From assembly GCA_046537785.1 (NCBI GenBank), contig JBKHKD010000005.1, positions 27,991 to 91,990 on the forward strand: 64,000 nucleotides of DNA, given 5' to 3'. This document shows, one piece after another, positions 1 through 64,000 of this stretch. The position numbers and the translations under genes were made by a program. Source of the stretch: Actinomycetota bacterium (GTDB lineage Bacteria > Actinomycetota > Acidimicrobiia > Spongiisociales > ZC4RG35). The notes under the pieces are model-generated. The model did no database searches. It was not told the origin of the DNA and was given only the letters and a program-made list of their open reading frames with translations. The first letter of the stretch is position 1; the number at the start of each line of letters is the position of its first letter.

Positions 1-196
1 AAGCGATCTCGGCGTCGAGCGCGAATTGTCGACCGTAGGCGTCGATGACCTCCTGACCTAGCTCCGATGACTGCTCGGTTAGACGGTTTACCTCTTCGCG
101 GGCGCGGTCGATGTCATCGTCCGTGACCTGGGCTATTGCCGGGGCGGCGAAGACGGCTAGGAGTAGCCCGCTAAGGATTCTGGTGAGTTTCTTCAT
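1..196 (-). CDS. secreted protein, N-terminal part only (signal peptide MKKLTRILSGLLLAVFAAPAIAQ followed by a coiled-coil-like acidic region); gene continues past the left edge
   Basis: ATG at 196 on the minus strand, frame open to position 1, textbook signal peptide. Absent from the ORF track because there is no stop codon in the window. Overlaps the 3' end of the MBL gene by about 26 nt. Confidence 0.4.
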   Translation of the reverse strand, partial: MKKLTRILSGLLLAVFAAPAIAQVTDDDIDRAREEVNRLTEQSSELGQEVIDAYGRQFALDAEIA

Positions 197-965
197 CGGT
201 GGACGGCAGGGCGACCATGCGGTCGCCATCGAAGGCTATACGACCCTGGTCGGTGAGCAATTCCACGTGGGCCTGGACCGACCGGGCCGCCAGGGGATGG
301 AGCGACGAGTCGACGTCTGCATAGACCACATCCACTATGTCGGGAACCGATTCGGCACCTTGAGATATTGCCTTCAAGACCTGTTCGTGCCGCTGGAGTC
401 GATGTGCGATATACCAGTCGATGACTTCGTCCGGGTTGTCCATCTCGAACCCGTGCCCCGGATAGAGCCGTTCGAGACCCGTTCCCTGAAGCTTGCGGAG
501 AGATGCCAGATAGGCACCCATCTTCTCGACCATCACCGACGAGCCTCCCATGATGTGGTCGCCCGTGAACAAGACGTTGCCGGCCTGGAAACAGAGGTGG
601 TCGTCGGCATGGCCTGGCGTGTGGACCACCAAGAGGTCGAGAGATCCGACCTCAAAGGATGCGCCGTCGAGGAGCCTGATCGCCGGGTCGAAGTTGGGAC
701 CGGAGGCATGCCCCACTGCCGGAACGGAAAGATCCCGGGCGAGCGGATTGGCCAGCGGAGCGTGATCGCTATGGGTGTGAGTTACGAGCACCGCAACGAT
801 CTCACGATCGTCGACGGTGTCCATGATCGATCTGACGTGTCTCGTGTCGACAGGACCGGGATCGATGACCACCACCGAGCCCGATCCGTCGTCGAGGATC
901 CAAGTGTTGGTTCCCGCTCCCGTATAAGGGCCCGGGTTGTTGGCCAAAACGCGGTCAATTCTCAT
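171..965 (-). CDS. MBL-fold metallo-hydrolase
   Basis: HTHSDH metal-binding motif (LVTHTHSDHAPL) and downstream TPGHADDH motif typical of the metallo-beta-lactamase fold; 264 aa. Confidence 0.8.
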   Translation of the reverse strand: MRIDRVLANNPGPYTGAGTNTWILDDGSGSVVVIDPGPVDTRHVRSIMDTVDDREIVAVLVTHTHSDHAPLANPLARDLSVPAVGHASGPNFDPAIRLLDGASFEVGSLDLLVVHTPGHADDHLCFQAGNVLFTGDHIMGGSSVMVEKMGAYLASLRKLQGTGLERLYPGHGFEMDNPDEVIDWYIAHRLQRHEQVLKAISQGAESVPDIVDVVYADVDSSLHPLAARSVQAHVELLTDQGRIAFDGDRMVALPSTDEETHQNP

Positions 966-1693
966 GGCAACTCAGCCGGCATGTGGATGGGGAGCAACGA
1001 CCCGTCGTCGACCACACGAGGAACGATGAGGGTCCGCCCGTCCGCTCCCTGAGCCGACCGCAACACCTCTTCGACCGAAGACCAGCGCCGCAGCCACCGG
1101 AGATGGGCGATGGTCGGCCGCATCATCGACCAGGTGCCGCTCACGTGGCGCTCGAGGGCATCTCCGGGTGTCACCCACTCATGACCGATCAACTCGGACG
1201 TGTCGATCTCAACTTCGGGTGGATCGTCACAAATGGCCACATAGAACCTGGCATCAAAGCGACGGGGGGCGATTTCTGGAGTGACCCAGCGTGACACCAG
1301 GACGAGGCCGTCAACGTCGGGCTCATGGCCATGCTCATCGAGCCACTCGTAGTAGGCGTGGTCTCTGACCCCTGACACCGTCACGGTGCCCGACGCGGTG
1401 ATCAGGATGCCTGTCTCCTCAGCGAACTCGCGGAGGGCGGCGTTGCGATGAGGGAGGTCGTCGTCGGGGCTCAGGCCAGGTGGCACATCGACGTCTTCGA
1501 CTCTCCCCCCGGGAAAGACCGCCAGCCCGCCGAAGAAGCCCCGGGAGTTTCTCTGCACCATCAAGACCTCGAAACCCGTGGACAAGGGACGTAAGGCGAG
1601 GACTGTGGCCGCTGGATCGGGTTCTGGCACGAGCGCATGGTAAGGGACCGCCTCACGGACCATGTTGATCAACTGGTGCCCCTGGTCTGGCAA
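962..1693 (-). CDS. NUDIX hydrolase
   Basis: NUDIX box (GGRVEDVD...REFAEETGI). Start overlaps MBL by 4 nt (same-strand operon). The true start may be M11 near 1663, which would avoid overlap with the selA start. Confidence 0.75.
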   Translation of the reverse strand: MPDQGHQLINMVREAVPYHALVPEPDPAATVLALRPLSTGFEVLMVQRNSRGFFGGLAVFPGGRVEDVDVPPGLSPDDDLPHRNAALREFAEETGILITASGTVTVSGVRDHAYYEWLDEHGHEPDVDGLVLVSRWVTPEIAPRRFDARFYVAICDDPPEVEIDTSELIGHEWVTPGDALERHVSGTWSMMRPTIAHLRWLRRWSSVEEVLRSAQGADGRTLIVPRVVDDGSLLPIHMPAELP

Positions 1694-3029
1694 ACTCGAC
1701 AGGGTGAGCGAGAACCCCTACCGCAACCTGCCGTCGGTTGACGTCCTGGCCGACCGCATCGAGAGTCCGCTGCCACGGGCGATGGTCGTCGACATCTGCC
1801 GCCTGGCCCTCGAGCAGGCGCGGAGCGACATCGCCGGCGGGAATCGAGCCGACGCAGAAGCCGCGGCGCGATCGACCGTGCGTGCTATGGAACGGGAATC
1901 AGGCGTCCGTGTGGTCAACGCCACCGGGGTCCTCCTCCACACGAACCTGGGACGTTCGCCCTGGTCGTCGAAAGCGGCAGATCGAGCGGTCGCGGCAGCG
2001 ACGGGCTACGGCAACCTCGAGATCGACATCGACACCGGCGTGAGAAGCAGACGGGGCAGCTACGTGGAGCGACTGCTAACACGTCTCACCGGGGCCGAGG
2101 CTGCGTTCGTCGTGAACAACAATGCGGCGGGACTGTTGCTCGCCCTCGCCGCCACCTCCAAGGGACGAGCGGTGCCGGTCTCCCGCGGTGAGTTGATCGA
2201 GATCGGAGGCTCCTACCGCCTGCCGGACGTGATGGAAGCCAGTGGCGCCTGGTTGGTCGAGGTCGGGACCACCAACAGAACCCGCGTCGGCGACTACCGA
2301 ACCGCACTGCAGACACACACCTGCGGTGCCCTGCTCAAGGTCCATCCCTCCAACTACAGGATCGAGGGGTTCACCGAGACGGCGTCGGTGGCCGAACTGT
2401 CAGACCTCGCCAGGGAGAGACAGATCTCTCTCATCTACGACATCGGGTCCGGGCTGCTCGACGCCGACGCCCCCTGGATCCCGGTATGGCTGCGAGATGA
2501 ACCCGGCGCCAGACAGGCCCTGGACGATGGTGCCGACCTCGTCATGTTCAGCGGAGACAAGCTGCTGGCGGGACCTCAGGCGGGGATCCTCGCCGGATCT
2601 TCGGAGACCATCGAACTGGTGCGCTCCCATGCGCTCGCCCGTGCCCTCAGGGTGGACGCGGCCACGTATGCGGCGCTGGCCGCCACACTCGAGGAGTACC
2701 TCGACGGCCCGCCACTGGGCCTGCCCTTCTGGTCCTATGCATTGGCAGACGAAGAGACCCTGAGGGCCCGATGCGAGGCGCTGGCCGGACAGGTCGCTGG
2801 TGTTGTCGAGTCGGGGTCGTCCGCCGTGGGCGCCGGGAGTGCTCCCGGAATCGAGATTCCGTCGCCCCAGGTGAGACTGCCCTCCGGTCACGATCTCTTC
2901 GAGTGCCTGCTGGATCAGGATCCGCCCGTCCTGACCCGACGCGAAGCCGGAGACCTGGTCGTCGACCTCAGGGCCGTCGACCCGGGTGATGATGAGACAG
3001 TGTCCAGCGCGATCATGAAATGCCGCTGA
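1662..3029 (+). CDS. selA: L-seryl-tRNA(Sec) selenium transferase (selenocysteine synthase)
   Basis: PLP-lysine motif FSGDKLLAGPQAGILAG, VVNNNAAGLLLAL and HTNLG motifs typical of SelA; 455 aa. Start may lie slightly downstream. Confidence 0.85.
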   Translation: MLINWCPWSGKLDRVSENPYRNLPSVDVLADRIESPLPRAMVVDICRLALEQARSDIAGGNRADAEAAARSTVRAMERESGVRVVNATGVLLHTNLGRSPWSSKAADRAVAAATGYGNLEIDIDTGVRSRRGSYVERLLTRLTGAEAAFVVNNNAAGLLLALAATSKGRAVPVSRGELIEIGGSYRLPDVMEASGAWLVEVGTTNRTRVGDYRTALQTHTCGALLKVHPSNYRIEGFTETASVAELSDLARERQISLIYDIGSGLLDADAPWIPVWLRDEPGARQALDDGADLVMFSGDKLLAGPQAGILAGSSETIELVRSHALARALRVDAATYAALAATLEEYLDGPPLGLPFWSYALADEETLRARCEALAGQVAGVVESGSSAVGAGSAPGIEIPSPQVRLPSGHDLFECLLDQDPPVLTRREAGDLVVDLRAVDPGDDETVSSAIMKCR

Positions 3030-4777
3030 TCGGCACCGCCGGACACGTCGACCACGGGAAGTCGACACTCATCCAGCAGATCACCGGGCGGGATCCCGAC
3101 CGCTGGAAGGAGGAGAAGAAGCGAGGGTTGACGATCGATCTGGGTTTCGCCTGGACCACGCTCCCGGGGGGCGTCGAGGTCTCTTTCGTCGATGTACCGG
3201 GCCACGAGCGCTACCTGAAGAACATGCTTGCCGGCATCGAGGCCGTCGATGCGGCCCTGCTCGTGGTCGCAGCCGACGAAGGATGGATGCCCCAGTCCGA
3301 GGAACATCTGGCGGTCCTCGACCTGCTGGAAGTCCGTCGCGGGGTCGTCGCTCTCTCGAAGATCGACAGGGTCGAGCAGGAGCTGGTCGAACTGGCGCGC
3401 GCCGAGATTCTGGAGCATCTGGAAGGCTCCACGCTGGAAGGAGTCTCCGTGCATCCGGTGTCGGGGGTCACCGGTGAGGGCATCGACGCCTTGCTGGAGG
3501 ATCTCGCTGGCCAGGTCGGCGAGGAGGTCACCGGAGACGGACGTCCCAGAATGTGGATCGACCGCGTGTTCGCCGTCCCCGGAGCCGGCACCGTCGTCAC
3601 CGGGACCCTCCTTGGAGACTCGCTGGCAGTCGACGACACCGTTGAGATCCATCCGAAGGCGATTCGGGGTCGGATCAGAAGCATGCAGAGTCACGAAAAG
3701 TCACACGACCGGGTGGAGGCGGGACGGCGGGTGGCCCTCAACCTGGGTGGAGTCGACAGCCACGAAGTGGAGCGTGGCGACATGGTGGGTGTGCCCGGCC
3801 AATGGGAGACTTCCGGCCGGTTCTCGGCGACCGTCAGGCCGGCTCGTTTCGTCGAGGAGTTCGACAGGAAGGGCGCCTACCACCTTCACCTCGGCTCCGG
3901 CGCCCATCGCGTCGACATCCTCGGTATCGACGATGAATTCGCCGTCCTGCGAACCGATCACCAGCTTCCCCTGACGGTGGGCGATCGGTTCATTCTCCGG
4001 GACACGGGCCGCAAGATCGTGGTCGGGGGTGGTCGCGTTCTGGATCCGGCGCCACCAGGACGCACCGGTCGGGCGTTGGCCGCCGCCCGTGATGTCGATC
4101 TCGGGGCGGGCGGGGATGACATTGCGGATTGGCTACTGGAGATTCGGGGGATCGAGACTGTCGATCGGCTTCGAGCGCACAGCGCCGGAGGCTCGCCCTC
4201 GAATGCCATAGCCGTAGGCGATCGGGTGGTCTCGCCAGCCCTGGTCGAGGAACTCTCCCAGCGCGCAGGCGAGCTGGTCGACAAGGTGCACGACCAGCAT
4301 CCGCTCCGCGCCGGGTTACCCATAGCCACCCTCGCCGAGCGGCTCGACATCGACCGGGAGATAGCGGAGCTGGTCATCGAGAGGTCGGATGAACTCGAAC
4401 GTCGTGGTCCCGATGCCGCCCGGCCCCGTCACCGGGCAGGGCTCGACGAGGAGCAGGACCGCAATTGGCAGAAGGCGAGGGAGCGTCTTGCGGAGAGCCT
4501 GGCCGTGCCGGGTCAGGACGAGCTCGGTCTCGACGAAGAAGTCATCCATCTCAAGCTGCGCGAGGGTGAGCTGGTCCGGATCAGCCCCGACCTGGTCTAT
4601 CTCCCCGAACAGATCGATCAGATCAAGACGCTTCTGTCCCAACTGGGCGGGGACTTCACCGTCGCCGATTTCAGGGACGCGGCAGGGCTTTCGAGGAAGT
4701 ACGCGGTCCCGATCCTCGAATGGAGCGATAAAGAAGGGCTCACCCTCCGCCGCGGAAACGTCCGCCGCCTCAGGTGA
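3020..4777 (+). CDS. selB: selenocysteine-specific translation elongation factor SelB
   Basis: GTPase G1 motif AGHVDHGKSTL, DVPGHERY and SKIDR motifs, long C-terminal extension expected to hold winged-helix SECIS-binding domains (585 aa). Overlaps the selA stop by 10 nt, suggesting translational coupling. Confidence 0.9.
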   Translation: MPLIGTAGHVDHGKSTLIQQITGRDPDRWKEEKKRGLTIDLGFAWTTLPGGVEVSFVDVPGHERYLKNMLAGIEAVDAALLVVAADEGWMPQSEEHLAVLDLLEVRRGVVALSKIDRVEQELVELARAEILEHLEGSTLEGVSVHPVSGVTGEGIDALLEDLAGQVGEEVTGDGRPRMWIDRVFAVPGAGTVVTGTLLGDSLAVDDTVEIHPKAIRGRIRSMQSHEKSHDRVEAGRRVALNLGGVDSHEVERGDMVGVPGQWETSGRFSATVRPARFVEEFDRKGAYHLHLGSGAHRVDILGIDDEFAVLRTDHQLPLTVGDRFILRDTGRKIVVGGGRVLDPAPPGRTGRALAAARDVDLGAGGDDIADWLLEIRGIETVDRLRAHSAGGSPSNAIAVGDRVVSPALVEELSQRAGELVDKVHDQHPLRAGLPIATLAERLDIDREIAELVIERSDELERRGPDAARPRHRAGLDEEQDRNWQKARERLAESLAVPGQDELGLDEEVIHLKLREGELVRISPDLVYLPEQIDQIKTLLSQLGGDFTVADFRDAAGLSRKYAVPILEWSDKEGLTLRRGNVRRLR

Positions 4778-4804
4778 GCCCCGTGTCGCTTGGCAAGGGA
4801 ACCG

Positions 4805-5059
4805 CTAGCCAGCTACGGAGATACTCCTTCGCTCGACCTCGGTGAGCCCGCCCCAAATCCCGAAAGGCTCCCGAATGTCTATGGCGTGGTTAGAGCACGG
4901 CTCTTGAACCGGGCACACGCCGCAAATGGCTTTTGCCTTCATTTCACGTCGCTCCCGTTCTTCCTTCCTTTCGAAGGTCGACGGGGGAAAGAACAAATAG
5001 GCATGGTTCCCACGACAAAGCGCTTGTAGCTGCCAATCGTCTGAGTGGGACAACCTCAT
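4805..5059 (-). CDS. WhiB-family transcriptional regulator (Fe-S, Wbl)
   Basis: 84 aa. Four-Cys pattern C..C-x22-C-x2-C-x5-C and the GIWGGLTE turn motif characteristic of actinobacterial WhiB-like proteins. Confidence 0.85.
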   Translation of the reverse strand: MRLSHSDDWQLQALCRGNHAYLFFPPSTFERKEERERREMKAKAICGVCPVQEPCSNHAIDIREPFGIWGGLTEVERRSISVAG

Positions 5060-5142
5060 TCCTCCCGCTTGCTTGCGACAACCCGGCCGAAGCTAACGAA
5101 CGAACGCCGAGGGTTCAAGAAAGAATCCGGAAGATGTTCCGC

Positions 5143-6354
5143 TCAACTTTCGCGGTCTGTCCCCAATGGCTCCACCTCGAGGTAGAGACCATCGACCCCT
5201 GTGACCTCGATCGGATCGCCTTCCTCTATGCCCGCTTCCCGGTGCGCGGTGCCCCTCCATCGCGCTCCTCTGACCTCGACGAAACCGTCGGGATCGAAGG
5301 CCACGAGGGCTACCCCGCTCTCCCCGATCAGCGTGCTACGGCCGATTGTCTGCGTGGAGAGACGGGCCCTCTGCACGGTGGGCATCGCCAGCAGAAAGAA
5401 GAACAGAACTCCGAGCACGGAGGGAAGCACCAGCCACCACCGCGGGTCGATCTGGCCGCCGCCGTCGATCAGGAACATCCCCGCCACCTGGAGGGCGGCG
5501 GCACCGGCGATATTCATGAAGAAGATCCCCCCCTTCTGATGAGCGGCTACCAGGGCGACAAAGCCGACCGCGAGCACGGCGACTGCCCACCAGTTCGTGG
5601 GCAGCGTCGCCAGACCCCATCCGCCAAGTAGCAGCGAAATGGCCGCCACGCCGGCGGCGATGCCCGGCCCGAGGGCATAGAACTCGAAGACAGCCACGCT
5701 CAATCCGATAACCAGGAAGAAGAAGGCCGCCTCGGGCATGACCGCCAGGCGGAAAAAGCGGGTGAGAAGGTCGGGGTTGCGGAACGTCGGCGTTTCGGCG
5801 GTGACCCCGTCGCCGAACTCCCGAAGCGTGGATACCTCAACTGGCCCCTCCGTGGTACGGAAGGTCGCCCCATCAAGCTCCTGGAGATATTGGCGTATCG
5901 TCGGTTGCAGCTTCAGACCGGTCTCGTCGGCCGGGATTACCTCAACCGAGCGGTCTTGGTCCTCGCCCAGGATGGCAGGCTCGAGGTGTCCGAGCTCCGA
6001 GTCGGGAGGTGCGATCGCGCCGTGGCTGGCGAGCTCGGGAAGCTCGGCCGCCGCCCCGTAGGCGTACGCCGGTGACGGTCCCACCCAGACGGCCACCGGT
6101 AGAGGCGGTGTCTCGACGAGATCTGCCAACCTGTCGAACCCCTCGCCATCCAGGACCGCTCTCGAGTTGAGTTGGACGACGGCGAGCTCCTGGCCGATCT
6201 TCGCGGCCTCCTCGATGGAGTCGGAGATGAAGTCCAGGGCAGAGGCGTCCAACGGCCCGCTGACGTCGATCAAATCGATCCCTCCACCCGTACTCTCGGC
6301 GCACGCGCTCAAGGCAAACAAGCCCACCAGCGCAATGAGTAGAAGACGACGCAC
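5143..6354 (-). CDS. NfeD-family membrane protein (ClpP-class serine protease-like N-domain, TM segments, C-terminal NfeD beta-barrel); lipoprotein-type signal peptide
   Basis: Lipobox LFALSAC. Central block of hydrophobic helices. C-terminal segment GESGVALVAFDPDGFVEVRGARWRGT...GDPIEVTGVDGLYLEV resembles the NfeD OB-fold. Confidence 0.6.
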   Translation of the reverse strand: MRRLLLIALVGLFALSACAESTGGGIDLIDVSGPLDASALDFISDSIEEAAKIGQELAVVQLNSRAVLDGEGFDRLADLVETPPLPVAVWVGPSPAYAYGAAAELPELASHGAIAPPDSELGHLEPAILGEDQDRSVEVIPADETGLKLQPTIRQYLQELDGATFRTTEGPVEVSTLREFGDGVTAETPTFRNPDLLTRFFRLAVMPEAAFFFLVIGLSVAVFEFYALGPGIAAGVAAISLLLGGWGLATLPTNWWAVAVLAVGFVALVAAHQKGGIFFMNIAGAAALQVAGMFLIDGGGQIDPRWWLVLPSVLGVLFFFLLAMPTVQRARLSTQTIGRSTLIGESGVALVAFDPDGFVEVRGARWRGTAHREAGIEEGDPIEVTGVDGLYLEVEPLGTDRES

Positions 6355-6470
6355 GAGGCGGTCAGGTTAGAACTCCCCCGGTTCTACCGTTCTGCGAAGG
6401 TCCTACACGCGTCACGCGTACTCAACCCTCACAAAGCGGGTTTCGGGGCCTGCCGCTAACGTCGCGGGCC

Positions 6471-6878
6471 ATGCCAACCGCACTGGTCGTGTCTGATGGG
6501 TCGTGGGTGACCAACGAGGTCCGCTCTGCGTTGTCGATCGGGTCGTGGCAGATCGAAGAGATCAACGACCCGCGCAACGTGGTCGCCCGTCTCGAGGAGT
6601 CGAGGGTGGACGCCGTGATCGTCGACATGCAGGTCGGGTCGGCCGGGGGGATGGCCGTCGTCCGATGGATTCGACAGGGAACCGACCCGCTCACCCGCCC
6701 GAGAATTGTCTTGCTGCTCGACCGTTCAGCCGACGAGTTCCTGGCGAAGCGGGCCGGTGCCGACGCCTCGGTCCTGAAGCCGTTCGACGCTCCGGAGCTG
6801 CGAGCGGCGCTGGCGCTCGATACGGAAGAAGTCGCCACCAAAGAGCCCGTGTCAGTGGGTTCCGACGAGGAAGAGTGA
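6471..6878 (+). CDS. stand-alone response-regulator receiver domain protein
   Basis: 135 aa CheY-like fold. Acidic pocket (VVSDG...VIVDMQ) and conserved Lys (VLKPF). No output domain. Confidence 0.55.
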   Translation: MPTALVVSDGSWVTNEVRSALSIGSWQIEEINDPRNVVARLEESRVDAVIVDMQVGSAGGMAVVRWIRQGTDPLTRPRIVLLLDRSADEFLAKRAGADASVLKPFDAPELRAALALDTEEVATKEPVSVGSDEEE

Positions 6879-6880
6879 CC

Positions 6881-7627
6881 TCAGCCGTCGGGTGACGGCT
6901 GAAGACTGAACCCGAAGGGCAGTTCCATCCGGTTCTCCTCGAGGAGGGCGGCGTCGCCGAGCAGGTCCCGGGTCTTGCCGTCGGCGACCACCTTCCCGTC
7001 CCTCATGATCACCGCCCTGGGACACAGTTCCAGGGCCAACGGGAGATCGTGAGTGATGATGATCTGTGTCATCTCCAGGGGCTCCAATGCGGCCACCAGC
7101 TCACGCCGGCCGGCTCCGTCGAGGTCGGAAGATGGCTCGTCGAACACGAGGACATCAGGCTCCATGGCGAGCACAGTGGCAAGGGCCGCCCTCCGACGCT
7201 CCCCACCGCTGAGGTGGTGCGAGGGGCGCTTGGCCAGGTCGGCGCCGCCTACTGCGGCCAGCGCCCGGCTCACTCGCTTCTCGAGCTCGACGCCGGAGAT
7301 GCCCAGGTTGGCCGGCCCGAAGGCAACGTCCTCTCCCACGTTCGGCATGAAGAGCTGGTCGTTGGAGTCCTGGAAGACCAGCCCGACACGTCGTCTTATC
7401 TCGGTCAGATTCCGTTCAGTCAGTGCCAGGCCGCCGATGGTGACCGAACCTGCGCGCGGGTCGTGGATCCCGTTCAGATGGAGGGCGAGCGTGGTCTTGC
7501 CGGCTCCGTTGGGGCCGAGGATGGCCACTCTCTCACCTGCCTCGACGCGGAGGTCGATGCCGTCGAGGGCCACCCTCCCATCCGGGTAGGCGAACTCGAG
7601 ATTCTCCACGACGACGTCGGCAGTCAT
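6881..7627 (-). CDS. cbiO: ECF/Co-Ni transporter ATP-binding protein (CbiO/EcfA-like)
   Basis: Walker A GPNGAGKTT, signature LSGGERRR, Walker B LVFDEP. The true start is the internal ATG at 7627 (MTADVVVENLEF). The upstream part of the 468 aa track ORF is an alternative frame of cbiQ. The cbiQ stop overlaps this start (ATGA). Confidence 0.85.
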   Translation of the reverse strand: MTADVVVENLEFAYPDGRVALDGIDLRVEAGERVAILGPNGAGKTTLALHLNGIHDPRAGSVTIGGLALTERNLTEIRRRVGLVFQDSNDQLFMPNVGEDVAFGPANLGISGVELEKRVSRALAAVGGADLAKRPSHHLSGGERRRAALATVLAMEPDVLVFDEPSSDLDGAGRRELVAALEPLEMTQIIITHDLPLALELCPRAVIMRDGKVVADGKTRDLLGDAALLEENRMELPFGFSLQPSPDG

Positions 7628-8388
7628 GCGATCACGATGGCAGAGACCGAGACAGCCGCGGTCGCAGCGACGACGCTCAGGGCCACGAGCCAATCGCGTG
7701 GCTCGGCGCGACGATGGCCAAGTTCGGGCATCTCGCCGGTGAAGCCCCGGGAGAGCATGGCTGCATGAACCCTCTCCCCGCGCTCGTAAGAGCGGACGAA
7801 CAGGGCGCCGGCCGAACTGGCGATGGGGCGGGCTTGCGAGAGCCACCGCGGGTCGTAACCACGCGATGCCATCGCCACCCGGACCCGACGCAACTCCTCG
7901 CTGATCAGCTCTAGGTATCGGACCATGAACATCGCAATGGCTGTGAACAATGCCGGCACGCGGAGCACTCCCATGCCCCGGAGTATGTCCGGGATCTCGG
8001 TGGTGGCTGTCAGTACGATGCTCACGCTCGCGCCGAGAACCGCCTTGGCAAAGATGTTCCACGTCCCCCAGAGGCCGTCGACGGAGACGGTCAGGCCCCA
8101 GATCGTCGTGGTTTCGCCGGTGGCGATGAACGGGATGAACAGGGCGAAGACCACGAACGGGACGACCGCGAGCAGCCTGACAGCGACGAAGGCGAACCTG
8201 ATGCGGGAAGCGACGATCAGCCCGGCGACGAGAACCGCGTAGAGCCCGAAAGCCCACACGGCCTGTCGTGGCGTGATCGCCACGCACACCACGACCCCGA
8301 GAGCGGTGACGATCTTCGCCTCAGGAGCCAGCCTGTGGACGACGCTGTGCTCGTGGACGTAGAGGGCGTGGCTGTGACCGGCGCCCAA
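7624..8388 (-). CDS. cbiQ: ECF transporter transmembrane component (CbiQ/EcfT)
   Basis: 254 aa polytopic membrane protein with CbiQ-like helices and a conserved C-terminal region (AMASRGY). Confidence 0.8.
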   Translation of the reverse strand: MGAGHSHALYVHEHSVVHRLAPEAKIVTALGVVVCVAITPRQAVWAFGLYAVLVAGLIVASRIRFAFVAVRLLAVVPFVVFALFIPFIATGETTTIWGLTVSVDGLWGTWNIFAKAVLGASVSIVLTATTEIPDILRGMGVLRVPALFTAIAMFMVRYLELISEELRRVRVAMASRGYDPRWLSQARPIASSAGALFVRSYERGERVHAAMLSRGFTGEMPELGHRRAEPRDWLVALSVVAATAAVSVSAIVIA

Positions 8389-8392
8389 TTGA

Positions 8393-9376
8393 TCAAACCG
8401 GAGCCGGGTCGCGACCGCGGCGTTCCCTCATGGCGAGGAAGATGCCTGCGGCCACGGCCAGAGTCACAATCGTCCCGATGATCCCGGCCACAGCCAAGCT
8501 GAGGGTCTCGTTGGAGATCCCGGCCGTGGCGTAGTCGGCGAAGATGAAGTCACCCAGGGCATGGCCGTCCGCCGACTCGATGAACCCGGTGTCCTCGGCG
8601 ACGCGCTCCAGGCCATCCGGGTTGTCGACCGCGAACTGGCTGACGACGGCGGCGAACACCAGAGCCACCAGAAGTCCGCCAAAGACGAACGTCCGTGTCT
8701 TGACCTTGGTATCGGCGAGTTGGGCGGCATCGAGGTCTGAGGCTCCGTAGACCAGATCCGGTCGGGAGGTGAGCACCGACCCGACGGCCAGGGCGCTGAT
8801 GACCGCCTCACCGATCCCGATCAGAGCATGGACGCCGACCATGGCCACGAAGACGTCGTCGAACGGGACCGGAGCGCTGGCGCCGAACAGCCACTCGATG
8901 GAGAAGGCGAGCGCGGACAGCACGACTGAGGACCACGCGGCCACCCCGGTGGCCCCGATGGCTCCGCCGCTGGTCTTCGGCAACCAGCTCCGCATCAGCC
9001 TGAAGATGGCGTATCCGCCGTACGTGGGGACGATCGCCATGTTGATCACGTTGTAGCCCAAGGCGGTGAGGCCCCCGTCGGCGAAGGCGAGCGCCTGGAC
9101 CACGACGACGATCGTCACGACGACCACACCCACGGACGGCCCGAGGAGGACCGCGGCCAGCGCCCCGCCGATGAGGTGGCCGGTGGTCCCGGCGGCGACG
9201 GGGAAGTTGAACATCTGGGCGGCGAAAATGAAGGCCGCGGTGATGCCTGCCAGTGGGATCGCCTTGTCCTTCAGCTGCTCTTTCGACTGCCGCAAGGCGA
9301 AACCGACCACGACGACGGCGATGATTGCGGTGACAATGGCGGTTCCGGGGTTGAGGAACCCATCCGGGGCATGCAT
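8393..9376 (-). CDS. cbiM: Ni/Co ECF substrate-capture component, CbiM fused to a CbiN-like PDGLE domain
   Basis: The N-terminus MHAPDGFLN is the canonical CbiM/NikM start; ATG at 9376. C-terminal segment with PDGLERVAEDTGF (PDGLE domain). The track ORF extends upstream to 9481 in-frame, but that extension is unlikely to be translated. Confidence 0.8.
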   Translation of the reverse strand: MHAPDGFLNPGTAIVTAIIAVVVVGFALRQSKEQLKDKAIPLAGITAAFIFAAQMFNFPVAAGTTGHLIGGALAAVLLGPSVGVVVVTIVVVVQALAFADGGLTALGYNVINMAIVPTYGGYAIFRLMRSWLPKTSGGAIGATGVAAWSSVVLSALAFSIEWLFGASAPVPFDDVFVAMVGVHALIGIGEAVISALAVGSVLTSRPDLVYGASDLDAAQLADTKVKTRTFVFGGLLVALVFAAVVSQFAVDNPDGLERVAEDTGFIESADGHALGDFIFADYATAGISNETLSLAVAGIIGTIVTLAVAAGIFLAMRERRGRDPAPV

Positions 9377-9408
9377 AGCTAAGACCATGCGGACAAGCGT
9401 AGCTCTAA

Positions 9409-9425
9409 TTGCGAACGGTTCGCAA
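9409..9425. promoter_or_regulatory. perfect 8-1-8 palindrome TTGCGAAC-G-GTTCGCAA in the divergent cbiM / fur-family intergenic region; candidate Fur-family (Nur-like) operator
   Basis: Seen directly in the sequence, 33 nt upstream of the cbiM ATG and about 22-46 nt upstream of the regulator start. The half-sites resemble TTGCAA-type Nur boxes. Confidence 0.5.
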
Positions 9426-9446
9426 GAAGTAGGCGATGGCATCTGC

Positions 9447-9902
9447 GTGAACCCGGCGTACGATGAAGGCATGGAAGGCACGTCCGACCTCGGAGTGGTG
9501 CTCCGAGACCACGGCTATCGGTTGACCAGCCCGAGGTGGCTGGTCTGGTCCGTGTTGCGGTCCGCCGGCGGGCACCGCACGGCCGACGAGATCGCCCGTC
9601 TGGTGAACGAGGCCGACCCGACAATCAACATCTCGTCGATCTACCGGGCGTTGACCCTGTTCGAAGACCTCGACCTTGTCCGGGAGTCACACCTTGGGAT
9701 CGACGACTCCGCCCGATGGGAGATCGCCCACCCCGACGACCACTTCCACATGGTGTGCCGGCTCTGCGGATCCGTCGACCACCACGAGGGAGAGTTGGTG
9801 GACCAGATCCGGGCGCACCTGAGCCAGCACCACTCCTTTGAAGCGGACAATGTCGACCTAGTGGTCACGGGAGTGTGTGAGAACTGTCGGCACAACACGT
9901 GA
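9447..9902 (+). CDS. Fur-family metalloregulator (Nur/Zur-like)
   Basis: Winged-helix N-domain and a C-terminal domain with two CxxC motifs (CRLC...CENC) and His-rich metal-sensing residues (HHEGE, HHSFE). Start is GTG 9447 or ATG 9471. The upstream part of the 278 aa track ORF is a spurious in-frame extension. Confidence 0.75.
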   Translation: MNPAYDEGMEGTSDLGVVLRDHGYRLTSPRWLVWSVLRSAGGHRTADEIARLVNEADPTINISSIYRALTLFEDLDLVRESHLGIDDSARWEIAHPDDHFHMVCRLCGSVDHHEGELVDQIRAHLSQHHSFEADNVDLVVTGVCENCRHNT

Positions 9903-10012
9903 AGCTCGGGTATCTCGGCCCATAGGTCACTTCTCAAAAGGACCTACGGACCTATGTCCCCCTCCCGTAGTGTCGGACCATTGGGTTAGACCAACGTCGA
10001 AGGAGCGACCGC

Positions 10013-10708
10013 ATGAAGGTCCAAGAGCTGATGACGACCGACGTCATCACCGTCAGTCACAAGGCCCCTCTGAAGGAAGCCGCCCGCCGGATGATCGAGG
10101 CAGGCGTGAGCGGGCTGGTCGTCACCGATGACGCCGGCAACATCGAGGGGGTCATAACCGAAGCCGACTTCGTCAAGGCGGAGTCGGATCGTCGAGCCAA
10201 CAAGCGGGCACGTCTCCTTCGCTGGCTCATGCCCGAGCCGGAGATGCCCAGCTCAGAGAGGGTCGTGGAAGACGCCATGACCGCAGACGTCGTCACCCTT
10301 GGGTCCGGGGCCGACCACGCCGAGGCCGCCCGCGTGATGCGAAAGGCGGGCATCAAGCGCATTCCCATCGTCGATGAGAACGGTGGCCTGGTCGGCATCG
10401 TGAGCCGTTCGGACATACTGAGGGCGTTCGCCCGTTCGGACTCCGAGATCATCGACGAGATCTCCAACCACATCCTTGGGGACGTCTTGTGGATCGACCG
10501 GCGAAGGGTTGAAGTCGGCTGTGTCGACGGAAACGTGACACTGGAAGGAAGGCTGGAGACCAAGAGCGACGCCATGCTCGTCGAAGAGATGGCCCGTCGG
10601 GTCGATGGCGTGGTCTCGGTGGCGGCCTCGCTCACCTGGGAGATCGACAACACCAAGCAGGAGATGACAAGCCCACCGCCAGGGACGTACCGGAGCGGGC
10701 TGCGCTAA
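10013..10708 (+). CDS. CBS-pair plus BON domain protein
   Basis: Two CBS motifs (MTTDVITV..., MTADVVTLG...IPIVDENGGLVGIVSRSDIL) and a C-terminal BON-like segment (VTLEGRLETKSDAMLVEEMARRVDGVVSV). Confidence 0.7.
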   Translation: MKVQELMTTDVITVSHKAPLKEAARRMIEAGVSGLVVTDDAGNIEGVITEADFVKAESDRRANKRARLLRWLMPEPEMPSSERVVEDAMTADVVTLGSGADHAEAARVMRKAGIKRIPIVDENGGLVGIVSRSDILRAFARSDSEIIDEISNHILGDVLWIDRRRVEVGCVDGNVTLEGRLETKSDAMLVEEMARRVDGVVSVAASLTWEIDNTKQEMTSPPPGTYRSGLR

Positions 10709-10718
10709 CGGACTTCCT

Positions 10719-11273
10719 TCAGGGGCCGGCAGCCACCAGAGACTCATAGTCAACGGCTCCGACCGGATCTACCGATAATGCGCCGCTCGCCACCGGCACG
10801 TCGGTCGGCACTCCTTCGAGCTGGAATGCGACCTGGTCGACACCCTCGACACTGGTTGCCGTAAGGACGATCTGAGCGATTGCAAGAATCTCCTCCTCGC
10901 CGCCCACGGCAGCAAACTCACTGTTGAGATCGACCCGCAAGACCGAACCGTCCTCGGTGATCGAGATGGTCTCGGTGCCAGGCGGGATAGCCGTCCTCAG
11001 ATTGGCCTGTCGCTCCTCGTCGGTGACGCTGCCCAGCAGCGACTCGAAGATGCTGGTGAGACTGGGTGGTGACGGCAGTTCTCTGGTCACATGGACCAGG
11101 GCATCGTCACGCACCAGGTAGAGAGACACCGCCACCAGCTCACCGGGCACAGGAGTCTCGTTCCCCGCAGGGGGAGCCAGCTCGACATCCACCACCTCGG
11201 GCTCGGTTTCTAAGGGAATCCCGCACGCGGCAATGAGCAGGGCGACCACCGGTAAGAGGATCCGCCAGCTCAT
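10719..11273 (-). CDS. lpqB: minimal LpqB-like lipoprotein (single GerMN domain)
   Basis: Lipobox LLIAACG. GerMN-type domain. Located immediately downstream of mtrB with a 4 nt overlap, the conserved mtrAB-lpqB arrangement. Only 184 aa, versus about 580 aa for mycobacterial LpqB. Confidence 0.6.
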   Translation of the reverse strand: MSWRILLPVVALLIAACGIPLETEPEVVDVELAPPAGNETPVPGELVAVSLYLVRDDALVHVTRELPSPPSLTSIFESLLGSVTDEERQANLRTAIPPGTETISITEDGSVLRVDLNSEFAAVGGEEEILAIAQIVLTATSVEGVDQVAFQLEGVPTDVPVASGALSVDPVGAVDYESLVAAGP

Positions 11274-12673
11274 GTCGACTCGGCCCTCAACTCGACCACG
11301 AACCGGGCCCCACCATCCGCTCCATCTTCCACCCAGATCCTCCCTCCCTGGAGCTCGGTGTTCTCAGCCGCCAGTGCCAGACCGAGCCCGCTCCCGTCAT
11401 ACCGACCCGATGGCTGCGTGCTGGAACCACGGGCGAAGCGCTCGAACACGCGCTCCCTCTCGTCCGAGGGGATTCCCGGCCCGTCATCCTCCACGGCGAT
11501 CCTCACGACATCACCCACACGCTCCACAGCGACCCTGGTGGCTCCGCCGCCGTGGGTGTCTGCGTTGTCGATGAGATTTACCAGCACTCGTTCCAGACGG
11601 CCCTCGTCGGCGAGCACCATCGAACGGACCGCTTCCTGATCGACAAAAACCGGCAGGTCGTGGCGACGGAGCCTGTTGAGCAAACGATTGATGACGGTGG
11701 TCGCCGGGAGGGGTTCCAGATCCGCCGTGACGACGCCGGCGTCGTGCTTGGCTATCTCCACGAGATCGGCGGCAGTCCGTTCCAAACGCCTCACGTCGCG
11801 CCCGAGAAGTGCAAGCGCCTCCTGTCCCGCCGATGACAGCTCATCACTGCGACCCTCTAGGACCGAAAGTGATGCGAGAAGGGTGGTCAGAGGGGTTCTC
11901 AGCTCGTGGGACACATCCGAGGCGAAACGGGCCTCCTTTGCGATCCGTGTCTGGAGCGTATCGGCCATGCGATTGAAGGAGGCAGTCAGAACCTCGAGAT
12001 CTTTGTCCAGGCCCTCGTCGAGACGGCTTTCCAACTCTCCGGAGGCAATCTGCTGCGCTACGGCGGTGACCTCCCGCAATGGACGCAGGACCCTGCGGGC
12101 GATGAGCCCCCCGAGCAGGGCGCCCGCCACGGTGGTGGTCGCACCTGCCAGAGCCAAGACCTGTGACAGAGTCGACAGGGTGTTCTGCACGTCGGCGAGA
12201 GAGAAGACCTCGAAGTAGTACCCGAGGTCCCCACCTAGAGGAATGCCGACGACGGTCACGGGCCGGTCCCTCATAGAAACGGTCTGTCGCGCCGAATTCC
12301 CGTCGAGAACGACCGAAGTGAGACTGGTCGGCAGGTCCTCAGGTCTCACCTGGAGCGAGGCCGCATACCACTGGCCGTCGTGAAAGAGCATCGGTGTCGA
12401 CCGGGTCGGCGGTCGAAGAGAGACCAGCACCTCACTCGGGTTAGCCATGCCTGAGCGCAGGGTGGCAGCCACCACCTGAGCGTCCCCGGCAGCCTGCTCG
12501 ACCGAGCTGATCCTCCGATCCTCAAGCAGCAACTGACGGACGGACACATACGTGATAGCTCCGAGCAGAACTGACAGGAAGAGCGCCACCGCGGCGAACC
12601 GCACCATGATCCGGGCGCGCAGCCCGAGTATCGTGCCGGACTTACGAGGTGAGAGCACCTTTCTATCCGACAA
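11270..12673 (-). CDS. mtrB: sensor histidine kinase (MtrB-like)
   Basis: N-terminal TM, extracellular loop, second TM, HAMP, H-box HELRTPLT, N/G boxes (DNADTHGGG, GSGLGLAL). Confidence 0.8.
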   Translation of the reverse strand: MSDRKVLSPRKSGTILGLRARIMVRFAAVALFLSVLLGAITYVSVRQLLLEDRRISSVEQAAGDAQVVAATLRSGMANPSEVLVSLRPPTRSTPMLFHDGQWYAASLQVRPEDLPTSLTSVVLDGNSARQTVSMRDRPVTVVGIPLGGDLGYYFEVFSLADVQNTLSTLSQVLALAGATTTVAGALLGGLIARRVLRPLREVTAVAQQIASGELESRLDEGLDKDLEVLTASFNRMADTLQTRIAKEARFASDVSHELRTPLTTLLASLSVLEGRSDELSSAGQEALALLGRDVRRLERTAADLVEIAKHDAGVVTADLEPLPATTVINRLLNRLRRHDLPVFVDQEAVRSMVLADEGRLERVLVNLIDNADTHGGGATRVAVERVGDVVRIAVEDDGPGIPSDERERVFERFARGSSTQPSGRYDGSGLGLALAAENTELQGGRIWVEDGADGGARFVVELRAEST

Positions 12674-13385
12674 CGGACTCGCCAGTCGGCGGCTCGAACC
12701 TGTAACCGAGGCCCCGCACGGTCACCACATAAGTCGGCTCTGACGGATCGGGCTCGATCTTTTTCCGGAGCCGGCGGACATGGGCATCGACCACCCGGCC
12801 ATCGCCGAAGTAGTCGTATCCCCACACGTTCTCCAACAGGACGTCACGCGATCTCACCCGGTTGGGGTTCTCGGCCAGCTCGCACAGCAGCAGGAACTCG
12901 ATCCTGGTGAGCTGGACCTCCTCCCCGTCTCTGATCACCCTCCCTTCTTCGGGGGATATCACCAGGTCGCCATACTCCATCCTCACCGCCTCATCGCCGG
13001 AGAGCCGGGTGCGACGCAACAATGCGCGGATCCGGGCCGCCAATTCCTTGATTACGAACGGCTTGGTCACATAGTCGTCGGCACCGGCCTCGAGACCCGC
13101 TACCACGTCATGGGAATCGTCTCGGGCGGTGACGATGATGATCGGGACATGGCTGGTCTGACGAATAGCGCGACATAGATCCAGCCCGTTCTTCCCCGGA
13201 AGCATGATGTCGACGAGGATCAGATCCGGTTCGACCTCCGGCAGCCGTTGCAACCCCGATTCAGCGTCGGGAACTGCATCAACCGCGAACCCCTCGTCTT
13301 CGAGGGCCAAACGGAGGGCGCTGCGAAGCCGATCGTCGTCCTCGACGATCAAGATGGAACCGAGGGATTGTCGAGCGGCAGTCAT
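12663..13385 (-). CDS. mtrA: OmpR-family response regulator (MtrA-like)
   Basis: Receiver domain (ILIVEDDD...DLILVDIMLPG) plus winged-helix output (VVTVRGLGYRFEP). Start refined to ATG at 13385 (MTAARQSLGSILIVEDD). The upstream 40 codons of the track ORF are unlikely to be translated. Confidence 0.85.
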   Translation of the reverse strand: MTAARQSLGSILIVEDDDRLRSALRLALEDEGFAVDAVPDAESGLQRLPEVEPDLILVDIMLPGKNGLDLCRAIRQTSHVPIIIVTARDDSHDVVAGLEAGADDYVTKPFVIKELAARIRALLRRTRLSGDEAVRMEYGDLVISPEEGRVIRDGEEVQLTRIEFLLLCELAENPNRVRSRDVLLENVWGYDYFGDGRVVDAHVRRLRKKIEPDPSEPTYVVTVRGLGYRFEPPTGESVVG

Positions 13386-13571
13386 GCCTTGCTGAAGCCC
13401 CTTCCGGGATCCTGTCCCGTTCCGTCGGCACGGTGGGGTCCCGATGGAAACCCGATCTGGACTCTTCCAACGTGACGTTACCCACCTACCGAACGTTGTC
13501 CGCAATAGTCACACGACTGTCACACTGACGGCGCAGACCCGTCATTTGGCTTCCGCATAATCATCGTCGCG

Positions 13572-14030
13572 ATGGCCGACGAACTTTCCCAAGACCGGGT
13601 CGCGACCCGTATCTGGCTCCTCCAATACGGCCCCTGCTGGTGCCGTACCCCGAGAACGGAGACCAGCTCATTCGACTATGTCCGCCTACGCACGAAAAAG
13701 GCCGACCTCGGCCGTCTCGAGGAGAACCTGCTGATCGTCTCAGAGCGGGTCATCGACGGCACCGCGAAGGTCTACAGACAGGTCTATGACGATGTGCCTG
13801 ACCCTAAGCTGGTCATCTCCGCGGCTGCTTGCCCTACAGCCGACCGCTTCTGGGACGGTCTGCCCAATGGGTGGGTTCCAGTCGATGAGATTCTCCCCAT
13901 CGACATACACGTCGATGCCTGTATCAGCGGCGAACCCGAGAGTCTCGCCGCAGCCGTGCTCGGTCACGTGCTCCAAGGCGACGCAGAGCCGCAGGACACA
14001 GTCCAGAGGCAGGTGAGCCTCAGTGGCTGA
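13572..14030 (+). CDS. hypothetical protein with degenerate NuoB/hydrogenase-small-subunit-like C-terminal motifs
   Basis: Segments VISAAACPTADRF and IDIHVDACISGEPESL recall the Oxidored_q6 (NuoB) motifs, but most of the Fe-S Cys ligands are missing. Lies next to cation/proton antiporter genes. Weak call. Confidence 0.3.
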   Translation: MADELSQDRVATRIWLLQYGPCWCRTPRTETSSFDYVRLRTKKADLGRLEENLLIVSERVIDGTAKVYRQVYDDVPDPKLVISAAACPTADRFWDGLPNGWVPVDEILPIDIHVDACISGEPESLAAAVLGHVLQGDAEPQDTVQRQVSLSG

Positions 14031-14047
14031 CGAAACGAGATGCGCAA

Positions 14048-15892
14048 ATGCATGAAGAGATCCTGATGCTCGCACTGGTGCTCGCTGCCGCCCTCATGGG
14101 AGGGCGGATTGCCGTGCGATTCGGCTACCCGGCCATCCTCGGGGAGATAGCCGCGGGAATCATCCTCGGACCGCCGATCGTCGGCCTCCTGGCCAGCAAC
14201 GAAGCCATCGACATCCTCGGAGAGTTCGGAATCCTGCTGATGATGCTCTACATAGGGATGCATCTGGATCTCTCCGAGCTACGCAAGGCGTCAGTGCCGG
14301 GGCTCCTGGCCGCAGTAGGTGGGTTCCTGGTCCCGACAGTGGCCGGAATGGTGCTGATGCTGGCGGTAGGTCGCACCTTCCTCGAGGCCCTCTTCGTCGG
14401 CCTGGCCATGGGAGTCACCTCGCTCGCGACCAAATCGAGGATCCTCGTCGACCTCAAGATTCTCGACACCCGCATCGCCCACGTCCTGGTGGCCGCCGCA
14501 CTCCTCTCCGATGTGGCCGTGCTCGTGGTCTTCGCTGCGGTGGTCGGACCGGGAGCAGCTGACGGAGTGTCGATCGGCACCGCCCTTTTTGCCGGAGGGA
14601 AAGCCCTGGCATTCGGTCTCGGTGCGGCACTCGTCGGCATGTGGCTGCTTCCGAAGATCAAGTCGCTGTTCGGAGCCCGGGAAATCGACCGGGGAGCGAT
14701 GTTTCTCGCCGTGGTTGTGTTCGGCTTGGGATTCGCTTACGCCGCCGAGATGGCCGGCATACATGCCATCCTTGGCGCCTTCGTAGCCGGGCTCTTCATC
14801 GACAAGAAGGTCATGGAGCCAAAGGTCTCAAAGGACGTTCAGCAGAAGCTGGCCAGCATGTCGGTGGGAGTCCTCGCACCGTTCTTCTTCGTCTCCGCCG
14901 GCTTCGAAGTGTCTCTGGGGGTTTTTCGCACCGACTTGCCCCTGCTCCTGGCCGTGGTCGTCATCGCCACCCTCGGCAAGATTCTCGGAACCGCACTCTT
15001 CTATCTGCCGAGCGGCAACGGCTGGCGAGAGGGAATCGTCGTCGGCTCCGGCATGAACGGCCGGGGTGCCGTGGAGATCATCGTCGCCGAGATCGCTCTC
15101 GCACAGGGCCTCATCGACCGCGACGTGTTCTCGATCCTCGTCTTCATGGCCTTGTTCACCACGGCGACCGTGCCGGTCCTCCTGACCCTGGGCGTCCGGT
15201 GGCTTCGGGACAGAGGCGAACTGGTACGGGCAGGCGACCGTAAGCAGGCCTTGATCATCGGAGCCGGCGTCATTGCCCGCCGCATCGGGTTGACACTTCA
15301 GGACTCCATGCCGGTCACCTTGCTCGACACGAATAGAGCCAACCTCATCGCAGGTCAACGAGAAGGGCTGACCGTCCGATCAGGGAACGGCCTCGACGAT
15401 GTCGCCTTGGAGAGTGCAGGCATCGAAGAGGCTCGCCGGGTGATCGCCGCGACTCCGAATGCAGAGGTAAACGTGTTGACGGCTCAACTCGCCGTCGACC
15501 TCGGGGTACCTGATGTGTCGGTCTTGCTGCGTGAGTCCGACACCAAGACCTTCGAGGGCCGGCTCGCCGATGCGGACATCACAGTGATCCGGGCGCCGGA
15601 GGACTTCATGGGATGGGAACATGCGCTGAACTCGGGTCGGGCCGTCGCCGAGACGATCGAGGCGTCAGACGAGCTGGACCGTTTCAAGGACGCGTCGAAT
15701 CCGGGGTGGGTCGAAGGAGAGAATCCCACCACCGAGTTTCCCGTGGCAGTGGTGAACAACGGAGAGCGCAGCCCCTACACCACAGAAGTGAGGCTGAATG
15801 ACGGCGAGCATGTGATCGTCCTGAAGCGGCTGGACATCCCGTCGCCTGATGCCCGGGTGGGTACGTCGCCGACCACGGGCAAGGACGCCTAA
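14048..15892 (+). CDS. CPA2-family cation:proton antiporter fused to an RCK (TrkA-N) regulatory domain
   Basis: About 380 aa membrane domain with Na_H_Exchanger-type helices, then a Rossmann segment ALIIGAGVIARRIG and a C-terminal soluble domain; 614 aa. Confidence 0.75.
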   Translation: MHEEILMLALVLAAALMGGRIAVRFGYPAILGEIAAGIILGPPIVGLLASNEAIDILGEFGILLMMLYIGMHLDLSELRKASVPGLLAAVGGFLVPTVAGMVLMLAVGRTFLEALFVGLAMGVTSLATKSRILVDLKILDTRIAHVLVAAALLSDVAVLVVFAAVVGPGAADGVSIGTALFAGGKALAFGLGAALVGMWLLPKIKSLFGAREIDRGAMFLAVVVFGLGFAYAAEMAGIHAILGAFVAGLFIDKKVMEPKVSKDVQQKLASMSVGVLAPFFFVSAGFEVSLGVFRTDLPLLLAVVVIATLGKILGTALFYLPSGNGWREGIVVGSGMNGRGAVEIIVAEIALAQGLIDRDVFSILVFMALFTTATVPVLLTLGVRWLRDRGELVRAGDRKQALIIGAGVIARRIGLTLQDSMPVTLLDTNRANLIAGQREGLTVRSGNGLDDVALESAGIEEARRVIAATPNAEVNVLTAQLAVDLGVPDVSVLLRESDTKTFEGRLADADITVIRAPEDFMGWEHALNSGRAVAETIEASDELDRFKDASNPGWVEGENPTTEFPVAVVNNGERSPYTTEVRLNDGEHVIVLKRLDIPSPDARVGTSPTTGKDA

Positions 15893-17052
15893 GCCGATCG
15901 CACCGCCGGCTCCCGGCGCGAGGGGTCGACGAACTTGGCTGCCAGGGGACCCGAGATCGCCATGAAGAGAACGTAGGCAGCAGCCAGCGCCGGCAGCTCC
16001 CCGGCCCCGGCGACACCGCCGGCCAATCCAGCGATCACAATCGAGAACTCCCCTCTCGCCATGAGGGCGAGTCCCGCTCTAATACGACCGGCCCGCCCGA
16101 TCCCGATCCGTCGTCCCGCGTACCAGCCCGACAGGAGTTTTGTGCCTGCCGTGACCACTCCGAGGACGACAGCTACACCCAGGACCGCAGGGATGTCCGT
16201 CGGATCCGTGGAGAGCCCGAAGAAAACGAAGAAGACGGCTGCGAAGAGGTCCCTGAGCGGAGAAAGGAGCGACCTCGCCTTGGCCACACCCTCGCCAGAG
16301 AGGCTGATCCCCACCAGGAACGCCCCGACCGCCGCGGATATGTTGGCTCCTTCGGCCAGGCCTGCAACCACAAGGGTCAGGCCGAAGACAGACAGCAGGC
16401 TCACCTCGTCAGACCTATGAAACACGAGCTCCCCCAGACGGTCCCCTTGCTTATAGGCAACGGCGATCGCTCCAATCATGAGAAAGACGGCGACGCCGAT
16501 GGCGAGGAGAGCCGCCGACGTGCTGTCGCCCAAAGCGAGAACGCCCAGGGTCGGTAGAAGTACGGCCATGGCGAGATCTTCGAAGACGAGAACCGAGAGA
16601 ATCACCGGTGTCTCGCGGTTACCGCTCCAACCAAGATCGTTCAACAGCTTTGCGATGACTCCCGTGGACGAGATGTAGGTGACTCCGCCCATGAAGAGCG
16701 CCGGAACCGCCCCCCATCCGAGCAAGAGACCAGCGAGAAAACCGGGGGTGAAGTTGAAGGCAAAATCCAACAGACCCGCGGGCGCCACCGATCGCACTCC
16801 TGAAATGAGCTCCCTGGCGGAGTACTCCAGACCGAGCATGAGAAGCAGGAAGATGACACCCAACTCGGCACCCACCTCGATGAACTCCTCGGAGGTGACA
16901 ATGGGGATCAGACCACCCTCGCCCAACAACAGTCCCCCGAGGAGGTACAACGGGATGGGAGAGATCCGTAGCCACCCGGCTAGCCGGGCGAGAATCCCCA
17001 ACGCAAGGACGACCGCGCCCAGCTCGACTAGGAGAAGGGCCCCGTGTTGCAT
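15889..17052 (-). CDS. cation:proton antiporter (KhtU/YhaU-like, CPA2)
   Basis: 387 aa polytopic membrane protein with Na_H_Exchanger-like helices. Directly followed by a TrkA-C regulatory protein gene (KhtT-like arrangement). Confidence 0.75.
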   Translation of the reverse strand: MQHGALLLVELGAVVLALGILARLAGWLRISPIPLYLLGGLLLGEGGLIPIVTSEEFIEVGAELGVIFLLLMLGLEYSARELISGVRSVAPAGLLDFAFNFTPGFLAGLLLGWGAVPALFMGGVTYISSTGVIAKLLNDLGWSGNRETPVILSVLVFEDLAMAVLLPTLGVLALGDSTSAALLAIGVAVFLMIGAIAVAYKQGDRLGELVFHRSDEVSLLSVFGLTLVVAGLAEGANISAAVGAFLVGISLSGEGVAKARSLLSPLRDLFAAVFFVFFGLSTDPTDIPAVLGVAVVLGVVTAGTKLLSGWYAGRRIGIGRAGRIRAGLALMARGEFSIVIAGLAGGVAGAGELPALAAAYVLFMAISGPLAAKFVDPSRREPAVRSA

Positions 17053-17074
17053 TGGCTAGTGGATTTTCACTGGT

Positions 17075-17560
17075 TCAACCGGCAGCCAGGATCTCGTCCA
17101 CCGCCTTGATCCCCTCAGGGGTACCCACCACGACCAGAGTGTCCTCGGCATCGATCATGAACTCGGGACCCGGAGCGGGAAAGGCCTGCTCGTCACGGAT
17201 CACCGCAACAACGGAGACACCTGTCCTGGTCCTGATCCGGGCGTCACCGATGGTTTTCCCCGCGTACGGGGTGCCGGGGTCTACGGTGAGCCAGTCGATG
17301 GCCAGACCCTCGACCTGCTGCTGGAGACTGGCCAGATTCTCGATGACCGTTGACCCACCGAGGGCCTCGGACAGGGCGTGACTGTCATCATCGGAGAGGT
17401 TGAGGCTCACAGTGACGGAGTCGGGATCGTCCGATGAGCACACGAACAGCTCTCTCCTGCCGGTCCGATGATGCACCACTCCAATTCGACTCCCGTCCTC
17501 AGCGGTGAAGTCGTGTCGCATTCCGACACCGGGCAGTGAGGTTTCCTCGATTTTGGGCAC
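17075..17560 (-). CDS. TrkA-C (RCK_C) domain regulatory protein, KhtT-like
   Basis: 161 aa, two RCK_C-like halves, no membrane segment. Upstream of the CPA2 gene on the same strand. Confidence 0.7.
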   Translation of the reverse strand: MPKIEETSLPGVGMRHDFTAEDGSRIGVVHHRTGRRELFVCSSDDPDSVTVSLNLSDDDSHALSEALGGSTVIENLASLQQQVEGLAIDWLTVDPGTPYAGKTIGDARIRTRTGVSVVAVIRDEQAFPAPGPEFMIDAEDTLVVVGTPEGIKAVDEILAAG

Positions 17561-17673
17561 TGCTCAAGCTCCTGACTCTCGGTGCTCCAATCCTAAGTGC
17601 CTCCCACCTTCAACACCCCGGCATGTACTCGTGGCCGAGTAGCGCCAAGCAGATCGCGGGGCGTTTTCACCGC

Positions 17674-18963
17674 TCAGGAGCCGTCCGGAGGCGACGGGAT
17701 GAGCTCCACCTCTCGAACCCGGCGCCCATCGGTGCTGGTCACCCGAAGGGTCCAACCCCCCTCCTCGATCATGTCGCCGGTCACCGGGAGCCGGCCCAGC
17801 CGGTCCATGATCAGACCTCCCAGGGTCTCGTACTCACCTTCGGGCAGATCGATTCCGTAGCGGTTGAGCTGATCCGGCCGCAACAGGGCCGGGGCGATGA
17901 TCCTGCCGTCTACGGTCCTCGTGGGGCGGCGCTCGCGCCGGTCGTGTTCGTCTCTGATGTCGCCGACCAATTCCTCGGCGATGTCCTCCATGGTGATGAT
18001 GCCAGCGGTGGAGCCATGCTCGTCGACGACCGTGGCGAAGTGGATCCGGGTACGCCTCATCTCGTCGAGCACCGATCTGATATGGGCCGATTCGGGGACG
18101 AAGAGACTCTCTAGTATGAGTGTTCGGTTGATGGGCAGATCGCGCTCGTCGTCCGGGTAACCCATGAGGTCTTTGACATGGATGAAGCCCTGCACGTCGT
18201 CGAGATCCACGCCGTAGACGGGGATCCGGGAGTGACCGGTGGCCCTCATCAGCTCCTCGACATCGGCGACAGTCGACGCCTCAGGGACGGCCACCACATC
18301 AGGCCTTGGGACCATGACTTCCGCAGCATCACGGTCTCCGAAGACGATCGCACCCGTCAACAATCGGTGGGTGAAGTCCTCGATCACACCTTGCTCCTGA
18401 CCGGTGGCGATGATCACCGCAAGGTCGTCAGCGGAGTGTCCCACCTCCAACGAATCGGCCGGCTTCACCCCGAACATTTTCAACACCCAGTTGGCGATCC
18501 CGTTCAGAGCCGCGATGAGAGGTCGGAACACGATGATGAATCCCCGGAACAGTGGAGCGAGCACCGTGGCTGTCTGCTCCGGGCTCGAGATAGCAACGTT
18601 CTTGGGTGCCATTTCCCCAACGACCATGTGCAGAAAGACCACGATGAGCAGTGCGATGGCGAATGCAATGGCATGTATCACTCCGTCGGGGAGGGGCAGG
18701 AAACCCAAGCCCTGTTCGAGGAGGTGGGCAATGGCGGGTTCGGCGACCGCGCCCAGACCGAGCGATGCCATGGTGATTCCGAGCTGAGCGGCGGTCAGAC
18801 TGAGCGAGAGGTTCCTGTTCAACCCGACAGCCATGCGCGCCGGACTCCCGGGAGTCTGTTCGAGCACGTCTCGTCGGGCGGTTATGTAGGCGAACTCGGC
18901 GGCGACGAAGAAGCCGTTGGCGGCCAGGAGCACGATCATCAGCAAGATGGGTCCCCAGCTCAT
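17674..18963 (-). CDS. CNNM/HlyC-CorC family transporter (DUF21 - CBS pair - CorC_HlyC)
   Basis: N-terminal four-TM DUF21 domain, CBS pair, C-terminal transporter-associated domain; 429 aa. Confidence 0.8.
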   Translation of the reverse strand: MSWGPILLMIVLLAANGFFVAAEFAYITARRDVLEQTPGSPARMAVGLNRNLSLSLTAAQLGITMASLGLGAVAEPAIAHLLEQGLGFLPLPDGVIHAIAFAIALLIVVFLHMVVGEMAPKNVAISSPEQTATVLAPLFRGFIIVFRPLIAALNGIANWVLKMFGVKPADSLEVGHSADDLAVIIATGQEQGVIEDFTHRLLTGAIVFGDRDAAEVMVPRPDVVAVPEASTVADVEELMRATGHSRIPVYGVDLDDVQGFIHVKDLMGYPDDERDLPINRTLILESLFVPESAHIRSVLDEMRRTRIHFATVVDEHGSTAGIITMEDIAEELVGDIRDEHDRRERRPTRTVDGRIIAPALLRPDQLNRYGIDLPEGEYETLGGLIMDRLGRLPVTGDMIEEGGWTLRVTSTDGRRVREVELIPSPPDGS

Positions 18964-20255
18964 CCGTCATCCTCCTCTCGAGCAAAGGTTCGAATGACCC
19001 GGACCTGATCGACGCGGTGCCCGTCCATGGACAGAACTTCGAAAGCGAACGGCCCGGCCGCGATGACCTCCCCGACGCTGGGGAACCGGCCAAGAGTGGC
19101 GACGAGGAACCCTCCCAGGGTCTCATAGTGGCCCTCCGGCCATTCGAAGCCGATCCGCTCCTCCACGTCATGACGGCTGAGCAGGCCGGAGAGGACGTCG
19201 AGTTGCTCTGCCTCGAAACCCGTGGTCCTTGCTTCGTCGTACTCATCTTCGATATCCCCGAAGATCTCCTCGAGGAGATCTTCGATCGTGATGATCCCCG
19301 CCGTGCCGCCATACTCGTCGATCACCACGGCCATGCCCCTCCCCTTGCTCTGTAGCTCTCCCAGCAGATACTCGAGCCGGCTGGAAGCAGGCACTTGAAG
19401 ACCGGGCTGGGCGATCTCCTCCACAGGCATCAACGCCCGCCTCGACTCCGGGATGCCGATCGTGTCCTTGACATGGGCAATGCCGACTATCTCGTCGAGG
19501 TCGAGGCCGTAGACCGGGAAGCGAGAGTGTCCGGTCTCCCGTGACATCTGTCGTAGCTCGGAGATGGGCTGATGCCGGTTGATGGCGAACATGTTCACCC
19601 GCGGAATCATCGCCTCGGCCGCCACTTTCTCTGTGAAGGTGATTGCCCGGGTGAGCAGCTCCAGCTCCTCGTCATCGAGTTGGCCCTCCTCACCGGAAGA
19701 CCGGATCATCAACTCCAGCTCTTCCACCGACCTCACCCCCGACAGCTCGGCGCGGGGCTCGATCCCGAGCCTGCGCACAGTCCAATCGGCGGAGCTGTTG
19801 AGAAAGAGGATGAGGGGTCGAACGGCACGATTTACGAGCTGCATCGGAATCCCGAACCAGACCGCGGATCGGTAGGGGCGCGAGATGGCGAGATTCTTCG
19901 GGACCAGCTCGCCGAAGACCATCTGGGCGGTGGTCGCCAGCACAAAGGCGACCGCAACGGAGACCGCCAGGGAGGTTGCTGGCGTGAGGTTCCCGAACCG
20001 GCCGAATAGAGGGTCGAGCACAGTGGCGATGGTGGGCTCGGCGACGGCACCGAGTATCAAGGAAGTGACGGTGATACCAAGCTGGGCACCGGAGAGCTCA
20101 AACGACAGGTTTTGCAAGGAGTTGAGGATGCGCCCGGCGACCCGATCACCCTCGCGAGAACGACGCTCCACACGGCTGCGCTCGACGGCCACGATGGCGA
20201 ACTCGCCGGCGACGAAGAACCCGTTGGCGAGGATAAGGAAGACAACGGCTGCCAA
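18960..20255 (-). CDS. CNNM/HlyC-CorC family transporter (paralog, DUF21 - CBS pair - CorC_HlyC)
   Basis: Same architecture as the preceding gene. Tandem paralogs with a 4 nt overlap. Confidence 0.8.
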   Translation of the reverse strand: MAAVVFLILANGFFVAGEFAIVAVERSRVERRSREGDRVAGRILNSLQNLSFELSGAQLGITVTSLILGAVAEPTIATVLDPLFGRFGNLTPATSLAVSVAVAFVLATTAQMVFGELVPKNLAISRPYRSAVWFGIPMQLVNRAVRPLILFLNSSADWTVRRLGIEPRAELSGVRSVEELELMIRSSGEEGQLDDEELELLTRAITFTEKVAAEAMIPRVNMFAINRHQPISELRQMSRETGHSRFPVYGLDLDEIVGIAHVKDTIGIPESRRALMPVEEIAQPGLQVPASSRLEYLLGELQSKGRGMAVVIDEYGGTAGIITIEDLLEEIFGDIEDEYDEARTTGFEAEQLDVLSGLLSRHDVEERIGFEWPEGHYETLGGFLVATLGRFPSVGEVIAAGPFAFEVLSMDGHRVDQVRVIRTFAREEDDG

Positions 20256-20343
20256 TCCCAGGAACGTGCTAATAAGTGAACTCCGTTGTCACCGCCGCGT
20301 CAGAGGATACCCGGGCATGGCGGCACTACTGCGTAGTCGTCCC

Positions 20344-21339
20344 TCAGGCTCGCACTTCCTGCCTCATGAACGAGATGTAGGCAATGGCGAAGAGAGCCGC
20401 CGTCATGGCCAGCAAGATCACCATCTGCGGCCACACCACGCCGAGACTCTGGGTCAGATTGAGCTCGGTGACGATCGCCCTGTCCACCTGCTCCAGGTTG
20501 AGGAGGCCGGTGGTGCGCACCTCCGGGTCTAAGAGGACGGTGGAACCCTGCTGGAAGAGGGTGATCGGGGAGGCCTGTGAGATCACCTGCTCGGTCTGAG
20601 CGTTCTCGAACGCGGCGAGCTGGGTCCCGTCGTCAGGGCTGATGACGTTGGCGAGGGCACCGAAGATGAAGCTCCCGAACAGAGCGAGGACCAACCAGAC
20701 CCCAACCGGGATGAGCGCAGACGTCGCTGCACGGTTCGTTCTGACCGACACCAGAGTGGCCAGACCTTGCCAGAACGCCACATAGACGACGGCGAACAGG
20801 AGCCAGACCAACAGCCTCGAAACCTCTGTTGGCGACGGGGTCACCCCGAGACGGAAGATCCCGATCCCAGCCACGAAGAGGACTAGGGCAGTGAGCATGA
20901 TGGCGATCACCGATATGCCGGCGACGAACTTGCCGAGGATCACCTCGTCCCGGTGGATCGGCTGTGACAGGAGACGGGGAAGGGTGCCCTGTGCCCGCTC
21001 CCCGTTCACCGAGTCGAACCCGAACATGATGCCGAGCAGCGGCGCCAGGAAGCTCACGAAGATGATCAGGGGGAACGGCACCGGGTCGGTGGTAACCGTG
21101 AACAGCTTGAGGAAAAGAGCGGTGATCCCCTCAGCGTTGGAAGCGACGTCCCGAATTCCTCCCGAAGCGGCGAAGACCGCAGCCGCGGTGGCGATCCCCA
21201 GCACCGCCAGGAGAACGAGGAACCGGCCCGAGTAGAGATGGTCGGCGAGCTCCTTGTAGGCAACCACCCTCCAGCCGCCACGGCTCCCTTCCGGCCGCTG
21301 ACGATCCCTTCGCGGTGATTCGGAAACTACTGCCGTCAT
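20344..21339 (-). CDS. ABC-2 type transporter permease
   Basis: 331 aa with six predicted TM helices. 4 nt overlap with the upstream ATPase gene. Confidence 0.65.
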   Translation of the reverse strand: MTAVVSESPRRDRQRPEGSRGGWRVVAYKELADHLYSGRFLVLLAVLGIATAAAVFAASGGIRDVASNAEGITALFLKLFTVTTDPVPFPLIIFVSFLAPLLGIMFGFDSVNGERAQGTLPRLLSQPIHRDEVILGKFVAGISVIAIMLTALVLFVAGIGIFRLGVTPSPTEVSRLLVWLLFAVVYVAFWQGLATLVSVRTNRAATSALIPVGVWLVLALFGSFIFGALANVISPDDGTQLAAFENAQTEQVISQASPITLFQQGSTVLLDPEVRTTGLLNLEQVDRAIVTELNLTQSLGVVWPQMVILLAMTAALFAIAYISFMRQEVRA

Positions 21340-22277
21340 ACCACCACCTCTTCCCTGTCCTCGAAGTACCTCCTGTAGATGGCGTCCAGATCCTCGTCCA
21401 CGCGACGGACCCCGGTGAGCTTCGATCCACGGGAGACGAGCTTGCTGACGGTCTCAGGGAGGGTTCCGACATCGAGTGTCGCGACCCACGAGCCGGGGAC
21501 GCGTCCGTTCGTAACGTCCTCGACGATGTCGATCTCCTCCAGTCGTTGACGGCCGCCCTCGTGGTCGTCGGCGAACCGGAACTCCACGCGAGCATGACCG
21601 ACCTGCTCGGCAGCCAACTGGTGAGGCTCACCCTGAGCCACCACCGACCCTCCGACGAAGATGGCCACTCGGTTGCAAACTGCCTGCACCTGGTTGAGGA
21701 GATGGCTGGCGAGGAGGATCGTCACCCCCTGGTTCACCGCCAGCGACCTGATGAGATCGAGGATCTCGGCAACGCCCTCGGGGTCTATGGCCGTGGTGGG
21801 CTCATCGAGGATCAGAATCGAGGGGTCCTTCACCAACGCGTCCGCCAGTCCGAGACGCTGCTTCATGCCCCTTGAGTACTCGCCGGCCCGCTGGTCGGCG
21901 GCATAGGCCAGACCCACTTCCTCGAGGAGCGAGTCGATCCTCTCCTCGGCGTTGTCGACCTGGTTGAGACGGGCGGTGAAGAGCAGGTTCTGTCTCCCGG
22001 TGAGATCGTCGTAGAAGCCGACCGAGTCCGGGAGATAGCCGACCCGGCGCTTTACCTCCAGGGGATAGCGCCTGGGGTCGAGTCCGATCACCTCAATAGA
22101 GCCAGATGTCGGCTCGGTAAGCCCGAGGATCATGAGAATGGTCGTTGTCTTGCCCGCTCCGTTCGGGCCGAGCAGACCGAAAACCTCACCCGTCTCGATG
22201 TCGAGGTCGAGTTCATCAACGACGGTGATTCCGTCGTAGCGCTTGGTCAACCCACTCGTCCGGATGGCGCTCGCCAC
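21336..22277 (-). CDS. ABC transporter ATP-binding protein (ABC-2 exporter type)
   Basis: Walker A GPNGAGKTTT, signature YSRGMKQRLGLA, Walker B ILILDEPT. Confidence 0.85.
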   Translation of the reverse strand: MASAIRTSGLTKRYDGITVVDELDLDIETGEVFGLLGPNGAGKTTTILMILGLTEPTSGSIEVIGLDPRRYPLEVKRRVGYLPDSVGFYDDLTGRQNLLFTARLNQVDNAEERIDSLLEEVGLAYAADQRAGEYSRGMKQRLGLADALVKDPSILILDEPTTAIDPEGVAEILDLIRSLAVNQGVTILLASHLLNQVQAVCNRVAIFVGGSVVAQGEPHQLAAEQVGHARVEFRFADDHEGGRQRLEEIDIVEDVTNGRVPGSWVATLDVGTLPETVSKLVSRGSKLTGVRRVDEDLDAIYRRYFEDREEVVV

Positions 22278-22280
22278 TGC

Positions 22281-23447
22281 TCACCTCCTGCCGAATCGGC
22301 GGAACACCCAGGCCAGGCCGGCGAGTGTCAAAGCGATGAGAGCTATGCCGATGAAACCCCACAGCGCTGACGGATTGACCGTGGTCCGGATATCCACACT
22401 GCTGTTCGCTTCTTCGCTGTCGGCGGAGAAGGAAATCATATAGTCACCGGCGACAGCCTGGTCCGATGGCGTGACCGTCGCCAAGGCATTCACCGACTGA
22501 CCGGCACCAATCTCAGAAATCGTCGGCTGGTCGAACTCGACCTCCCAGTTGGCTGGCGGTGTTGATGACATCTCGACGTTCTGGATCGGAGCCGTGCCCG
22601 TGTTTGTCACGACGAGTTGGATCTCGGACGAGCCATCGGCGCTGACCTCCGTGCTGAGACGTTGATCGGGTGTGGAGAGATCGAGCGAAAACGATCCCAC
22701 GATCTCGACGATCATCTCGGCCTGGACCTCCGTGTCGGGCGCGCTCGCCTGCACAGAGATCGTGTATTGGCCAGCCTCGGCACGGGGCGGCGAGGTCGCC
22801 TCCACATTGATCGTGGTCGAGTCCCCGGAGTCGACCTGAATGGTTGCAGCCTGCGGCTCGGTGGACGGCTCGGCGGTCACATCCCAACCGGCAGGGCCGG
22901 ACGAGCTCAGCTCGAACTGGAGATCGCTGGGAGTGTCGTTGGACAATTCGACGCTGAACGACGCCGTCTCCGAGGCTGGCACACGCAGGCCCGGGAAGTC
23001 CGGGTTGAGAGTCACCTCGCCACCGGCCTGTGGCGACACGCGCACCTGGAGTGCCAGCGACGCCGATGTTTCCTCGCCCTCGGCCACGACACCGATGTCA
23101 TAGACACCCTCTGCAGCGTCGACAGGAACGTTGACGTCAAGACTTACCTCCGGCTCGGTCGGCCCGGCTGTGACCCCATCGACCTCGAAGCCTCCACCAC
23201 GGAATGTCGCGGTCCACCCGTCCGGCAAGCCGGTGGTCTCGAGAGTGACGTCAGTGGGGTCGGGTGCGCTGACGCTCAAATCGAAGTCGGCCGAGTCCCC
23301 TGCCTCGACAGCCACCCGCGGGTACGGGGTGGTGATCCTCAGTTCATCGGGGGCTGTAGTCGGGGGCTCCTCTTGAGCCAGCACAGGTGCCGATAAGAGG
23401 AACATCGACACAGCCAGCAATGAAACCATTATGCGAACGGCGCGCAT
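22281..23447 (-). CDS. surface protein with repeated domains (NEW3/COG1470-like) and a C-terminal TM anchor
   Basis: Signal peptide (VSMFLLSAPVLAQE). Four repeats with a 'GxY.I.V.A' pattern. C-terminal hydrophobic anchor plus RRFGRR. Genetically coupled to the ABC-2 exporter, a typical COG1470 + ABC-2 arrangement. Confidence 0.5.
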   Translation of the reverse strand: MRAVRIMVSLLAVSMFLLSAPVLAQEEPPTTAPDELRITTPYPRVAVEAGDSADFDLSVSAPDPTDVTLETTGLPDGWTATFRGGGFEVDGVTAGPTEPEVSLDVNVPVDAAEGVYDIGVVAEGEETSASLALQVRVSPQAGGEVTLNPDFPGLRVPASETASFSVELSNDTPSDLQFELSSSGPAGWDVTAEPSTEPQAATIQVDSGDSTTINVEATSPPRAEAGQYTISVQASAPDTEVQAEMIVEIVGSFSLDLSTPDQRLSTEVSADGSSEIQLVVTNTGTAPIQNVEMSSTPPANWEVEFDQPTISEIGAGQSVNALATVTPSDQAVAGDYMISFSADSEEANSSVDIRTTVNPSALWGFIGIALIALTLAGLAWVFRRFGRR

Positions 23448-23637
23448 TTTCCGCTTCCTCCCAATGGACTTCTATCTCATCGTGGTCTTTGTACCGCGGC
23501 ACACAAGCTCACAAGGTTTAGAAATTTGTAAGGCAAGGACAAAAACCCTTTGATGCCCTGGTGCGGTGCGACCCGATCCGACTTGACCCTCGACACCCCG
23601 GACATGAGGCGACCGGTCTCGGCTTAGAGTCACCGAC

Positions 23638-23979
23638 ATGACCGTCCTGAGATCAATCGTCCTGTTCATCATGGCTGCAATAGCCGAGATCGGAGGCGCA
23701 TATCTTGTCTGGCAGGGTGTTCGCGAGAAGCGGGGACTTCTCTTCGTGGGCGCCGGGGTAGTGGCGCTTGGCCTATATGGCTTCTTCGCCACCTTCCAGC
23801 CCAGCCCGCATTTCGGCAGGATTCTCGCTGCCTACGGTGGTGTGTTCGTGGCGGGCTCGCTGGCTTGGGGGATCGTCTTCGATGGTTTCCGACCCGATCG
23901 CTACGACATCATCGGAGCCCTGCTCTGTCTCCTCGGCGTGGCTGTGATCATGTACGCGCCAAGAGCGGGACAGGGCTGA
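23638..23979 (+). CDS. ynfA: YnfA-family membrane protein (UPF0060)
   Basis: 113 aa with four TM helices; conserved [10 protein letters not shown] and [12 protein letters not shown] motifs. Confidence 0.8.
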
Positions 23980-24031
23980 GCAAGGAACCTGAACGTCAAC
24001 AAGCATACCCTGGCTGTCTAGTGCCAGGCCA

Positions 24032-25135
24032 TCAGGCGACGAGGAGGTCCTCGTTGGAGGCGATCGACTCCTGGAGCGAGCTCAGGGCCTCGTCGATCAG
24101 GTCCCGGAGCTGGTGCTCGGGAACATCGATTTCAGAGGAGATGCGCGCCAGTGTGGCCGGCGCACCGTCGTCCAGGCCGAAGCGAAGCTCGATGACCTGA
24201 CGATGTATCGGAGAAAGGGTGGCCAGGCCCGCCTGGAGGATCTCCCCCGCGATGCGCTGCTCCACCTCAGAATCGGGGTCGAGAGAGCTGACATCGGCGA
24301 TGAAGTCACCGAGAGTGGCACCGTCCTCCCCGATAGGGGTCTCTAGAGCCACTGTGGAATGGACCTGAAGGGCCTTTTCGACATCGCTCTCGGAGACACC
24401 GGTCTCTTCGGCAATCTCCTCGGCGGTAGCGGCACGACCGAGCTTCGACCGCAGCGACTCTGCGGCCGCACGCACGGCCGGAAGAACGTCGTGGACCTTG
24501 GCGGGGAGCCTGATGGTGTCACCGAGGTTCACCCGGGCACGCTGCATCGCCTGGCGGATCCACCAGGTGGCGTAAGTGGAGAACTTGAAACCCTTGCGCC
24601 AGTCGAACTTCTCGACGGCAGTGATCAGACCGAGGTTTCCTTCCTGGATGAGGTCGAGCATCTCGACGTCCCCGCCGGCGTAACGGCGGGCATTGGAGAC
24701 GACGAGCCTCAGGTTCGACTCGACGAACCGCCTCCGGGCAGCCTCGCCCTGTCTGACCGTGGTCTCGAGACGGCGCCGATCCGCAGCATCGAGCTTTTCG
24801 CCCGACTCAAGGCGCTCCCGCGCCTCGTCGCCGGCCTCCATGGCCTGGGCGAGCTCGACCTCCTCGTCGGCGGTGAGCAGGTCGTACGCGCCTATCCCGG
24901 CCAGATACTGGCCGAGGACGTCACCAGCGGCGGAGCCCCGCTCGTCGATGAGCTCTCTTGCTGTCTTTTTCGAGGTGTTTCTCTTCACGATATGGCGAAC
25001 AGATGTTCGTATGGACGTATTCCTGACATCTCGGGACCGGCCCGGGGGCCGAGCCCGACACGCGAACACTGTATGGCCAATCAGTCTGGAGGCAAGTCGA
25101 GACGCGGAGACATCCACCGCGGCTGATGTGTTCAT
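24032..25135 (-). CDS. RNA polymerase sigma-70 family factor (group 1/2-like, regions 1.2-4)
   Basis: Region 1.2 (DVLGQYLAGIG), region 2 (DLIQEGNLGLITAVEKFDWRKGFKFSTYATWWIRQA), regions 3 and 4. Start codon ambiguous (ATG about 25135, GTG about 24988); the track ORF extends to 25183. Confidence 0.8.
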   Translation of the reverse strand: MNTSAAVDVSASRLASRLIGHTVFACRARPPGRSRDVRNTSIRTSVRHIVKRNTSKKTARELIDERGSAAGDVLGQYLAGIGAYDLLTADEEVELAQAMEAGDEARERLESGEKLDAADRRRLETTVRQGEAARRRFVESNLRLVVSNARRYAGGDVEMLDLIQEGNLGLITAVEKFDWRKGFKFSTYATWWIRQAMQRARVNLGDTIRLPAKVHDVLPAVRAAAESLRSKLGRAATAEEIAEETGVSESDVEKALQVHSTVALETPIGEDGATLGDFIADVSSLDPDSEVEQRIAGEILQAGLATLSPIHRQVIELRFGLDDGAPATLARISSEIDVPEHQLRDLIDEALSSLQESIASNEDLLVA

Positions 25136-25300
25136 CCCGGCCGGGAAGAGGCTGTTCGCTGCAGAGTAGAATCGCCCCCGCACGCCTCGAGAGCAAAGTG
25201 GTAGGTTCGACTACGGCCCCGAAAACGTGGCCACCCTTGCAACCGGGGCAACCTGGGTTCAACCGAGTTCGATGACTATTAGTTAGTTAGGAGGACAACA

Positions 25301-26773
25301 ATGGTCCCTCGAAGACTCCCCCGAAGCATCCGCCGCGGCCTCACCAGGAGGGAGTTCCTGTACCTGTCTGGTGCCAGTCTCCTCGCTGCATGCGCCGAAG
25401 GCACCGGGCTCGGCACCACGACCACGACAGCGGCGAGAACGACAACGACAGCGGGGAGGACAACCACCACGGCAGGGGGGGTCGAGGGCGAACCCCAGAC
25501 GAGCTTTGTCGAGCCGACCCAGTCGCTGAGTGGTGAGCTCAACATCCTGCTGTGGAGCCACTTCGTGCCGGCTCACGACAGCTGGTTCGATCCCTTCGTG
25601 CAGGAGTGGGGGGAACAGGTCGGGGTCGAGGTCAACGTCGACCACATCGCACTGGCCGACGTCCCCGCCGCGATCGCCTCCGAGATCCAGTCGGGTCAGC
25701 CCGAGCACGACTTGATGCAGTACATCGCGGTGCTGAGCCAGCACGAGCCGTCGGTGGTCGACATGGCCGACGTCGTGGCCGAAGCGGAGAATCGGTATGG
25801 CGAGATGCTCGACTTGACCCGCCGGTCCTCGTTGAACCCGAACACAGGCAAGTACTACGCGTACGCTCCCGCGTGGGTTCCCGACCCCGGTGACTACCGG
25901 CAATCGCTATGGGAGCCGGTTGGGTTTCCCGATGGTCCCCGCACCTGGGACGACCTGCTCCAGGGTGGCAGTGAGATCTTCGAGAACGAAGGCGTCCAGC
26001 TCGGCATCGGAATGTCCCAAGAGATCGACTCCAACATGGCGTTGCGCGCCCTGCTCTGGTCGTTCGGCGCCTCCATCCAGGACGCCAACGAGAGCGTGGT
26101 GCTCAACTCGGACGCCACCATCGCCGCCGTCGAGTACATGAACGAGCTGTTCGAGATTGCGATGACCCCGGAGGTGTTCGCCTGGAACGCAGCCTCCAAC
26201 AACCAGGGGCTCAACGCCGGGGAGCTGAGCTACATCCTCAACTCGATATCGGCGTATCGCACCGCACAGGACGAGGGCCTGGACGTTGCCGACGACATCT
26301 TCTTCAGCCCGGCATTGGAAGGGCCGGAAACGGCGATCGTGGCGTCCCACGTCATGTACAACTGGATCATCCCGGACAACGAGGACGTGAACGTGGCGGC
26401 GGCGCAGGAGTTCCTGCTGCACTACACGGAGAACCTCGCCCCGGTGGCCTGGCACTCCAAGCTGTACGACTTCCCGTCCTTCCCCGACCGGGTTCCTGAG
26501 CTGAACGACTGGCTTGAAGATGATCCGTTCGAGTCGCAGCCGGCCGACAAGTTGGCAGTGCTGACGGACTCCATCGATTGGGCCACCAACATCGGCCACC
26601 CCGGGCCCGCCAACCCTGCAGTCGGCCAGATTTTCGGCGAGTCGATCATCCCGGTGATGTTTGCAGAGGCAGCCCAGGGGAACAAGACTCCGGCAGAAGC
26701 CGTGGCCGACGCCGAGTCGCAGATCAACGCCATCTTTGGTGAGTGGCGCGATCAGGGTTTGATCGGGGGTTAG
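25301..26773 (+). CDS. ABC transporter solute-binding lipoprotein (carbohydrate, SBP family 1)
   Basis: Strong RBS (AGGAGG) 9 nt upstream. Tat-like signal plus lipobox (RRGLTRREFLYLSGASLLAAC). Thr-rich linker, then SBP_bac_1-like domain; 490 aa. Confidence 0.8.
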   Translation: MVPRRLPRSIRRGLTRREFLYLSGASLLAACAEGTGLGTTTTTAARTTTTAGRTTTTAGGVEGEPQTSFVEPTQSLSGELNILLWSHFVPAHDSWFDPFVQEWGEQVGVEVNVDHIALADVPAAIASEIQSGQPEHDLMQYIAVLSQHEPSVVDMADVVAEAENRYGEMLDLTRRSSLNPNTGKYYAYAPAWVPDPGDYRQSLWEPVGFPDGPRTWDDLLQGGSEIFENEGVQLGIGMSQEIDSNMALRALLWSFGASIQDANESVVLNSDATIAAVEYMNELFEIAMTPEVFAWNAASNNQGLNAGELSYILNSISAYRTAQDEGLDVADDIFFSPALEGPETAIVASHVMYNWIIPDNEDVNVAAAQEFLLHYTENLAPVAWHSKLYDFPSFPDRVPELNDWLEDDPFESQPADKLAVLTDSIDWATNIGHPGPANPAVGQIFGESIIPVMFAEAAQGNKTPAEAVADAESQINAIFGEWRDQGLIGG

Positions 26774-26871
26774 CCACCGGATTTCGGCAGGGATCCGAAC
26801 CACGTGATCTCTCCGACTTTGGATAGTTGGCCGGCACATCATGATGACGCGAGTGGAATAGGGTCACCGAG

Positions 26872-27906
26872 ATGGCGATCGTAGAGGTACGGGGCCTGCG
26901 CAAGGTGTTCGACGATGTCGTCGCGGTCGACGGCGTCGATATCCGCTCCGAGGAAGGTGAGTTCCTGGTCCTCTTGGGACCTTCGGGCTGTGGCAAGACG
27001 ACTCTTCTGAGAATGATCGCGGGCCTGGAAGAACCCACCGAAGGGAACATTCTCCTCGGTGGAGAGGAGGTCAACGGCCTTCCGCCCAGAGCGCGCTCGG
27101 TGGCGATGGTGTTCCAGTCCTATGCGCTCTACCCCCATATGACCGTGGCCAACAACATCGCATTCCCGCTCAAGGCACAAGGCAGCAGGTCCGGCGATCG
27201 GATGGAAAAGGTGAGATGGGCCGCAGGACTCTTCGAGATCGACCACCTGCTCAATCGGCGTCCCCGTCAACTATCCGGAGGCGAGCGCCAAAGGGTGGCC
27301 TTGGCGCGTGCTCTGGTACGCGAGCCCAGCGCCTTCCTACTGGACGAGCCCTTGTCCAACCTCGACGCAAAGCTGCGCGCCGCGGCCCGCGACGACCTGA
27401 TGGAGTTCCAGCGCGAGATCGGCATCACCACCATCTACGTCACGCACGACCAGGTGGAGGCAATGGGCATGGGTGACCGCATCGCGGTCATGGACCACGG
27501 CAAGGTACGTCAACTGGGCACACCCGAAGACGTCTACCACAACCCGGCTGACACTTTCGTCGCCCGTTTCCTCGGGTCACCTCCGATGAACCTGCTCGAA
27601 AACGATGAGTTCATCTTCGGTTTCCGGCCGGAGCACTTACTCCCCGAAGGGGTAGCTCCAGATGAGAACAATCGCGTTCCCTTCACCTTCTTCGTGAGCC
27701 GGATCGAGTATCTGGGATCGGAGCGCTACCTCTATGGACACATCACCGGGTATGAGGACACGAAGGTCATCGCGATGCTGCCGGGGACGGTGACGCTGCC
27801 GGTGACCGAGAACCGGGATCACAAATTCTCCGTAGCAGAAGACCAGATGCGCTACTTCGACCGCGATAAGGGTGTCAGCATCCCCCCACAGCCTTTGAAG
27901 GTATGA
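26872..27906 (+). CDS. sugar ABC transporter ATP-binding protein (MalK/MsiK/UgpC family)
   Basis: Walker A GPSGCGKTT, LSGGERQRVALARAL, Walker B FLLDEP, C-terminal TOBE-like regulatory domain. Confidence 0.85.
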   Translation: MAIVEVRGLRKVFDDVVAVDGVDIRSEEGEFLVLLGPSGCGKTTLLRMIAGLEEPTEGNILLGGEEVNGLPPRARSVAMVFQSYALYPHMTVANNIAFPLKAQGSRSGDRMEKVRWAAGLFEIDHLLNRRPRQLSGGERQRVALARALVREPSAFLLDEPLSNLDAKLRAAARDDLMEFQREIGITTIYVTHDQVEAMGMGDRIAVMDHGKVRQLGTPEDVYHNPADTFVARFLGSPPMNLLENDEFIFGFRPEHLLPEGVAPDENNRVPFTFFVSRIEYLGSERYLYGHITGYEDTKVIAMLPGTVTLPVTENRDHKFSVAEDQMRYFDRDKGVSIPPQPLKV

Positions 27907-28805
27907 CAATACGAACCAAGGGCCGCTATTTGAGCGATAACTCCCGGTTTCTGGCCGGGGTCTTCATGTCCCCGACGATTCTCTACATCCTCGCCCTGGT
28001 GGGCTTTCCGTTCGTTCTCGCCATCATCTACTCCTTCACCGACATCACCACAGGCAACCCCGAGCTGGAATTCGTCGGGTTCGAGACCTTCCGGTCGATC
28101 CTCGCCGATCCGGTCTTCCGACGGGCCCTGAGCAACACGTTCTGGTTCGCCGTGATCTCGAACCTCCTTGTGGTCGTCCTGGCCACAGCCATGGCTGAAT
28201 TGCTAACCAGGGACTTCAAGGGAAAGTGGATTATTAGGTTCTTCTTGCTATTGCCCTGGGTGGCACCCGTCTCCCTGGCCACCATTACCTGGTTGTGGAC
28301 TCTCGACTCGATCTTCTCCCCGATCGATTGGCTGCTGCGTCAGGTGGGTCTCATCACGCAGAACATGTTCTGGCTGGGCCAACCGGAGCTCGCCATGAGC
28401 TCGGTGATCGCAGTACAGGTGTGGCGGATCGCGCCGCTTGCTGCCGTAATCGTGATGGCCGGGTTGACCGCCATACCAAACGACATCAACGATGCCGTCG
28501 CCGTCGACGGAGCCGGGTTCTGGAGACGTCTGTTCCAGATCACCATCCCCCTGCTGGCTCCGATCATCGCGGTGGCCGTGCTGTTCGGCGTGATCCTGAC
28601 AATCGCAGACATGAGCGTGATCTTCGTGCTCACACGTGGTGGGCCAACCCACTCCACCCAGGTGCTCTCTACATGGGCGTTCTTCAAGGGAATCGAAGGT
28701 GGTGCCCTGGCTCAGGGGGCCGCAATGTCTCTATTCCTGTTTCCGGTGTTGGTAGGCATCACCGCGGTGGTTCTCCGTCTCGCCCGGCGTCGGCAGGTGC
28801 TGTGA
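27903..28805 (+). CDS. carbohydrate ABC transporter permease (MalF/UgpA type)
   Basis: 300 aa, six TM helices, EAA-like loop (AVAVDGAGFWRRLFQITIPLLAP). Confidence 0.8.
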   Translation: MTIRTKGRYLSDNSRFLAGVFMSPTILYILALVGFPFVLAIIYSFTDITTGNPELEFVGFETFRSILADPVFRRALSNTFWFAVISNLLVVVLATAMAELLTRDFKGKWIIRFFLLLPWVAPVSLATITWLWTLDSIFSPIDWLLRQVGLITQNMFWLGQPELAMSSVIAVQVWRIAPLAAVIVMAGLTAIPNDINDAVAVDGAGFWRRLFQITIPLLAPIIAVAVLFGVILTIADMSVIFVLTRGGPTHSTQVLSTWAFFKGIEGGALAQGAAMSLFLFPVLVGITAVVLRLARRRQVL

Positions 28806-28806
28806 G

Positions 28807-29697
28807 ATGAAACCCACCTGGGAACAGACAGATGTGCCACAGCTACGCAAGAGAGCGCAGCGGCGTCATCTTCTGGGTCGGATAGGGGTCTACGCGACCG
28901 CGATCTTCTTCGCCTTCCTGGCCGTGTTCCCCTTTAGCTGGGCCCTGATCAGCATGTTCAAGCAGTCCAGCGATCTCTATGTCAAGGAAAACAACCCGTT
29001 CTGGTTCAACGACGCGCCCACCCTCGAACACGTGAAGCTGCTCTTCCTCGAAACCAACTACCTGACGTTCGTGAGAAACACCGTAATCGTGGGGCTGGCA
29101 GTGACCCTGATCACCCTGGCCTTCGCCCTCCCCACCGCATATGCGCTTGCCCGGCTCCGGCTCAGGTGGGGAGAACGGATGGGCATCGCCATCTTCCTCG
29201 TATACCTGCTTCCACCAACCCTGTTGTTCATCCCGATGACGCGCGTCGTCAACACACTCAATCTCCAAGAGTCTTTGTGGTCGCTCATCATCATCTATCC
29301 GACCATCACCATCCCCATCTCCGCATGGCTGCTGATGGGCTATTTCAAGGGAATCCCGATGGACATCGAAGAGCAGGCAATGGTGGATGGATACAGCAGG
29401 CTGGAAGCCATCTATCGGGTGGTCCTGCCCCTGATCGTCCCCGGTGTCATCGCAGTGATTGTTTTTGCGTTCACTCTCTCGGCCCATGAGTTCATCTACG
29501 CCCTCGCCTTCAACAAGTCTTCCGCGATGAAACCCATCTCCACCGGGGTGCCCACCGAACTGGTTCGTGGAGACGTGTTCTTCTGGCAGTCGCTTCAGGC
29601 GGCCGTCATCCTGGTGGCAGTCCCTATAGCCCTGCTCTTCAACGCCTTCCTGGACCGATTCATCTCCGGATTCACCATGGGGGCAGTCAAAGGCTGA
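28807..29697 (+). CDS. carbohydrate ABC transporter permease (MalG/UgpE type)
   Basis: 296 aa, EAA loop (EEQAMVDGYSRLEAIYRVVLPL). Confidence 0.8.
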   Translation: MKPTWEQTDVPQLRKRAQRRHLLGRIGVYATAIFFAFLAVFPFSWALISMFKQSSDLYVKENNPFWFNDAPTLEHVKLLFLETNYLTFVRNTVIVGLAVTLITLAFALPTAYALARLRLRWGERMGIAIFLVYLLPPTLLFIPMTRVVNTLNLQESLWSLIIIYPTITIPISAWLLMGYFKGIPMDIEEQAMVDGYSRLEAIYRVVLPLIVPGVIAVIVFAFTLSAHEFIYALAFNKSSAMKPISTGVPTELVRGDVFFWQSLQAAVILVAVPIALLFNAFLDRFISGFTMGAVKG

Positions 29698-29706
29698 CGA
29701 AGCCAA

Positions 29707-30186
29707 GTGACTCTAGGCGGCTGCCAGATCGCTTCGGATGTCGGTTGCGATTCGTTCCGCGGTCTCGTCGTCGAATGGAGCGGCGGTCTCGATGATGAAT
29801 GTTGTTATATCGATGTTCTTCCACTCGACCAACAATTCGGTGATACGTCCTGGAGTCGTTACATAGATATCGGCATCGTCAAACGCAGACTCATCGAGGC
29901 GATTGGCCTCCATCTGCTGGGGATCGAGCCGAGCCGGAGTAGCGAGCGAACGAAGGGTTTCGTCGACATCGTACACCGGGACGCCCCTCACTTGTCTCCA
30001 GACGAGGTCAACACCTACGCGCTGGGACTTCGCTCCATCGCCTCCTCCCAACACTGGTACGTCCTCACCAGGAGACTCGGGCTCACCACCGAAGCTGCCA
30101 TCAAGGTCACCTCAGAGACTCTGCGCGCCCTGATCGGAGAGATCAGACGCCGCAACGCCCGTCAGCGACCGAAAGAGGGATCATGA
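29707..30186 (+). CDS. hypothetical protein (strand assignment uncertain)
   Basis: 159 aa ORF whose stop overlaps the start of the downstream PEP-enzyme gene (ATGA), favouring the plus strand. A 113 aa minus-strand ORF (29713..30054) covers the same DNA. No recognisable domain. Confidence 0.3.
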   Translation: MTLGGCQIASDVGCDSFRGLVVEWSGGLDDECCYIDVLPLDQQFGDTSWSRYIDIGIVKRRLIEAIGLHLLGIEPSRSSERTKGFVDIVHRDAPHLSPDEVNTYALGLRSIASSQHWYVLTRRLGLTTEAAIKVTSETLRALIGEIRRRNARQRPKEGS

Positions 30187-32264
30187 TCTCGCACACGACA
30201 CAACCAACCATCGACCTTCACTCTGCGGGCCGTGAGCCCGTCGAAGAGATCGGTCACAAGGCACACTCCCTGGCCGTTCTCGCAGAAGAGGGCTTTCCGA
30301 TTCCGAACGGTGTGATTCTTCCCAGTTCGTGGCTGGAGATGGTGTCCGACGACGCACTCCGCTCCGAGCTGGACGTGATCCTGAACAGGCTCGACACGCC
30401 TCTCGCGGTCAGATCCTCCGCACTCGCGGAGGACACCGGGACCCAGTCGTTCGCCGGCCTCTACGAGACGGTGCTCTCCGTCGACGGACCCGAAGATCTC
30501 CTTGACGCCGTCCGCCGGGTAAAGGCCTCAGCCGGATCCGCTCGTGTGAGGACCTACGGGGGAGGCTCTCCGGACATCGCCGTCCTCATCCAGGAGATGG
30601 TTTCCGCGGTGGCAGCAGGCGTCGCCTTCACAGCAGACCCGGTCACCGGGGAGCGCGACGTCATCATCGTCAGCTCTGTGTCAGGCTTGGGGGATCGTCT
30701 GGTGTCCGGCGAGGCAGACCCTGACGAATGGGAAGTCCGCGCGGGGATGGCGGCTGCTAGACGCACGCCCGAGAATTCGCTCACCGACCGTCAGGTCCTC
30801 GAAGTCGCCGATCTCGCGCAGAGAGCCGAGCACCACTTCGGTCATCCCCAGGACATCGAGTGGGCGTTCGACGGCGAGAGCCTTCTTCTGCTCCAGTCAC
30901 GACCCATCACGGGACTGCCCGACGTCGAGCCGATAGAGCCGGATCTCTCGGCTCCGGACGACGACTTCTGGATGCTCGACGGCGGCCACTATCCCTCCCC
31001 GATGTCACCCATGGGTGCCTCGTTCTACCTGCCCGCCCTCGAGACCGGCGCATCCGAGGCCTTCCGCGACTGGGGACTGCTGCTCGACGGAATCGAGAGC
31101 GAGACGGTGGGATGGCGGGTGTACACCAAGCCGGTCCCCCTGGGCGGCAAGAGCGGCCCGGCTCCGCCGTGGTGGCTCATGGGGATCCTCGCCCGCGTCG
31201 TCCCCCCGATCCGACGTCAGGCTCGAAAAGCACGGGAAGCCTTCGAGTCGGGCCGGGTCGACGAGGTCATCCGCCGCTGGTGGGAGGAGTGGCGCCCGGA
31301 GTTCCGGGAGGAGATCGCTCGTCTCCAGTCGGTCGACTTGGGCCGGCTCGACGATGCCGGACTACTCCGACATCTCGACGAGGTCTTGGGCTTCGTGGCC
31401 CGGGGCCAGCGGGTCCACTTCGAGCTGTTCCCCCCGTATATGGTCGCCACGGCCGAGCTGGTCCGCTTCTGCGAGACCGAGCTGGGCTGGACGAAGGCCA
31501 AGGCGACCGGGCTGCTGAGCGGTCTCTCCACGATGTCCTCAGAGCCGGCCCGTCGTCTCCGGGAGCTGGCCCATGCCGCGAGGTCACGACCGGCGACCCG
31601 AGCCGTCCTGGAGGGTGACGAGGCGACTCTCGACCGGCTCCGCGACGCTGATGAGGACTTCGCCCGGCTGCTCGATAAGTACCTGGACGACTTCGGTATC
31701 AGAGCCACCGCCTACGACGTGCTCGCCCCCACCGTCGGCGAGCAGGAGGACTTGATCCTCTCGTCGATCGAATCCGAGTCCCGCTATGACCCCGACGAGG
31801 TGGAGCGCGCACAGACAGCAGCCAGGGAGCAGGCATTGGAGGAGGCCAGAACCACCCTCCTCGACGACCCCACGCGACTCCAGGAATTCGAGATGCTGGT
31901 GTCGCGGGTCGAAGAGGCGTACCCGGTACGCGAGGACAACATCGTGTTCACCGACAACGCCCCGGTCGGCCTGGTTCGCCTGACTGCCCTGGAGATCGGT
32001 CGCCGTCTGTGTGAGCGCGGTCTCATCGACGAACCGGAACACGTCCTCTTCCTCACCATCGACGAGGCTCGGAAGTCGCTGAGGGCAGGGCCTGCACGCC
32101 AGGGCATCGTCCGGACCCGGAGGGGCGAGCGGGAATGGGCTCTGCGGAATCCACCGGTCCCCTCCTTCGGCGAGGATCCCGGACCGCCACCGGACATGCG
32201 GGCGATGCCTGACGGTGTGCGCAGGCTCATGGACGCTCTCGGGCTCTTCAGGAACAAGACATGA
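30183..32264 (+). CDS. PEP synthase / rifampicin-phosphotransferase-like enzyme, ATP-grasp (PPDK_N) plus central domain, lacking the phosphohistidine domain
   Basis: N-terminal EIGHKAHSLAVLAEEGFPIPNGVIL matches the PPDK_N/PEP-synthase nucleotide-binding motif (G.K..NL....G.PVP.GF). 693 aa. The stop overlaps the start of a small ORF that encodes the missing PEP-utilizers domain. Confidence 0.75.
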   Translation: MISHTTQPTIDLHSAGREPVEEIGHKAHSLAVLAEEGFPIPNGVILPSSWLEMVSDDALRSELDVILNRLDTPLAVRSSALAEDTGTQSFAGLYETVLSVDGPEDLLDAVRRVKASAGSARVRTYGGGSPDIAVLIQEMVSAVAAGVAFTADPVTGERDVIIVSSVSGLGDRLVSGEADPDEWEVRAGMAAARRTPENSLTDRQVLEVADLAQRAEHHFGHPQDIEWAFDGESLLLLQSRPITGLPDVEPIEPDLSAPDDDFWMLDGGHYPSPMSPMGASFYLPALETGASEAFRDWGLLLDGIESETVGWRVYTKPVPLGGKSGPAPPWWLMGILARVVPPIRRQARKAREAFESGRVDEVIRRWWEEWRPEFREEIARLQSVDLGRLDDAGLLRHLDEVLGFVARGQRVHFELFPPYMVATAELVRFCETELGWTKAKATGLLSGLSTMSSEPARRLRELAHAARSRPATRAVLEGDEATLDRLRDADEDFARLLDKYLDDFGIRATAYDVLAPTVGEQEDLILSSIESESRYDPDEVERAQTAAREQALEEARTTLLDDPTRLQEFEMLVSRVEEAYPVREDNIVFTDNAPVGLVRLTALEIGRRLCERGLIDEPEHVLFLTIDEARKSLRAGPARQGIVRTRRGEREWALRNPPVPSFGEDPGPPPDMRAMPDGVRRLMDALGLFRNKT

Positions 32265-32601
32265 GCGCGGAGGAGGGTGACGGGCTCTCCGGCACTCCGG
32301 CGTCGGCCGGCTCCTACACGGGACCGGCGCGGGTGATCCGCTCCGAGGAGCAATTCCACGAGGTGAGACCGGGAGACGTGCTCGTGTGCCCGATCACCAC
32401 CCCGGCATGGTCGGTCCTCTTTGGGCGCATCGGCGGGCTGATCACCGACACCGGGGGGGGCTGCTGTCGCACTCGGCGATCGTCGCCCGCGAGCACGGTC
32501 TCCCGGCGGTCGTCGGAACCGGGTCGGCCACGTCGCACGTTCGAAGCGGCCAGCAGGTCACCGTCGACGGCACCCGGGGGGGAATCGAAGTCCACGGCTG
32601 A
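32261..32601 (+). pseudogene. PEP-utilizing-enzyme mobile (phosphohistidine) domain, interrupted by a frameshift at a G8 homopolymer
   Basis: Frame 1 (from 32261) gives [32 protein letters not shown]. The conserved continuation [21 protein letters not shown] (catalytic His) is in the +2 frame (track ORF 32386..32601). The two join only if the run of eight G at about 32453-32460 is six or nine G. Confidence 0.6.
32453..32460. repeat. G8 homopolymer tract at the frameshift point (possible slipped-strand or sequencing-error site)
   Basis: cggggggggc seen in the sequence. Both track ORF translations (TDTGGGCC and [10 protein letters not shown]) span it. Confidence 0.7.
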
Positions 32602-32746
32602 ACGACGACCGAAATCAGAGGGACGCCAACACTTGGACCGCGGTGCGTTACACGTCCCCACGGCTCCCGCTTCATCCAAGCCACGCGAGGAATGCCCCTA
32701 GGAAGCCTCCTGTCTCGTGATTCACTATGCCACGGACCCAAAGACG

Positions 32747-34219
32747 TCAGCTCTGCTGTGCTTGGAGACGAGGTTGGACCACTCCGGGTGTCACATTTTC
32801 GAGAGCGGCGCACGCCCTCGCGGCGACATCCGGGGCGACCACACTGAGTAGTTCTGCGATGGTCAACGCTGTCACGTAGAGAGCTCCGATGGTGTGATCG
32901 AATCTCGATTCGGATCCGGGCGAGGTGTGTTCCCATGGTCGGTGCTGTTGGATGTAGGTGTTGGCAGCCCGGATGAGCGAGGTGATCCCGGAGGCGGCGC
33001 CTCTGATGTCGAAATCGTCCAGGGCGTGGTGCACCGAGACTCGAGTTTGGTCAAGCTGGTCGAGCAACGGATCGTTGATAGGTGGTTGTGGCGGCACTCC
33101 GGACCGGTGCTTGTCGACGAGGGTCACGATCCGGTTGACCAGGTTGCCGTATCCGTGGGCGAGGTCCTGGTTTACGCGATCGATCAGACGCTGTTCGGTG
33201 AAGTCAGCGTCGCCGACCCGGGGGACGTCTGCAGCGAACCACCAACGGAGCGGATCCGCACCGTAGGTCTCGACGAGTGTTGAAGGGTCGGTGTAGTTGC
33301 CGGCGCTCTTGCTGATCTTGGCGCCCTCGACTGTCAGGTAGTCATGGACGAAGATGGCAGTAGGGAGCGGCTCTCCTGCCGACAGCAGAAAGGCGGGCCA
33401 GTACACGGCATGGAAGCGGAGGATCCCCTTTCCGATCACGTGTACCCGCTCATCCGAATCCACCCACCAGTCCCGATAGTCGGAGTGGTCGGTCCCGTAC
33501 CCAAGTGCAGTGATGTAGTTGCCCAGGGCGTCGTACCAGACATAGATCACCTGTCCCGGGTCGCCCGGTACCGCAATCCCCCAACCATGGGCCCGCTCAG
33601 CCGACCGGGACACGCTGATGTCCTCCAGTCCTCCTCGCAGGAATGCAATCACTTCGTTGCGGCGTGCTGTCGGCGCGATCCGTAGTTGGCCCGTTTCGAT
33701 CGCTTCGAGGAGCGGCTCGGTGTACCGGCTCAACCTGAAGAACCAGTTCCGTTCCGACACCACCTCTGGCTCCGTCCTGTGCTCGGGACATCGCCCGTCT
33801 TCCAGCTCGGTGGGCTTGTAGAACTGTTCGCAACCGACGCAGTACAGACCTTCGTAGTCCCGCACATAGAGGTCGTCGGCTGCTGCTGTCGCCAGCCACA
33901 GCTTCTCCACGCCTGGTCGATGCCGGGGATCGGTGCTGGTGCGGATGTAGTCGTCAAGCGACAGCTCGAGAGCACATCCAAGGCTCTCGAACTCGTTGGC
34001 TCGCTGCTCCACGAATTCAGCCACCGGAACTCCAGCAGCTTCGGCAGCAAGGACGTTCTTGAGAGCGTTGTCATCGGTTCCCGACAGGAAACGGACCTCA
34101 TCTCCACACAGACGTCGTCCCCTTGCGAGGATGTCCGCCTGGACGAACTCCAGGGCGTGGCCCAGGTGTGGCGACGCGTTGACGTACGGGATCGCGGTGG
34201 TGACGTAGAAACGGGTCAT
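32747..34219 (-). CDS. metG: methionine--tRNA ligase (short form)
   Basis: Class I aaRS. HIGH-type motif (PYVNASPHLGHAL), KMSKS-type motif (KISKSAGN), CxxC zinc knuckles; 490 aa. Confidence 0.9.
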   Translation of the reverse strand: MTRFYVTTAIPYVNASPHLGHALEFVQADILARGRRLCGDEVRFLSGTDDNALKNVLAAEAAGVPVAEFVEQRANEFESLGCALELSLDDYIRTSTDPRHRPGVEKLWLATAAADDLYVRDYEGLYCVGCEQFYKPTELEDGRCPEHRTEPEVVSERNWFFRLSRYTEPLLEAIETGQLRIAPTARRNEVIAFLRGGLEDISVSRSAERAHGWGIAVPGDPGQVIYVWYDALGNYITALGYGTDHSDYRDWWVDSDERVHVIGKGILRFHAVYWPAFLLSAGEPLPTAIFVHDYLTVEGAKISKSAGNYTDPSTLVETYGADPLRWWFAADVPRVGDADFTEQRLIDRVNQDLAHGYGNLVNRIVTLVDKHRSGVPPQPPINDPLLDQLDQTRVSVHHALDDFDIRGAASGITSLIRAANTYIQQHRPWEHTSPGSESRFDHTIGALYVTALTIAELLSVVAPDVAARACAALENVTPGVVQPRLQAQQS

Positions 34220-34273
34220 CGTTGGCTCCTCTCGCCCCTGGAGTGGGAACCAAGCCTTGATGATCCACCAATA

Positions 34274-34295
34274 GAGGCCCCATCTCAGGGGCCTC
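34274..34295. other. GC-rich stem-loop GAGGCCCC-ATCTCA-GGGGCCTC in the metG leader / element flank
   Basis: Perfect 8 bp inverted repeat with a 6 nt loop, about 55 nt upstream of the metG start (minus strand) and about 120 nt from the left att repeat. No clear U-tract. Confidence 0.3.
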
Positions 34296-34414
34296 GACGT
34301 TCTTCAGACGCGCCGAATATGCCCCAGGGAGGGGCGCATCATCGAGCGACTGCAGAACGAAATGGTCATTTCCGTCACAAGCCTACCCCCACACGGTGGC
34401 CGTGCTACCGAACA

Positions 34415-34545
34415 TCCAGATTCTGGATGTTCGATAAGTTCGATGAAACGACCGAGGTGCTGGCCGGAGGATCGTCGACAAGCCTCTGACCAGCACCTTT
34501 GTGGTCGGGACGGCCGGATTTGAACCGGCGACCTCAGCGTCCCGA
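34415..34545. repeat. left direct repeat (attL side), including a truncated 3' part of tRNA-Pro (34501..34545, corresponding to tRNA nt 32-76)
   Basis: About 90% identical to 49540..49672. 66 bp perfect core 34480..34545 (AGCCTCTGACCAGCACCTTTGTGGTCGGGACGGCCGGATTTGAACCGGCGACCTCAGCGTCCCGAA). Identity ends exactly at the position matching tRNA nt 32 in the anticodon loop. Confidence 0.8.
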
Positions 34546-34637
34546 AAGGTGCCGGGCCTCTTTTCTAAATACTGATTTGGACGAATTACCAGGTCAGAGC
34601 CTATGAGTGGACTGGCCTGGACCCCCTTGATTGTGAG

Positions 34638-34663
34638 CGGATGTTCGATAAATGTTCGATGAA
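34638..34663. repeat. third copy of the 26 nt motif GGATGTTCGATAAATGTTCGATGAAA, candidate integrase/Xis arm-type site
   Basis: The same motif occurs inside both att repeats (34424..34447 with a 1 nt deletion; 49549..49574 exact). It contains an internal tandem TGTTCGAT. Confidence 0.45.
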
Positions 34664-34759
34664 AGTCGCGAAAAGTGACGCTATTTCGGATCACCCATCC
34701 TGCATCGTTCTGACTTACGATGGCTTGGATGGCTCTCTTCCTCTGCACATCTACTCGGA

Positions 34760-35023
34760 GTGCTGCCAATGGTCGATAAGCCCATCGACCTCGCCGCCGC
34801 ACGGGAGCAGACCCTCGAGGCGATCCGGAAGGAGTATCCCCCATTGCTCACCTCGGCCCATGTCGCCGAGCTCATGCAATGCACCATCTGGGAAGTGCGC
34901 GACCAGGTCCACCGTGGCGAGCTTCCCGCGGTCCGTTGGGGTCAGCAGTTCCGCTTCTTCCGCGAAGAGGTGTTGGCCGTCCTCCTCAACCGGCCGGCCG
35001 GACCCAACGAGGCCGATGACTGA
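34760..35023 (+). CDS. HTH_17 (excisionase/AlpA-like) DNA-binding protein
   Basis: 87 aa, GTG start. Segment AHVAELMQCTIWEVRDQVHRGELPAVRWGQQFRFFREEV fits the excisionase-type winged HTH. Confidence 0.55.
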   Translation: MLPMVDKPIDLAAAREQTLEAIRKEYPPLLTSAHVAELMQCTIWEVRDQVHRGELPAVRWGQQFRFFREEVLAVLLNRPAGPNEADD

Positions 35024-35270
35024 CGTGCCCGACGAGAACCCTGAGATCACATACGAGAAGTGGTATCCGGACGTGCCGCCCGTCATGGACAGTCAAGAGC
35101 TGGCGGAGCTGCTCTCGGCCTCAGATCAGGTGATCCGGACCTGGGCACGCGAGGGCGTGATCCCGTCCCACCGGGCTCCCGGCGCTCGCAAGTTCAAGTT
35201 CCTCCGCCATGAGATCTTCCAGTGGCTCGTCGAGAATCGTTACGTCCCACCCGACGACCAAACCGCCTGA
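35016..35270 (+). CDS. HTH_17 (excisionase/AlpA-like) DNA-binding protein
   Basis: 84 aa from the ATG overlapping the upstream stop (ATGACTGA). Segment QELAELLSASDQVIRTWAREGVIPSHRAPGARKFKFLRHEIFQWL. The longer track ORF (34641..) has an implausible N-terminus. Confidence 0.5.
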   Translation: MTDVPDENPEITYEKWYPDVPPVMDSQELAELLSASDQVIRTWAREGVIPSHRAPGARKFKFLRHEIFQWLVENRYVPPDDQTA

Positions 35271-35398
35271 TTTCAACACGCGAGCGGGCCAATTACACCG
35301 TTTGTCGGATCAGACCGCCCTCAAAGTCCCCGCAAATCTCGGGTGGTCAGAAGGATCACCGTTCCAATCAAGATACGACTCCATCGGCATCCTGTCCG

Positions 35399-38161
35399 CT
35401 AGCCCTCTCCATCCTCCACCCTGACCACCTGCATACCTGCGAATTTCGCCCCGACAATGTTGCCCGCTTCTTCGCGCGGAGCAGGGCCCGAAAGCCATCC
35501 CGCACTCGACAGGTCCTCCCAGAGCCATTGGTACACCAGCCGGGTGACAGGATCTGCATCGAAGATGTCCAGGACGGTCATCGCACCTGATGGAGATAAA
35601 CGATGGGCGAACTCAGGGCGATACCGTCGGATTGCGGTGAAGATGCTCTCCGGCGGATCCCCGCCCACAACGCTGGGCACATCGGCTGTCAGGTCCACAA
35701 CCGAAGCCTGGGAGTCGTCGATCGGCTCCCAGTAGTAATTCAGAACAGGACCCATGCCGCCCTTGTTGTTGGACATGGTGAGTCGCCCTCGCATCGATAC
35801 CGGCATCATGAGTGCTCGAGGCATGACGTGTCTTAGGTTGGAGAACCACTGGTCGACAATCTCTGTGAACGTATGGAGGGCTGCTTCGTAAACTGCGATC
35901 GTCCGCTCTCGAAGACGCTGTTCGGAGTAGGGGGACCACACCCACCCACCGCTGTGTCTCAGATCCGGACCGGGCAATGGAGGATCCATCGTTTGAGCGC
36001 CGCTTGCTTGCAGCTGTCCGACAACTCGTCGCAATTCGGGGATACGCAATCGGCGCCGGCGCACCGCGTTGAACCCCGCAGCTTCGGCTCGCTCCAACAC
36101 CTCCTCGTCGAGTAGCTGGAGATCAATGGGTTCGCTATAGAGACTGCCGCGGCCAATGAGTTCCAGCGCGGTTCTCCATGCGGCCTCCTTCTCAATGAAT
36201 GTCCCACTAGTCGGCAGTGATCGAGTCGACATGATGTTGGCTAGCGACAGCTTCAAGGTTTCAAGGCTCCACCGCCATGGCCAGTTGGATCCACTCCCAA
36301 CTGGACTTGAGAGAACGAGTCCCCATGGCCATTGGCCTTGAAAGGCCTCCGGAGGAACGTCACTCCCCACCTCGTCCTCACCGAAATACCACGACGTACT
36401 GAGTCGTGACCCATATATTTGCGCCGCGAAAGGGCAGAGACCTTGCCGCGTTAGCGGACCGATGAGGCGACCCAGGTCGCCCAAACCTGTGATCCATGAC
36501 ACCATCGTGGTCGGCACTCGACCGAGTTCCCTCTTCGACGGTTGGACTTCGGATATGTCCCCCTCGTCGCCCCACCTCGAGAGCGCGTCGTCTATCACTT
36601 CGCCGGCCAGGCCGGGGTAACGAGTGACAAGCTCGTCCATTTGATCGTACGTGCCGTCAAAGCTCCCTTTTCCGATGGCGATCGAGAGTGAGGTCGACCA
36701 CGCCTCAGCGTCTCTGAGTTCCTCAATGGGAGCCCGATTTCCCTCCAATAGCCACTGGGCAGCAAACCACTGAGCAAAGAGCGGTATCGAGAATTGCAGT
36801 GCGCGTCCGCTGTCTACGATCAGGCCAGCTTGGGCAAGCGTGAAGCGAGTGTCCGGCGTTAACCCGGCCTCGGCGGCATGGATCGGACCCACCCCGTGCT
36901 CAATGCTTTTAGCTGCAAGCGTCGGAAGTGCATCCAAACCGTCACCCTGGTGTCCCGGCCGTCCCAGTGCCGTGTTGATGACCTCATCAATGAGTGACAC
37001 GACGTTTGATGGCGGCCTCCCCACAGCCCGAATGAAACTGCCAGCCAGGATTGCGAACAATGGCCTCTTGACAGCTTCTCGAAGAGACTCTGGCCACTCG
37101 GAGATCGAGTACGTGGAGAGTTGCGTATCTCCGACAAGGTTGATGAGTTCAAGGGACCCCTCAACGCTCAGGGGAGTTAGTTGTATGCATTCCTCGAACC
37201 GTGCCATCGTTGGAATAGGGCGGCTTGTCACACATATGGTCGTTGCCGGGTACGTGTGGCAATACGCTCGAGCTTGCTCGATGACTTCGACCGCCCGCTC
37301 GCTGCCGAGAGATTCGAGACCGTCCACCACCAACCAAACCCCGCGGTCAGGGTTCCAGCTCAAAGGGCCTGCGACTTCGGAAATCGTGCCTTCAAGGCCG
37401 CCCTGTATCTGACCTGCCTCCACGTACACGGGTAATGGGGCCGCGTCGTCGTCAAGGGCGTTGGTAATGGCACGTTGGAGCAATCGCTCGGCCGTCAGAC
37501 TCTTCCCGCTCCCCATCGGACCAACAAGCAGAACCAGCCCTCGCCTGTCGGCGACAAGTCGTGACGGAACCCCCAAGTCTGGATCGTCGGCGAAGTCGGT
37601 TGCTGATGCAGAGGGTATACCAGCCCCCTGCCAGCGGGCGATACACCTACCCCGCGACTGGCGGCCGACAGTCTCAAGGTATGGAAGTCGGCTCGGACTG
37701 GTGGCAGCTCGTCGACGTACAGCTCGAACGATCTCGTCCTGGAGTGTGAGCCGAATGATCTGACCGAGACTTGCCAAGTCGTCGACGGTTACCCACTTGC
37801 AATGTTGGGCTACTCGGTCCAGGAGCGCTTCGGTGCCGTCAGCTCGTTCTTGAACAGGCAGCTTGAACACTAGAAGAGGAACCTTGTTATCTAGCGCCGT
37901 CGTAATCTCGTCCTCGACGGGACCGCTGGTCTCAGCGCCCACCAGCCAAATGACTAGATCAGCACTGGCTACGCGCTCCAGGTAGGTGGTACGAGGACCC
38001 TCGGAGCTAGCCGGTGTGAACTCGAACAACCACGGATGAAGAAACGGCGCATCCCCGATCGCCTGCTTCGCCAGGCCGCGCGCTGTATCCAGGAGCGGAT
38101 CGCCCATCACAGAGCTGACAAAAACCTGAAGCGGCCGCTCACTGGCGATTATTCGACCCAC
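35399..38161 (-). CDS. NACHT-family STAND NTPase with DUF4062-like N-terminal module and large uncharacterised C-terminal region; candidate NLR-like defense protein
   Basis: 920 aa, GTG start. N-terminal about 130 aa (PLQVFVSS...ADLVIWLVGAETSGPVEDE...VPLLVF) resembles DUF4062. Walker A LLVGPMGSGKSLTA. NACHT-type Walker B GVWLVVDGLESLGSE. TSRP motif (ICVTSRPIP). About 540 aa C-terminal region with no recognisable repeats. Confidence 0.7.
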   Translation of the reverse strand: MGRIIASERPLQVFVSSVMGDPLLDTARGLAKQAIGDAPFLHPWLFEFTPASSEGPRTTYLERVASADLVIWLVGAETSGPVEDEITTALDNKVPLLVFKLPVQERADGTEALLDRVAQHCKWVTVDDLASLGQIIRLTLQDEIVRAVRRRAATSPSRLPYLETVGRQSRGRCIARWQGAGIPSASATDFADDPDLGVPSRLVADRRGLVLLVGPMGSGKSLTAERLLQRAITNALDDDAAPLPVYVEAGQIQGGLEGTISEVAGPLSWNPDRGVWLVVDGLESLGSERAVEVIEQARAYCHTYPATTICVTSRPIPTMARFEECIQLTPLSVEGSLELINLVGDTQLSTYSISEWPESLREAVKRPLFAILAGSFIRAVGRPPSNVVSLIDEVINTALGRPGHQGDGLDALPTLAAKSIEHGVGPIHAAEAGLTPDTRFTLAQAGLIVDSGRALQFSIPLFAQWFAAQWLLEGNRAPIEELRDAEAWSTSLSIAIGKGSFDGTYDQMDELVTRYPGLAGEVIDDALSRWGDEGDISEVQPSKRELGRVPTTMVSWITGLGDLGRLIGPLTRQGLCPFAAQIYGSRLSTSWYFGEDEVGSDVPPEAFQGQWPWGLVLSSPVGSGSNWPWRWSLETLKLSLANIMSTRSLPTSGTFIEKEAAWRTALELIGRGSLYSEPIDLQLLDEEVLERAEAAGFNAVRRRRLRIPELRRVVGQLQASGAQTMDPPLPGPDLRHSGGWVWSPYSEQRLRERTIAVYEAALHTFTEIVDQWFSNLRHVMPRALMMPVSMRGRLTMSNNKGGMGPVLNYYWEPIDDSQASVVDLTADVPSVVGGDPPESIFTAIRRYRPEFAHRLSPSGAMTVLDIFDADPVTRLVYQWLWEDLSSAGWLSGPAPREEAGNIVGAKFAGMQVVRVEDGEG

Positions 38162-38482
38162 AATGCCTCAGTTGTAGCGACGACAATCTTCACGTCGAAG
38201 TGTGAGTCAATCGGCGGTAGTCCGGATATCGGGTGGCGGTGCGAATTCGCGACCACCTGAATTCTCGATGCGGTGTGTTTCGGCGCGAGATGCGGAGCAA
38301 CGGATCCGATTCCATGATCCGCCACCGATTGCGAGGGCGAGAGCACCTGAATCACGAGGGCATCTCCTCAGCGAGGTGCATGCCGACATCCCCCATTGCT
38401 TCTAGCAACTCCTGCACAACTCGCACAACAGTCTTAGCTTCGTCTTCGCTCACTTGATGGCCCGCGTGAACGACACTGCGTC

Positions 38483-39115
38483 TTATCCCGTTGGCGCCAA
38501 GCCACTTTGCCAAAGTGCCTGATCGTCAGCCGGACTGTCAAGGCCGATTCTCCTTATCGGCTTCTTCATCCGGTCACTGAGGACCTGCCCGTCTTCGTAC
38601 ATGAAGTGGTCAAACTCCTCCTCGGTCATGTCTCCGGAGTCGACAAGAGATGAGTACAGCTGCTTGTCGACAAACACCTCCAAGGCAGCAACCGCCTCAA
38701 TCACCGCCAGTCGATAATCCGTCTCCCATACGGCTCTGATCGCAGCCAAGAGAAGGTCGGCATGAATCGGGACGTTTTCTCCCGCCTCAGCCATCCGACG
38801 CACGTCCTCGTGGACAGCCAGTCCGTCGTTAACAACGGCGATCCTGAGTCCCCTACTAAAGAGTCCCACATATTCAATCTCACCTGTCAATGGATACTGG
38901 ATCTCCATGAAGCGGAGATCTGCGACTCGAAGTCGAGGAATGTAGGCCCGACCACTGATGTAGCGATAGGTGTCAATAAGGGCATTCGCGGCCGCCACGG
39001 CTAGGTGAGCTATGCGAGTCCCCTTTTCCTGTGGGGGTGTGTCCGCTGGATAGGTGAGTCCCACCACCATTCGTGTGTATCGGAAGTATCCAGTGCGGTC
39101 TCCGGCGAACTCCAC
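38483..39115 (-). CDS. hypothetical protein
   Basis: 210 aa, GTG start, no recognisable domain. Same strand, between the TA pair and the NACHT gene. Its frame stays open about 90 nt upstream without a canonical start. Confidence 0.4.
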   Translation of the reverse strand: MEFAGDRTGYFRYTRMVVGLTYPADTPPQEKGTRIAHLAVAAANALIDTYRYISGRAYIPRLRVADLRFMEIQYPLTGEIEYVGLFSRGLRIAVVNDGLAVHEDVRRMAEAGENVPIHADLLLAAIRAVWETDYRLAVIEAVAALEVFVDKQLYSSLVDSGDMTEEEFDHFMYEDGQVLSDRMKKPIRRIGLDSPADDQALWQSGLAPTG

Positions 39116-39165
39116 GTTCTTACCGACGAGGCCAGTTGTCTCATCACCACCGATAGGAGCGCCGA

Positions 39166-39456
39166 TCAGGTGTCCCTCGTGAAGTACCTGGTCTGGTCGG
39201 CAACGGTGTCATCATCCGAGGAATCCTGTGAGTTACGCCACATCTTCCGCGTGTCGATCTGCACGGGAGTGCCGTCGATGCGAACTACGTATGTCCCGTC
39301 CTCGAGATAGAGGCAGTAGGGCAGCTCAAGTCGGACTGCTATCGGAACGCCACCGTCCGGCTCAGTCACAGTCCATTTCATGGTGCTCATTCTCAGCTTC
39401 TCAACAAAACCAGTTTCCTTGCGATCGTCGTGGACTTTATGGAGGAGGGCCGACAA
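39166..39456 (-). CDS. hypothetical protein
   Basis: 96 aa, no recognisable domain. 50 nt upstream of the previous ORF in a different frame, so possibly a frameshifted fragment of one larger gene. Confidence 0.3.
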   Translation of the reverse strand: MSALLHKVHDDRKETGFVEKLRMSTMKWTVTEPDGGVPIAVRLELPYCLYLEDGTYVVRIDGTPVQIDTRKMWRNSQDSSDDDTVADQTRYFTRDT

Positions 39457-39511
39457 GAGCTATGGAGGATCTCTGGAAGAGTCGTCAATCAACGAGATCG
39501 GCGACGGCTAA

Positions 39512-39793
39512 CTATGGCTTCGAAGCAGTTTGACCGTATCTCTGACGGGCCGCCTCCCCCGACGTTCCGACCATTGCTCCAATCGATGCCCAGGAGTGTC
39601 CGTTAGCGCGAGCCCTCCGGACGGCGTCGGTTACTCGTTGTTCGGCTTCGGCTCGGGCAAGGAAGGCATGACGTAGCTGTCGAAGGGCGCTCGCGTCCCG
39701 GACGTCGTCTGCGTCTGGCTCGTGGTCTTCGAAGCGAGTAGCCAACTCCTCGGCTTGGTTGATGATCTCTTCAGCGGTTCGTGGCATGGTCAC
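39512..39793 (-). CDS. putative antitoxin (HTH-containing) partner of the BrnT-like toxin
   Basis: 93 aa, acidic N-terminus, C-terminal HTH-like GHSWASIGAMVGTSGEAARQRYG. 4 nt overlap with the upstream toxin gene; toxin-first order as in BrnTA. Confidence 0.45.
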   Translation of the reverse strand: MTMPRTAEEIINQAEELATRFEDHEPDADDVRDASALRQLRHAFLARAEAEQRVTDAVRRARANGHSWASIGAMVGTSGEAARQRYGQTASKP

Positions 39794-40017
39794 CTCAGGT
39801 ACTTTGGGCGGGCTTTCATTGCGTGGACCACGATCGGGCCCTCCTCGGTGCCCACGACGCCGATTTCGTAAAGATTGCCGGCACTATCGGGTCCGATGAA
39901 CATCGTCATTCGCTCGTCGAGGTCCTCGACGAGTATCGGGTTGTTGAAGGCATGGAGGATCGTCTCATCGCTAACACCGTGCGTTCTCGCACTGTCGACG
40001 ATTCGTGGCTTGGTCAC
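39790..40017 (-). CDS. BrnT-like toxin (DUF497 family ribonuclease toxin)
   Basis: 75 aa. HGVSDETILHAFNNP and (R)MTMFIGPDSAGNLYEIGVV...IVVHAMKARPKYL follow the BrnT pattern (HGVSxEEaxEvF.dP ... R.ISARKATK.E). Confidence 0.5.
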   Translation of the reverse strand: MTKPRIVDSARTHGVSDETILHAFNNPILVEDLDERMTMFIGPDSAGNLYEIGVVGTEEGPIVVHAMKARPKYLR

Positions 40018-40069
40018 AAGTTACCTTGCCAAATCGACGACTGCAAGATAACTTGCGACGTCGTAGGAA

Positions 40070-43000
40070 TCATCCGACGAGCCTCAGGGTCGGGGCTGGC
40101 GTTTCGATGGGCTCGAGGGCGATGTCGCGCCATTGCGCGGTCCCCGGTACAACAGGGTCGAGGAGATCGACCTCGGGCCCTACCTCCAACCGAGTCCTGG
40201 CGTAGACGGCCACGGCGGTATCCCACGCTTGCGGATTGGGAGATTCGGATCGGGATCCGATCTCGGCGAGAAGATCTTCTGGCGGGTTTATCTGCGAGAG
40301 CACCGTTCGGGCTGCGACTCGCCTGTCGATCTCCTGGAGGACGTCGCTGTATTCGTCGACCAACCGGGCGTGCTCGTCCATCCAGCGACCTCGGCGCGCC
40401 ATGGCCTCTGCCTCCATCATCGGCTGGTCGACCGCTGCGAGGTCGATGGTCGGCTCGTAGAGGGGGCCGTCCTTGAACAGTTGGAGGAGTTCTTCGCGTC
40501 GATCGATCAGCTGGCGATCGGTCATCGTCTCCGTGGATGGACGAGATTCGGTGGCAGCGGGTCGGACACCGCTGTTGGCGAGCTGGCGGACAAGGCTGTC
40601 GATACGGTTCTCGACTGCCGGTCGACAGTGAAGATGGCCGCAATCGCCGGTGGGCCCTGGCGGGTCGGCCATCCAGATGTGGGTTTCACCGGTCGCTCGG
40701 GACAGGCCCGTGTAGCCATGCTCGGCGGTCATCATCTGATCGACGTAGAGGTGGACCCGGTCGTAGGTGTGGCCCTGGGCGGTGTGGATCGTCTGGGCGT
40801 ATCCGTAGTCGACACTCTGATCGACATACCGTCTCGGCAGGACCACTTCAACCCGGTCGTGGTCACGCCTGAAAGTGAGCTGACCTGAATCGAGGTCGAC
40901 GTGGGCGATGGTTCCCGTTTGTCCGTTGCGGAGGTCGGCGTGGGCGTACCAGTTGCTCCGCACCACGATCCGGTCCCCGGCCTGAAATCGCATTCCCGTC
41001 CGGGTCTCCAAGGCTGGTCCGGCGAGGAGGCCTTCGGATTCCATCCGGGCTCGTGCGAGATGGTTGAGTATGTCGACGTCGGTGCGGCGGCCGGACAACA
41101 TCCGAACGCTGTCGATACCGTGCTCTCTGGTGTCGGCCCACCAGACGTCGACCAGGTCGCTCATGGTGTTCGTGCGGTCGTGGCCGACGTGGACGCGGCC
41201 GGCTTCGGTGTAGTCGAACAGGGTTCGTTCGGTGTTTCCGGCTCGGAGCTGGTCCAGCGCCTCCCGGTCGATGTCGTGCGCCTGTCGTTGGTTCACTTCT
41301 GCGAGGTCGGTGACGACTCCGTGGCCGTCGGCCATGATCCGGTGGAACAGGCCACCCGAGTCGATCGAGGGCAGCTGGTACGGGTCGCCGAGGAGGATCA
41401 GCTTGCCATCAGCGGCGCCGACCAACTCGACGAGACGTGCCAGGTCTTTAGTGGACACCATGGAGGCCTCGTCAGAGACGATCACCGTTCCCGAGGGCAG
41501 GATCTCGTCTCGCTGGTCGAGATGGTGGGTGAGCATGGCGATGGTGCCGGTCCAATGCTCAACGAGGTCTTGGGACAGTCTCTGTGCTGCGCTGGCGGTG
41601 GTTGCCACTCCGATGACGTGATGGCCGGCGGCTTGGGCGGCGTCGGTGTAGGCGCCGATCGCATAGGTCTTTCCCGAGCCGCCCGGACCGGCCACCGCCA
41701 CGACTCGCCCGTCCAGGTCTGCGAGACGTCGGATCGCCCACTCCTGTTGCCTGGTCAGCTCCCGGAGCTTGGCTGCCCGATCCAGCACATCGGCGTCGAT
41801 TCGGACGGGGCTCGGCTGGTGTACGGCGGAGAGGACCCCTTGCTCCCGATCCAGCTGTGTCCGCGTCGTGAACAGAGCGTCATCCGACAGCCACCATCTT
41901 CCGCCCAGCGTGTGGTCGGCGAGGGGGATGGCCTCGCCACGCGCCACCGCCGCTTCGAGGACCCGGTCGACGGCGAGGGCGAGATCGGCGGATGTGGTGC
42001 CTTCGGGGAACGATTCGGCGACGTACGGCAGGAGGTCGCGCTTGGTGAACACCGGCTGCGAGTCCGTGACTTCGACCACGGTCCATTCCGCCGAGTCGGT
42101 CAAGCTTCCCGGGCTAGGACGGAAACGGTGGCGGCCCTCACCGACGACCGCCCGGACGACCTGAGCCGGGTCTTCCGGCGCGTCCGCGGCACGTCGCTGC
42201 CAGTGAGCAACCACGTCCGAGCCCACTCCGTAGTCACGCATCTCCTGGGTGACCGGAGCCTCCCCTCGAGGGTGCTGTTTGGGCTGGCGGGTCTCCAGAG
42301 TGAACTTCTGCAGCATCCTGGCGTGGATCCGACCGCCGTTGCGTGCCGCATACGCTTCCGCCGCTTCGAGGATCTCGGCCCGACGTGTCGAGAAGTGCTC
42401 CAGCAGTTCTCGGGAGAAGCCGCTGATGTCGGCGATCCCGTTCACCACCGGTCCCCAGGAGACACCGAGTCGCCGGGTGAGCTCGTCCCGGAGCACCGTT
42501 TCGTAGATGGTTCCGCCTGCCTTGGCGTGCAGGTAGTTGCGTCGGGCTTCCAGGGCTCTCCAGCCGTCTTCGGTGTGGACCCGGTTGATCACCACCACGT
42601 GGGTGTGGAGCTGGGGGTCGTTGGCCCGTGAGGTGGAGTGGTCGAACGCTGCGGCCACCCATCCATCCGAGTCGACGTACTGCGTGGTCTGCTGCCGCTT
42701 GCAATTTTCGTCCCGCCGGCTTGTCACCTTCCTGGCTTGCGCGCAGTGTTCCTCCATGTACTCCACCGCCTGACCAACTGCCTCCAAATGAGCGTGACGG
42801 ACCTGCTCTCGGATCTGGCTGTCCCCGAAGGCGTAGAGGAGCGACACCGACTTGGGAGCGGACAGCGTGTGGTCGAATGCCGCCACCTTGCCGTGGGATG
42901 CGTGAGCCCGAGTCATCGACTCACCCGAAAGCGTCACGTGACCCATCAACCGGGCGAAAGCCTCCTTGGTCACCGGCGACTCCGGGTCAACACCCGCCGC

Positions 43001-43174
43001 CTCGAGCCCTGAGCCCATCCACCGTGCCGGCGCCTGATGGCTTGCGTAGTAGTCGACCCGGCCATCCTTGCCTACGCCACGCAGGACCGGGACGTCCTCG
43101 CCAACCGAATGGGAGAGCTGTTCGGTGTAGTAGTCCACCGACGCCGCCGACAGCTTCCCGATCGCCAACATCAC
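40070..43174 (-). CDS. MobF-family (TrwC/TraA-like) conjugative relaxase with C-terminal RecD/AAA_30 helicase
   Basis: 1034 aa. N-terminal TrwC relaxase domain with a histidine triad (DPQLHTHVVVINRVH). P-loop helicase (VAVAGPGGSGKTYAIGA) and UvrD_C-like end. Confidence 0.85.
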   Translation of the reverse strand: MMLAIGKLSAASVDYYTEQLSHSVGEDVPVLRGVGKDGRVDYYASHQAPARWMGSGLEAAGVDPESPVTKEAFARLMGHVTLSGESMTRAHASHGKVAAFDHTLSAPKSVSLLYAFGDSQIREQVRHAHLEAVGQAVEYMEEHCAQARKVTSRRDENCKRQQTTQYVDSDGWVAAAFDHSTSRANDPQLHTHVVVINRVHTEDGWRALEARRNYLHAKAGGTIYETVLRDELTRRLGVSWGPVVNGIADISGFSRELLEHFSTRRAEILEAAEAYAARNGGRIHARMLQKFTLETRQPKQHPRGEAPVTQEMRDYGVGSDVVAHWQRRAADAPEDPAQVVRAVVGEGRHRFRPSPGSLTDSAEWTVVEVTDSQPVFTKRDLLPYVAESFPEGTTSADLALAVDRVLEAAVARGEAIPLADHTLGGRWWLSDDALFTTRTQLDREQGVLSAVHQPSPVRIDADVLDRAAKLRELTRQQEWAIRRLADLDGRVVAVAGPGGSGKTYAIGAYTDAAQAAGHHVIGVATTASAAQRLSQDLVEHWTGTIAMLTHHLDQRDEILPSGTVIVSDEASMVSTKDLARLVELVGAADGKLILLGDPYQLPSIDSGGLFHRIMADGHGVVTDLAEVNQRQAHDIDREALDQLRAGNTERTLFDYTEAGRVHVGHDRTNTMSDLVDVWWADTREHGIDSVRMLSGRRTDVDILNHLARARMESEGLLAGPALETRTGMRFQAGDRIVVRSNWYAHADLRNGQTGTIAHVDLDSGQLTFRRDHDRVEVVLPRRYVDQSVDYGYAQTIHTAQGHTYDRVHLYVDQMMTAEHGYTGLSRATGETHIWMADPPGPTGDCGHLHCRPAVENRIDSLVRQLANSGVRPAATESRPSTETMTDRQLIDRREELLQLFKDGPLYEPTIDLAAVDQPMMEAEAMARRGRWMDEHARLVDEYSDVLQEIDRRVAARTVLSQINPPEDLLAEIGSRSESPNPQAWDTAVAVYARTRLEVGPEVDLLDPVVPGTAQWRDIALEPIETPAPTLRLVG

Positions 43175-43324
43175 CCCCTCCCGGCCGGCAACACATCGTG
43201 TTGCAAGTGCGTACGGAGAAATCGCCCTGGCGACGAGAGGACATGTCGTGTCATCGAGGACTCCTGGGTCAGTGGCGAAGAGTCAGCCAGCAACGTGACC
43301 GGCGTCCACATGCGGCTCGACTGA

Positions 43325-43423
43325 CCCTTGCATTAGTCATTGTTAACGATAGAATACCTAGAGATCAAAGGAATTACTAGGAATCAATTGCTGCACCGTG
43401 ATCCTCTTCGGACCCGAAATGGG
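43325..43423. promoter_or_regulatory. AT-rich divergent region between the relaxase gene and xis-int; candidate promoter/oriT region
   Basis: CATTAGTCATTGTTAACGATAGAATACCTAGAGATCAAAGGAATTACTAGGAATCAATTG. The GACATGTC palindrome and other short inverted repeats lie just upstream, at about 43175-43324. Confidence 0.4.
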
Positions 43424-43642
43424 ATGGAGAAGCTCCTTCTCACTCCCGAGGACGCCGCCGACCTCCTTTCAATCGGCCGCTCCAAGCTGTATGAGTTGTT
43501 AGGAGACGGCCGACTCGCCTCGGTTCGCATCGACGGCAGCCGACGTGTCCCGATGAGCGCTCTCGTCGAATTCGTCGACAGCCTCAAGGAGACTTGGAAT
43601 CAACTTCCCGACGTAGGACCCGCCCGGAGACGCAGAAACTAA
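43424..43642 (+). CDS. xis: excisionase (HTH_17/Xis family)
   Basis: ATG at 43424 gives a 72 aa protein (MEKLLLTPEDAADLLSIGRSKLYELLGDGRLASVRIDGSRRVPMSALVEFV). Stop is 1 nt before the integrase start. The track ORF starts at a TTG at 43340 inside the AT-rich tract. Confidence 0.65.
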   Translation: MEKLLLTPEDAADLLSIGRSKLYELLGDGRLASVRIDGSRRVPMSALVEFVDSLKETWNQLPDVGPARRRRN

Positions 43643-43643
43643 A

Positions 43644-44777
43644 ATGAGCATCCACCCCCGAATGACCGACCGAGGGCGTGTCTACGACGTTCGGTACCGG
43701 GGACCAGGCGGTCAAAACTTCTCCCGAACATTCCTCACCAAGCGAGCCGCGCTCGAGTTCGAAGCGCAACAGAGAACAGCCAAGAACCGCGGCACCTGGA
43801 TCGACCCTCGAGGCTCCAAGATCACGGTGCGGGAGCTCGGCCAGGAATGGCTCGACAGCAACCCGACAAAGCGAGACTCCACGTGGGCCCGTGACGAGAG
43901 CGCCCTTCGAATCCACGTCTACCCCGACCTGGGGGACAGGACTATCGGCAGTCTCACCCCGGTCGACATCAGAAGGCTGGTCGCCAAGATGTCCGAGAAC
44001 CTGGCACCTCGATCTGTGCGACGCATTTACGGAGCGCTCCGAGCCGCGCTGAACTATGCCGTCGAGGTCGACCGGCTGGCGAGGACACCCTGCCGAGGCA
44101 TCCACCTTCCGGCTGTCGAGCCGGTGAAAGTCACCGTGCCAGGTCCCGTGGAGCTCATCGAGCTAGCCGACACGATCGACCCGAACTACTCGGCGATGAT
44201 CTGGCTCGGAGCAGTACTCGGTCTCCGCTGGGGCGAAGTAGCAGGACTGCGCGTCGGCAACGTCGACGTGCTCCGCAAGACCGTGACGATCGCCGAGCAG
44301 GTAACCCGAGGTAGAGGTGGGGCGGGCGACATCGGTCCACCAAAATCAGCCGCCGCCCGCAGGACTATCAGCATCCCGGCTGAGCTAGCAGACGAGCTAA
44401 GCGCCCACATGAAGGCCATGGAGCTGACGGGAGCCGACCCTGAGGAGATGCTCTTCCCCAACAACGAAGGAAAGCCACTCGACTACTCCAACTGGCGTCG
44501 CAGAGTCTGGGAGCGAGCCGTCAAGGCCGCCGGCTTAGACGGTCTCAACTTCCATGACCTCCGCAGGACTAACGCCACGGCAATGGTCGCCGAGGGCGTG
44601 GACGTCAAGACGGCACAGGCCAGACTCGGACACTCCGATCCGCGTCTGACGTTGGCCATCTACGCCCAGGCGACGACGGAGGGCGACCGCTCAGCGGCGG
44701 AGAAGCTCGGTGCGCGGCTGATGGGCTCCGGTGATGAGGACGGCGATGCCTCGTCCTCAGTATCAACATCCGTATAA
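43644..44777 (+). CDS. int: tyrosine-type site-specific integrase
   Basis: 377 aa. N-terminal SAM-like domain. Catalytic domain with R...HDLRRT...LGHSDPRLTLAIYAQ (R-H-R-Y). Confidence 0.9.
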   Translation: MSIHPRMTDRGRVYDVRYRGPGGQNFSRTFLTKRAALEFEAQQRTAKNRGTWIDPRGSKITVRELGQEWLDSNPTKRDSTWARDESALRIHVYPDLGDRTIGSLTPVDIRRLVAKMSENLAPRSVRRIYGALRAALNYAVEVDRLARTPCRGIHLPAVEPVKVTVPGPVELIELADTIDPNYSAMIWLGAVLGLRWGEVAGLRVGNVDVLRKTVTIAEQVTRGRGGAGDIGPPKSAAARRTISIPAELADELSAHMKAMELTGADPEEMLFPNNEGKPLDYSNWRRRVWERAVKAAGLDGLNFHDLRRTNATAMVAEGVDVKTAQARLGHSDPRLTLAIYAQATTEGDRSAAEKLGARLMGSGDEDGDASSSVSTSV

Positions 44778-44936
44778 AGGATGAAGCCTCGATGGATCGT
44801 GGTAGTCGAACTCCATCGCGAGTACCGAGATCTCGACAAGGGCCTACGGGTCGCATAGTGAGGGGCCCTGAGATGGGTCCTCACGTGCAGAGCACAGGTC
44901 AGACTCAGCCGTTTCCTGGACCGGCTAGGGGGAAGA

Positions 44937-47615
44937 TCAGGTGGCACGGCGGGGTGGTGTGACCGGGGCGGATCGAACTGAGAGGGCGGTGAGGACGGCG
45001 ATGAGGAGCGGGAGAGCGACGCCGATCGCGACCAGAGCGGGCCAGGGGACGGCGACGAACGAGGAGCGGACAATACCGAAGGGCCCGGCCCAATAGCCGT
45101 CGTCGGCGAGTCCGATCACTTTCATCAGCCCGAGGCCGAGGGGGATGGCGAGGAGGGCGGCGACGAAGGTCTGGTAGCCGGCGAGCACGCCGAGGAAGCG
45201 GCGGCGGATGCTTCCTGGTGCTCCGACCGCGACCACGATGCCGAGGTCGTGGTCGACCTCGGAGGCGGAGACGGCGGTGACGAGGGCGATCACGAGGAGT
45301 ACGACGAGGAGGGTGCCGCCCAGCATGAGGGGGTAGAGGTCGGCGAGGGTGAAGTCGGAGAACCCACCGACAACGTCGAAGTTCAGGTTGACGGATTCCC
45401 GCTCGGAGTCGGTGAGCGGCCTGTCCAGCACGAATAGGGCACGGGTTTGCCGCTCTCCCTCCAGCTCTGCGGCGACCTGTTCTGAGACCAGGATTCGGGA
45501 CATGGCGAAGGAGAGGATCGGCACCGGGAGCTGGGTTACGGTGCGTCGCTCCCCGGCTAGCTCGACGTCGATGGTTCCCTCCTCGACGCCGAGGACGGCG
45601 ATGCCGTCGGTGGCCAGCGCTTCCGCCAGGCCGGGGTGGTCGAGGGCCTGCACCAGCTCCGGTGTCGCCACCGCCACGCTGCTCCCGCCCACGTCTCTGC
45701 TCGGCACCCCCGGGACCTCGCCTTCGCTGATGGGTATCTGCCAGCCGAGGATTGCAGGTGTGTCGATCGCCTCGTAGGGGGCGAGCGTCTCCTCGGGGAT
45801 GACCGCCGCCGCTTGGTGGATGTCGGCTTCGGTGAGGTCGCCTCCGCCTCCGAACATGCCCTCCTCGGGGGCGGCGCCGACCAGGAGCAGGTGGTCTTCG
45901 GGGTGGGGGAGGCCGTGTACCCGTTGCTGCACCTCGGAGGTGGCTTCGAATGCGATCGACACCACCGGGATGATGAGGATCACCAGGGTCGCGGCTACCG
46001 CTACCGCCGAACGGGTGCGGTGGCGGGCGGAGTCGCGAAGCACCAGGCGTGTGGTGCCGGCGACTCGGTCGGCCGCTCGGGAGAGGAGGGCGAGGATGGG
46101 GCCGGCGAGGAGGGCGGTTCCCCCGATGGCCATCGCCCCGCCTATCGGAACGATGACAACTGCGAGGTCGACGGTGGAGGCGAGGGCGACCACAAGCAGG
46201 AGGGCTCCCATCCCGGCGAGGCCCAGGCCGAGGGGAACGATCCAGGGTCGGGGTGGGAAGGCGGGCATGCGTCCTTGGAGGGCGGTGGTGGTGGGCACCC
46301 GGGAGGCGGTACGGGCCGGGATCCACGCAGCGACCGCGGCCGCTCCGACCGCCATCGCCGCCGGGCCCACCACGTCGAGGGGGGTCACACCGATACCCAC
46401 CAGCAGCTTGGTGACGAACTGTTGAAGGAGGGGCCGGGCGGCGAGCAGAACTCCGGTCCCGAGACCGATCCCAGTGGCCGCCCCCAGGGCCCCGACCGCG
46501 AGGCCTTCCCCGAGGACGGTGAGGCGGAGGTGTCGGTCGGAGGCGCCGTTGGCGCCCAACAGGCCGATCTCCCGCAGCCGACGTCGGGTCCCGGCGGCGA
46601 AGGCTGCACCGGCCACGAAGGCGACCTCGAGCAGGAGCAGCGCGGAGACCCCGGTGGAGATCGTAGGAGCGGACTCGACCACGGAGTTGTGCTGCTGCTG
46701 GGAGAGGGCTGCCCTGGTTTCCACCTGGAGATAGGGAACCGTGACCTGAGGGCGGACGGTGGCATCGATCATCCGGTGCGCCTCGGTGCGGGCAGCTTCG
46801 TCGCCTTCCGTGCGGGCGACCTCGACCAAGTGCTCCACCTCGGACTCGTCGAAGTACACGTATATCTCGTCGGGGACGGAGGCCAGCTCCCCTGGCTTGG
46901 GAAGCACCGCCGGCTCGGGCCAGAACTGGCGTCGGTCCTGTTCCCAGCGCTCTGCGAGCGCCTCCGCCGTCGCCACCGGGTCCTCGTCGGCGATGACCAC
47001 CGTCGTTCCGTCGTCCCCGGCCACCGGGTAGATGGCGTCCATCAGCTCCATCGTCACTGTGATGAGCCGCTCCTCGTAGATCCCTGGCGATCCCACCAAC
47101 CCCACCAGCTCCATCGTCTTGCGCTCCACGCCCGGTAGCTCCAGCTCCACCGTGTCACCGGGTTCGACACCGAGCCGCTCGGCGAGCAGCGGGGACAGCG
47201 CCACCTCATCTCCGGATGCTGGCGGCCGGCCTGCGGTGGTCGCCCGCATGGCGCCGGTGATCGGGTCGGCCGGGTCGATGTCACTCATCCTTTCGGTACC
47301 CGCCACCTCCGGGATCAGGTCGGTGCGCACCATCCGCATCACCGTCCATGTGGCAGCCGGACTCACTTCGCCCAGCGTCGACTCCACCCAGGAGAGCACC
47401 CGGGAGTCGTCCGACAACCCCACCCAGATGTCGCCATCACCGAAGATCGACCGCATCGACTCCTCGACGGTGCGCTCACTTGCCCGGAACATCCCCGCAG
47501 CCACCACCGCCACCATCACCGGGACGGCGATCAGGGCCACCAGGAACCCGGTGCGACGGCGGTTGCGGATGGCGTTGCGCCGTGCCACCCGAAGGGCAGC
47601 AGCTCGCCCGCTCAC
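44937..47615 (-). CDS. ABC transporter permease with two FtsX domains and large extracytoplasmic MacB-like domains
   Basis: About 890 aa. GTG start overlapping the ATPase stop (GTGA), N-terminus LRVARRNAIRNRRRTGFLV. Two 4-TM FtsX blocks. The overlapping 473 aa Arg-rich ORF (44905..46326) is an alternative-frame artefact. Confidence 0.75.
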   Translation of the reverse strand: MSGRAAALRVARRNAIRNRRRTGFLVALIAVPVMVAVVAAGMFRASERTVEESMRSIFGDGDIWVGLSDDSRVLSWVESTLGEVSPAATWTVMRMVRTDLIPEVAGTERMSDIDPADPITGAMRATTAGRPPASGDEVALSPLLAERLGVEPGDTVELELPGVERKTMELVGLVGSPGIYEERLITVTMELMDAIYPVAGDDGTTVVIADEDPVATAEALAERWEQDRRQFWPEPAVLPKPGELASVPDEIYVYFDESEVEHLVEVARTEGDEAARTEAHRMIDATVRPQVTVPYLQVETRAALSQQQHNSVVESAPTISTGVSALLLLEVAFVAGAAFAAGTRRRLREIGLLGANGASDRHLRLTVLGEGLAVGALGAATGIGLGTGVLLAARPLLQQFVTKLLVGIGVTPLDVVGPAAMAVGAAAVAAWIPARTASRVPTTTALQGRMPAFPPRPWIVPLGLGLAGMGALLLVVALASTVDLAVVIVPIGGAMAIGGTALLAGPILALLSRAADRVAGTTRLVLRDSARHRTRSAVAVAATLVILIIPVVSIAFEATSEVQQRVHGLPHPEDHLLLVGAAPEEGMFGGGGDLTEADIHQAAAVIPEETLAPYEAIDTPAILGWQIPISEGEVPGVPSRDVGGSSVAVATPELVQALDHPGLAEALATDGIAVLGVEEGTIDVELAGERRTVTQLPVPILSFAMSRILVSEQVAAELEGERQTRALFVLDRPLTDSERESVNLNFDVVGGFSDFTLADLYPLMLGGTLLVVLLVIALVTAVSASEVDHDLGIVVAVGAPGSIRRRFLGVLAGYQTFVAALLAIPLGLGLMKVIGLADDGYWAGPFGIVRSSFVAVPWPALVAIGVALPLLIAVLTALSVRSAPVTPPRRAT

Positions 47616-48331
47616 GTCAAGTCCGCCGCGGTCGATGGCACCCGGGACCGCTCCGAGATCCCCTCCACCGCACCGTCCCGCAGCCGCACCACCCGGTCCG
47701 CCCAAGCCGCGAATGCCGGCTCGTGGGTGACCAAAAGCGCCGCCGCGCCGGCGTCGCAGCGGGCCCGGAGCAGGCGGAGGATGCTCTCCCCGGTGGCCTC
47801 GTCCACCGCCCCGGTGGGCTCGTCGGCGAGAAGGAGAGTCCGAGGGCCCACCAGCCCTCGGGCGATGGCGACCCGCTGCTGCTCACCACCCGAAAGCTGA
47901 TCGGGAAACCGGTCGGCCATACCTCCCAACCCGACCTCGTCCAAAGCGACCTCGGCGAAGCGTCGCGCTTCACGGGGGTCCATCCCGTCGAGCTCCAACG
48001 GCAGAGCGATGTTCTCCGCCGCGGTCAGAGACGGCAACAGGTTGAACTGCTGAAACACATACCCCACCGACACTCGACGAAGACGGGCCAGCTCGGCACG
48101 CGACAGCTCGGCCAGGTCTTGGCCATCGACCCAGATGGTGCCTGTAGTGGGCGTGTCGAGCGCCCCCGCCAAGTTGAGCAGGGTGGTCTTGCCCGAACCG
48201 CTCCGCCCCGTCACCGCCACCAACTCACCAGGAGCGATATCGAGATCGACGTTGACCAGGGCATCGACCCGCTGGGCGCCAGTACCGTGGGTCTTCCCCA
48301 CCCGACGCATCGACAAGATCGGCTCGCTCAT
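47612..48331 (-). CDS. ABC transporter ATP-binding protein (MacB/LolD-type)
   Basis: Walker A GRSGSGKTTLLN, signature LSGGEQQRVAIARGL, Walker B LLLADEPTGA. ATG at 48331 (MSEPILSMRRVGKTHG) overlaps the padR stop. Confidence 0.85.
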   Translation of the reverse strand: MSEPILSMRRVGKTHGTGAQRVDALVNVDLDIAPGELVAVTGRSGSGKTTLLNLAGALDTPTTGTIWVDGQDLAELSRAELARLRRVSVGYVFQQFNLLPSLTAAENIALPLELDGMDPREARRFAEVALDEVGLGGMADRFPDQLSGGEQQRVAIARGLVGPRTLLLADEPTGAVDEATGESILRLLRARCDAGAAALLVTHEPAFAAWADRVVRLRDGAVEGISERSRVPSTAADLT

Positions 48332-48876
48332 GTCCTCACCTCCTCCGACCCTGGCACAGGCTCGGAAGCGGGAGCAGGGTCCAGCCGATCCTCGACCCGC
48401 TCCAGCCACCGCAGCTCCGCCTCGGCCGAGAGGATCAGCCGGTCGAGCTGTAGCTGCCAGGCCAGGTCCCGGTCATCGGCAGCCGCCTTGAGGGCCGTGT
48501 AGTCCTGGAGCAGGCCCATGGTGGCGCTCCGCTGCACCTCCACGACCCGACGGGCGTCCAACCCCGAGGCGAGGGCCACCATCAGCTTGAGCGAGATCTC
48601 ATCCCGCCCCGCCGCCGCAAGCTCCACTGGACCGGCCATCCAGGCCGCCACGGCCTCCCGGCCGGCATCGGTGATCCGATAGACGATCCGCCCCTGGGCG
48701 TCCGAGCCCGACGACGTCACCAGCCTGTCTCGCTCCAGCCGGGACAGAGTGGTGTACACCTGGCCGACATTGATCGACCACATCTCACCAGTCGCCGCCT
48801 CTAGATCCACCTTGAGCTGATACCCGTGGGCGTCTCCCCGCGCCAACAAAGCGAGCATTCCTTCCCTGATCCCCAT
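48328..48876 (-). CDS. PadR-family transcriptional regulator
   Basis: MLALLARGDAHGYQLKVDLE...VGQVYTTLSRLERDRLV winged HTH; 182 aa with a C-terminal coiled-coil. Confidence 0.8.
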   Translation of the reverse strand: MGIREGMLALLARGDAHGYQLKVDLEAATGEMWSINVGQVYTTLSRLERDRLVTSSGSDAQGRIVYRITDAGREAVAAWMAGPVELAAAGRDEISLKLMVALASGLDARRVVEVQRSATMGLLQDYTALKAAADDRDLAWQLQLDRLILSAEAELRWLERVEDRLDPAPASEPVPGSEEVRT

Positions 48877-49045
48877 TCAGACTCCTTACATACTCGGTAT
48901 GCGAGAGGATATACATACTGAGTAAGTGCTGTCAACCCGGGTCCCAATCTCTGTTCTCGCCAGAGGTGACCCAAGTGCGTCGCGTCACCACGGCGCGGTG
49001 GATCGACTCGGGTGGAGCGTGTGTGGCTCGCCGAAGTTGGACCTT

Positions 49046-49468
49046 CTAGGCAGGACCCAGATCGTCCAGCCACGTGCTGGGGCATGGCAGGTGATGCGGG
49101 ATGAACGTTGAAGGCGTCGGAACCGGGCGGGACAGGACGCTGCCCGAGCTTGTTGGCGTGACCGCGTACTCGTTGATGTTGTAGACGAGCGGGGAGTCGT
49201 TGGAGTCGTAGCGCTCAGTCACCAGAGTTCCTCGACGGGGCGAGTACGCGGCCCGGAGGAACTTCGTGCTGTCGCGAACGAAGCTCGGCTGATGTGACGT
49301 GGGTAGGAGCACGGCATCGCCCGTGCTGGTGGGAGGAACGAAATCGCTGGGTGTCGAGCGCCGGCTCATCGTCCATGATTGTCTCAGTGTTGAGCGCCTG
49401 GCCAATGCGTGGGCTTCTCGTCTCCGTCGTTCCCGACGGGGTAGTGAAGCCATGTCGTTACGGGACAA
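49046..49468 (-). CDS. hypothetical protein (Arg/Ser-rich, low complexity)
   Basis: 140 aa, TTG start, no domain. May not be a real gene. Confidence 0.25.
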   Translation of the reverse strand: MSRNDMASLPRRERRRREAHALARRSTLRQSWTMSRRSTPSDFVPPTSTGDAVLLPTSHQPSFVRDSTKFLRAAYSPRRGTLVTERYDSNDSPLVYNINEYAVTPTSSGSVLSRPVPTPSTFIPHHLPCPSTWLDDLGPA

Positions 49469-49539
49469 GCAAGGACGCGTCGTGCAGGCTCGTGAAGGAG
49501 GAGCCTAAGGGAACGATGGAAGGCGACTTGGCGGGTTTC

Positions 49540-49672
49540 CCAGATCTTGGATGTTCGATAAATGTTCGATGAAACGACCGAGGTGCTGGCCGGAGGCCTG
49601 TCGGTAAGCCTCTGACCAGCACCTTTGTGGTCGGGACGGCCGGATTTGAACCGGCGACCTCAGCGTCCCGAA
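49540..49672. repeat. right direct repeat (attR side), overlapping the 3' part of the intact tRNA-Pro gene
   Basis: Matches 34415..34545. Perfect 66 bp core 49607..49672. Confidence 0.8.
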
Positions 49673-49704
49673 CGCTGCGCGCTACCAACCTGCGCCACGT
49701 CCCG
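49628..49704 (-). tRNA. tRNA-Pro (anticodon CGG)
   Basis: Folded by hand. C1-G72 acceptor pair typical of bacterial tRNA-Pro, 7 bp acceptor stem, U8, D-stem GCGC/GCGC, anticodon stem CAGCG/CGCTG, loop TTCGGGA (anticodon CGG, G37), T-arm GCCGG-TTCAAAT-CCGGC, A73 and encoded CCA. Confidence 0.85.
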
Positions 49705-50147
49705 ATGTTCTGGATTGTATCGGTCCGGTGGGGCCACGCCAGATCGTAGGGGTTGATCCAAAGGATCCGCCGGTGTAACCGTCCAAGGCATGAGTGTTCC
49801 GGAACCGGCCCGGCGAGCCCTGTACAATCGTCTTGGCGAGGTCATGGGTCCCGAGAACTCCGAGACGCTCATGTCGAGCCTTCCCCCCTGCAATCAGTCA
49901 CCGAACTGACAACGAAGGCCGATTTCGCCCGCTTGGAAGAGAGGATCGATTCACTTGCGATCGAGGGGCGAGAAGTACAGGCGCAAATCGCCACGCAATA
50001 CCGAACCTTCCTGACCCTCACAATCGGAGCGCTCGTGGCACTGACCGGAATCTTCAGCATCATCGTGGGCCCGCTGACTTAGGGATTTCTGCTGGTCACA
50101 TCGCCTATTTGGGATAGGCTGTAAGTCACGGGGAACTGAGAGGAGAC

Positions 50148-50459
50148 ATGTCTTCATACGATGCCCGGCTCCAAATCGAAGGCGAGAGCAACGAGCGAAC
50201 TCCTGTCGTGGTCGACCTCACCGACGACAGGCTGACAATGAGCATCGGAGAGCAGGAGATCGCCGACTGGCGACAGGACGAACTGCGCATCCAGGCGCTA
50301 CCTGACGGGTTTCACATACGCGCCGAAGGCGAGGCCATCGTCCTGGACGTAACCGATGAGGCCAGATTCGCCGTCGAGTTGGGTCTGCGCAACGCCCATC
50401 CCGCGCTCCGTCAGAAGATGGCGGCGCTGATGCGGTCTGAGGACACTCCCGCCGACTGA
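50148..50459 (+). CDS. hypothetical protein
   Basis: 103 aa acidic protein with an RBS-like GAGGAGA upstream. Its stop abuts the asd stop (convergent). Confidence 0.4.
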   Translation: MSSYDARLQIEGESNERTPVVVDLTDDRLTMSIGEQEIADWRQDELRIQALPDGFHIRAEGEAIVLDVTDEARFAVELGLRNAHPALRQKMAALMRSEDTPAD

Positions 50460-51467
50460 TCAGACCAGAAGCTCGGCAATCTGAACCGTGTTCAAAGCTG
50501 CGCCCTTGCGCAGGTTGTCGCCGACCACCCAGAGGCTGATTCCCCCAGGGGTTGAGACGGTCTCCCTGACACGACCGGCTAGGACATCATCGATGCCAGC
50601 GCTGTCGAGGGGGGTGGGCACGCGGTCCTTCCAGAGGTCCAGGCCGGGCGCCGAGCTGAGAATCGACATGGCCTCGTCCGCCGGCATAGGACGCTCGAAC
50701 AGGAGGGTCGCCGCCACCCCGTGACCGACGAGGACAGGCACACGCACGCATGTCGGCTCGACTGCGAGATCGGGAATTTCCAGGATCTTGCGCGACTCGT
50801 CGAGGAGCTTCATCTCCTCGTCGGTATAACCCCCGTCGACTTCGTTGCCGGCGAAGGGAAGGACATTGAAGGCGATGGGCCGCACATAAACGCTGGAACC
50901 TGGATCGGTCCAGCCTCCGGTCATCAATGCGTCCACATCCGATCCCAGCGGTCCCTGCTGACCTAGAAGCTCGGTCACCCCCTGATGCCCCGAGCCCGAG
51001 ACCGCCTGATAGGAAGTGACGACCATCGATCTGAGACCCGCGGCCCTGTGAAGTGGCCCCGCCGCCAACATCAGGGTCATGGTCGTGCAGTTGGGGTTAG
51101 CGACTATTCCGCTGTGCTCACCTACGGCATCGTCGTTGACCCCGGCCACCACGAGGGGGACATCGTCATTCATGCGGAACGCGGAGGAGTTGTCCACGAC
51201 CACAGCCCCGGCCTCGACAAAACGGGAGGCGTGCTCCTTGGACCTCACCCCTCCGGCGGAGAAGAGGGCGACATCGATTCCTGACGGATCCATGGTGGCC
51301 AGATCCTCAACCGTCACCTGGCCAAGATGGGTCTCGACGCTCTGACCGGCGGAACGCTTCGATGCGGCGAGACGAAGGCTGGTGGCGGGAAAGTCCCGCT
51401 CGGCGAGGATCGACACCATGGTGCGGCCAACGGCGCCGGTGGCACCGACCACGGCAACTGTTGTCAT
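50460..51467 (-). CDS. asd: aspartate-semialdehyde dehydrogenase
   Basis: N-terminal Rossmann [11 protein letters not shown] and catalytic Cys region (ANPNCTT); 335 aa. 4 nt overlap with ask. Confidence 0.9.
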
Positions 51468-52450
51468 GTGGAGGCCTCCGCTTGAAAGAGTCGAGCATGT
51501 AACAACCGCACGGCGTCCTCGATTTGTTCCGTGTCGACCGACAAGGAGACCGACTGGTCGTCAGAAGCGATGAGGGCGGTGACGACCCCCGCGTCGTGAA
51601 GGGCGATCATGTCCTCGGTGATCGACTCCCGGGTCCCGGAGCCCACCACGGTCAACACGCCGTGGTCTATCTCGAGCCGGTTGGCAATCCCCGCGAAGCG
51701 ACGAGGAACCACGCCGGGACGAACCCAGGTTCCTTCCTCGTCGGTGAACGAGGAGCGCACATGGACGGAGACACCGTGGTCACGGGCGTGCTCCACTGAG
51801 TGGGGCATCAGCACCCCGGCGCCCGCATCCGCCAGCGCCACCATCTGGTCGTACTCCACTTCAGGGAGGAGAAGCGCCTCCTCGACGATGCGAGGGTCGG
51901 CTGTGAACACTCCAGAGACATCGGTGAGTATCTCGCATGAGTGAGCGTCGAGGGTCCCGGCGAGGGCGACGGCGGTGGTATCCGAACCACCGCGTCCCAG
52001 AGTGGTCACCTCCTTCGACGTCGGGTCGACTCCCTGGAACCCGGCGACGATCACCACCTTGCCGGCGGTGAGCGATTCCCTGACCCGCTCGCCGGTGATC
52101 TTGGTGATCCTGGCCCCACCATGGGCCGAGTCGGTGAGGATGCCGGCCTGGGACCCGGTGTAGCTGACCGCAGGGACGCCGCGGTCGTTCAGCGCCATGG
52201 CTAGGAGGGCCATTGAGATTCGTTCGCCAGCGGTGAGCAGCATGTCCATCTCCCGGGGGTGTGGCGCCGTACTCACCTCGGAAGCCAGCTCCAGAAGAGC
52301 GTTGGTGGTCTGACCCATCGCCGAGACCACGACCACAAGGTCTTTTCCGGCCTCGCGGGTGGCGACAATGCGATCGGCGACGGCCTTGATGCGCGACGGG
52401 TCGGCAACCGAGGTACCGCCGTACTTCTGGACCACGACTGGCATGCGCAT
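51464..52450 (-). CDS. ask: aspartate kinase
   Basis: [10 protein letters not shown] kinase motif, two C-terminal ACT domains. Start likely at M12/M14 of the track ORF ([12 protein letters not shown]). Confidence 0.85.
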
Positions 52451-52526
52451 AGTTTGGATGGTTCCGACCCGTATTACGAACACAGGCTGGGGTTTTGAAC
52501 GGCCCGCGGCCTAAAGTCGCGGCGCC

Positions 52527-53315
52527 ATGTCCGACCGACGCCAACGCCAGAAAGAAAAGCGCGCGGCGAAGCGTGAGGCGGAGAGGAAGAGGGAGTCGCG
52601 ACGCGAACTCATCCGCCGTCTCGGCACCGCCCTGGTGTTCGGGCTCGTCGTGGTGGGCATCTTTGTCGTGTCCAGCTTGTTCGGGGGCAGCGATGTCGAC
52701 GCTCCCTCCACCTATGAGGACTATCGGGCCCAGGAAACCGCCTGCGGCGCCGAACAGCCTCCACCGGAACAGATCATGACGTTCGAGGCACCCGAGGAGC
52801 AGTCAGACATCACCGAGTCGAGCACGGCAACGGCCACGGTCGCCACCTCTTGTGGCGAGATTGTCATCGACCTAAACACCAGTGGGGCTCCCGAGACGGT
52901 GAATTCCTTCGTCTTCCTGGCACGTGAAGGCTTCTACGACGGCCAGGTCGTCCACCGGATAGCCGAGGACTTCGTGATCCAGACAGGGGATCCCCAGGCC
53001 GACGGGACCGGAGGACCGGGATACGTCATATCCGACGAGTATCCACCGGAGGACTTCGTCTACGAAGAGGGCGTCGTGGCGATGTGGGGCCGGGGAGCAC
53101 GCAGCACCGGATCACAGTTCATGGTGATCACCGGCCCCGACGGGCAGTTCCTCACCAACCAGTTCAATGTCCTCGGCACCGTCGTCTCCGGACAGGAGAC
53201 GATCGACACGATCATGGACATCGAAAGCGCGACCGCCCCCGGCAGTGTCGAGCGGAGCAAGCCGTTGGAGACCGTTTACATCGAGTCGATTTCTATCGAC
53301 GTAGCCGAATCCTGA
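52527..53315 (+). CDS. membrane-anchored cyclophilin-type peptidyl-prolyl cis-trans isomerase
   Basis: Basic N-terminus plus one TM helix, then a cyclophilin domain (FHRIAEDFVIQTGDP...GQFMVITG). Confidence 0.8.
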   Translation: MSDRRQRQKEKRAAKREAERKRESRRELIRRLGTALVFGLVVVGIFVVSSLFGGSDVDAPSTYEDYRAQETACGAEQPPPEQIMTFEAPEEQSDITESSTATATVATSCGEIVIDLNTSGAPETVNSFVFLAREGFYDGQVVHRIAEDFVIQTGDPQADGTGGPGYVISDEYPPEDFVYEEGVVAMWGRGARSTGSQFMVITGPDGQFLTNQFNVLGTVVSGQETIDTIMDIESATAPGSVERSKPLETVYIESISIDVAES

Positions 53316-53512
53316 CGGTCCTAGTGGCCCATCGCGGAAATCCGCTGGCATTTCAACGGCCAGATGACGCCGCTGGCGACGTCCTCGGCCTTGACGCACG
53401 GAGCCCAGTGCGCCTGCGGACCTGCGTCCTTGCGAGCGACGCCCCTGGCTCGCCGAAAGTACGCGACCGGACTTCCCCGATGGACCACTAGCAGGCATCA
53501 TCGGAGCCGCCG

Positions 53513-54358
53513 ATGACTGTCGACCTCCATACTCACTCCGCGGCCTCTGACGGGTCCGACCCACCGGAACGCCTCGTAGAGCTTGCCGCCGAAACAGGGC
53601 TGACTGCTATCGCCCTGACGGACCATGACACCCAGGAGGGCATCGAGGCCGCGGTGGCGGCCGCAGCGACGCACCCCCTGGAGCTGATTCCGGGGGTGGA
53701 ACTGTCGTTGAACTACGACAACGGGACCATGCACCTGATCGTGCTCTGGCTCGACCCCGGTCACGGCCCACTTCAGGATCGTCTCCACGGCCTGCAATCG
53801 GGACGGACCCGAAGAAACGAGGAGATCGTCCGCAGGCTGGAGGAGGCCGGGCTGCCCATCACCATCGAGGAAGTCCTCGAAGAGGCCGGGGGCGGGAGCG
53901 TGGGCCGGCCCCATATCGCAGCGGTGATGGTGAGACACGGGTACGTGCCCGACATCCGGACTGCATTCGATCTCTGGCTGGGCAGGGAGAGACCCGCCTA
54001 CGTCGGTCGTAACCGCCTCGATCCCGGGGAGGCGATCGGTCTGGCGCGAGAATCCGGGGCGGTGCCCGTTCTATCCCATCCTCACACCCTCGGAGTCACG
54101 ACGGCCCCGGCCATGACCGATCTCCTCACCGACCTCAAACGAGCTGGCCTGATCGGGCTCGAGGCGATCTACGGCTCCTATCGCCGTCATGAGCGAGAGG
54201 GCTACGCCGATCTCGCCAGACGCTTTGAGCTGATCCCATCGGGCGGTAGCGACTACCACGGGAGCTACAAGCCGGGTCTGTCCCTCGGCTCCGGCTACGG
54301 GGATTTGGCAGTGCCGGACTCGGTGCTCGACGAGTTGCGGTATCACGCAGGACCATGA
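53513..54358 (+). CDS. PHP-domain phosphoesterase (TrpH/YciV-like)
   Basis: DLHTHSAASDG and ALTDHDT metal-binding motifs; 281 aa. Confidence 0.75.
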   Translation: MTVDLHTHSAASDGSDPPERLVELAAETGLTAIALTDHDTQEGIEAAVAAAATHPLELIPGVELSLNYDNGTMHLIVLWLDPGHGPLQDRLHGLQSGRTRRNEEIVRRLEEAGLPITIEEVLEEAGGGSVGRPHIAAVMVRHGYVPDIRTAFDLWLGRERPAYVGRNRLDPGEAIGLARESGAVPVLSHPHTLGVTTAPAMTDLLTDLKRAGLIGLEAIYGSYRRHEREGYADLARRFELIPSGGSDYHGSYKPGLSLGSGYGDLAVPDSVLDELRYHAGP

Positions 54359-55881
54359 GCACGCCGATAAGGATGCGCACCGCGGCGGTGGTGATCGCGG
54401 CCAGCGTCTTGTTGTCCCGTCTCCTCGGGCTCGGCAGGGAGGCCCTGATCGCCGCCCTGTTCGGGCGGGGAGTGCAGGCGGACCTCTACAACCAGGCGTT
54501 CCTGGTGCCCGACATACTCAATTACCTGCTCGCTGGCGCCTACCTGAGCATCACGCTGGTCCCGATCCTGAGCCGCCACCTCGAGTCGGGAGATGCAAAA
54601 GGGGCCAGTCAGGCGTTCACGTCGGTGTTCCGCTTCGTGAGCCTGCTGATCGTCGGGATGACACTGCTGATGTGGCTGTTCGCCGGAACCATCGTCGAAC
54701 TCGCCTTTCCGGAGGCATCCGATCCCGAACGGCTGGTATCCATGACCCGCCTCGTGCTTCCTGCCCAGGTCTTCCTGGTGTCAGGCGCCCTCTTGATGGC
54801 CGTTCAGTACACCCACAAGCGGTTCATCATCCCGGCCCTGGCCCCCCTGGTATACAACCTCGGAATCATCGTCGGCGGCCTGGCCGGGTGGGCGACGGGC
54901 GATCCTGCACCTGAGACGTTCCTGATCGGAGCAGTGGCGGGTGCGGCGATCGGCAACTTCGGAATCCAATGGTTTGGTGCTAGACGCACCGGGACCTGGA
55001 TCACACGCACCGAAAGACAGTCCGCAGTCGGCGAGTATCTCACGCTGGCCATTCCGCTGATGATCGGCCAATCGGTGGCGGTGCTCGATGAGCAGTTCAT
55101 CAAGCTTTTCGGCCAGGTCGAGGTAGGTGCCACCGCGGCCCTGAACTACGCGCGGAGACTCAACATGGTCCCCGTTGGGATAATCGCGCAGGCTGCCGGT
55201 GTGGCAGCGTTCCCGTTCCTCGCGGGTCTCTATGCCCGGGGAGCCGGCGACGAACTGATCGAGACCACTGGCCGGGCGGCGCGCAAGACCATTTTCGTCG
55301 CAGCCGCGGCCACCGCTGGCTTGGTGGTGCTGGCCCGGCCTCTGGTTCGTCTCGTTTACCAGTACGGAGCCTTCTCCGAGGCCGACGCAGACCTGGTGGC
55401 CACGCTGCTGGCGATCTATGCCTTCTCCATCCCGGCATGGGGCCTCCACCAGATCCTGGCCAGGCACTTCTATGCGAAAAGAAAGATGTGGACCCCGGTC
55501 ATCGTGGGGACCGTCTTCACCGTCGTTGCCATTCCCGTCTGGCTTGGCCTCTATCAGGTGATGGGTGTCGAGGGCCTCGCTCTCGCCTCAACGCTAATAA
55601 TGATCTGCTATGCCCTCGGTCTCCTCGTCGCCTGGGGGTATGACTCGGGTTGGAGGCCGGTTCGGGCGTTGGTACCCGCCTTCCTCAGATCGATGCTCTC
55701 GGCTGCCGCCGCCGCAGTGCTCGGCTGGCTCGTGGCTCACGCAATGATCGGTGACGACCCGGTGACCCTGCCGTCTGCGCTCGGAGTTTCACTGGTGGCG
55801 GGGGTGACCACCCTTGCGGCGTTCCTCGGAGTCTCCCGGCTGCTCAGGTCACCGGAGATGGCCGAGGTCCTCAGGCGCTAG
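54355..55881 (+). CDS. murJ: lipid II flippase MurJ (MviN)
   Basis: 508 aa with 14 TM helices; N-terminal SRLLGLGREALIAALFG motif of MurJ/MviN. Confidence 0.85.
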   Translation: MSTPIRMRTAAVVIAASVLLSRLLGLGREALIAALFGRGVQADLYNQAFLVPDILNYLLAGAYLSITLVPILSRHLESGDAKGASQAFTSVFRFVSLLIVGMTLLMWLFAGTIVELAFPEASDPERLVSMTRLVLPAQVFLVSGALLMAVQYTHKRFIIPALAPLVYNLGIIVGGLAGWATGDPAPETFLIGAVAGAAIGNFGIQWFGARRTGTWITRTERQSAVGEYLTLAIPLMIGQSVAVLDEQFIKLFGQVEVGATAALNYARRLNMVPVGIIAQAAGVAAFPFLAGLYARGAGDELIETTGRAARKTIFVAAAATAGLVVLARPLVRLVYQYGAFSEADADLVATLLAIYAFSIPAWGLHQILARHFYAKRKMWTPVIVGTVFTVVAIPVWLGLYQVMGVEGLALASTLIMICYALGLLVAWGYDSGWRPVRALVPAFLRSMLSAAAAAVLGWLVAHAMIGDDPVTLPSALGVSLVAGVTTLAAFLGVSRLLRSPEMAEVLRR

Positions 55882-56083
55882 AGATGTCAGGTCGAATGAT
55901 GTCCTGTGGGTTCTTGGGCTCGGCGCGCTTGACGACTCGAACCCAGGCCGGGAGCCCGGTCTTTGGCGTTCCCCGGCTCTGACGGGCCGCCGCTTCCTCC
56001 CGTGCTATGCGGTCGAGGACGACGGCGACGACGGCCGCCTCGAACTCGCCTGCACCGCCCTTGATGTTCAGATCAGGATTCAC
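55871..56083 (-). CDS. small protein resembling acyl-CoA carboxylase epsilon subunit (AccE-like)
   Basis: 70 aa, GTG start overlapping the epimerase stop. NIKGGAGEFEAAVVAVVL parallels the ACC_epsilon motif (VVKGNPT.EELAAL.AVL). Confidence 0.35.
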   Translation of the reverse strand: MNPDLNIKGGAGEFEAAVVAVVLDRIAREEAAARQSRGTPKTGLPAWVRVVKRAEPKNPQDIIRPDISSA

Positions 56084-56481
56084 AGTTCCACCAACTCGAT
56101 GAGAGTGCCCGCGAGGTCACCCGGATGAACGAAGGCGATCTTGGTACCACGCCCGCCCACCCGCGGCTTGGTGTCGATGAGACGTGCTCCCTGTTCCTTG
56201 AGATGGGCGAGGGCTGCTTCGATGGATACAACTGCATAAGCGACGTGATGAAGACCTTCACCATTCTTGGACAAAAACTTGCCCACCGGGGTTTCAGAGC
56301 CGAGGGGTTCGAGCAATTGGATGAACGAGCCGCCAACCGGGACCATCGCCTCCTCGACCCCCTGGCTCTCCACCTTCTCCCGATACATGGGCTCAACCCG
56401 GTAGCGGTCCCGATATCCATCGAGGGCGGCGTCGAGATCATGAACTGCAATCGCGACATGGTCGAGGTTGAGGAGCTTCAC
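56080..56481 (-). CDS. methylmalonyl-CoA epimerase (VOC/glyoxalase fold)
   Basis: LDHVAIAV...GLHHVAYAV VOC motifs. Start set to the GTG at 56481 (VKLLNLDHVAIAV). The track ORF has an implausible 85 aa N-terminal extension. Confidence 0.7.
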   Translation of the reverse strand: MKLLNLDHVAIAVHDLDAALDGYRDRYRVEPMYREKVESQGVEEAMVPVGGSFIQLLEPLGSETPVGKFLSKNGEGLHHVAYAVVSIEAALAHLKEQGARLIDTKPRVGGRGTKIAFVHPGDLAGTLIELVEL

Positions 56482-56542
56482 TGGCTGGAGCGTATTAGCC
56501 CACCGGTGGCCTGTCACTCCGGGGCCGGTACCATCAGGTGAC

Positions 56543-57727
56543 GTGAGCAACTCAGTAATCACCGGTATCGCCCGTACGCCGATAGGCCGGTACGGCGGGG
56601 CTTTCAAGCCACTGCGCGCAGTGGATCTTGGCGGACAAGCCATCCGGGCTGCCGTCGAACGGTCCGAAGCCGATCTAACCGCCTTCGACGAGATCATCTT
56701 TGGACATGTCCTCCAGGCGGGAGAAGGCCAGATCACGGCACGTCAGGCCGCGGTCGCCGGTGGGCTCCCGATGACCGTGCCGTCGCTCACGGTCAACAAG
56801 GTCTGTCTCTCGGGGATGTCGGCCATCGGGCTGGCCGATCGTGCGACCCGGCTCGGGGACTCGAAGTTCGTGCTTACCGGCGGCATGGAGTCGATGACCA
56901 ACGCCCCCCACGTGGTGCGCGAGCTTCGCTGGGGCGCCCGAATCGGTGACGTCGAGATGGTGGATGTCATGCAACACGACGGCCTCTTCTGTGCCTTCGA
57001 TCAATGCACGATGGGTGAGTCGTCTGACCACAAGAACGAGCGGCTCGGAATCGGCCGCGAGGAACAGGATGAGTGGGCAGCACGAAGCCACCAGCTCGCC
57101 GAAGAGGCCACGGCCAACGGCCAGTTCGCCACCGAGATCACGCCCGTTGCCGTTCCCCAGCGGAAAGGCGACGACATCGAGGTCGGCGAGGACGAAGGGA
57201 TACGCAAGGGGTCGACTGCGGAGTCGATGGCGTCGCTGCGTCCGGCGTTCACAGCCGGCGGGACCATCACCGCGGGCAACGCCTCTCAGATTTCCGACGG
57301 AGCCGCCGCCGTCGTGATGGCCGACCGTGAAGCCGCCGAGGCAACGGGCTCACCGGTTCTGGCCGAGATCCTCGCCTACGGACAGATCGGCGGCGTCGAC
57401 GCCACCCTCCACGAGCGGCCCGCCGAAGCCCTTTTGGTCGCACTCAAGAAAGCAGGGTTGGAGCCCTCCGATCTCGACCTCGTTGAGATCAACGAGGCGT
57501 TCGCCGCGGTGTCACTGTGGTCGGCGCGGATGCTCGACATCCCCCAGGATAAGGTGAACGTCAACGGCGGTGCCGTGGCACTGGGTCATCCGCTGGGCGC
57601 GACCGGGGCGCGACTGGTGGTCACCCTCGTCAACGCCCTGCACCATCGCGGGGGCGGCATAGGCGCGGCCGCCCTCTGTGGCGGGGGCGGTCAGGGAGAT
57701 GCCATCGTGCTGAAGGTGGAGGGCTGA
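56543..57727 (+). CDS. acetyl-CoA C-acetyltransferase (thiolase II)
   Basis: N-terminal VITGIARTPIGRYGG, active-site NKVCLSGMSAIG (Cys), C-terminal NVNGGAVALGHPLGATG and CGGGGQG. Start likely the GTG at 56543. Confidence 0.85.
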   Translation: MSNSVITGIARTPIGRYGGAFKPLRAVDLGGQAIRAAVERSEADLTAFDEIIFGHVLQAGEGQITARQAAVAGGLPMTVPSLTVNKVCLSGMSAIGLADRATRLGDSKFVLTGGMESMTNAPHVVRELRWGARIGDVEMVDVMQHDGLFCAFDQCTMGESSDHKNERLGIGREEQDEWAARSHQLAEEATANGQFATEITPVAVPQRKGDDIEVGEDEGIRKGSTAESMASLRPAFTAGGTITAGNASQISDGAAAVVMADREAAEATGSPVLAEILAYGQIGGVDATLHERPAEALLVALKKAGLEPSDLDLVEINEAFAAVSLWSARMLDIPQDKVNVNGGAVALGHPLGATGARLVVTLVNALHHRGGGIGAAALCGGGGQGDAIVLKVEG

Positions 57728-58722
57728 TGGCCGCCGAGCCCGTAGAGAGAAATCTGGGCCTCGACCTCGTCCGCGTCACCGAGACGGCGGCCATGGGCGC
57801 CGCTCGCTGGCTGGGAAGGGGCGACAAGGACGAGGTCGACCGAGCGGCAGTCGACGGAATGCGTCTTCACCTGTCGACGATCGAGATCGACGGTCGGGTC
57901 GTGATCGGCGAGGGCGAGAAGGACGAGGCCCCGATGCTGCACAACGGGGAAATGGTGGGTACCGGCACCGGGATGGTTGTCGACGTGGCAGTCGATCCCG
58001 TCGACGGGACCAGACTGACCGCGAGCGGGCTGCCCAATGCCATCGCTGTGATCGCTCTTTCAGAAGGGCGCGGATCGATGTACGCGCCCGGGTCGCTCGT
58101 GTATATGGACAAGATCGCGGTCGGCCCCGAAGCTGCGGGCTCGATCGATCTCGAGGCTCCCGTCGGTCACAACCTGTCCAGAGTCGCCAAAGCGAACGGC
58201 AAGGAGATGAACGATCTCAGGGTTCTGATCCTCGATCGTCCCCGCAACCAGCAGTACATTGACGCGGCCCGGGAAGCGGGGGCCCGCATTTCGCTGTTCC
58301 GGGACGGTGACATCGCAGGTGCGATCGCCACCGCGCAGGAGGACCATGAGGCCGACGTCATGCTCGGCATCGGAGGATCCCCCGAAGCAGTGATCGCCGC
58401 TGCCGCTCTCAAGTGCGTCGGTGGGGAGATTCAGTGCCGTCTGTGGCCGCGTGACGAGTCCGAGGAGGACTTCGCCCGCGAAGAAGGCCTGGACCTCGAA
58501 CAAGTGCTTACCAGCGAGGACCTCGTGTCTTCAGACAATGTCTTTTTCGCCGCCACCGGGGTGACCAACGGGGAGTTCCTCAGAGGGGTCAACTTCAGAG
58601 GCGAGGAGAGAGCCGTCACCCATTCGGTGATTATGCGCTCGAAGACCGGGTCGATTCGCTACATGACAGCGGTGCACAACCTGGCCCGGCTCAGGGCCAT
58701 TTCCAGTCTCACCGTCGACTGA
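57727..58722 (+). CDS. glpX: fructose-1,6-bisphosphatase class II
   Basis: GlpX motifs (LVRVTETAAMGAARW, EGEKDEAPML, DPVDGT). Confidence 0.85.
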   Translation: MAAEPVERNLGLDLVRVTETAAMGAARWLGRGDKDEVDRAAVDGMRLHLSTIEIDGRVVIGEGEKDEAPMLHNGEMVGTGTGMVVDVAVDPVDGTRLTASGLPNAIAVIALSEGRGSMYAPGSLVYMDKIAVGPEAAGSIDLEAPVGHNLSRVAKANGKEMNDLRVLILDRPRNQQYIDAAREAGARISLFRDGDIAGAIATAQEDHEADVMLGIGGSPEAVIAAAALKCVGGEIQCRLWPRDESEEDFAREEGLDLEQVLTSEDLVSSDNVFFAATGVTNGEFLRGVNFRGEERAVTHSVIMRSKTGSIRYMTAVHNLARLRAISSLTVD

Positions 58723-59362
58723 GGGCGATACCGGCCGCCTCCGGGATCGTCTCAGCGATAGGTACACCCTCCGCCTCCAACACATCCATGTGATGGCTGC
58801 CGCCATGGAAAAGGACGGGGTGAGCGCCCACATGCCGTGCAGCAGCCACATCGTCGGGTGTGTCCCCCACCACAACAGCCGCCCTTCCGTCGATCTGAAG
58901 AGTCCCAAGATGTACCTCGAGATGGGCAGCCTTGAGGCCGCCTGACGGCCCGGATAGCCCGTCGACGATCTCGAACCAATCGGTCAGTCCGAGACGGTCG
59001 ACAATCCCGTCCAGCCAATCCTGGGGAGACATCGAAAGCAACGACTGGGTCCAGCCCGCCTCATGGAGTTCCCTCATCGCTTGGCGAGCCCCGGGCGCCA
59101 AGTCGACATCCGACGCCAACTTGAAATAGGTCTCGTGGAAGGAGGTGTTGAGTCGCAGCCACTCTTCGTCGCTCACGGTTCTCCCGAACAAACGGTTGTA
59201 GAAATGTCTGACCGGCCGCGTGTAGTGATCCCGATAGACATCTTTGTCTATCGGATTGAGCCCGAAGGCCGCGATCGACCGGTTCACCGCACGGACCACA
59301 ATGCCGAGATCGTCCAGCAGTGTCCCGTTCCAGTCCCAAACGAGATGTGATGGCGACGTCAC
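58709..59362 (-). CDS. HAD-superfamily hydrolase (phosphoglycolate phosphatase-like)
   Basis: Motif I DWNGTLLDD, motif IV GDTPDD; 217 aa. Confidence 0.7.
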   Translation of the reverse strand: MTSPSHLVWDWNGTLLDDLGIVVRAVNRSIAAFGLNPIDKDVYRDHYTRPVRHFYNRLFGRTVSDEEWLRLNTSFHETYFKLASDVDLAPGARQAMRELHEAGWTQSLLSMSPQDWLDGIVDRLGLTDWFEIVDGLSGPSGGLKAAHLEVHLGTLQIDGRAAVVVGDTPDDVAAARHVGAHPVLFHGGSHHMDVLEAEGVPIAETIPEAAGIALSRR

Positions 59363-59385
59363 GAGGGCGGGAGATTAGATCCGTC

Positions 59386-59982
59386 TCAGATCTCGGAGCG
59401 CCCCAGGAGAGCCCGGCCAAGGGTCAACTCATCGGCGTAGTCGAGATCACCCCCGACAGGCAGCCCCGAGGCGAGTCGCGTGACGCGGAGGCCGTCGGTC
59501 TTGAACTCACGGGATATGTACATCGCGGTGGCATCGCCCTCGATGGTCGGATTGGTGGCGACGATGAGTTCTTTGATTCCCTCGGCCTCCAGCCGGTGGC
59601 GAAGTTCCTCGAAGCGAAGCTGACCGGGCCCTATGCCGTTTATCGGTGAGAGGGCGCCTCCAAGGACGTGGTATCTCCCCCGGAACTCCTGGGTGCGCTC
59701 GACGACCACTGTGTCCTGAGGTCTTTCCACCACACAGACCAACGTGTCGTCGCGACGAGTATCCCGGCACACGGCGCAGAGCTCACCCGCAGCCACGTTG
59801 AAGCAGCGCTCGCACTGGGTTACCTGCTCCCGCATGTCCTTGATGGCTGCGGAGAGGCGCAGAGCGTCAGCCTCCTCGACGGTGAGGAGATGGAAGGCGA
59901 GGCGTTGTGCCGACTTGTTCCCGATGCCGGGAAGACGGCTCAGCTCGTCGATCAGCCGCTGGACTGGACCCTCGAACATCAA
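59386..59982 (-). CDS. recR: recombination protein RecR
   Basis: HhH ([16 protein letters not shown]), C4 zinc finger ([16 protein letters not shown]), Toprim domain; 198 aa. Confidence 0.9.
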
Positions 59983-60305
59983 CCGAGCAGACCGCCGAGA
60001 CCGCCGGTGAGCCCTCCCAGTTCTTCATTCGTGGCCTTCGTTGCCTCGTCCATGGCCTGACGGACCGCGGCCACGACCAGGTCTTGAAGCATCTCGATGT
60101 CCTCGGGATCGACGACATCAGGGGAAATCTCGAGTTCGATGAGCTCGGGGCTGCCGGTGACGACAGCCTTGACCATCCCTCCCCCCGCGGTGCCTTCGAA
60201 GCGGCGCTCGGCCAGCTCGGCCTGAGTCTTGGCAAGCTGCTCTTGCATCTGCTGCGCCTGCTTCATGATTTGATTCATGTCGGGCTGACGATTCATGGGT
60301 TCCAA
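59979..60305 (-). CDS. ybaB: nucleoid-associated protein YbaB/EbfC
   Basis: 108 aa, TTG start. [22 protein letters not shown]...[17 protein letters not shown]. Confidence 0.9.
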
Positions 60306-60475
60306 AGTATCAGGTATGAAGTATCAAGTATGAAGACATCCCGGTTTCCCTCAGGACACTCCCTACTGAGGAACCCGGTCGGCTTGACACGCTCACCTCG
60401 GTTCTCCATCCACCACTCAATACCTCATACTTCAGGGCACGAAGTGCCCGATACTTCATACTTCATACCTGACGC
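60306..60475. other. structured AT-rich intergenic element flanked by 22 bp inverted repeats (TCAGGTATGAAGTAT...); candidate sRNA or MITE-like element
   Basis: Left arm about 60310-60335, right arm about 60451-60472 (21 of 22 complementary). Internal perfect hairpin GGGCAC-GAA-GTGCCC about 60435-60449. Internal imperfect hairpin about 60340-60378. Lies between the dnaX stop and the ybaB start. Confidence 0.45.
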
Positions 60476-62275
60476 TCAATCGTCCACGACTTGGGCGCCG
60501 AGTTCGGACTCGAGGAGGGAGGCGGGATCGGTGTCCGCTTTGGGGCGTTCCTCGAGCTGATCGAGGTCGACTTCGTCATCGTCGTTCCCGTCGCCATCAC
60601 CACCATCGTTCTTGAGGCGAAACTCGACCTTGACCGGACCGCCGAGGAGGTCGCCGGCCTTGGCCGCAACGATGGGAGCGACGGCATCGTCCTGCTGGAG
60701 TGAAGTCAGGTGGAAGTCGTGAGCGACCTCGAGGATGATCTTGTTCCGCTCCACTGCCGCGGGCACCGCCTCCCGAAAGAATGCCCAACGCCGGGCGCCG
60801 AGCACATCGCGCAGGCTCCCGAATAGCCCGGGCCAGATTTTCTGGAGCTGATCGAAGCTGATGTCGATCGGCGGCTGATCCTCCGCTTCGGCGTCGGGCT
60901 CATCGTCGGAAACGAGGGGCGCCGCAGCCCGTGACAGCTCGTCGTCTGCCTCCGATTCGGCCTTCTGCTCGGATTTTGCTGGTTGTTCGGCCGGTGCAGA
61001 TTCCTTGGCTGGCTTGGCAGGTTCCCGTGCCCGCTCGGGCTCGGGTTGGGGTTTGGCCCCGGGGGCCGCGGGCGCCGCGGCCTGGGTCACCGTCTCTCCG
61101 GGCTTGCCCATGCGCCGCTCCAGACGATCCATCCTCGAGACGAGGGCCTCGGGGTGAGTCGACGTTTCCGGTCGGGTGAGCTTGATGAACGCCAGCTCCG
61201 TCATGAGACGCTCCTCGCGTCCCTCCCGAAGCCGGACCAGTGCCTCGGCGAGAAGGTCCACCGCTCGCAGCACATCTGTGGCCGGGACGATCTCGGCTGC
61301 CTTCTGCCATGACTCGTAGACCTCGGGGGGCTCGTCGGCGATCTCTGCCAGATTGGGTGCGTAGTGGGCCAGGAACACCCCGCGGAAGAAGCCGATGCAG
61401 TCGGAGACGAAACGACGCAGGTCCACTCCGGAAGCCGCCATCTCCGCCACCAGTTCGAGCGCAGACTTGGCGTCCTGGGCGGCAACGGCCTCGGCAAGCT
61501 GTTGGAAGGCGTCGGCATCGGCGAGACCGAGCGCCCGGCGTACTCCGGGAACATCTGCTGTGCCCGAGCCAAGTGCGGCGACCTGTTCGAGAAGAGATAG
61601 GGAGTCCCGGACCGAACCCCCGGCGTGACGGGCGATGGCGATGAGGGCGCTGGGCTCGGTCTTGTACGACTCGCGATCGGCAATGGTGCTGAGATATCCC
61701 GCCAGGGCCTCCACCGGGACCGGGTGAAAATCGAAGCGCTGGGTGCGGCTGCGAATCGTGTCCAGCAGCTTGTAGGGCTCGGTGGTGGCGAGCACGAAAT
61801 GGACGTGCTCGGGAGGCTCCTCCAGGGTCTTGAGCAGGGCGTTGCCCGCGGCCTTGGACAGCATGTGCGCCTCGTCGAGAACGAAGACCCGCTTCGACGT
61901 CGTCGCCGATGCCACCGTGGTGACACTCAGCTTGATGTCCCTGATGTCGTCGACCGAGTTGTGGGACGCCGCATCGAGCTCCATCACGTCCAGGCTGTTT
62001 CCCTCCGCGATGGCCACACAGCTCGAGCACTTGCTGCAAGGCGACCCGTCGGCGTTGCGGTTCTCACAATTCAATGCCTTGGCGAGGATCCTCGCTGTCG
62101 TGGTCTTGCCGGTGCCGCGGGGCCCCGTGAAGAGATAGGCATGGGCGACGCGCTCGTCGGCGACTTCCCGGGCGAGAGTTGTCGTCACGTGAGCCTGCCC
62201 GATGACGTCGTCGAAAGTCTGTGGGCGGTATTTGCGGTAGAGAGCTTGATACTGCAAGTCACCACCACCGTACAT
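60476..62275 (-). CDS. dnaX: DNA polymerase III subunits gamma/tau
   Basis: AAA+ motifs (LFTGPRGTGKTT, Walker B VFVLDEAHML), zinc-binding CxxC...CxxC, long Pro/Ala/Glu-rich tau linker; 599 aa. Confidence 0.9.
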   Translation of the reverse strand: MYGGGDLQYQALYRKYRPQTFDDVIGQAHVTTTLAREVADERVAHAYLFTGPRGTGKTTTARILAKALNCENRNADGSPCSKCSSCVAIAEGNSLDVMELDAASHNSVDDIRDIKLSVTTVASATTSKRVFVLDEAHMLSKAAGNALLKTLEEPPEHVHFVLATTEPYKLLDTIRSRTQRFDFHPVPVEALAGYLSTIADRESYKTEPSALIAIARHAGGSVRDSLSLLEQVAALGSGTADVPGVRRALGLADADAFQQLAEAVAAQDAKSALELVAEMAASGVDLRRFVSDCIGFFRGVFLAHYAPNLAEIADEPPEVYESWQKAAEIVPATDVLRAVDLLAEALVRLREGREERLMTELAFIKLTRPETSTHPEALVSRMDRLERRMGKPGETVTQAAAPAAPGAKPQPEPERAREPAKPAKESAPAEQPAKSEQKAESEADDELSRAAAPLVSDDEPDAEAEDQPPIDISFDQLQKIWPGLFGSLRDVLGARRWAFFREAVPAAVERNKIILEVAHDFHLTSLQQDDAVAPIVAAKAGDLLGGPVKVEFRLKNDGGDGDGNDDDEVDLDQLEERPKADTDPASLLESELGAQVVDD

Positions 62276-62328
62276 CTCTCGGGTGACTGATTCAGCCCCC
62301 TGGGACCTCGGAGACGGGAACGCTCTGG

Positions 62329-62344
62329 CACCCGAGCTCGGGTG
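62329..62344. promoter_or_regulatory. 16 bp perfect palindrome CACCCGAGCTCGGGTG in the divergent dnaX / ABC-transporter intergenic region
   Basis: Seen directly, about 35 nt upstream of the ABC ATPase start. Confidence 0.3.
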
Positions 62345-62378
62345 GATATCGTCGTGGTTCCAACGGAGGTGTTCACTT

Positions 62379-63221
62379 ATGTGGTCTTCCCGTCGATACT
62401 CTCTCGAAGTGACTCAGTCCCTCACAGACGAGCCGACGCTCGACCACGCCCCCACCCAGCCCGCTGTCTGGGCTCGAGGTCTGGTGCGGAGATTCGGAAA
62501 GACCACGGCGGTCGACAACCTCGACCTGGCTATCCAGCCGGGGGAGTTCTACGGGCTTCTCGGCCAGAACGGTGCCGGCAAGACGACGACGATCAAGAGC
62601 ATCGTCGGACTGCTCCGACCCTCCGCTGGATCGGTGGGCGTTGGCCCGTACGACACCTGGGAGTCACCCACTGAGGTCAAGGCGCGCATCGGGGTCTTGC
62701 CTGAGGAGTTCAACCTGTACGAGCGACTGACCGGAGCCGAGCTCCTCGACTTCACCGCGGCCATGCACGGTCTCGACAAGGATGAGGCGCTGAAGCGCCG
62801 CAGTGAACTGCTCGACATGCTCGACCTGGTTGGCGCCGGATCGAAGCTGATCGGCGACTACTCGAGAGGGATGAAAAAGAAGGTCGCCCTCGGTGCAGCC
62901 ATCATTCATCGACCACCCGTCCTCTTCCTGGATGAGCCCTTCGAAGGGGTCGATGCCGTTTCCGCGCGGTTGATCCGGAACCTGCTGCGAAATGCTGCGG
63001 GAACCGGGACGACCATCGTCTTCTCCTCACACGAGATGCATCTCGTGGAGAGGCTGTGCACCCGGATCGGCATAATGGTCGAGGGACGGCTCACCATCGA
63101 GGAGACACCGGAGGACCTGTGCCGCATAACCGGCACCGAGACGGTCGAGGACGCCTTCATTGCCGCCGTGGGAGGCAAGGGAGTGGATGAGCTGTCGTGG
63201 TACGAACCCTCGTCGGGCTGA
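62379..63221 (+). CDS. ABC transporter ATP-binding protein (ABC-2 exporter type)
   Basis: ATG at 62379 preceded by a GGAGGTG RBS. Walker A GQNGAGKTTT, signature YSRGMKKKVALGAA, Walker B LFLDEPFEG. Confidence 0.8.
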   Translation: MWSSRRYSLEVTQSLTDEPTLDHAPTQPAVWARGLVRRFGKTTAVDNLDLAIQPGEFYGLLGQNGAGKTTTIKSIVGLLRPSAGSVGVGPYDTWESPTEVKARIGVLPEEFNLYERLTGAELLDFTAAMHGLDKDEALKRRSELLDMLDLVGAGSKLIGDYSRGMKKKVALGAAIIHRPPVLFLDEPFEGVDAVSARLIRNLLRNAAGTGTTIVFSSHEMHLVERLCTRIGIMVEGRLTIEETPEDLCRITGTETVEDAFIAAVGGKGVDELSWYEPSSG

Positions 63222-64000
63222 AGGCCCGGCTCACCTGGAACGGGATTCGTAGCGACATTCAGCGTCGCTTCGGATTTCCCATCGCGACGATCCTGCTCGG
63301 ATGGGCAGGCTGGCATCTCGCTACCTCATATGTGGAGACCGCCGGGCGTCTCGACCAAGTAGCCCTTGCAAACTATTCCGGATGGGCGGCGTTGCTGTTC
63401 TTCGCGGCCTGGGTGACGCTCCCGGTGATCATTTTCCCCCTCGACGAGAACCTCGATCCTCAACAGCTCGCGGTCATGCCGATAGGCCACCGAACCATGG
63501 TGATCGGCTTGGCGGCGGCCAGTTTCGTGGCACCGGCGACCGTGGTGCCTCTGTTCATCCTCGGAGCCAATGGCGCCGTCCTCGGCGGGGGATGGTGGAT
63601 GATGATCCCGGCATCTCTCGTTTACCTCGGTCTGCTGGCCGTAGGGTCCCAGCTGTTCTCGGCCGCCATCTCGGCGATCCTCCGGACCCGACGCGGACGG
63701 GACATCGCCACCTTTCTCATCCTTGGCATGGCTGCCGGGTCGTTCTTTGTTTACCGGTCTATCTCCACTGTCGTCGATGCGCGTGGCCTGTCCGATGCCG
63801 TGAACTCGACACCCATCGCCGACTGGGCGTTGGTCATTCCGCCGGTGGCTGCACAGCGGGCCATCGTGGAGGCAGCCGGAGGAAGCGCGGTCGCCGCGAT
63901 CGTCTTCCTCCTGGCTGCTCTCGCCGGCCTCGGTGCCCTGGCGACGATGTGGCGCAGGCTGCTGACACGGATGCTGAGCACACCCCAGGAGGGCAGTCGC
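63197..64000 (+). CDS. ABC-2 type transporter permease (runs off the right edge)
   Basis: GTG at 63197 overlaps the ATPase stop. Continuous frame to 64000 encoding a polytopic membrane protein. Not in the track because it has no ATG start or stop inside the window. Confidence 0.55.
   Translation, partial: MVRTLVGLKARLTWNGIRSDIQRRFGFPIATILLGWAGWHLATSYVETAGRLDQVALANYSGWAALLFFAAWVTLPVIIFPLDENLDPQQLAVMPIGHRTMVIGLAAASFVAPATVVPLFILGANGAVLGGGWWMMIPASLVYLGLLAVGSQLFSAAISAILRTRRGRDIATFLILGMAAGSFFVYRSISTVVDARGLSDAVNSTPIADWALVIPPVAAQRAIVEAAGGSAVAAIVFLLAALAGLGALATMWRRLLTRMLSTPQEGSR

Follow-up and report, generated by a model that had tools for sequence, protein, structure and literature searches.

An island with a MobF relaxase in a tRNA-Pro(CGG) gene of Acidimicrobiia, probably an integrative mobilizable element

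The window, i.e. the whole stretch of 64,000 nucleotides that was analysed (contig JBKHKD010000005.1, positions 27,991 to 91,990), contains an intact tRNA-Pro(CGG) gene on the minus strand (49628..49704), which had been called from the letters alone in an earlier note and was recovered by ARAGORN and by the Rfam tRNA model (63.9 bits). A displaced copy of its 3' part, reaching from the anticodon loop to the CCA end, was found on the same strand at 34502..34546 and matches 49628-49672 perfectly; its length of 45 nt had been given correctly before, but its position (34501-34545) was one base off. The identity begins at TTTCGGGA, which is the anticodon loop. The displaced copy is the attR core and the 3' 45 nt of the intact gene (49628-49672), supplied by the element, are the attL core. 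Both cores are part of a direct repeat of 115 nt (34438-34552 and 49564-49678, 94% identical) with a spacing of 15,126 bp. With a 2-nt indel, the repeat grows to about 130 bp (~34424-34552 and 49548-49678), the size proposed earlier, but its perfect core amounts to 67 nt (34480-34546 = 49606-49672) and not to 66 bp. A 32-mer of the core occurred exactly twice in the window, with 0 occurrences expected from shuffles. The tRNA and the repeats confirm the insertion, for which about 15.3 kb had been estimated before the spacing was measured.

For comparison, related loci (about 18, numbered with an L) were taken from MAGs of Acidimicrobiia and from soil metagenomes. The sequence next to the intact tRNA gene (49535..49627, minus strand) is kept beside the tRNA in L002, L003, L007, L015 and others and represents the P' arm of attP; directly after the tRNA it contains a terminator-like hairpin (arms 49582-49593 and 49606-49623, -34.6 kcal/mol, z = -6.7). 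The P arm (34547..34700, minus strand) is present in all family members and has a conserved box, TGGTAATTCGTCC, at 34579-34591. Outside of the element, a relic P'-like arm (34416..34501, minus strand) can be aligned to the P' arms that elements of the family carry, but not to what follows the native tRNA in L002, L005 and L011. It still has a terminator-like hairpin (34456-34467 and 34480-34497, -30.6 kcal/mol, z = -5.4) and, at about 34425-34448, a degenerate copy of the arm motif that has lost 2 nt; an earlier member of the family probably left this arm behind as a scar. The repeats would be unusually long because the present element integrated beside this relic; hence, the long repeat reads not as the attachment site itself but as a tRNA core of 45-48 nt plus the relic P' arm.

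The island has its own site-specific recombination module, consisting of an integrase, an excisionase and the att repeats at both ends. The tyrosine integrase (43644..44777, plus strand, 377 aa; Pfam Phage_integrase, Phage_int_M and SAM_3) has the catalytic residues R195, H304-x-x-R307, H330 and Y340, and is preceded by xis (43424..43642, plus strand), encoding an HTH_17 protein of 72 aa (Pfam HTH_17 1e-10, TIGR01764) that is 80-96% identical in the relatives; Pfam and NCBIfam thus support the xis-int pair proposed for 43424-44777. Two further HTH_17 genes had been seen at the left end and were found there as backbone genes on the plus strand: HTHa (34760..35023, 87 aa; Pfam HTH_17, TIGR01764), an excisionase-family DNA-binding protein that is 91-95% identical in relatives, and the MerR-like HTHb (35025..35270, 81 aa; Pfam HTH_17, phrog_66), for which the HTH_17 match covers the C-terminal part of ORF 34641-35270 and which is kept in relatives. 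Both arms of attP carry tandem 9-mers, ATCGAACAT-tt-ATCGAACAT, at 34639-34664 in the P arm and at 49549-49574 in the P' arm. The two 26-nt copies are identical; no other place than the att arms has the motif, for which chance alone would give 0.03 matches. In the AlphaFold model of Int (pLDDT 84.7), strands 2-8, 11-19 and 25-30 and helix 33-48 form an N-terminal three-strand beta-sheet plus helix, a putative arm-binding domain. The arm motif corresponded without exception to the variant of this domain in about 13 loci, several of which are closely related: QNF/RNF is paired with ATCGAACAT (6 loci), REI/REV with ATCCCGCGT (5 elements in 6 loci: L006, L017, L019/L020, L021, L022), HAF with ATCGCACRT and KTY with ATCGCGCGT. 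Since the 9-mers covary with the N-terminal beta-sheet domain, they are probably arm-type Int sites.

Divergently from xis, a relaxase of 1034 aa is encoded (40070..43174, minus strand), in which a MobF (TrwC/TraA-type) relaxase is fused to an SF1B helicase (Pfam TrwC 4e-69, AAA_30 2e-41). The assignment made in the earlier note is corroborated by the NCBIfam MobF model NF041492, which was matched with 217.6 bits at a cut-off of 100. The protein has DYY motifs at residues 14-16 and 41-43 and the histidine triad in HSTSRANDPQLHTH at 179-192; in the helicase part, Walker A is located at 496-503 and AAA_30 at 473-665. The intergenic region between the relaxase gene and xis (43175..43423) has blocks that are conserved in 7 loci, a hairpin (GCAACAC-GAT-GTGTTGC, 43188-43204) in which a single compensatory change was seen, in L006, and an imperfect palindrome (43231-43256). 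The fold of the region was no stabler than that of shuffles (z = -0.34) and no nic site was identified in it. We regard the region as a candidate for oriT and promoters.

Next to the relaxase gene, a toxin-antitoxin pair was detectable by searches of PDB and PHROGs only. The toxin (39790..40017, minus strand, 75 aa) is RelS-like (PDB 9sdc_C, E = 1.7e-10; phrog_17063 toxin, E = 1e-15) and its gene overlaps by 4 nt with the start of the gene for a RelI-like HTH antitoxin (39512..39793, minus strand, 93 aa; PDB 9sdc_A RelI, E = 5.5e-9; phrog_18428, E = 1.6e-23), which is 68-91% identical in relatives. The pair had been described as BrnT-like cargo; it is a toxin-antitoxin pair, but a RelS/RelI homologue whose toxin belongs to the RelE superfamily with a BrnT-like fold, and its distribution over the loci assigns it to the conserved backbone and not to the cargo. 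In L002-type elements, both genes are merged into one ORF. Residues K9, H10 and H64 are essential in RelS (PMC13284704). The equivalents of H10 and H64 are retained. At the position of K9, the window and L003 have Thr, and the other members have Lys; therefore, the module may be attenuated in this copy.

The backbone order common to the family (~18 related loci) is P arm-HTH-HTH / RelI-RelS-relaxase-xis-int / P' arm-tRNA, and leaves two variable cargo slots, one between int and the P' arm (slot 1) and one between the toxin-antitoxin pair and the HTH genes (slot 2). In the window, slot 2 encodes on the minus strand a protein of 920 aa (35399..38161), a DUF4062 plus P-loop STAND/NACHT-like NTPase and candidate defence protein, and hypothetical proteins of 210 aa (38483..39115) and 96 aa (39166..39456). 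The NTPase itself matched only DUF4062 and weak P-loop (AAA) models, and the NACHT assignment of the earlier note holds only through full-length homologues (28-38% identity) that carry PF13271 and the NACHT domain PF05729. Neither this protein nor its cassette matched a PADLOC model; a 69% homologue adjoins a type I R-M system and an integrase. The two hypothetical proteins, listed as such before, had no match in Pfam, NCBIfam, PADLOC and PHROGs and are missing from the relatives. The corresponding slot contains Lamassu in L002 (LmuB 2e-93, plus LmuA and LmuC) and a DRT reverse transcriptase in L021 (RT_UG23, 2e-129). Slot 1 carries the PadR and MacB/FtsX-type transporter module that had been expected, all three parts of which were found by Pfam: a PadR-family regulator (48328..48876, minus strand; PadR 1e-17, Vir_act_alpha_C), an ABC transporter ATPase (47612..48409, minus strand; ABC_tran 1e-34) and a MacB/ADOP-like permease with FtsX domains in two stretches (44937..47705, minus strand), which has up to 922 aa, its start codon being uncertain. 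The permease is missing from slot 1 of the relatives, and L026 has a different MacB/FtsX module there. Both slots evolve fast.

The same backbone adjoins tRNA-Pro(CGG) in L002-L007, L015, L017, L019-L021 and L026, and its DNA is 81-92% identical to that of the window. The host flank proteins are merely 69-71% (Asd) and 59-69% (aspartokinase) identical, and the elements of L002 and L005 are 99.78% identical over 9.7 kb and have unrelated distal flanks. One element in two unrelated flanks, together with the low identity of the host flank proteins, argues for horizontal movement of the family. The T-arm of attR is host-specific in L002 and L005, which places the crossover 5' of the T-arm.

Between the repeats, the gene set comprises int, xis, the MobF relaxase-helicase and the two HTH_17 genes, and no ORF matched T4SS, coupling-protein or Rep families in Pfam, NCBIfam, PADLOC and PHROGs; likewise, VirB4, VirD4, TcpA and FtsK were not found among all plausible between-repeat ORFs with these collections. 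A relaxase unaccompanied by transfer and replication genes, as already claimed, is therefore borne out. An ICE of the T4SS type is not supported since no VirB4 ATPase, VirD4 coupling protein or MPF genes lie between the repeats, and a pSAM2-like AICE since neither a PF01580 FtsK/SpoIIIE Tra nor a RepSA, RepAM or Prim-Pol match was obtained. The PHROGs matches were excisionase/HTH and toxin families only, and a search of a phage collection with the island matched generic integrases alone; the absence of capsid, terminase, primase and packaging genes from these matches argues against a prophage or phage satellite. We propose, with a probability of about three in four, that the segment represents an integrative mobilizable element (iMOB) of 15,126 bp, from a family that resides in tRNA-Pro(CGG) genes of Acidimicrobiia. 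The host is probably a soil bacterium of this class. The family is undescribed and fairly ordinary, and probably ferries defence genes from host to host.

It is improbable that the element transfers itself by a minimal or unconventional route, in which host-encoded or unrecognised small element proteins would assist the relaxase-helicase and no conjugative helper would be required. No related relaxase had a T4SS within 10 kb, compact int-xis-MobF elements appear to be common in Acidimicrobiia, the relaxase brings its own helicase and several ORFs of the island have no assigned function, all of which would fit this route; however, the family does not conserve those of 210, 96 and 140 aa, which therefore cannot be the transfer backbone, and the conserved backbone has no membrane or ATPase translocation component. 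As far as is known, every relaxase-dependent transfer system that has been characterised relies on a coupling ATPase and on a pore. We know of no helper T4SS for Acidimicrobiia.

All backbone ORFs are full length with their catalytic residues present, both att arms and their motifs are intact, including the two identical 26-nt copies, and the 67-nt core is perfect, which makes it unlikely that this copy is a fixed, decaying island of a mobile family that has lost excision and transfer, although the essential Lys of the toxin is exchanged, relatives decay (L006 has a split int, and both L005 and L006 contain relic pieces of int) and neither an excised circle nor an empty attB was found, contigs with identical flank proteins breaking at the repeat. 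ICE relaxases such as NicK of ICEBs1 drive replication too, a relaxase-helicase fusion could sustain unwinding and the island has no Rep gene; thus, the relaxase could mainly be the rolling-circle replication initiator of an excised circle, and the island an integrative plasmid-like one that spreads by other means. We give this very little credence, since the protein has a complete TrwC domain and passes the NCBIfam MobF model, and since the most similar plasmid proteins are annotated as MobF relaxases and come from mobilizable or conjugative corynebacterial plasmids; besides, roles in transfer and replication are not mutually exclusive.

As an integrative mobilizable element, the island would have the following life cycle. 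The tyrosine integrase would recombine attP with the tRNA gene, probably by a crossover between the anticodon loop and the variable loop, and integration would swap the 3' 45 nt of the tRNA and the terminator hairpin for the element's own copy. Covariation suggests that the N-terminal beta-sheet domain of Int binds the tandem ATCGAACAT on both arms and thereby positions Int on attP, and Xis would direct excision to a circle. The MobF relaxase-helicase would then nick an oriT, for which the conserved stretch of 250 bp that separates xis from the relaxase gene is the probable place. As genes for a pore and for a coupling protein are missing from the island, the relaxase-helicase would have to pilot the single strand through the mating machinery of a conjugative element in the same cell; mobilisation would thus occur in trans. 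The RelS/RelI pair of the backbone may stabilise the element.

pSAM2 itself integrates into tRNA-Pro. Like pSAM2-type AICEs, the island has a tyrosine Int and Xis in a tRNA gene, and integrase family and target match. The earlier note had seen the shared target and the relaxase-only module, both of which stand, but the kinship is closer than it suggested: an Int (P0082) with 66% identity to that of the island belongs to an FtsK_SpoIIIE-RepSA-HTH_17-Int element that directly adjoins tRNA-Pro(CGG), and the P' arm of that element has the same kind of tandem 9-mers, ATCCCGCG. Unlike these AICEs, the island lacks FtsK/SpoIIIE Tra, RepSA, spd, kor and Nudix genes and has a MobF relaxase instead, implying single-strand, relaxase-dependent transfer and not the double-strand transfer of the TraB type. 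With the MobF proteins (TraA/TrwC) of corynebacterial and rhodococcal plasmids, the relaxase shares the TrwC domain, the AAA_30/RecD-like helicase, the histidine triad and the tyrosine pairs, but the identity is just 28-32% and the gene is chromosomally integrated together with int/xis, with no plasmid replicon.

Defence-system hotspots are known in mobile elements such as ICEs and phage satellites, and the island resembles them in having a fixed slot between conserved backbone genes, the contents of which differ among near-identical elements (Lamassu, RT_UG23 and the NACHT-like NTPase); unlike known hotspots, the carrier is a MobF element of Acidimicrobiia and the cassette of the window matches no PADLOC model. 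The toxin-antitoxin pair is similar to RelS-RelI of M. tuberculosis (Rv2663-Rv2664; PDB 9SDC; PMC13284704) in that both partners are homologous (E = 1.7e-10 and 5.5e-9), the toxin gene precedes the antitoxin gene with overlapping stop and start, and H10 and H64 are kept; it differs in its location on a mobile-element backbone and in the Thr at the position of K9. Canonical IMEs or iMOBs, like NBU1 of Bacteroides and ATE-1 of Trueperella, consist of a tyrosine integrase, a single relaxase and oriT (review PMC5704250; definitions PMC11389934). The island shares with them its own int/xis and relaxase, att sites in the 3' part of a tRNA gene, the lack of mating-pore and coupling-protein genes, the compact size of 12-15 kb, a toxin-antitoxin module and adaptive cargo. 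According to the 2017 review, the relaxases of the known canonical IMEs belong to MobP, MobQ, MobV or MobC, with no case of MobF or MobH, and only a single IME, ATE-1 with MobV, was known from Actinobacteria (PMC5704250). Unlike these, the island is hosted by the class Acidimicrobiia and its relaxase is a large MobF relaxase-helicase.

Both ARAGORN and Rfam placed a single tRNA-Pro(CGG) gene on the minus strand at 49628-49704. The 3' part of this tRNA accounts for 45 nt of a perfect block of 67 nt (34480-34546 and 49606-49672). A repeat finder gave a direct repeat of 115 nt with 94% identity (34438-34552 versus 49564-49678) at a spacing of 15,126 bp, and similarity reached from ~34424 to 34552 once a 2-nt indel was allowed. 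A 32-mer of the core occurred exactly twice in the 64 kb, with 0 copies expected. A tRNA-Thr(GGT) of 88 nt, reported by ARAGORN within the relaxase ORF (41174-41261), had no Rfam support and was dismissed as a false positive. Neither a second element nor a third att copy was found in the 64-kb window, the att pattern had no match in viral contigs and megablast of the whole element gave no match among plasmids.

Genes of the element were assigned by scans with Pfam, NCBIfam, PADLOC and PHROGs. Behind the P arm (34547-34700), which adjoins the displaced tRNA fragment (attR, 34502-34546), the HTH_17 proteins HTHa (34760-35023) and HTHb (35025-35270) are encoded on the plus strand. They are followed on the minus strand by a 920-aa protein with DUF4062 and a P-loop NTPase (35399-38161), two ORFs without assigned product of 210 aa (38483-39115) and 96 aa (39166-39456), a RelI-like antitoxin of 93 aa (39512-39793), a RelS-like toxin of 75 aa (39790-40017) and a MobF relaxase-helicase of 1034 aa (40070-43174). 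xis (43424-43642) and the tyrosine integrase gene int (43644-44777) lie on the plus strand; a double-FtsX permease (44937-47705), an ABC ATPase (47612-48409) and a PadR regulator (48328-48876) are encoded on the minus strand. The relaxase scored 217.6 bits against the NCBIfam MobF model (cut-off 100), and its Tyr pairs (residues 15-16 and 42-43), histidine triad (179-192) and Walker A motif (496-503) are present; the catalytic Arg-His-Arg-His-Tyr set of the integrase is complete. No T4SS component, coupling protein, FtsK-like translocase or replication initiator was found among the element's ORFs in the four scans. The element is real, and the earlier note had read it correctly: its tRNA and repeat coordinates were right to within one base, and the scans bore out int, xis and a MobF relaxase without T4SS, coupling-protein or replication genes as well as a PadR plus MacB/FtsX-type ABC cargo (44937-48876).

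Relatives were collected by a relaxase scan of species-representative genomes, a scan of metagenomes with the P-arm-plus-core pattern and look-ups of integrase homologues. About 18 related loci were recovered (L002-L007, L011-L021, L026) and their taxonomic labels, where given, are Acidimicrobiia, so the window probably comes from a host of this class as well. All loci with enough sequence have the same gene order: P arm, two HTH_17 genes, a variable slot (slot 2), a small gene pair, relaxase, xis, int, a second variable slot (slot 1), P' arm and tRNA-Pro(CGG). By blastn, the backbone of the window element (34504-35244, 39512-44737 and 49535-49704) is 79-92% identical to the relatives, and 35245-39511 and 44738-49534 were found in the window copy alone. 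Compared with L002, L003 and L007, the backbone proteins have 83-96% identity; the neighbouring housekeeping proteins Asd and aspartokinase have 69-71% and 59-69%, respectively. The elements of L002 and L005 are 99.78% identical across 9.68 kb, the similarity ends ~19 nt beyond the core, with unrelated sequence in the distal flanks, which is the pattern expected if one element had integrated site-specifically at tRNA-Pro in two hosts. The window has a 103-aa gene (50148-50459) in the interval from asd to the tRNA; its 60% homologue in L002 (20009-20311) sits on the opposite side of the element, so the tRNA neighbourhood was rearranged between the hosts. Together, these loci document that relaxase-only integrative elements form a coherent family that spreads horizontally among Acidimicrobiia, a soil class that is largely uncultured. 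Contigs with flank proteins identical to those of the window, retrieved by exact-protein look-ups of MetRS and Asd (L008 = GCA_046543195.1 JBKGZX010000018.1, L001 and L009), stop exactly in the tRNA/repeat; these ends carry no information on site occupancy and are consistent with assembly breaks at the repeat.

The attR fragments also narrowed down the crossover. Identity between fragment and tRNA begins at the anticodon loop (TTTCGGGA) in every case, and the sole difference between the fragments of L002 and L005 is in the T-arm (GTGGG..CCCGC versus GTCGG..CCGGC), which places the crossover 5' of the T-arm and thus between anticodon loop and variable loop. It is predicted to lie inside TTTCGGGACGCTGAGGTCG. 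This region is a known sublocation for tRNA-targeting tyrosine integrases.

The P' arm supplied by the element (49535-49627) has a strong terminator-like hairpin (-34.6 kcal/mol, z = -6.7) immediately behind the tRNA. Beyond it are tandem 9-mers with an 11-nt period (ATCGAACAT-tt-ATCGAACAT, 49549-49574), and an identical 26-nt copy is present in the other arm (34639-34664); the motif does not occur elsewhere in the window, where 0.03 matches were expected. Across related elements the 9-mer covaries with integrase residues 4-9 and 22-26, and exceptions were not seen. Integrases with QNF or RNF at residues 24-26 go with ATCGAACAT (window, L002, L003, L004, L007, L015), REI with ATCCCGCGT (L006, L017, L019/L020, L021), REV with ATCCCGCG (L022), HAF with ATCGCAC(G/A)T (L026) and KTY with ATCGCGCGT (L023). 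From this covariation we infer that the 9-mers are putative arm-type sites of the integrase. An AlphaFold model of the integrase (80 homologues, pLDDT 84.7) has strands at 2-8, 11-19 and 25-30 followed by a helix at 33-48, which is the fold class of the arm-binding N-domains of lambda-type integrases; the Pfam arm-binding domain matched the N-terminus below threshold (E = 0.067). HTHa and HTHb were ruled out as readers of the 9-mers, since their sequences show no change with the motif type. The at least four matched variants of N-domain and arm repeat are a natural series for the divergence of arm-site recognition in tyrosine integrases, and also bear on how several elements share one tRNA site.

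The length of the direct repeat in the window has a separate origin. L002, L005 and L011 have an unrelated native terminator behind the attR fragment, and their direct repeats span only ~48 nt. In the window, a second hairpin-plus-motif unit follows attR (34416-34501), with 94% identity to the element's own P' arm and a 2-nt deletion in the motif. P'-like units also follow attR in L006, L012, L013, L014 and L016, mostly of the opposite motif type, and in L012 an integrase fragment lies 2.8 kb past the unit. These units are remnants or members of tandem arrays, and the window element thus probably inserted beside a scar that an earlier element had left. In L006 the integrase gene is broken up into two ORFs (4530-5743), and relic integrase fragments are present in slot 1 of L006 (2543-2768) and beyond attR in L005 (11033-11149); such split and relic integrases indicate that elements have repeatedly accreted and decayed at tRNA-Pro(CGG). 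Of the six attR junctions with a second arm, five have different motif types in the P arm and in the P'-like arm behind it. Elements that differ in their integrase/arm specificity may form more stable tandem stacks than elements of like type, with six junctions being too few for statistics. Further, the left flank of L021 is syntenic with 26425-29695 of the window and its attR lies ~110 nt from the ABC permease gene. The window has an extra 4.7 kb (29698-34424) between this gene and the relic arm that is missing at the syntenic site of L021 and codes for a 693-aa protein of the PPDK_N/rifampin-phosphotransferase (Rph)-like type, an ORF of 146 aa and a MetRS of 490 aa. PPDK_N/Rph-like proteins and MetRS are both enzyme types linked to antibiotic resistance. 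The left edge of the segment (29698-30182) resembles none of the family sequences and no relic was found there, so we only infer that the 4.7 kb may be what is left of the cargo of an older tandem element.

The small gene pair next to the relaxase gene, which codes for the 75- and 93-aa proteins, had no match in Pfam, NCBIfam or PADLOC, even at E = 10. PDB and PHROGs searches identified them: the 75-aa protein is similar to chain C of 9SDC ('Toxin', E = 1.7e-10) and to phrog_17063, the 93-aa protein to chain A (RelI, E = 5.5e-9). The entry 9SDC represents RelS-RelI of M. tuberculosis, in which RelS, an RNase of the RelE superfamily with a BrnT-like fold, cleaves the anti-Shine-Dalgarno region of 16S rRNA and requires K9, H10 and H64 (PMC13284704). 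The label 'BrnT-like' in the earlier note was thus reasonable as to fold, and the identity of the pair is RelS/RelI. Its assignment to the cargo did not hold: the pair is kept (68-92% identity) in the members in which the region was examined, except in the P0061 element, which has an unrelated RES-domain gene there, and being common to members it belongs to the backbone. The equivalent of K9 is Thr in the window (toxin residue 12, 39982-39984) and in L003, and Lys in the other members; in L002 (13158-13670), L004 and L005 toxin and antitoxin are fused in one ORF of 170 aa. Most simply, the recently described RelS/RelI pair surfaces here as a putative addiction module of mobile elements.

The slots differ between members. 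The content of slot 2 is a complete set of Lamassu genes in L002 (LmuB, 2e-93, with LmuC and LmuA; 14465-18142), a DRT-type reverse transcriptase in L021 (RT_UG23, 2e-129; 4301-5797), and the 920-aa NTPase with two genes without known function in the window. No PADLOC model matched the window cassette. The earlier name for its large protein, a NACHT STAND NTPase, agrees with full-length homologues (28-38% identity), which have DUF4062 and NACHT; the window protein itself is called DUF4062 plus P-loop NTPase. A 69% homologue has a type I restriction system and a further integrase as neighbours. Lamassu and DRT in the same slot of relatives mark the DUF4062-NACHT-like cassette as a candidate defence system, and a defence role is likely. 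In slot 1, where the window has the PadR-ABC/FtsX module, relatives have ECF sigma/anti-sigma pairs, regulators or a different MacB/FtsX transporter.

The relaxase is intact and conserved in the family. The 250-bp region between relaxase and xis contains blocks conserved as strongly as coding sequence, among them a hairpin with a 7-bp stem 20-40 nt ahead of the start codon, in which L006 has one compensatory change. As the stability of the region and its hairpins was not above that of shuffled sequences, the region is a candidate oriT. Since the members have neither a pore nor a coupling protein, mobilisation by a helper would be the simplest model. Relaxases with ~50% identity are abundant in Acidimicrobiia, in compact int-xis-relaxase units or adjoining SSB/ArdC genes, and no T4SS that could serve as helper was found within 10 kb of them. 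Another compact unit, L024 (8400-13288), joins an HTH_17 gene to an integrase whose N-domain is of phage type and to a divergently oriented MobF relaxase 49% identical to that of the window; relaxase-only integrative elements may be common in this class. A more specific alternative is that relaxase-only elements of Acidimicrobiia ride pSAM2-like actinomycete integrative and conjugative elements (AICEs), which would give cross-activation of Int/Xis and an FtsK/SpoIIIE-type translocase as exit for the relaxase-bound strand, with the diverged pairs of Int N-domain and arm site as specificity types for tandem stacking at one tRNA. Both kinds of element use integrases of one family and insert at tRNA-Pro(CGG), and the ATCCCGCG type has its arm-site motif in common with the AICEs as well. 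If true, this would link two actinobacterial conjugation modes; we consider it very unlikely. Mobilisation by a helper is the model we prefer.

The window element corresponds to the canonical definition of an integrative mobilizable element (IME/iMOB) (PMC5704250, PMC11389934). The canonical IMEs covered by a 2017 review have MobP, MobQ, MobV or MobC relaxases and none has MobF or MobH, and one IME alone was known in Actinobacteria at that time (PMC5704250); unlike these, the family described here has a MobF relaxase, and a limited literature search brought up no later account of it. What the analysis adds is the anatomy at family level, namely the covariation of arm site and integrase, the relic arms, the slot for defence genes and RelS/RelI as a module of the backbone, and none of these findings overturns current understanding. 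As Tra, Rep and T4SS genes are lacking, the element is neither an AICE nor an ICE. A classical AICE (FtsK_SpoIIIE, RepSA, HTH_17, Int) lies directly beside tRNA-Pro(CGG) in L022 (1-4654), and its P' arm has three ATCCCGCG repeats. Its integrase (P0082) is 66% identical to that of the window, it has the same tRNA target and the same kind of arm repeats, and the integration module of the window is of the AICE type. By this comparison, the family seems to combine an int/xis/att module of the AICE type with a MobF module for mobilisation.

Follow-up and report, generated by a model that had tools for sequence, protein, structure and literature searches.

The window, i.e., the whole 64-kb stretch of DNA that was analysed, comes from an Acidimicrobiia MAG and carries an element of 15,126 bp, measured from inner boundary to inner boundary of the direct repeats that enclose it (34547-49672). 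The element is flanked by housekeeping genes, with metG to its left and both asd and ask to its right. A 103-aa protein neighbouring the element has matches in MAGs labelled Actinomycetota/Acidimicrobiia. The body of the element and its recognisable genes are as follows.

34547..49539, no strand assigned: unique body of the element
34760-35023 and about 35022-35270, plus strand: two tandem HTH_17 (excisionase/MerR-like) genes by the P' arm
40070..43174, minus strand: MobF/TrwC relaxase-helicase, 1034 aa (TrwC 4e-69; NF041492 MobF 217.6 bits vs a cut-off of 100)
43340..43642, plus strand: xis, an excisionase-family HTH_17 gene (HTH_17 1.3e-10; TIGR01764 'excise' 36.7 bits vs a cut-off of 28.8)
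43644..44777, plus strand: int, tyrosine integrase, 377 aa (Pfam Phage_integrase 2e-22)
44937..49468, minus strand: variable cargo from int to the P arm, with an FtsX permease, an ABC ATPase, a PadR regulator, and a 140-aa ORF

The xis gene lies directly upstream of int and ends 1 nt ahead of it. Other genes of the element encode a 920-aa DUF4062/AAA protein, for which PADLOC and NCBIfam gave no match to a defence function, and small ORFs without family matches. Among the island ORFs scanned, neither an FtsK-type translocase nor a replication initiator (RepSA, RepAM, or prim-pol) was found. Genes for a T4SS, a coupling protein, or a mating pore were likewise not detected among the island ORFs, several of which are small and have no family match. 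By gene content the element is classed as an integrative mobilizable element (IME), since an integrase, an excisionase, and a MobF relaxase are present and mating-pore genes were not detected. The possibility that the island is really two elements, divided by an att site hidden inside it, was considered and rejected, as a search of the window allowing up to 8 substitutions gave no other tRNA 3' fragment.

The right end of the element meets a tRNA-Pro(CGG) gene, which is the sole tRNA of the window according to Rfam. The gene and the two direct repeats are placed as follows.

49628-49704, minus strand: intact tRNA-Pro(CGG) with the CCA encoded (ARAGORN; Rfam tRNA, 63.9 bits)
34416..34546, minus strand: left direct repeat at the distal junction, from local alignment against 49540-49672, made up of an outer P-arm-like block (34416-34501) and a displaced tRNA-Pro 3' part (34502-34546)
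49540..49672, minus strand: right direct repeat, made up of the element's P arm (49540-49627) and the functional tRNA-Pro 3' part (49628-49672)

The left repeat (34416-34546, 131 nt) and the right repeat (49540-49672, 133 nt) agree at 124 of 133 columns (93.2%) of a local alignment. One end of the identity is the edge of the anticodon loop, and the other is a CCAGA..CTGG edge. The inner boundary coincides precisely with the 5' edge of the anticodon loop. This is raw tRNA position 33, and as ARAGORN has the anticodon at 35, it corresponds to canonical position 32. A perfect block of 67 bp (34480-34546 = 49606-49672) contains 45 nt of the tRNA, from canonical position 32 to the CCA, and a further 22 nt after the CCA that extend into an arm of a hairpin. 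A sequence-only reading of this DNA had described a perfect 66-bp core that begins at tRNA position 32 and runs to the tRNA 3' end. The start is as described, but the core is 67 bp long and does not stop at the tRNA. The same reading had identity of about 90% continuing past the tRNA 3' end. This extension is real, at a lower figure: 34416-34479 and 49540-49605 are identical at 57 of 66 columns (86.4%), and they differ by a 2-nt indel and by 7 mismatches, of which the hairpin loop contains 5.

The repeat restores the tRNA-Pro 3' part from canonical position 32 through the CCA. The 5' part of the gene up to the anticodon stem is host-derived, and the element contributes the rest, starting with the anticodon loop. 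The proposal of att repeats of an element in tRNA-Pro, with the inner boundary at the anticodon loop, is borne out by the repeat alignment and the tRNA call. Judged from these, the two repeats are the attL and attR of an element inserted in tRNA-Pro(CGG).

A hairpin lies between the tRNA and the motif pair of the P arm and is repeated at the left junction.

49582..49623, minus strand: right copy of the hairpin, directly 3' of tRNA-Pro (arms 49582-49596 and 49609-49623)
34456..34497, minus strand: left copy of the hairpin (arms 34456-34470 and 34483-34497)

The hairpin has 15-16 bp (-41.8 kcal/mol, z = -5.3), and the loops of its two copies differ (ATCGTCGAC vs CCTGTCGGT). Over 17 sequences, 96.5% of the cells are paired, with no double compensatory change and with a shuffle control that was uninformative. 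The hairpin was not accepted as a proven terminator, as a simple terminator scan makes no call and there are no double compensatory changes. It is kept here as a stable hairpin.

A short motif made of two half-sites occurs at three places in the window.

34639..34664, minus strand: exact 26-mer of the P' arm, two ATCGAACAT half-sites 11 bp apart on the tRNA strand
49549..49574, minus strand: exact 26-mer of the P arm, 53 nt past the tRNA 3' end
34425..34448, minus strand: degenerate copy of the motif, 24 nt, GGATGTTCGATAA--GTTCGATGAAA

The 26-mer GGATGTTCGATAAATGTTCGATGAAA occurs exactly twice (34639-34664 and 49549-49574), and no further site with up to 3 mismatches exists in the 64-kb window (expected 0.00). 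Read on the tRNA strand, it is TTTC-ATCGAACAT-TT-ATCGAACAT-CC, i.e., two half-sites one helical turn apart. The copy at 34425-34448 has a 2-nt deletion between its TGTTCGAT-type half-sites, which gives a spacing of 9 bp instead of 11 bp. The window contains five TGTTCGAT octamers, all of them inside these three sites. The motif had been reported as 26 nt long and present three times. Its repetition stands, with two exact copies and a third of 24 nt, and the inner copy, reported at 34638-34663, lies 1 nt further on at 34639-34664. In the rebuilt attP, the exact 26-mers are centred at -107.5 nt (P arm) and +108.5 nt (P' arm) from the centre of the anticodon loop, and both have the same orientation. 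No promoter was found in the P' region by a consensus scan.

A metagenome scan for the 26-nt motif gave 16 matching contigs, all 16 of them at tRNA-Pro att sites. In 13, an intact tRNA-Pro(CGG) is followed by the same hairpin and then by the motif, which lies 53-60 nt beyond the tRNA. The remaining three are a copy beside a tRNA 3' part on a contig that ends within the tRNA, a P' copy in a close relative of the window element (L092), and an outer block beside a partial tRNA (L088). The viral contigs hold no exact match to the motif of the window, which is referred to here as type 1, and no relative of the integrase.

L091 is a complete sister element, with both arms and with the attP geometry of the window. 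At the protein level, its integrase is 94-95% identical to that of the window element and its relaxase 89%, and the integrase-to-relaxase region is 90% identical. The two elements have int and the P arm in common, and the DNA between them is unrelated; this stretch is therefore a cargo hotspot. Homology among many loci ends just outside the motif because the hotspot begins there. The P' 26-mer is kept at the same place in L091 and L092, and the type-1 motif is also found in L153. L129 and L130 encode an integrase that is 66% identical to that of the window and that sits in an AICE (actinomycete integrative and conjugative element) with FtsK/SpoIIIE, RepSA, xis, and int. The AICE of L129 adjoins tRNA-Pro(CGG).

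In some relatives the architecture is unchanged, but both octamers have been replaced together, TGTTCGAT by CGCGGGAT (type 2), in both arms. The outer block of L092 and the P arms of L113, L126, and L154 read GGA-CGCGGGAT-nnn-CGCGGGAT-GAAA, in the same frame. The P' arm of L088 reads gtgggcGGA-CGCGGGAT-AAA-CGCGGGAT-GGAAgtcgcgaaaagtgacgc, and its flanks otherwise match the P' arm of the window. The integrases of L126 and L154 are 84-85% identical to that of the window. In L129/L130, three CGCGGGAT copies are found from the int stop codon on, and in L129 two copies stand 11 bp apart, about 111 nt from the anticodon loop. A concerted change of half-sites on both arms, within flanks that are kept, would be expected of an altered protein-binding specificity. 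The type-2 pattern also has 21 matches in viral contigs, none with a tRNA. These were taken as chance in GC-rich phages and set aside.

The integrases of four type-1 elements (the window, L091, L093, and L153) were compared with those of three type-2 elements (L154, L126, and L129). Fifteen positions are diagnostic of type, and eight of these fall within residues 1-50 (positions 4, 7, 9, 22, 25, 26, 35, and 48). This N-terminal clustering has a binomial probability of 2.6e-4, a figure that ignores phylogeny and comes from seven elements with probably one switching event. Xis has one internal class-specific residue, D49 vs G, located in the predicted wing, and its HTH region is nearly identical between the classes.

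In the AF2 model of the integrase (pLDDT 82), residues 2-8, 11-19, and 25-30 form strands and residues 33-49 form a helix, with pLDDT values of 73-90 in this part. Three strands and a helix are the layout of the arm-binding domains of the lambda and Tn916 integrases. The N-terminus of the integrase (first 50 aa) is predicted to be a three-strand-plus-helix unit like the arm-binding domain of lambda Int. The full-length lambda Int chains 1z1b, 1z1g, and 5j0n align to the integrase over 350-385 columns, and a search of the PDB with residues 1-76 gave no sequence match. The catalytic residues R195, K234, H304, R307, H330, and Y340 are invariant in 40 homologs.

The 26-mer is most likely a pair of integrase arm-type binding sites. 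The sequence-only reading had already proposed arm-type sites. This proposal is strengthened by the symmetric placement of the motif on both arms of attP, its retention in sister elements, and half-sites that switch in concert.

From the extended repeats, the sequence-only reading had suggested that flanking sequence of a host-like kind is carried by the element. Empty tRNA-Pro(CGG) sites in related Acidimicrobiia argue against this. Four such sites were compared (L112, on a 2-Mb contig, L116, L117, and L122), from relatives whose neighbouring protein is about 74-76% identical. At all four, the GGTGCTGG hairpin, the motif, and the integrase are absent, and the downstream sequence is unrelated. 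The sequence-only reading had named extended identity downstream of tRNA-Pro in naive genomes as a sign of simple chromosomal flank; at these sites the result goes against such a flank. A second line of evidence comes from the loci L089 and L098. Along the stretch that starts in the anticodon region, crosses the tRNA 5' half, and enters the host flank, 225 positions match and 5 do not. The part between the T-arm and the motif edge (116 columns) has 95 matches, 14 mismatches, and a 7-nt indel, and beyond the motif edge the two loci are unrelated. This pattern implies exchange between the T-arm and the tRNA 5' half, in an 18-nt segment that is common to all loci. As these alignments indicate, the tRNA 3' part, the hairpin, and the motif travel as a block with mobile DNA. 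Since the block is mobile and is absent from naive sites, it would be the host that carries element-like sequence at the left boundary and not the reverse.

Decayed and stacked integrations are common at tRNA-Pro(CGG), as several relatives show. In L087, only integrase residues 304-361 are left. L093 has both a pseudo-integrase and a full integrase, and integrase fragments are present in L087, L088, and L093. L088 is an array with three partial or complete att junctions, arranged as a partial tRNA fused to an integrase fragment, cargo, a type-1 block with a partial tRNA, and a type-2 element. The block is present at four of four distal junctions: that of the window (type 1, damaged), L088 (type 1), L092 (type 2), and L091, where the hairpin is present and the contig ends before the motif.

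The left block of the window has the full architecture of a P arm, with a damaged motif. The distance from the block to the metG start codon is 196 bp, with nothing recognisably element-derived in between, so an earlier element would have been almost entirely deleted. The left block would most likely be the relic P arm of an earlier element of the same class, and the 2-nt deletion in its motif fits a loss of constraint. A relic produced by deletion between the P and P' 26-mers was considered and rejected. Such a deletion predicts a partial tRNA and a 92-bp P' spacer, and neither is present at 34220-34415.

The surroundings of the element were also sought elsewhere. Look-ups of metG, the 103-aa neighbour, and the sister MAG yielded Logan and sister-MAG contigs that all end inside the repeat, and an empty site of the same species was not recovered. 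No tRNA-Pro was found beside metG in the species-representative loci checked, where the best relative is 72% identical. Nor is a tRNA-Pro adjacent to homologs of the neighbour proteins P0008 and P0056 in those lineages; at the P0056 loci, naive tRNA-Pro sites lie 4 kb away.

Other explanations bear on the protein that reads the 26-mers and on the origin of the left block. The 26-mer pairs could bind one of the three HTH_17 proteins of the element, i.e., Xis or one of the two P'-side regulators, and would then be directionality or operator sites. The P' copy does lie about 95 bp upstream of the HTH_17 genes at 34760-35270, and the class-specific D49 vs G residue of Xis is in the predicted wing. 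Head-to-tail direct repeats at a spacing of one helical turn are typical of excisionase binding, e.g., by lambda Xis, and the 26-mer pairs are direct repeats of this kind. However, the sites are on both arms at mirror-image distances from the crossover, whereas excisionase sites are usually one-armed. The near-constant HTH region of Xis also stands against eight class-diagnostic residues in the integrase N-terminus, and the AICE of L129 has the repeats with no HTH_17 pair beside them in the recovered part. On balance, arm-type sites for the integrase are favoured and fairly probable, and sites for an excisionase or regulator are rather unlikely. A generic dispersed REP-like repeat that lies near att sites by chance, which the sequence-only reading had named as the alternative should the motif prove widespread, is scarcely credible. 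Nothing beyond the repetition of the motif speaks for it, and against it the window has three sites only, every octamer of the window and all 16 metagenome matches sit at att sites, and exact matches in viral contigs are lacking.

The left block could be explained as native chromosomal flank, hairpin and motif included, that was copied into attP, e.g., by imprecise excision among related hosts. In keeping with this, the left copy adjoins metG with no element genes between them, the block is present at every distal junction seen, and a hairpin just 3' of the tRNA would suit a host terminator. Yet naive tRNA-Pro(CGG) loci are without the block, and in two hosts with about 98% identity in their host-side sequence the block differs by 13% and an indel, with unrelated sequence beyond it. 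The motif is also part of the P' arm inside the element, where its class switches in step, and the repeats of the AICE overlap the int stop codon. A host origin is thus improbable. Strand exchange at the outer CCAGAnnCTGG palindrome, with the left block as element DNA and the right block as host DNA, is very improbable. The homology of many locus pairs ends within about 10 nt of this edge, which is a short inverted repeat, but the edge coincides with the int-proximal cargo hotspot, and this is enough to explain the break. Exchange in the tRNA agrees with the position of the inner boundary, at the anticodon loop, and with the symmetric placement of the 26-mers about the loop, and the pattern of L089 and L098 needs exchange between the T-arm and the tRNA 5' half.

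The preferred explanation, with a probability of about 0.62, combines the att sites of an IME in tRNA-Pro(CGG), arm sites for its integrase, and a relic arm at the left junction. Strand exchange would take place in or beside the anticodon loop, and the element would supply a new tRNA 3' part. The attP would be long. Its P arm would be composed of the tRNA 3' part, the stable hairpin, and paired direct half-sites of 8-9 nt that are 11 bp apart. Its P' arm would carry a second, identical half-site pair, so placed that the pairs stand about 108 bp either side of the anticodon loop. The N-terminal domain of the integrase, with its predicted three strands and helix, would recognise the pairs in the manner of heterobivalent integrases of the lambda, L5, and pSAM2 type. 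The family would have at least two site alleles, TGTTCGAT and CGCGGGAT, whose distribution follows substitutions that cluster in the integrase N-terminus. A previous element of this class would have decayed in place, leaving its P arm (about 85 bp) with a 2-nt deletion in the motif. The present element would then have integrated into the regenerated tRNA, i.e., accretion after decay. Irrespective of where the deletion stopped, the homology between relic and P arm would end at the boundary between arm and cargo, and the sharp outer edge therefore needs no special mechanism.

A more far-reaching proposal is doubtful. It treats the arm-site alleles as co-evolving specificity classes and, jointly, the relic arm as part of an attP-like junction. 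For the alleles, TGTTCGAT and CGCGGGAT may be interchangeable and may co-evolve with positions 4, 7, 25, 26, 35, and 48 of the N-domain. If this is true, elements whose integrases are 83-88% identical would form separate classes of recombination specificity, and related elements could stack at one tRNA without cross-excision. If the relic arm is functional, the distal junction would be attP-like, with arms on both sides, and excision or the entry of a newcomer by the integrative pathway would be possible. In that case, the island would be stabilised by the 2-nt deletion in the relic motif of the window, acting as a disarming mutation.

For annotation, att identity that is over-long and extends past the tRNA points to a possible stacked or relic integration and not to a large core or to captured host flank. 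Island boundaries and 'attB' definitions taken from such repeats are otherwise wrong. The natural pair of arm-site variants, together with the short list of candidate specificity residues, offers a test of how a heterobivalent integrase reads its sites. The pair may also be of use in orthogonal integration tools. The current understanding of site-specific recombination is unchanged by this tRNA-Pro island.

Among known systems, pSAM2 and the AICEs resemble the element of the window in having a tyrosine integrase with an adjacent HTH excisionase and in targeting and regenerating the 3' part of a tRNA, which is tRNA-Pro for pSAM2. The likeness extends to a textbook AICE beside tRNA-Pro(CGG), which has a 66%-identical integrase and the same kind of 8-mer repeats. 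Unlike AICEs, the element has no FtsK-type transfer gene and no RepSA or RepAM, and it has a MobF relaxase instead. Among characterised AICE integrases, the nearest (pMR2) shares only about 32% identity with that of the element, whose cargo lies between int and attP and whose host belongs to the Acidimicrobiia and not to the Actinomycetes proper. Tandem AICE integrations and remnants are documented (PMC2440964).

With IMEs, the element has in common an integrase, an excisionase, and a relaxase, and no T4SS, coupling protein, or FtsK-like translocase was detected in it. We know of no MobF-type IME described in Acidimicrobiia. As far as the loci compared here allow it to be read, a family of tRNA-Pro(CGG)-targeting elements is present in uncultured Acidimicrobiia, with an AICE type and a MobF-relaxase IME type that belong to one integrase lineage.

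The integrases of lambda and L5 have three domains, and the integrase of the window has a predicted N-terminal unit of three strands and a helix. As in these phages, attP reaches beyond 100 bp on each side of the core and carries short repeated sites on both arms. Some adjacent arm-site pairs of lambda (P'1-3) and L5 (P1/P2 and P4/P5) have a spacing of about 11 bp. L5 also targets a tRNA gene. The differences are that the arm sites of the window are predicted from sequence, that its integrase is about 31% identical to phage integrases, and that its attP has one recognised pair per arm, in the same orientation and symmetric. A further difference is the occurrence of two site alleles among integrases that are 83-88% identical.

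A parallel for the left junction, as proposed here, is site-specific accretion, known from CIMEs, the ICESt1/ICESt3 model, and IME tandems. Accretion involves integration, decay to a cis-mobilizable remnant that keeps its att sites, and arrival of a newcomer in the regenerated target, which yields arrays with relic or internal att sites (PMC5704250). The decay and the arrays seen at the same tRNA in L087, L088, and L093 are alike. Unlike a CIME, the supposed earlier element of the window is an arm of ~85 bp, with at most 196 bp more, and is visible solely through att identity that is over-long. Such excess identity arising by accretion is already known. The two arm-site alleles, with the short list of co-varying N-domain residues, are a useful detail and no new principle.

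Integration of the window element, an integrative mobilizable element in tRNA-Pro(CGG), affects the 3' end of its target gene. The naive tRNA-Pro(CGG) genes do not encode CCA (…CCCGACTCAG…), and neither do some of the 3' parts supplied by elements. A CCA-encoding 3' end is supplied by the window element and many other elements. The 3' ends compared were as follows.

Window 49626-49630: tRNA 3' end at the window element
L112 9788-9792: tRNA 3' end of a naive locus
L116, L129 and L153: tRNA 3' ends of a second naive locus, an AICE relative and a further related locus
L088 and L091: outer copies (blocks at the distal junction) of an array of att junctions and of a sister element

Since naive genes and some elements lack CCA and other elements carry it, integration toggles the tRNA-Pro(CGG) gene between CCA-encoded and CCA-added forms.

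In the MFE fold of window 49575-49640 (minus strand), the conserved CGACC beside the motif appears in the tRNA-strand transcript as GGUCG and is paired there with the CGACC of the tRNA acceptor 3' end. This lengthens the predicted hairpin by 5 bp, an extension that could be relevant to 3' processing or could be chance. Another hairpin lies between the relic block, read as the leftover P arm of an earlier element, and the metG start codon.

Window 34274-34295: GC-rich hairpin (GAGGCCCC-atct-caGGGGCCTC)

This hairpin may be what is left of a terminator from the earlier element, or it may serve metG as an insulator.

A short repeat, (C/T)TCCCAGA or TTCCAGA, lies directly outside the 8-mer pair of the P arm in one to four direct copies spaced ~10-20 nt apart. 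The sites, all in P arms just outside the 26-mer, are listed here.

Window 49535-49548
L089 6607-6664
L093 237-289
L113 50-76
L154 about 4995-5030

The last copy of the repeat makes a CCAGAnnCTGG palindrome. The P' arms lack the repeat. This array could be a second protein-binding array, e.g., for excisionase.

On the minus strand of the L088 array, at 2986-3055, the hairpin remnant, acceptor, and T-arm of a tRNA-Pro 3' fragment are joined directly to an integrase fragment. The latter begins at the HDLRRT codons, whose DNA (GACCTCCGCAGG) is similar to the tRNA core (GACCTCAGCGTCC). In L087, too, the integrase is truncated, and its start falls no more than about 15 nt from this point. Together, the fusion and the truncation suggest that the att core has recombined repeatedly with a site inside int that resembles it.

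The contigs of L081, L082, L100, L113, L126, L153, and L154 end in or at the edge of the att repeat, or inside the element; these are Logan unitigs and several MAG contigs. Short-read assemblies therefore systematically split islands of this tRNA-Pro family, and island ends are under-sampled.

The interior of the window element contains the following features.

Window 35399-38161, minus strand: 920-aa cargo protein, weak DUF4062 and P-loop NTPase matches
Window 41174-41261, plus strand: tRNA-Thr(GGT) call by ARAGORN, 88 nt, inside the relaxase ORF
Window 44937-48876: FtsX permease, ABC ATPase, and PadR cargo

The tRNA-Thr(GGT) call is a false positive, as the Rfam search at gathering score returned no tRNA at that place. 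The 920-aa protein is encoded where the GC content of the island is lower, and the corresponding end of L126 encodes a shorter DUF4062 protein of 387 aa. Because the 920-aa protein has no match in PADLOC or NCBIfam, a defence-like function is no more than speculation. The FtsX-ABC-PadR cargo peaks at 69-72% GC, compared with 63% when island and flanks are taken together. In sister elements, the same place between int and the P arm holds ECF sigma factors or other genes, and this stretch is a cargo-exchange hotspot.
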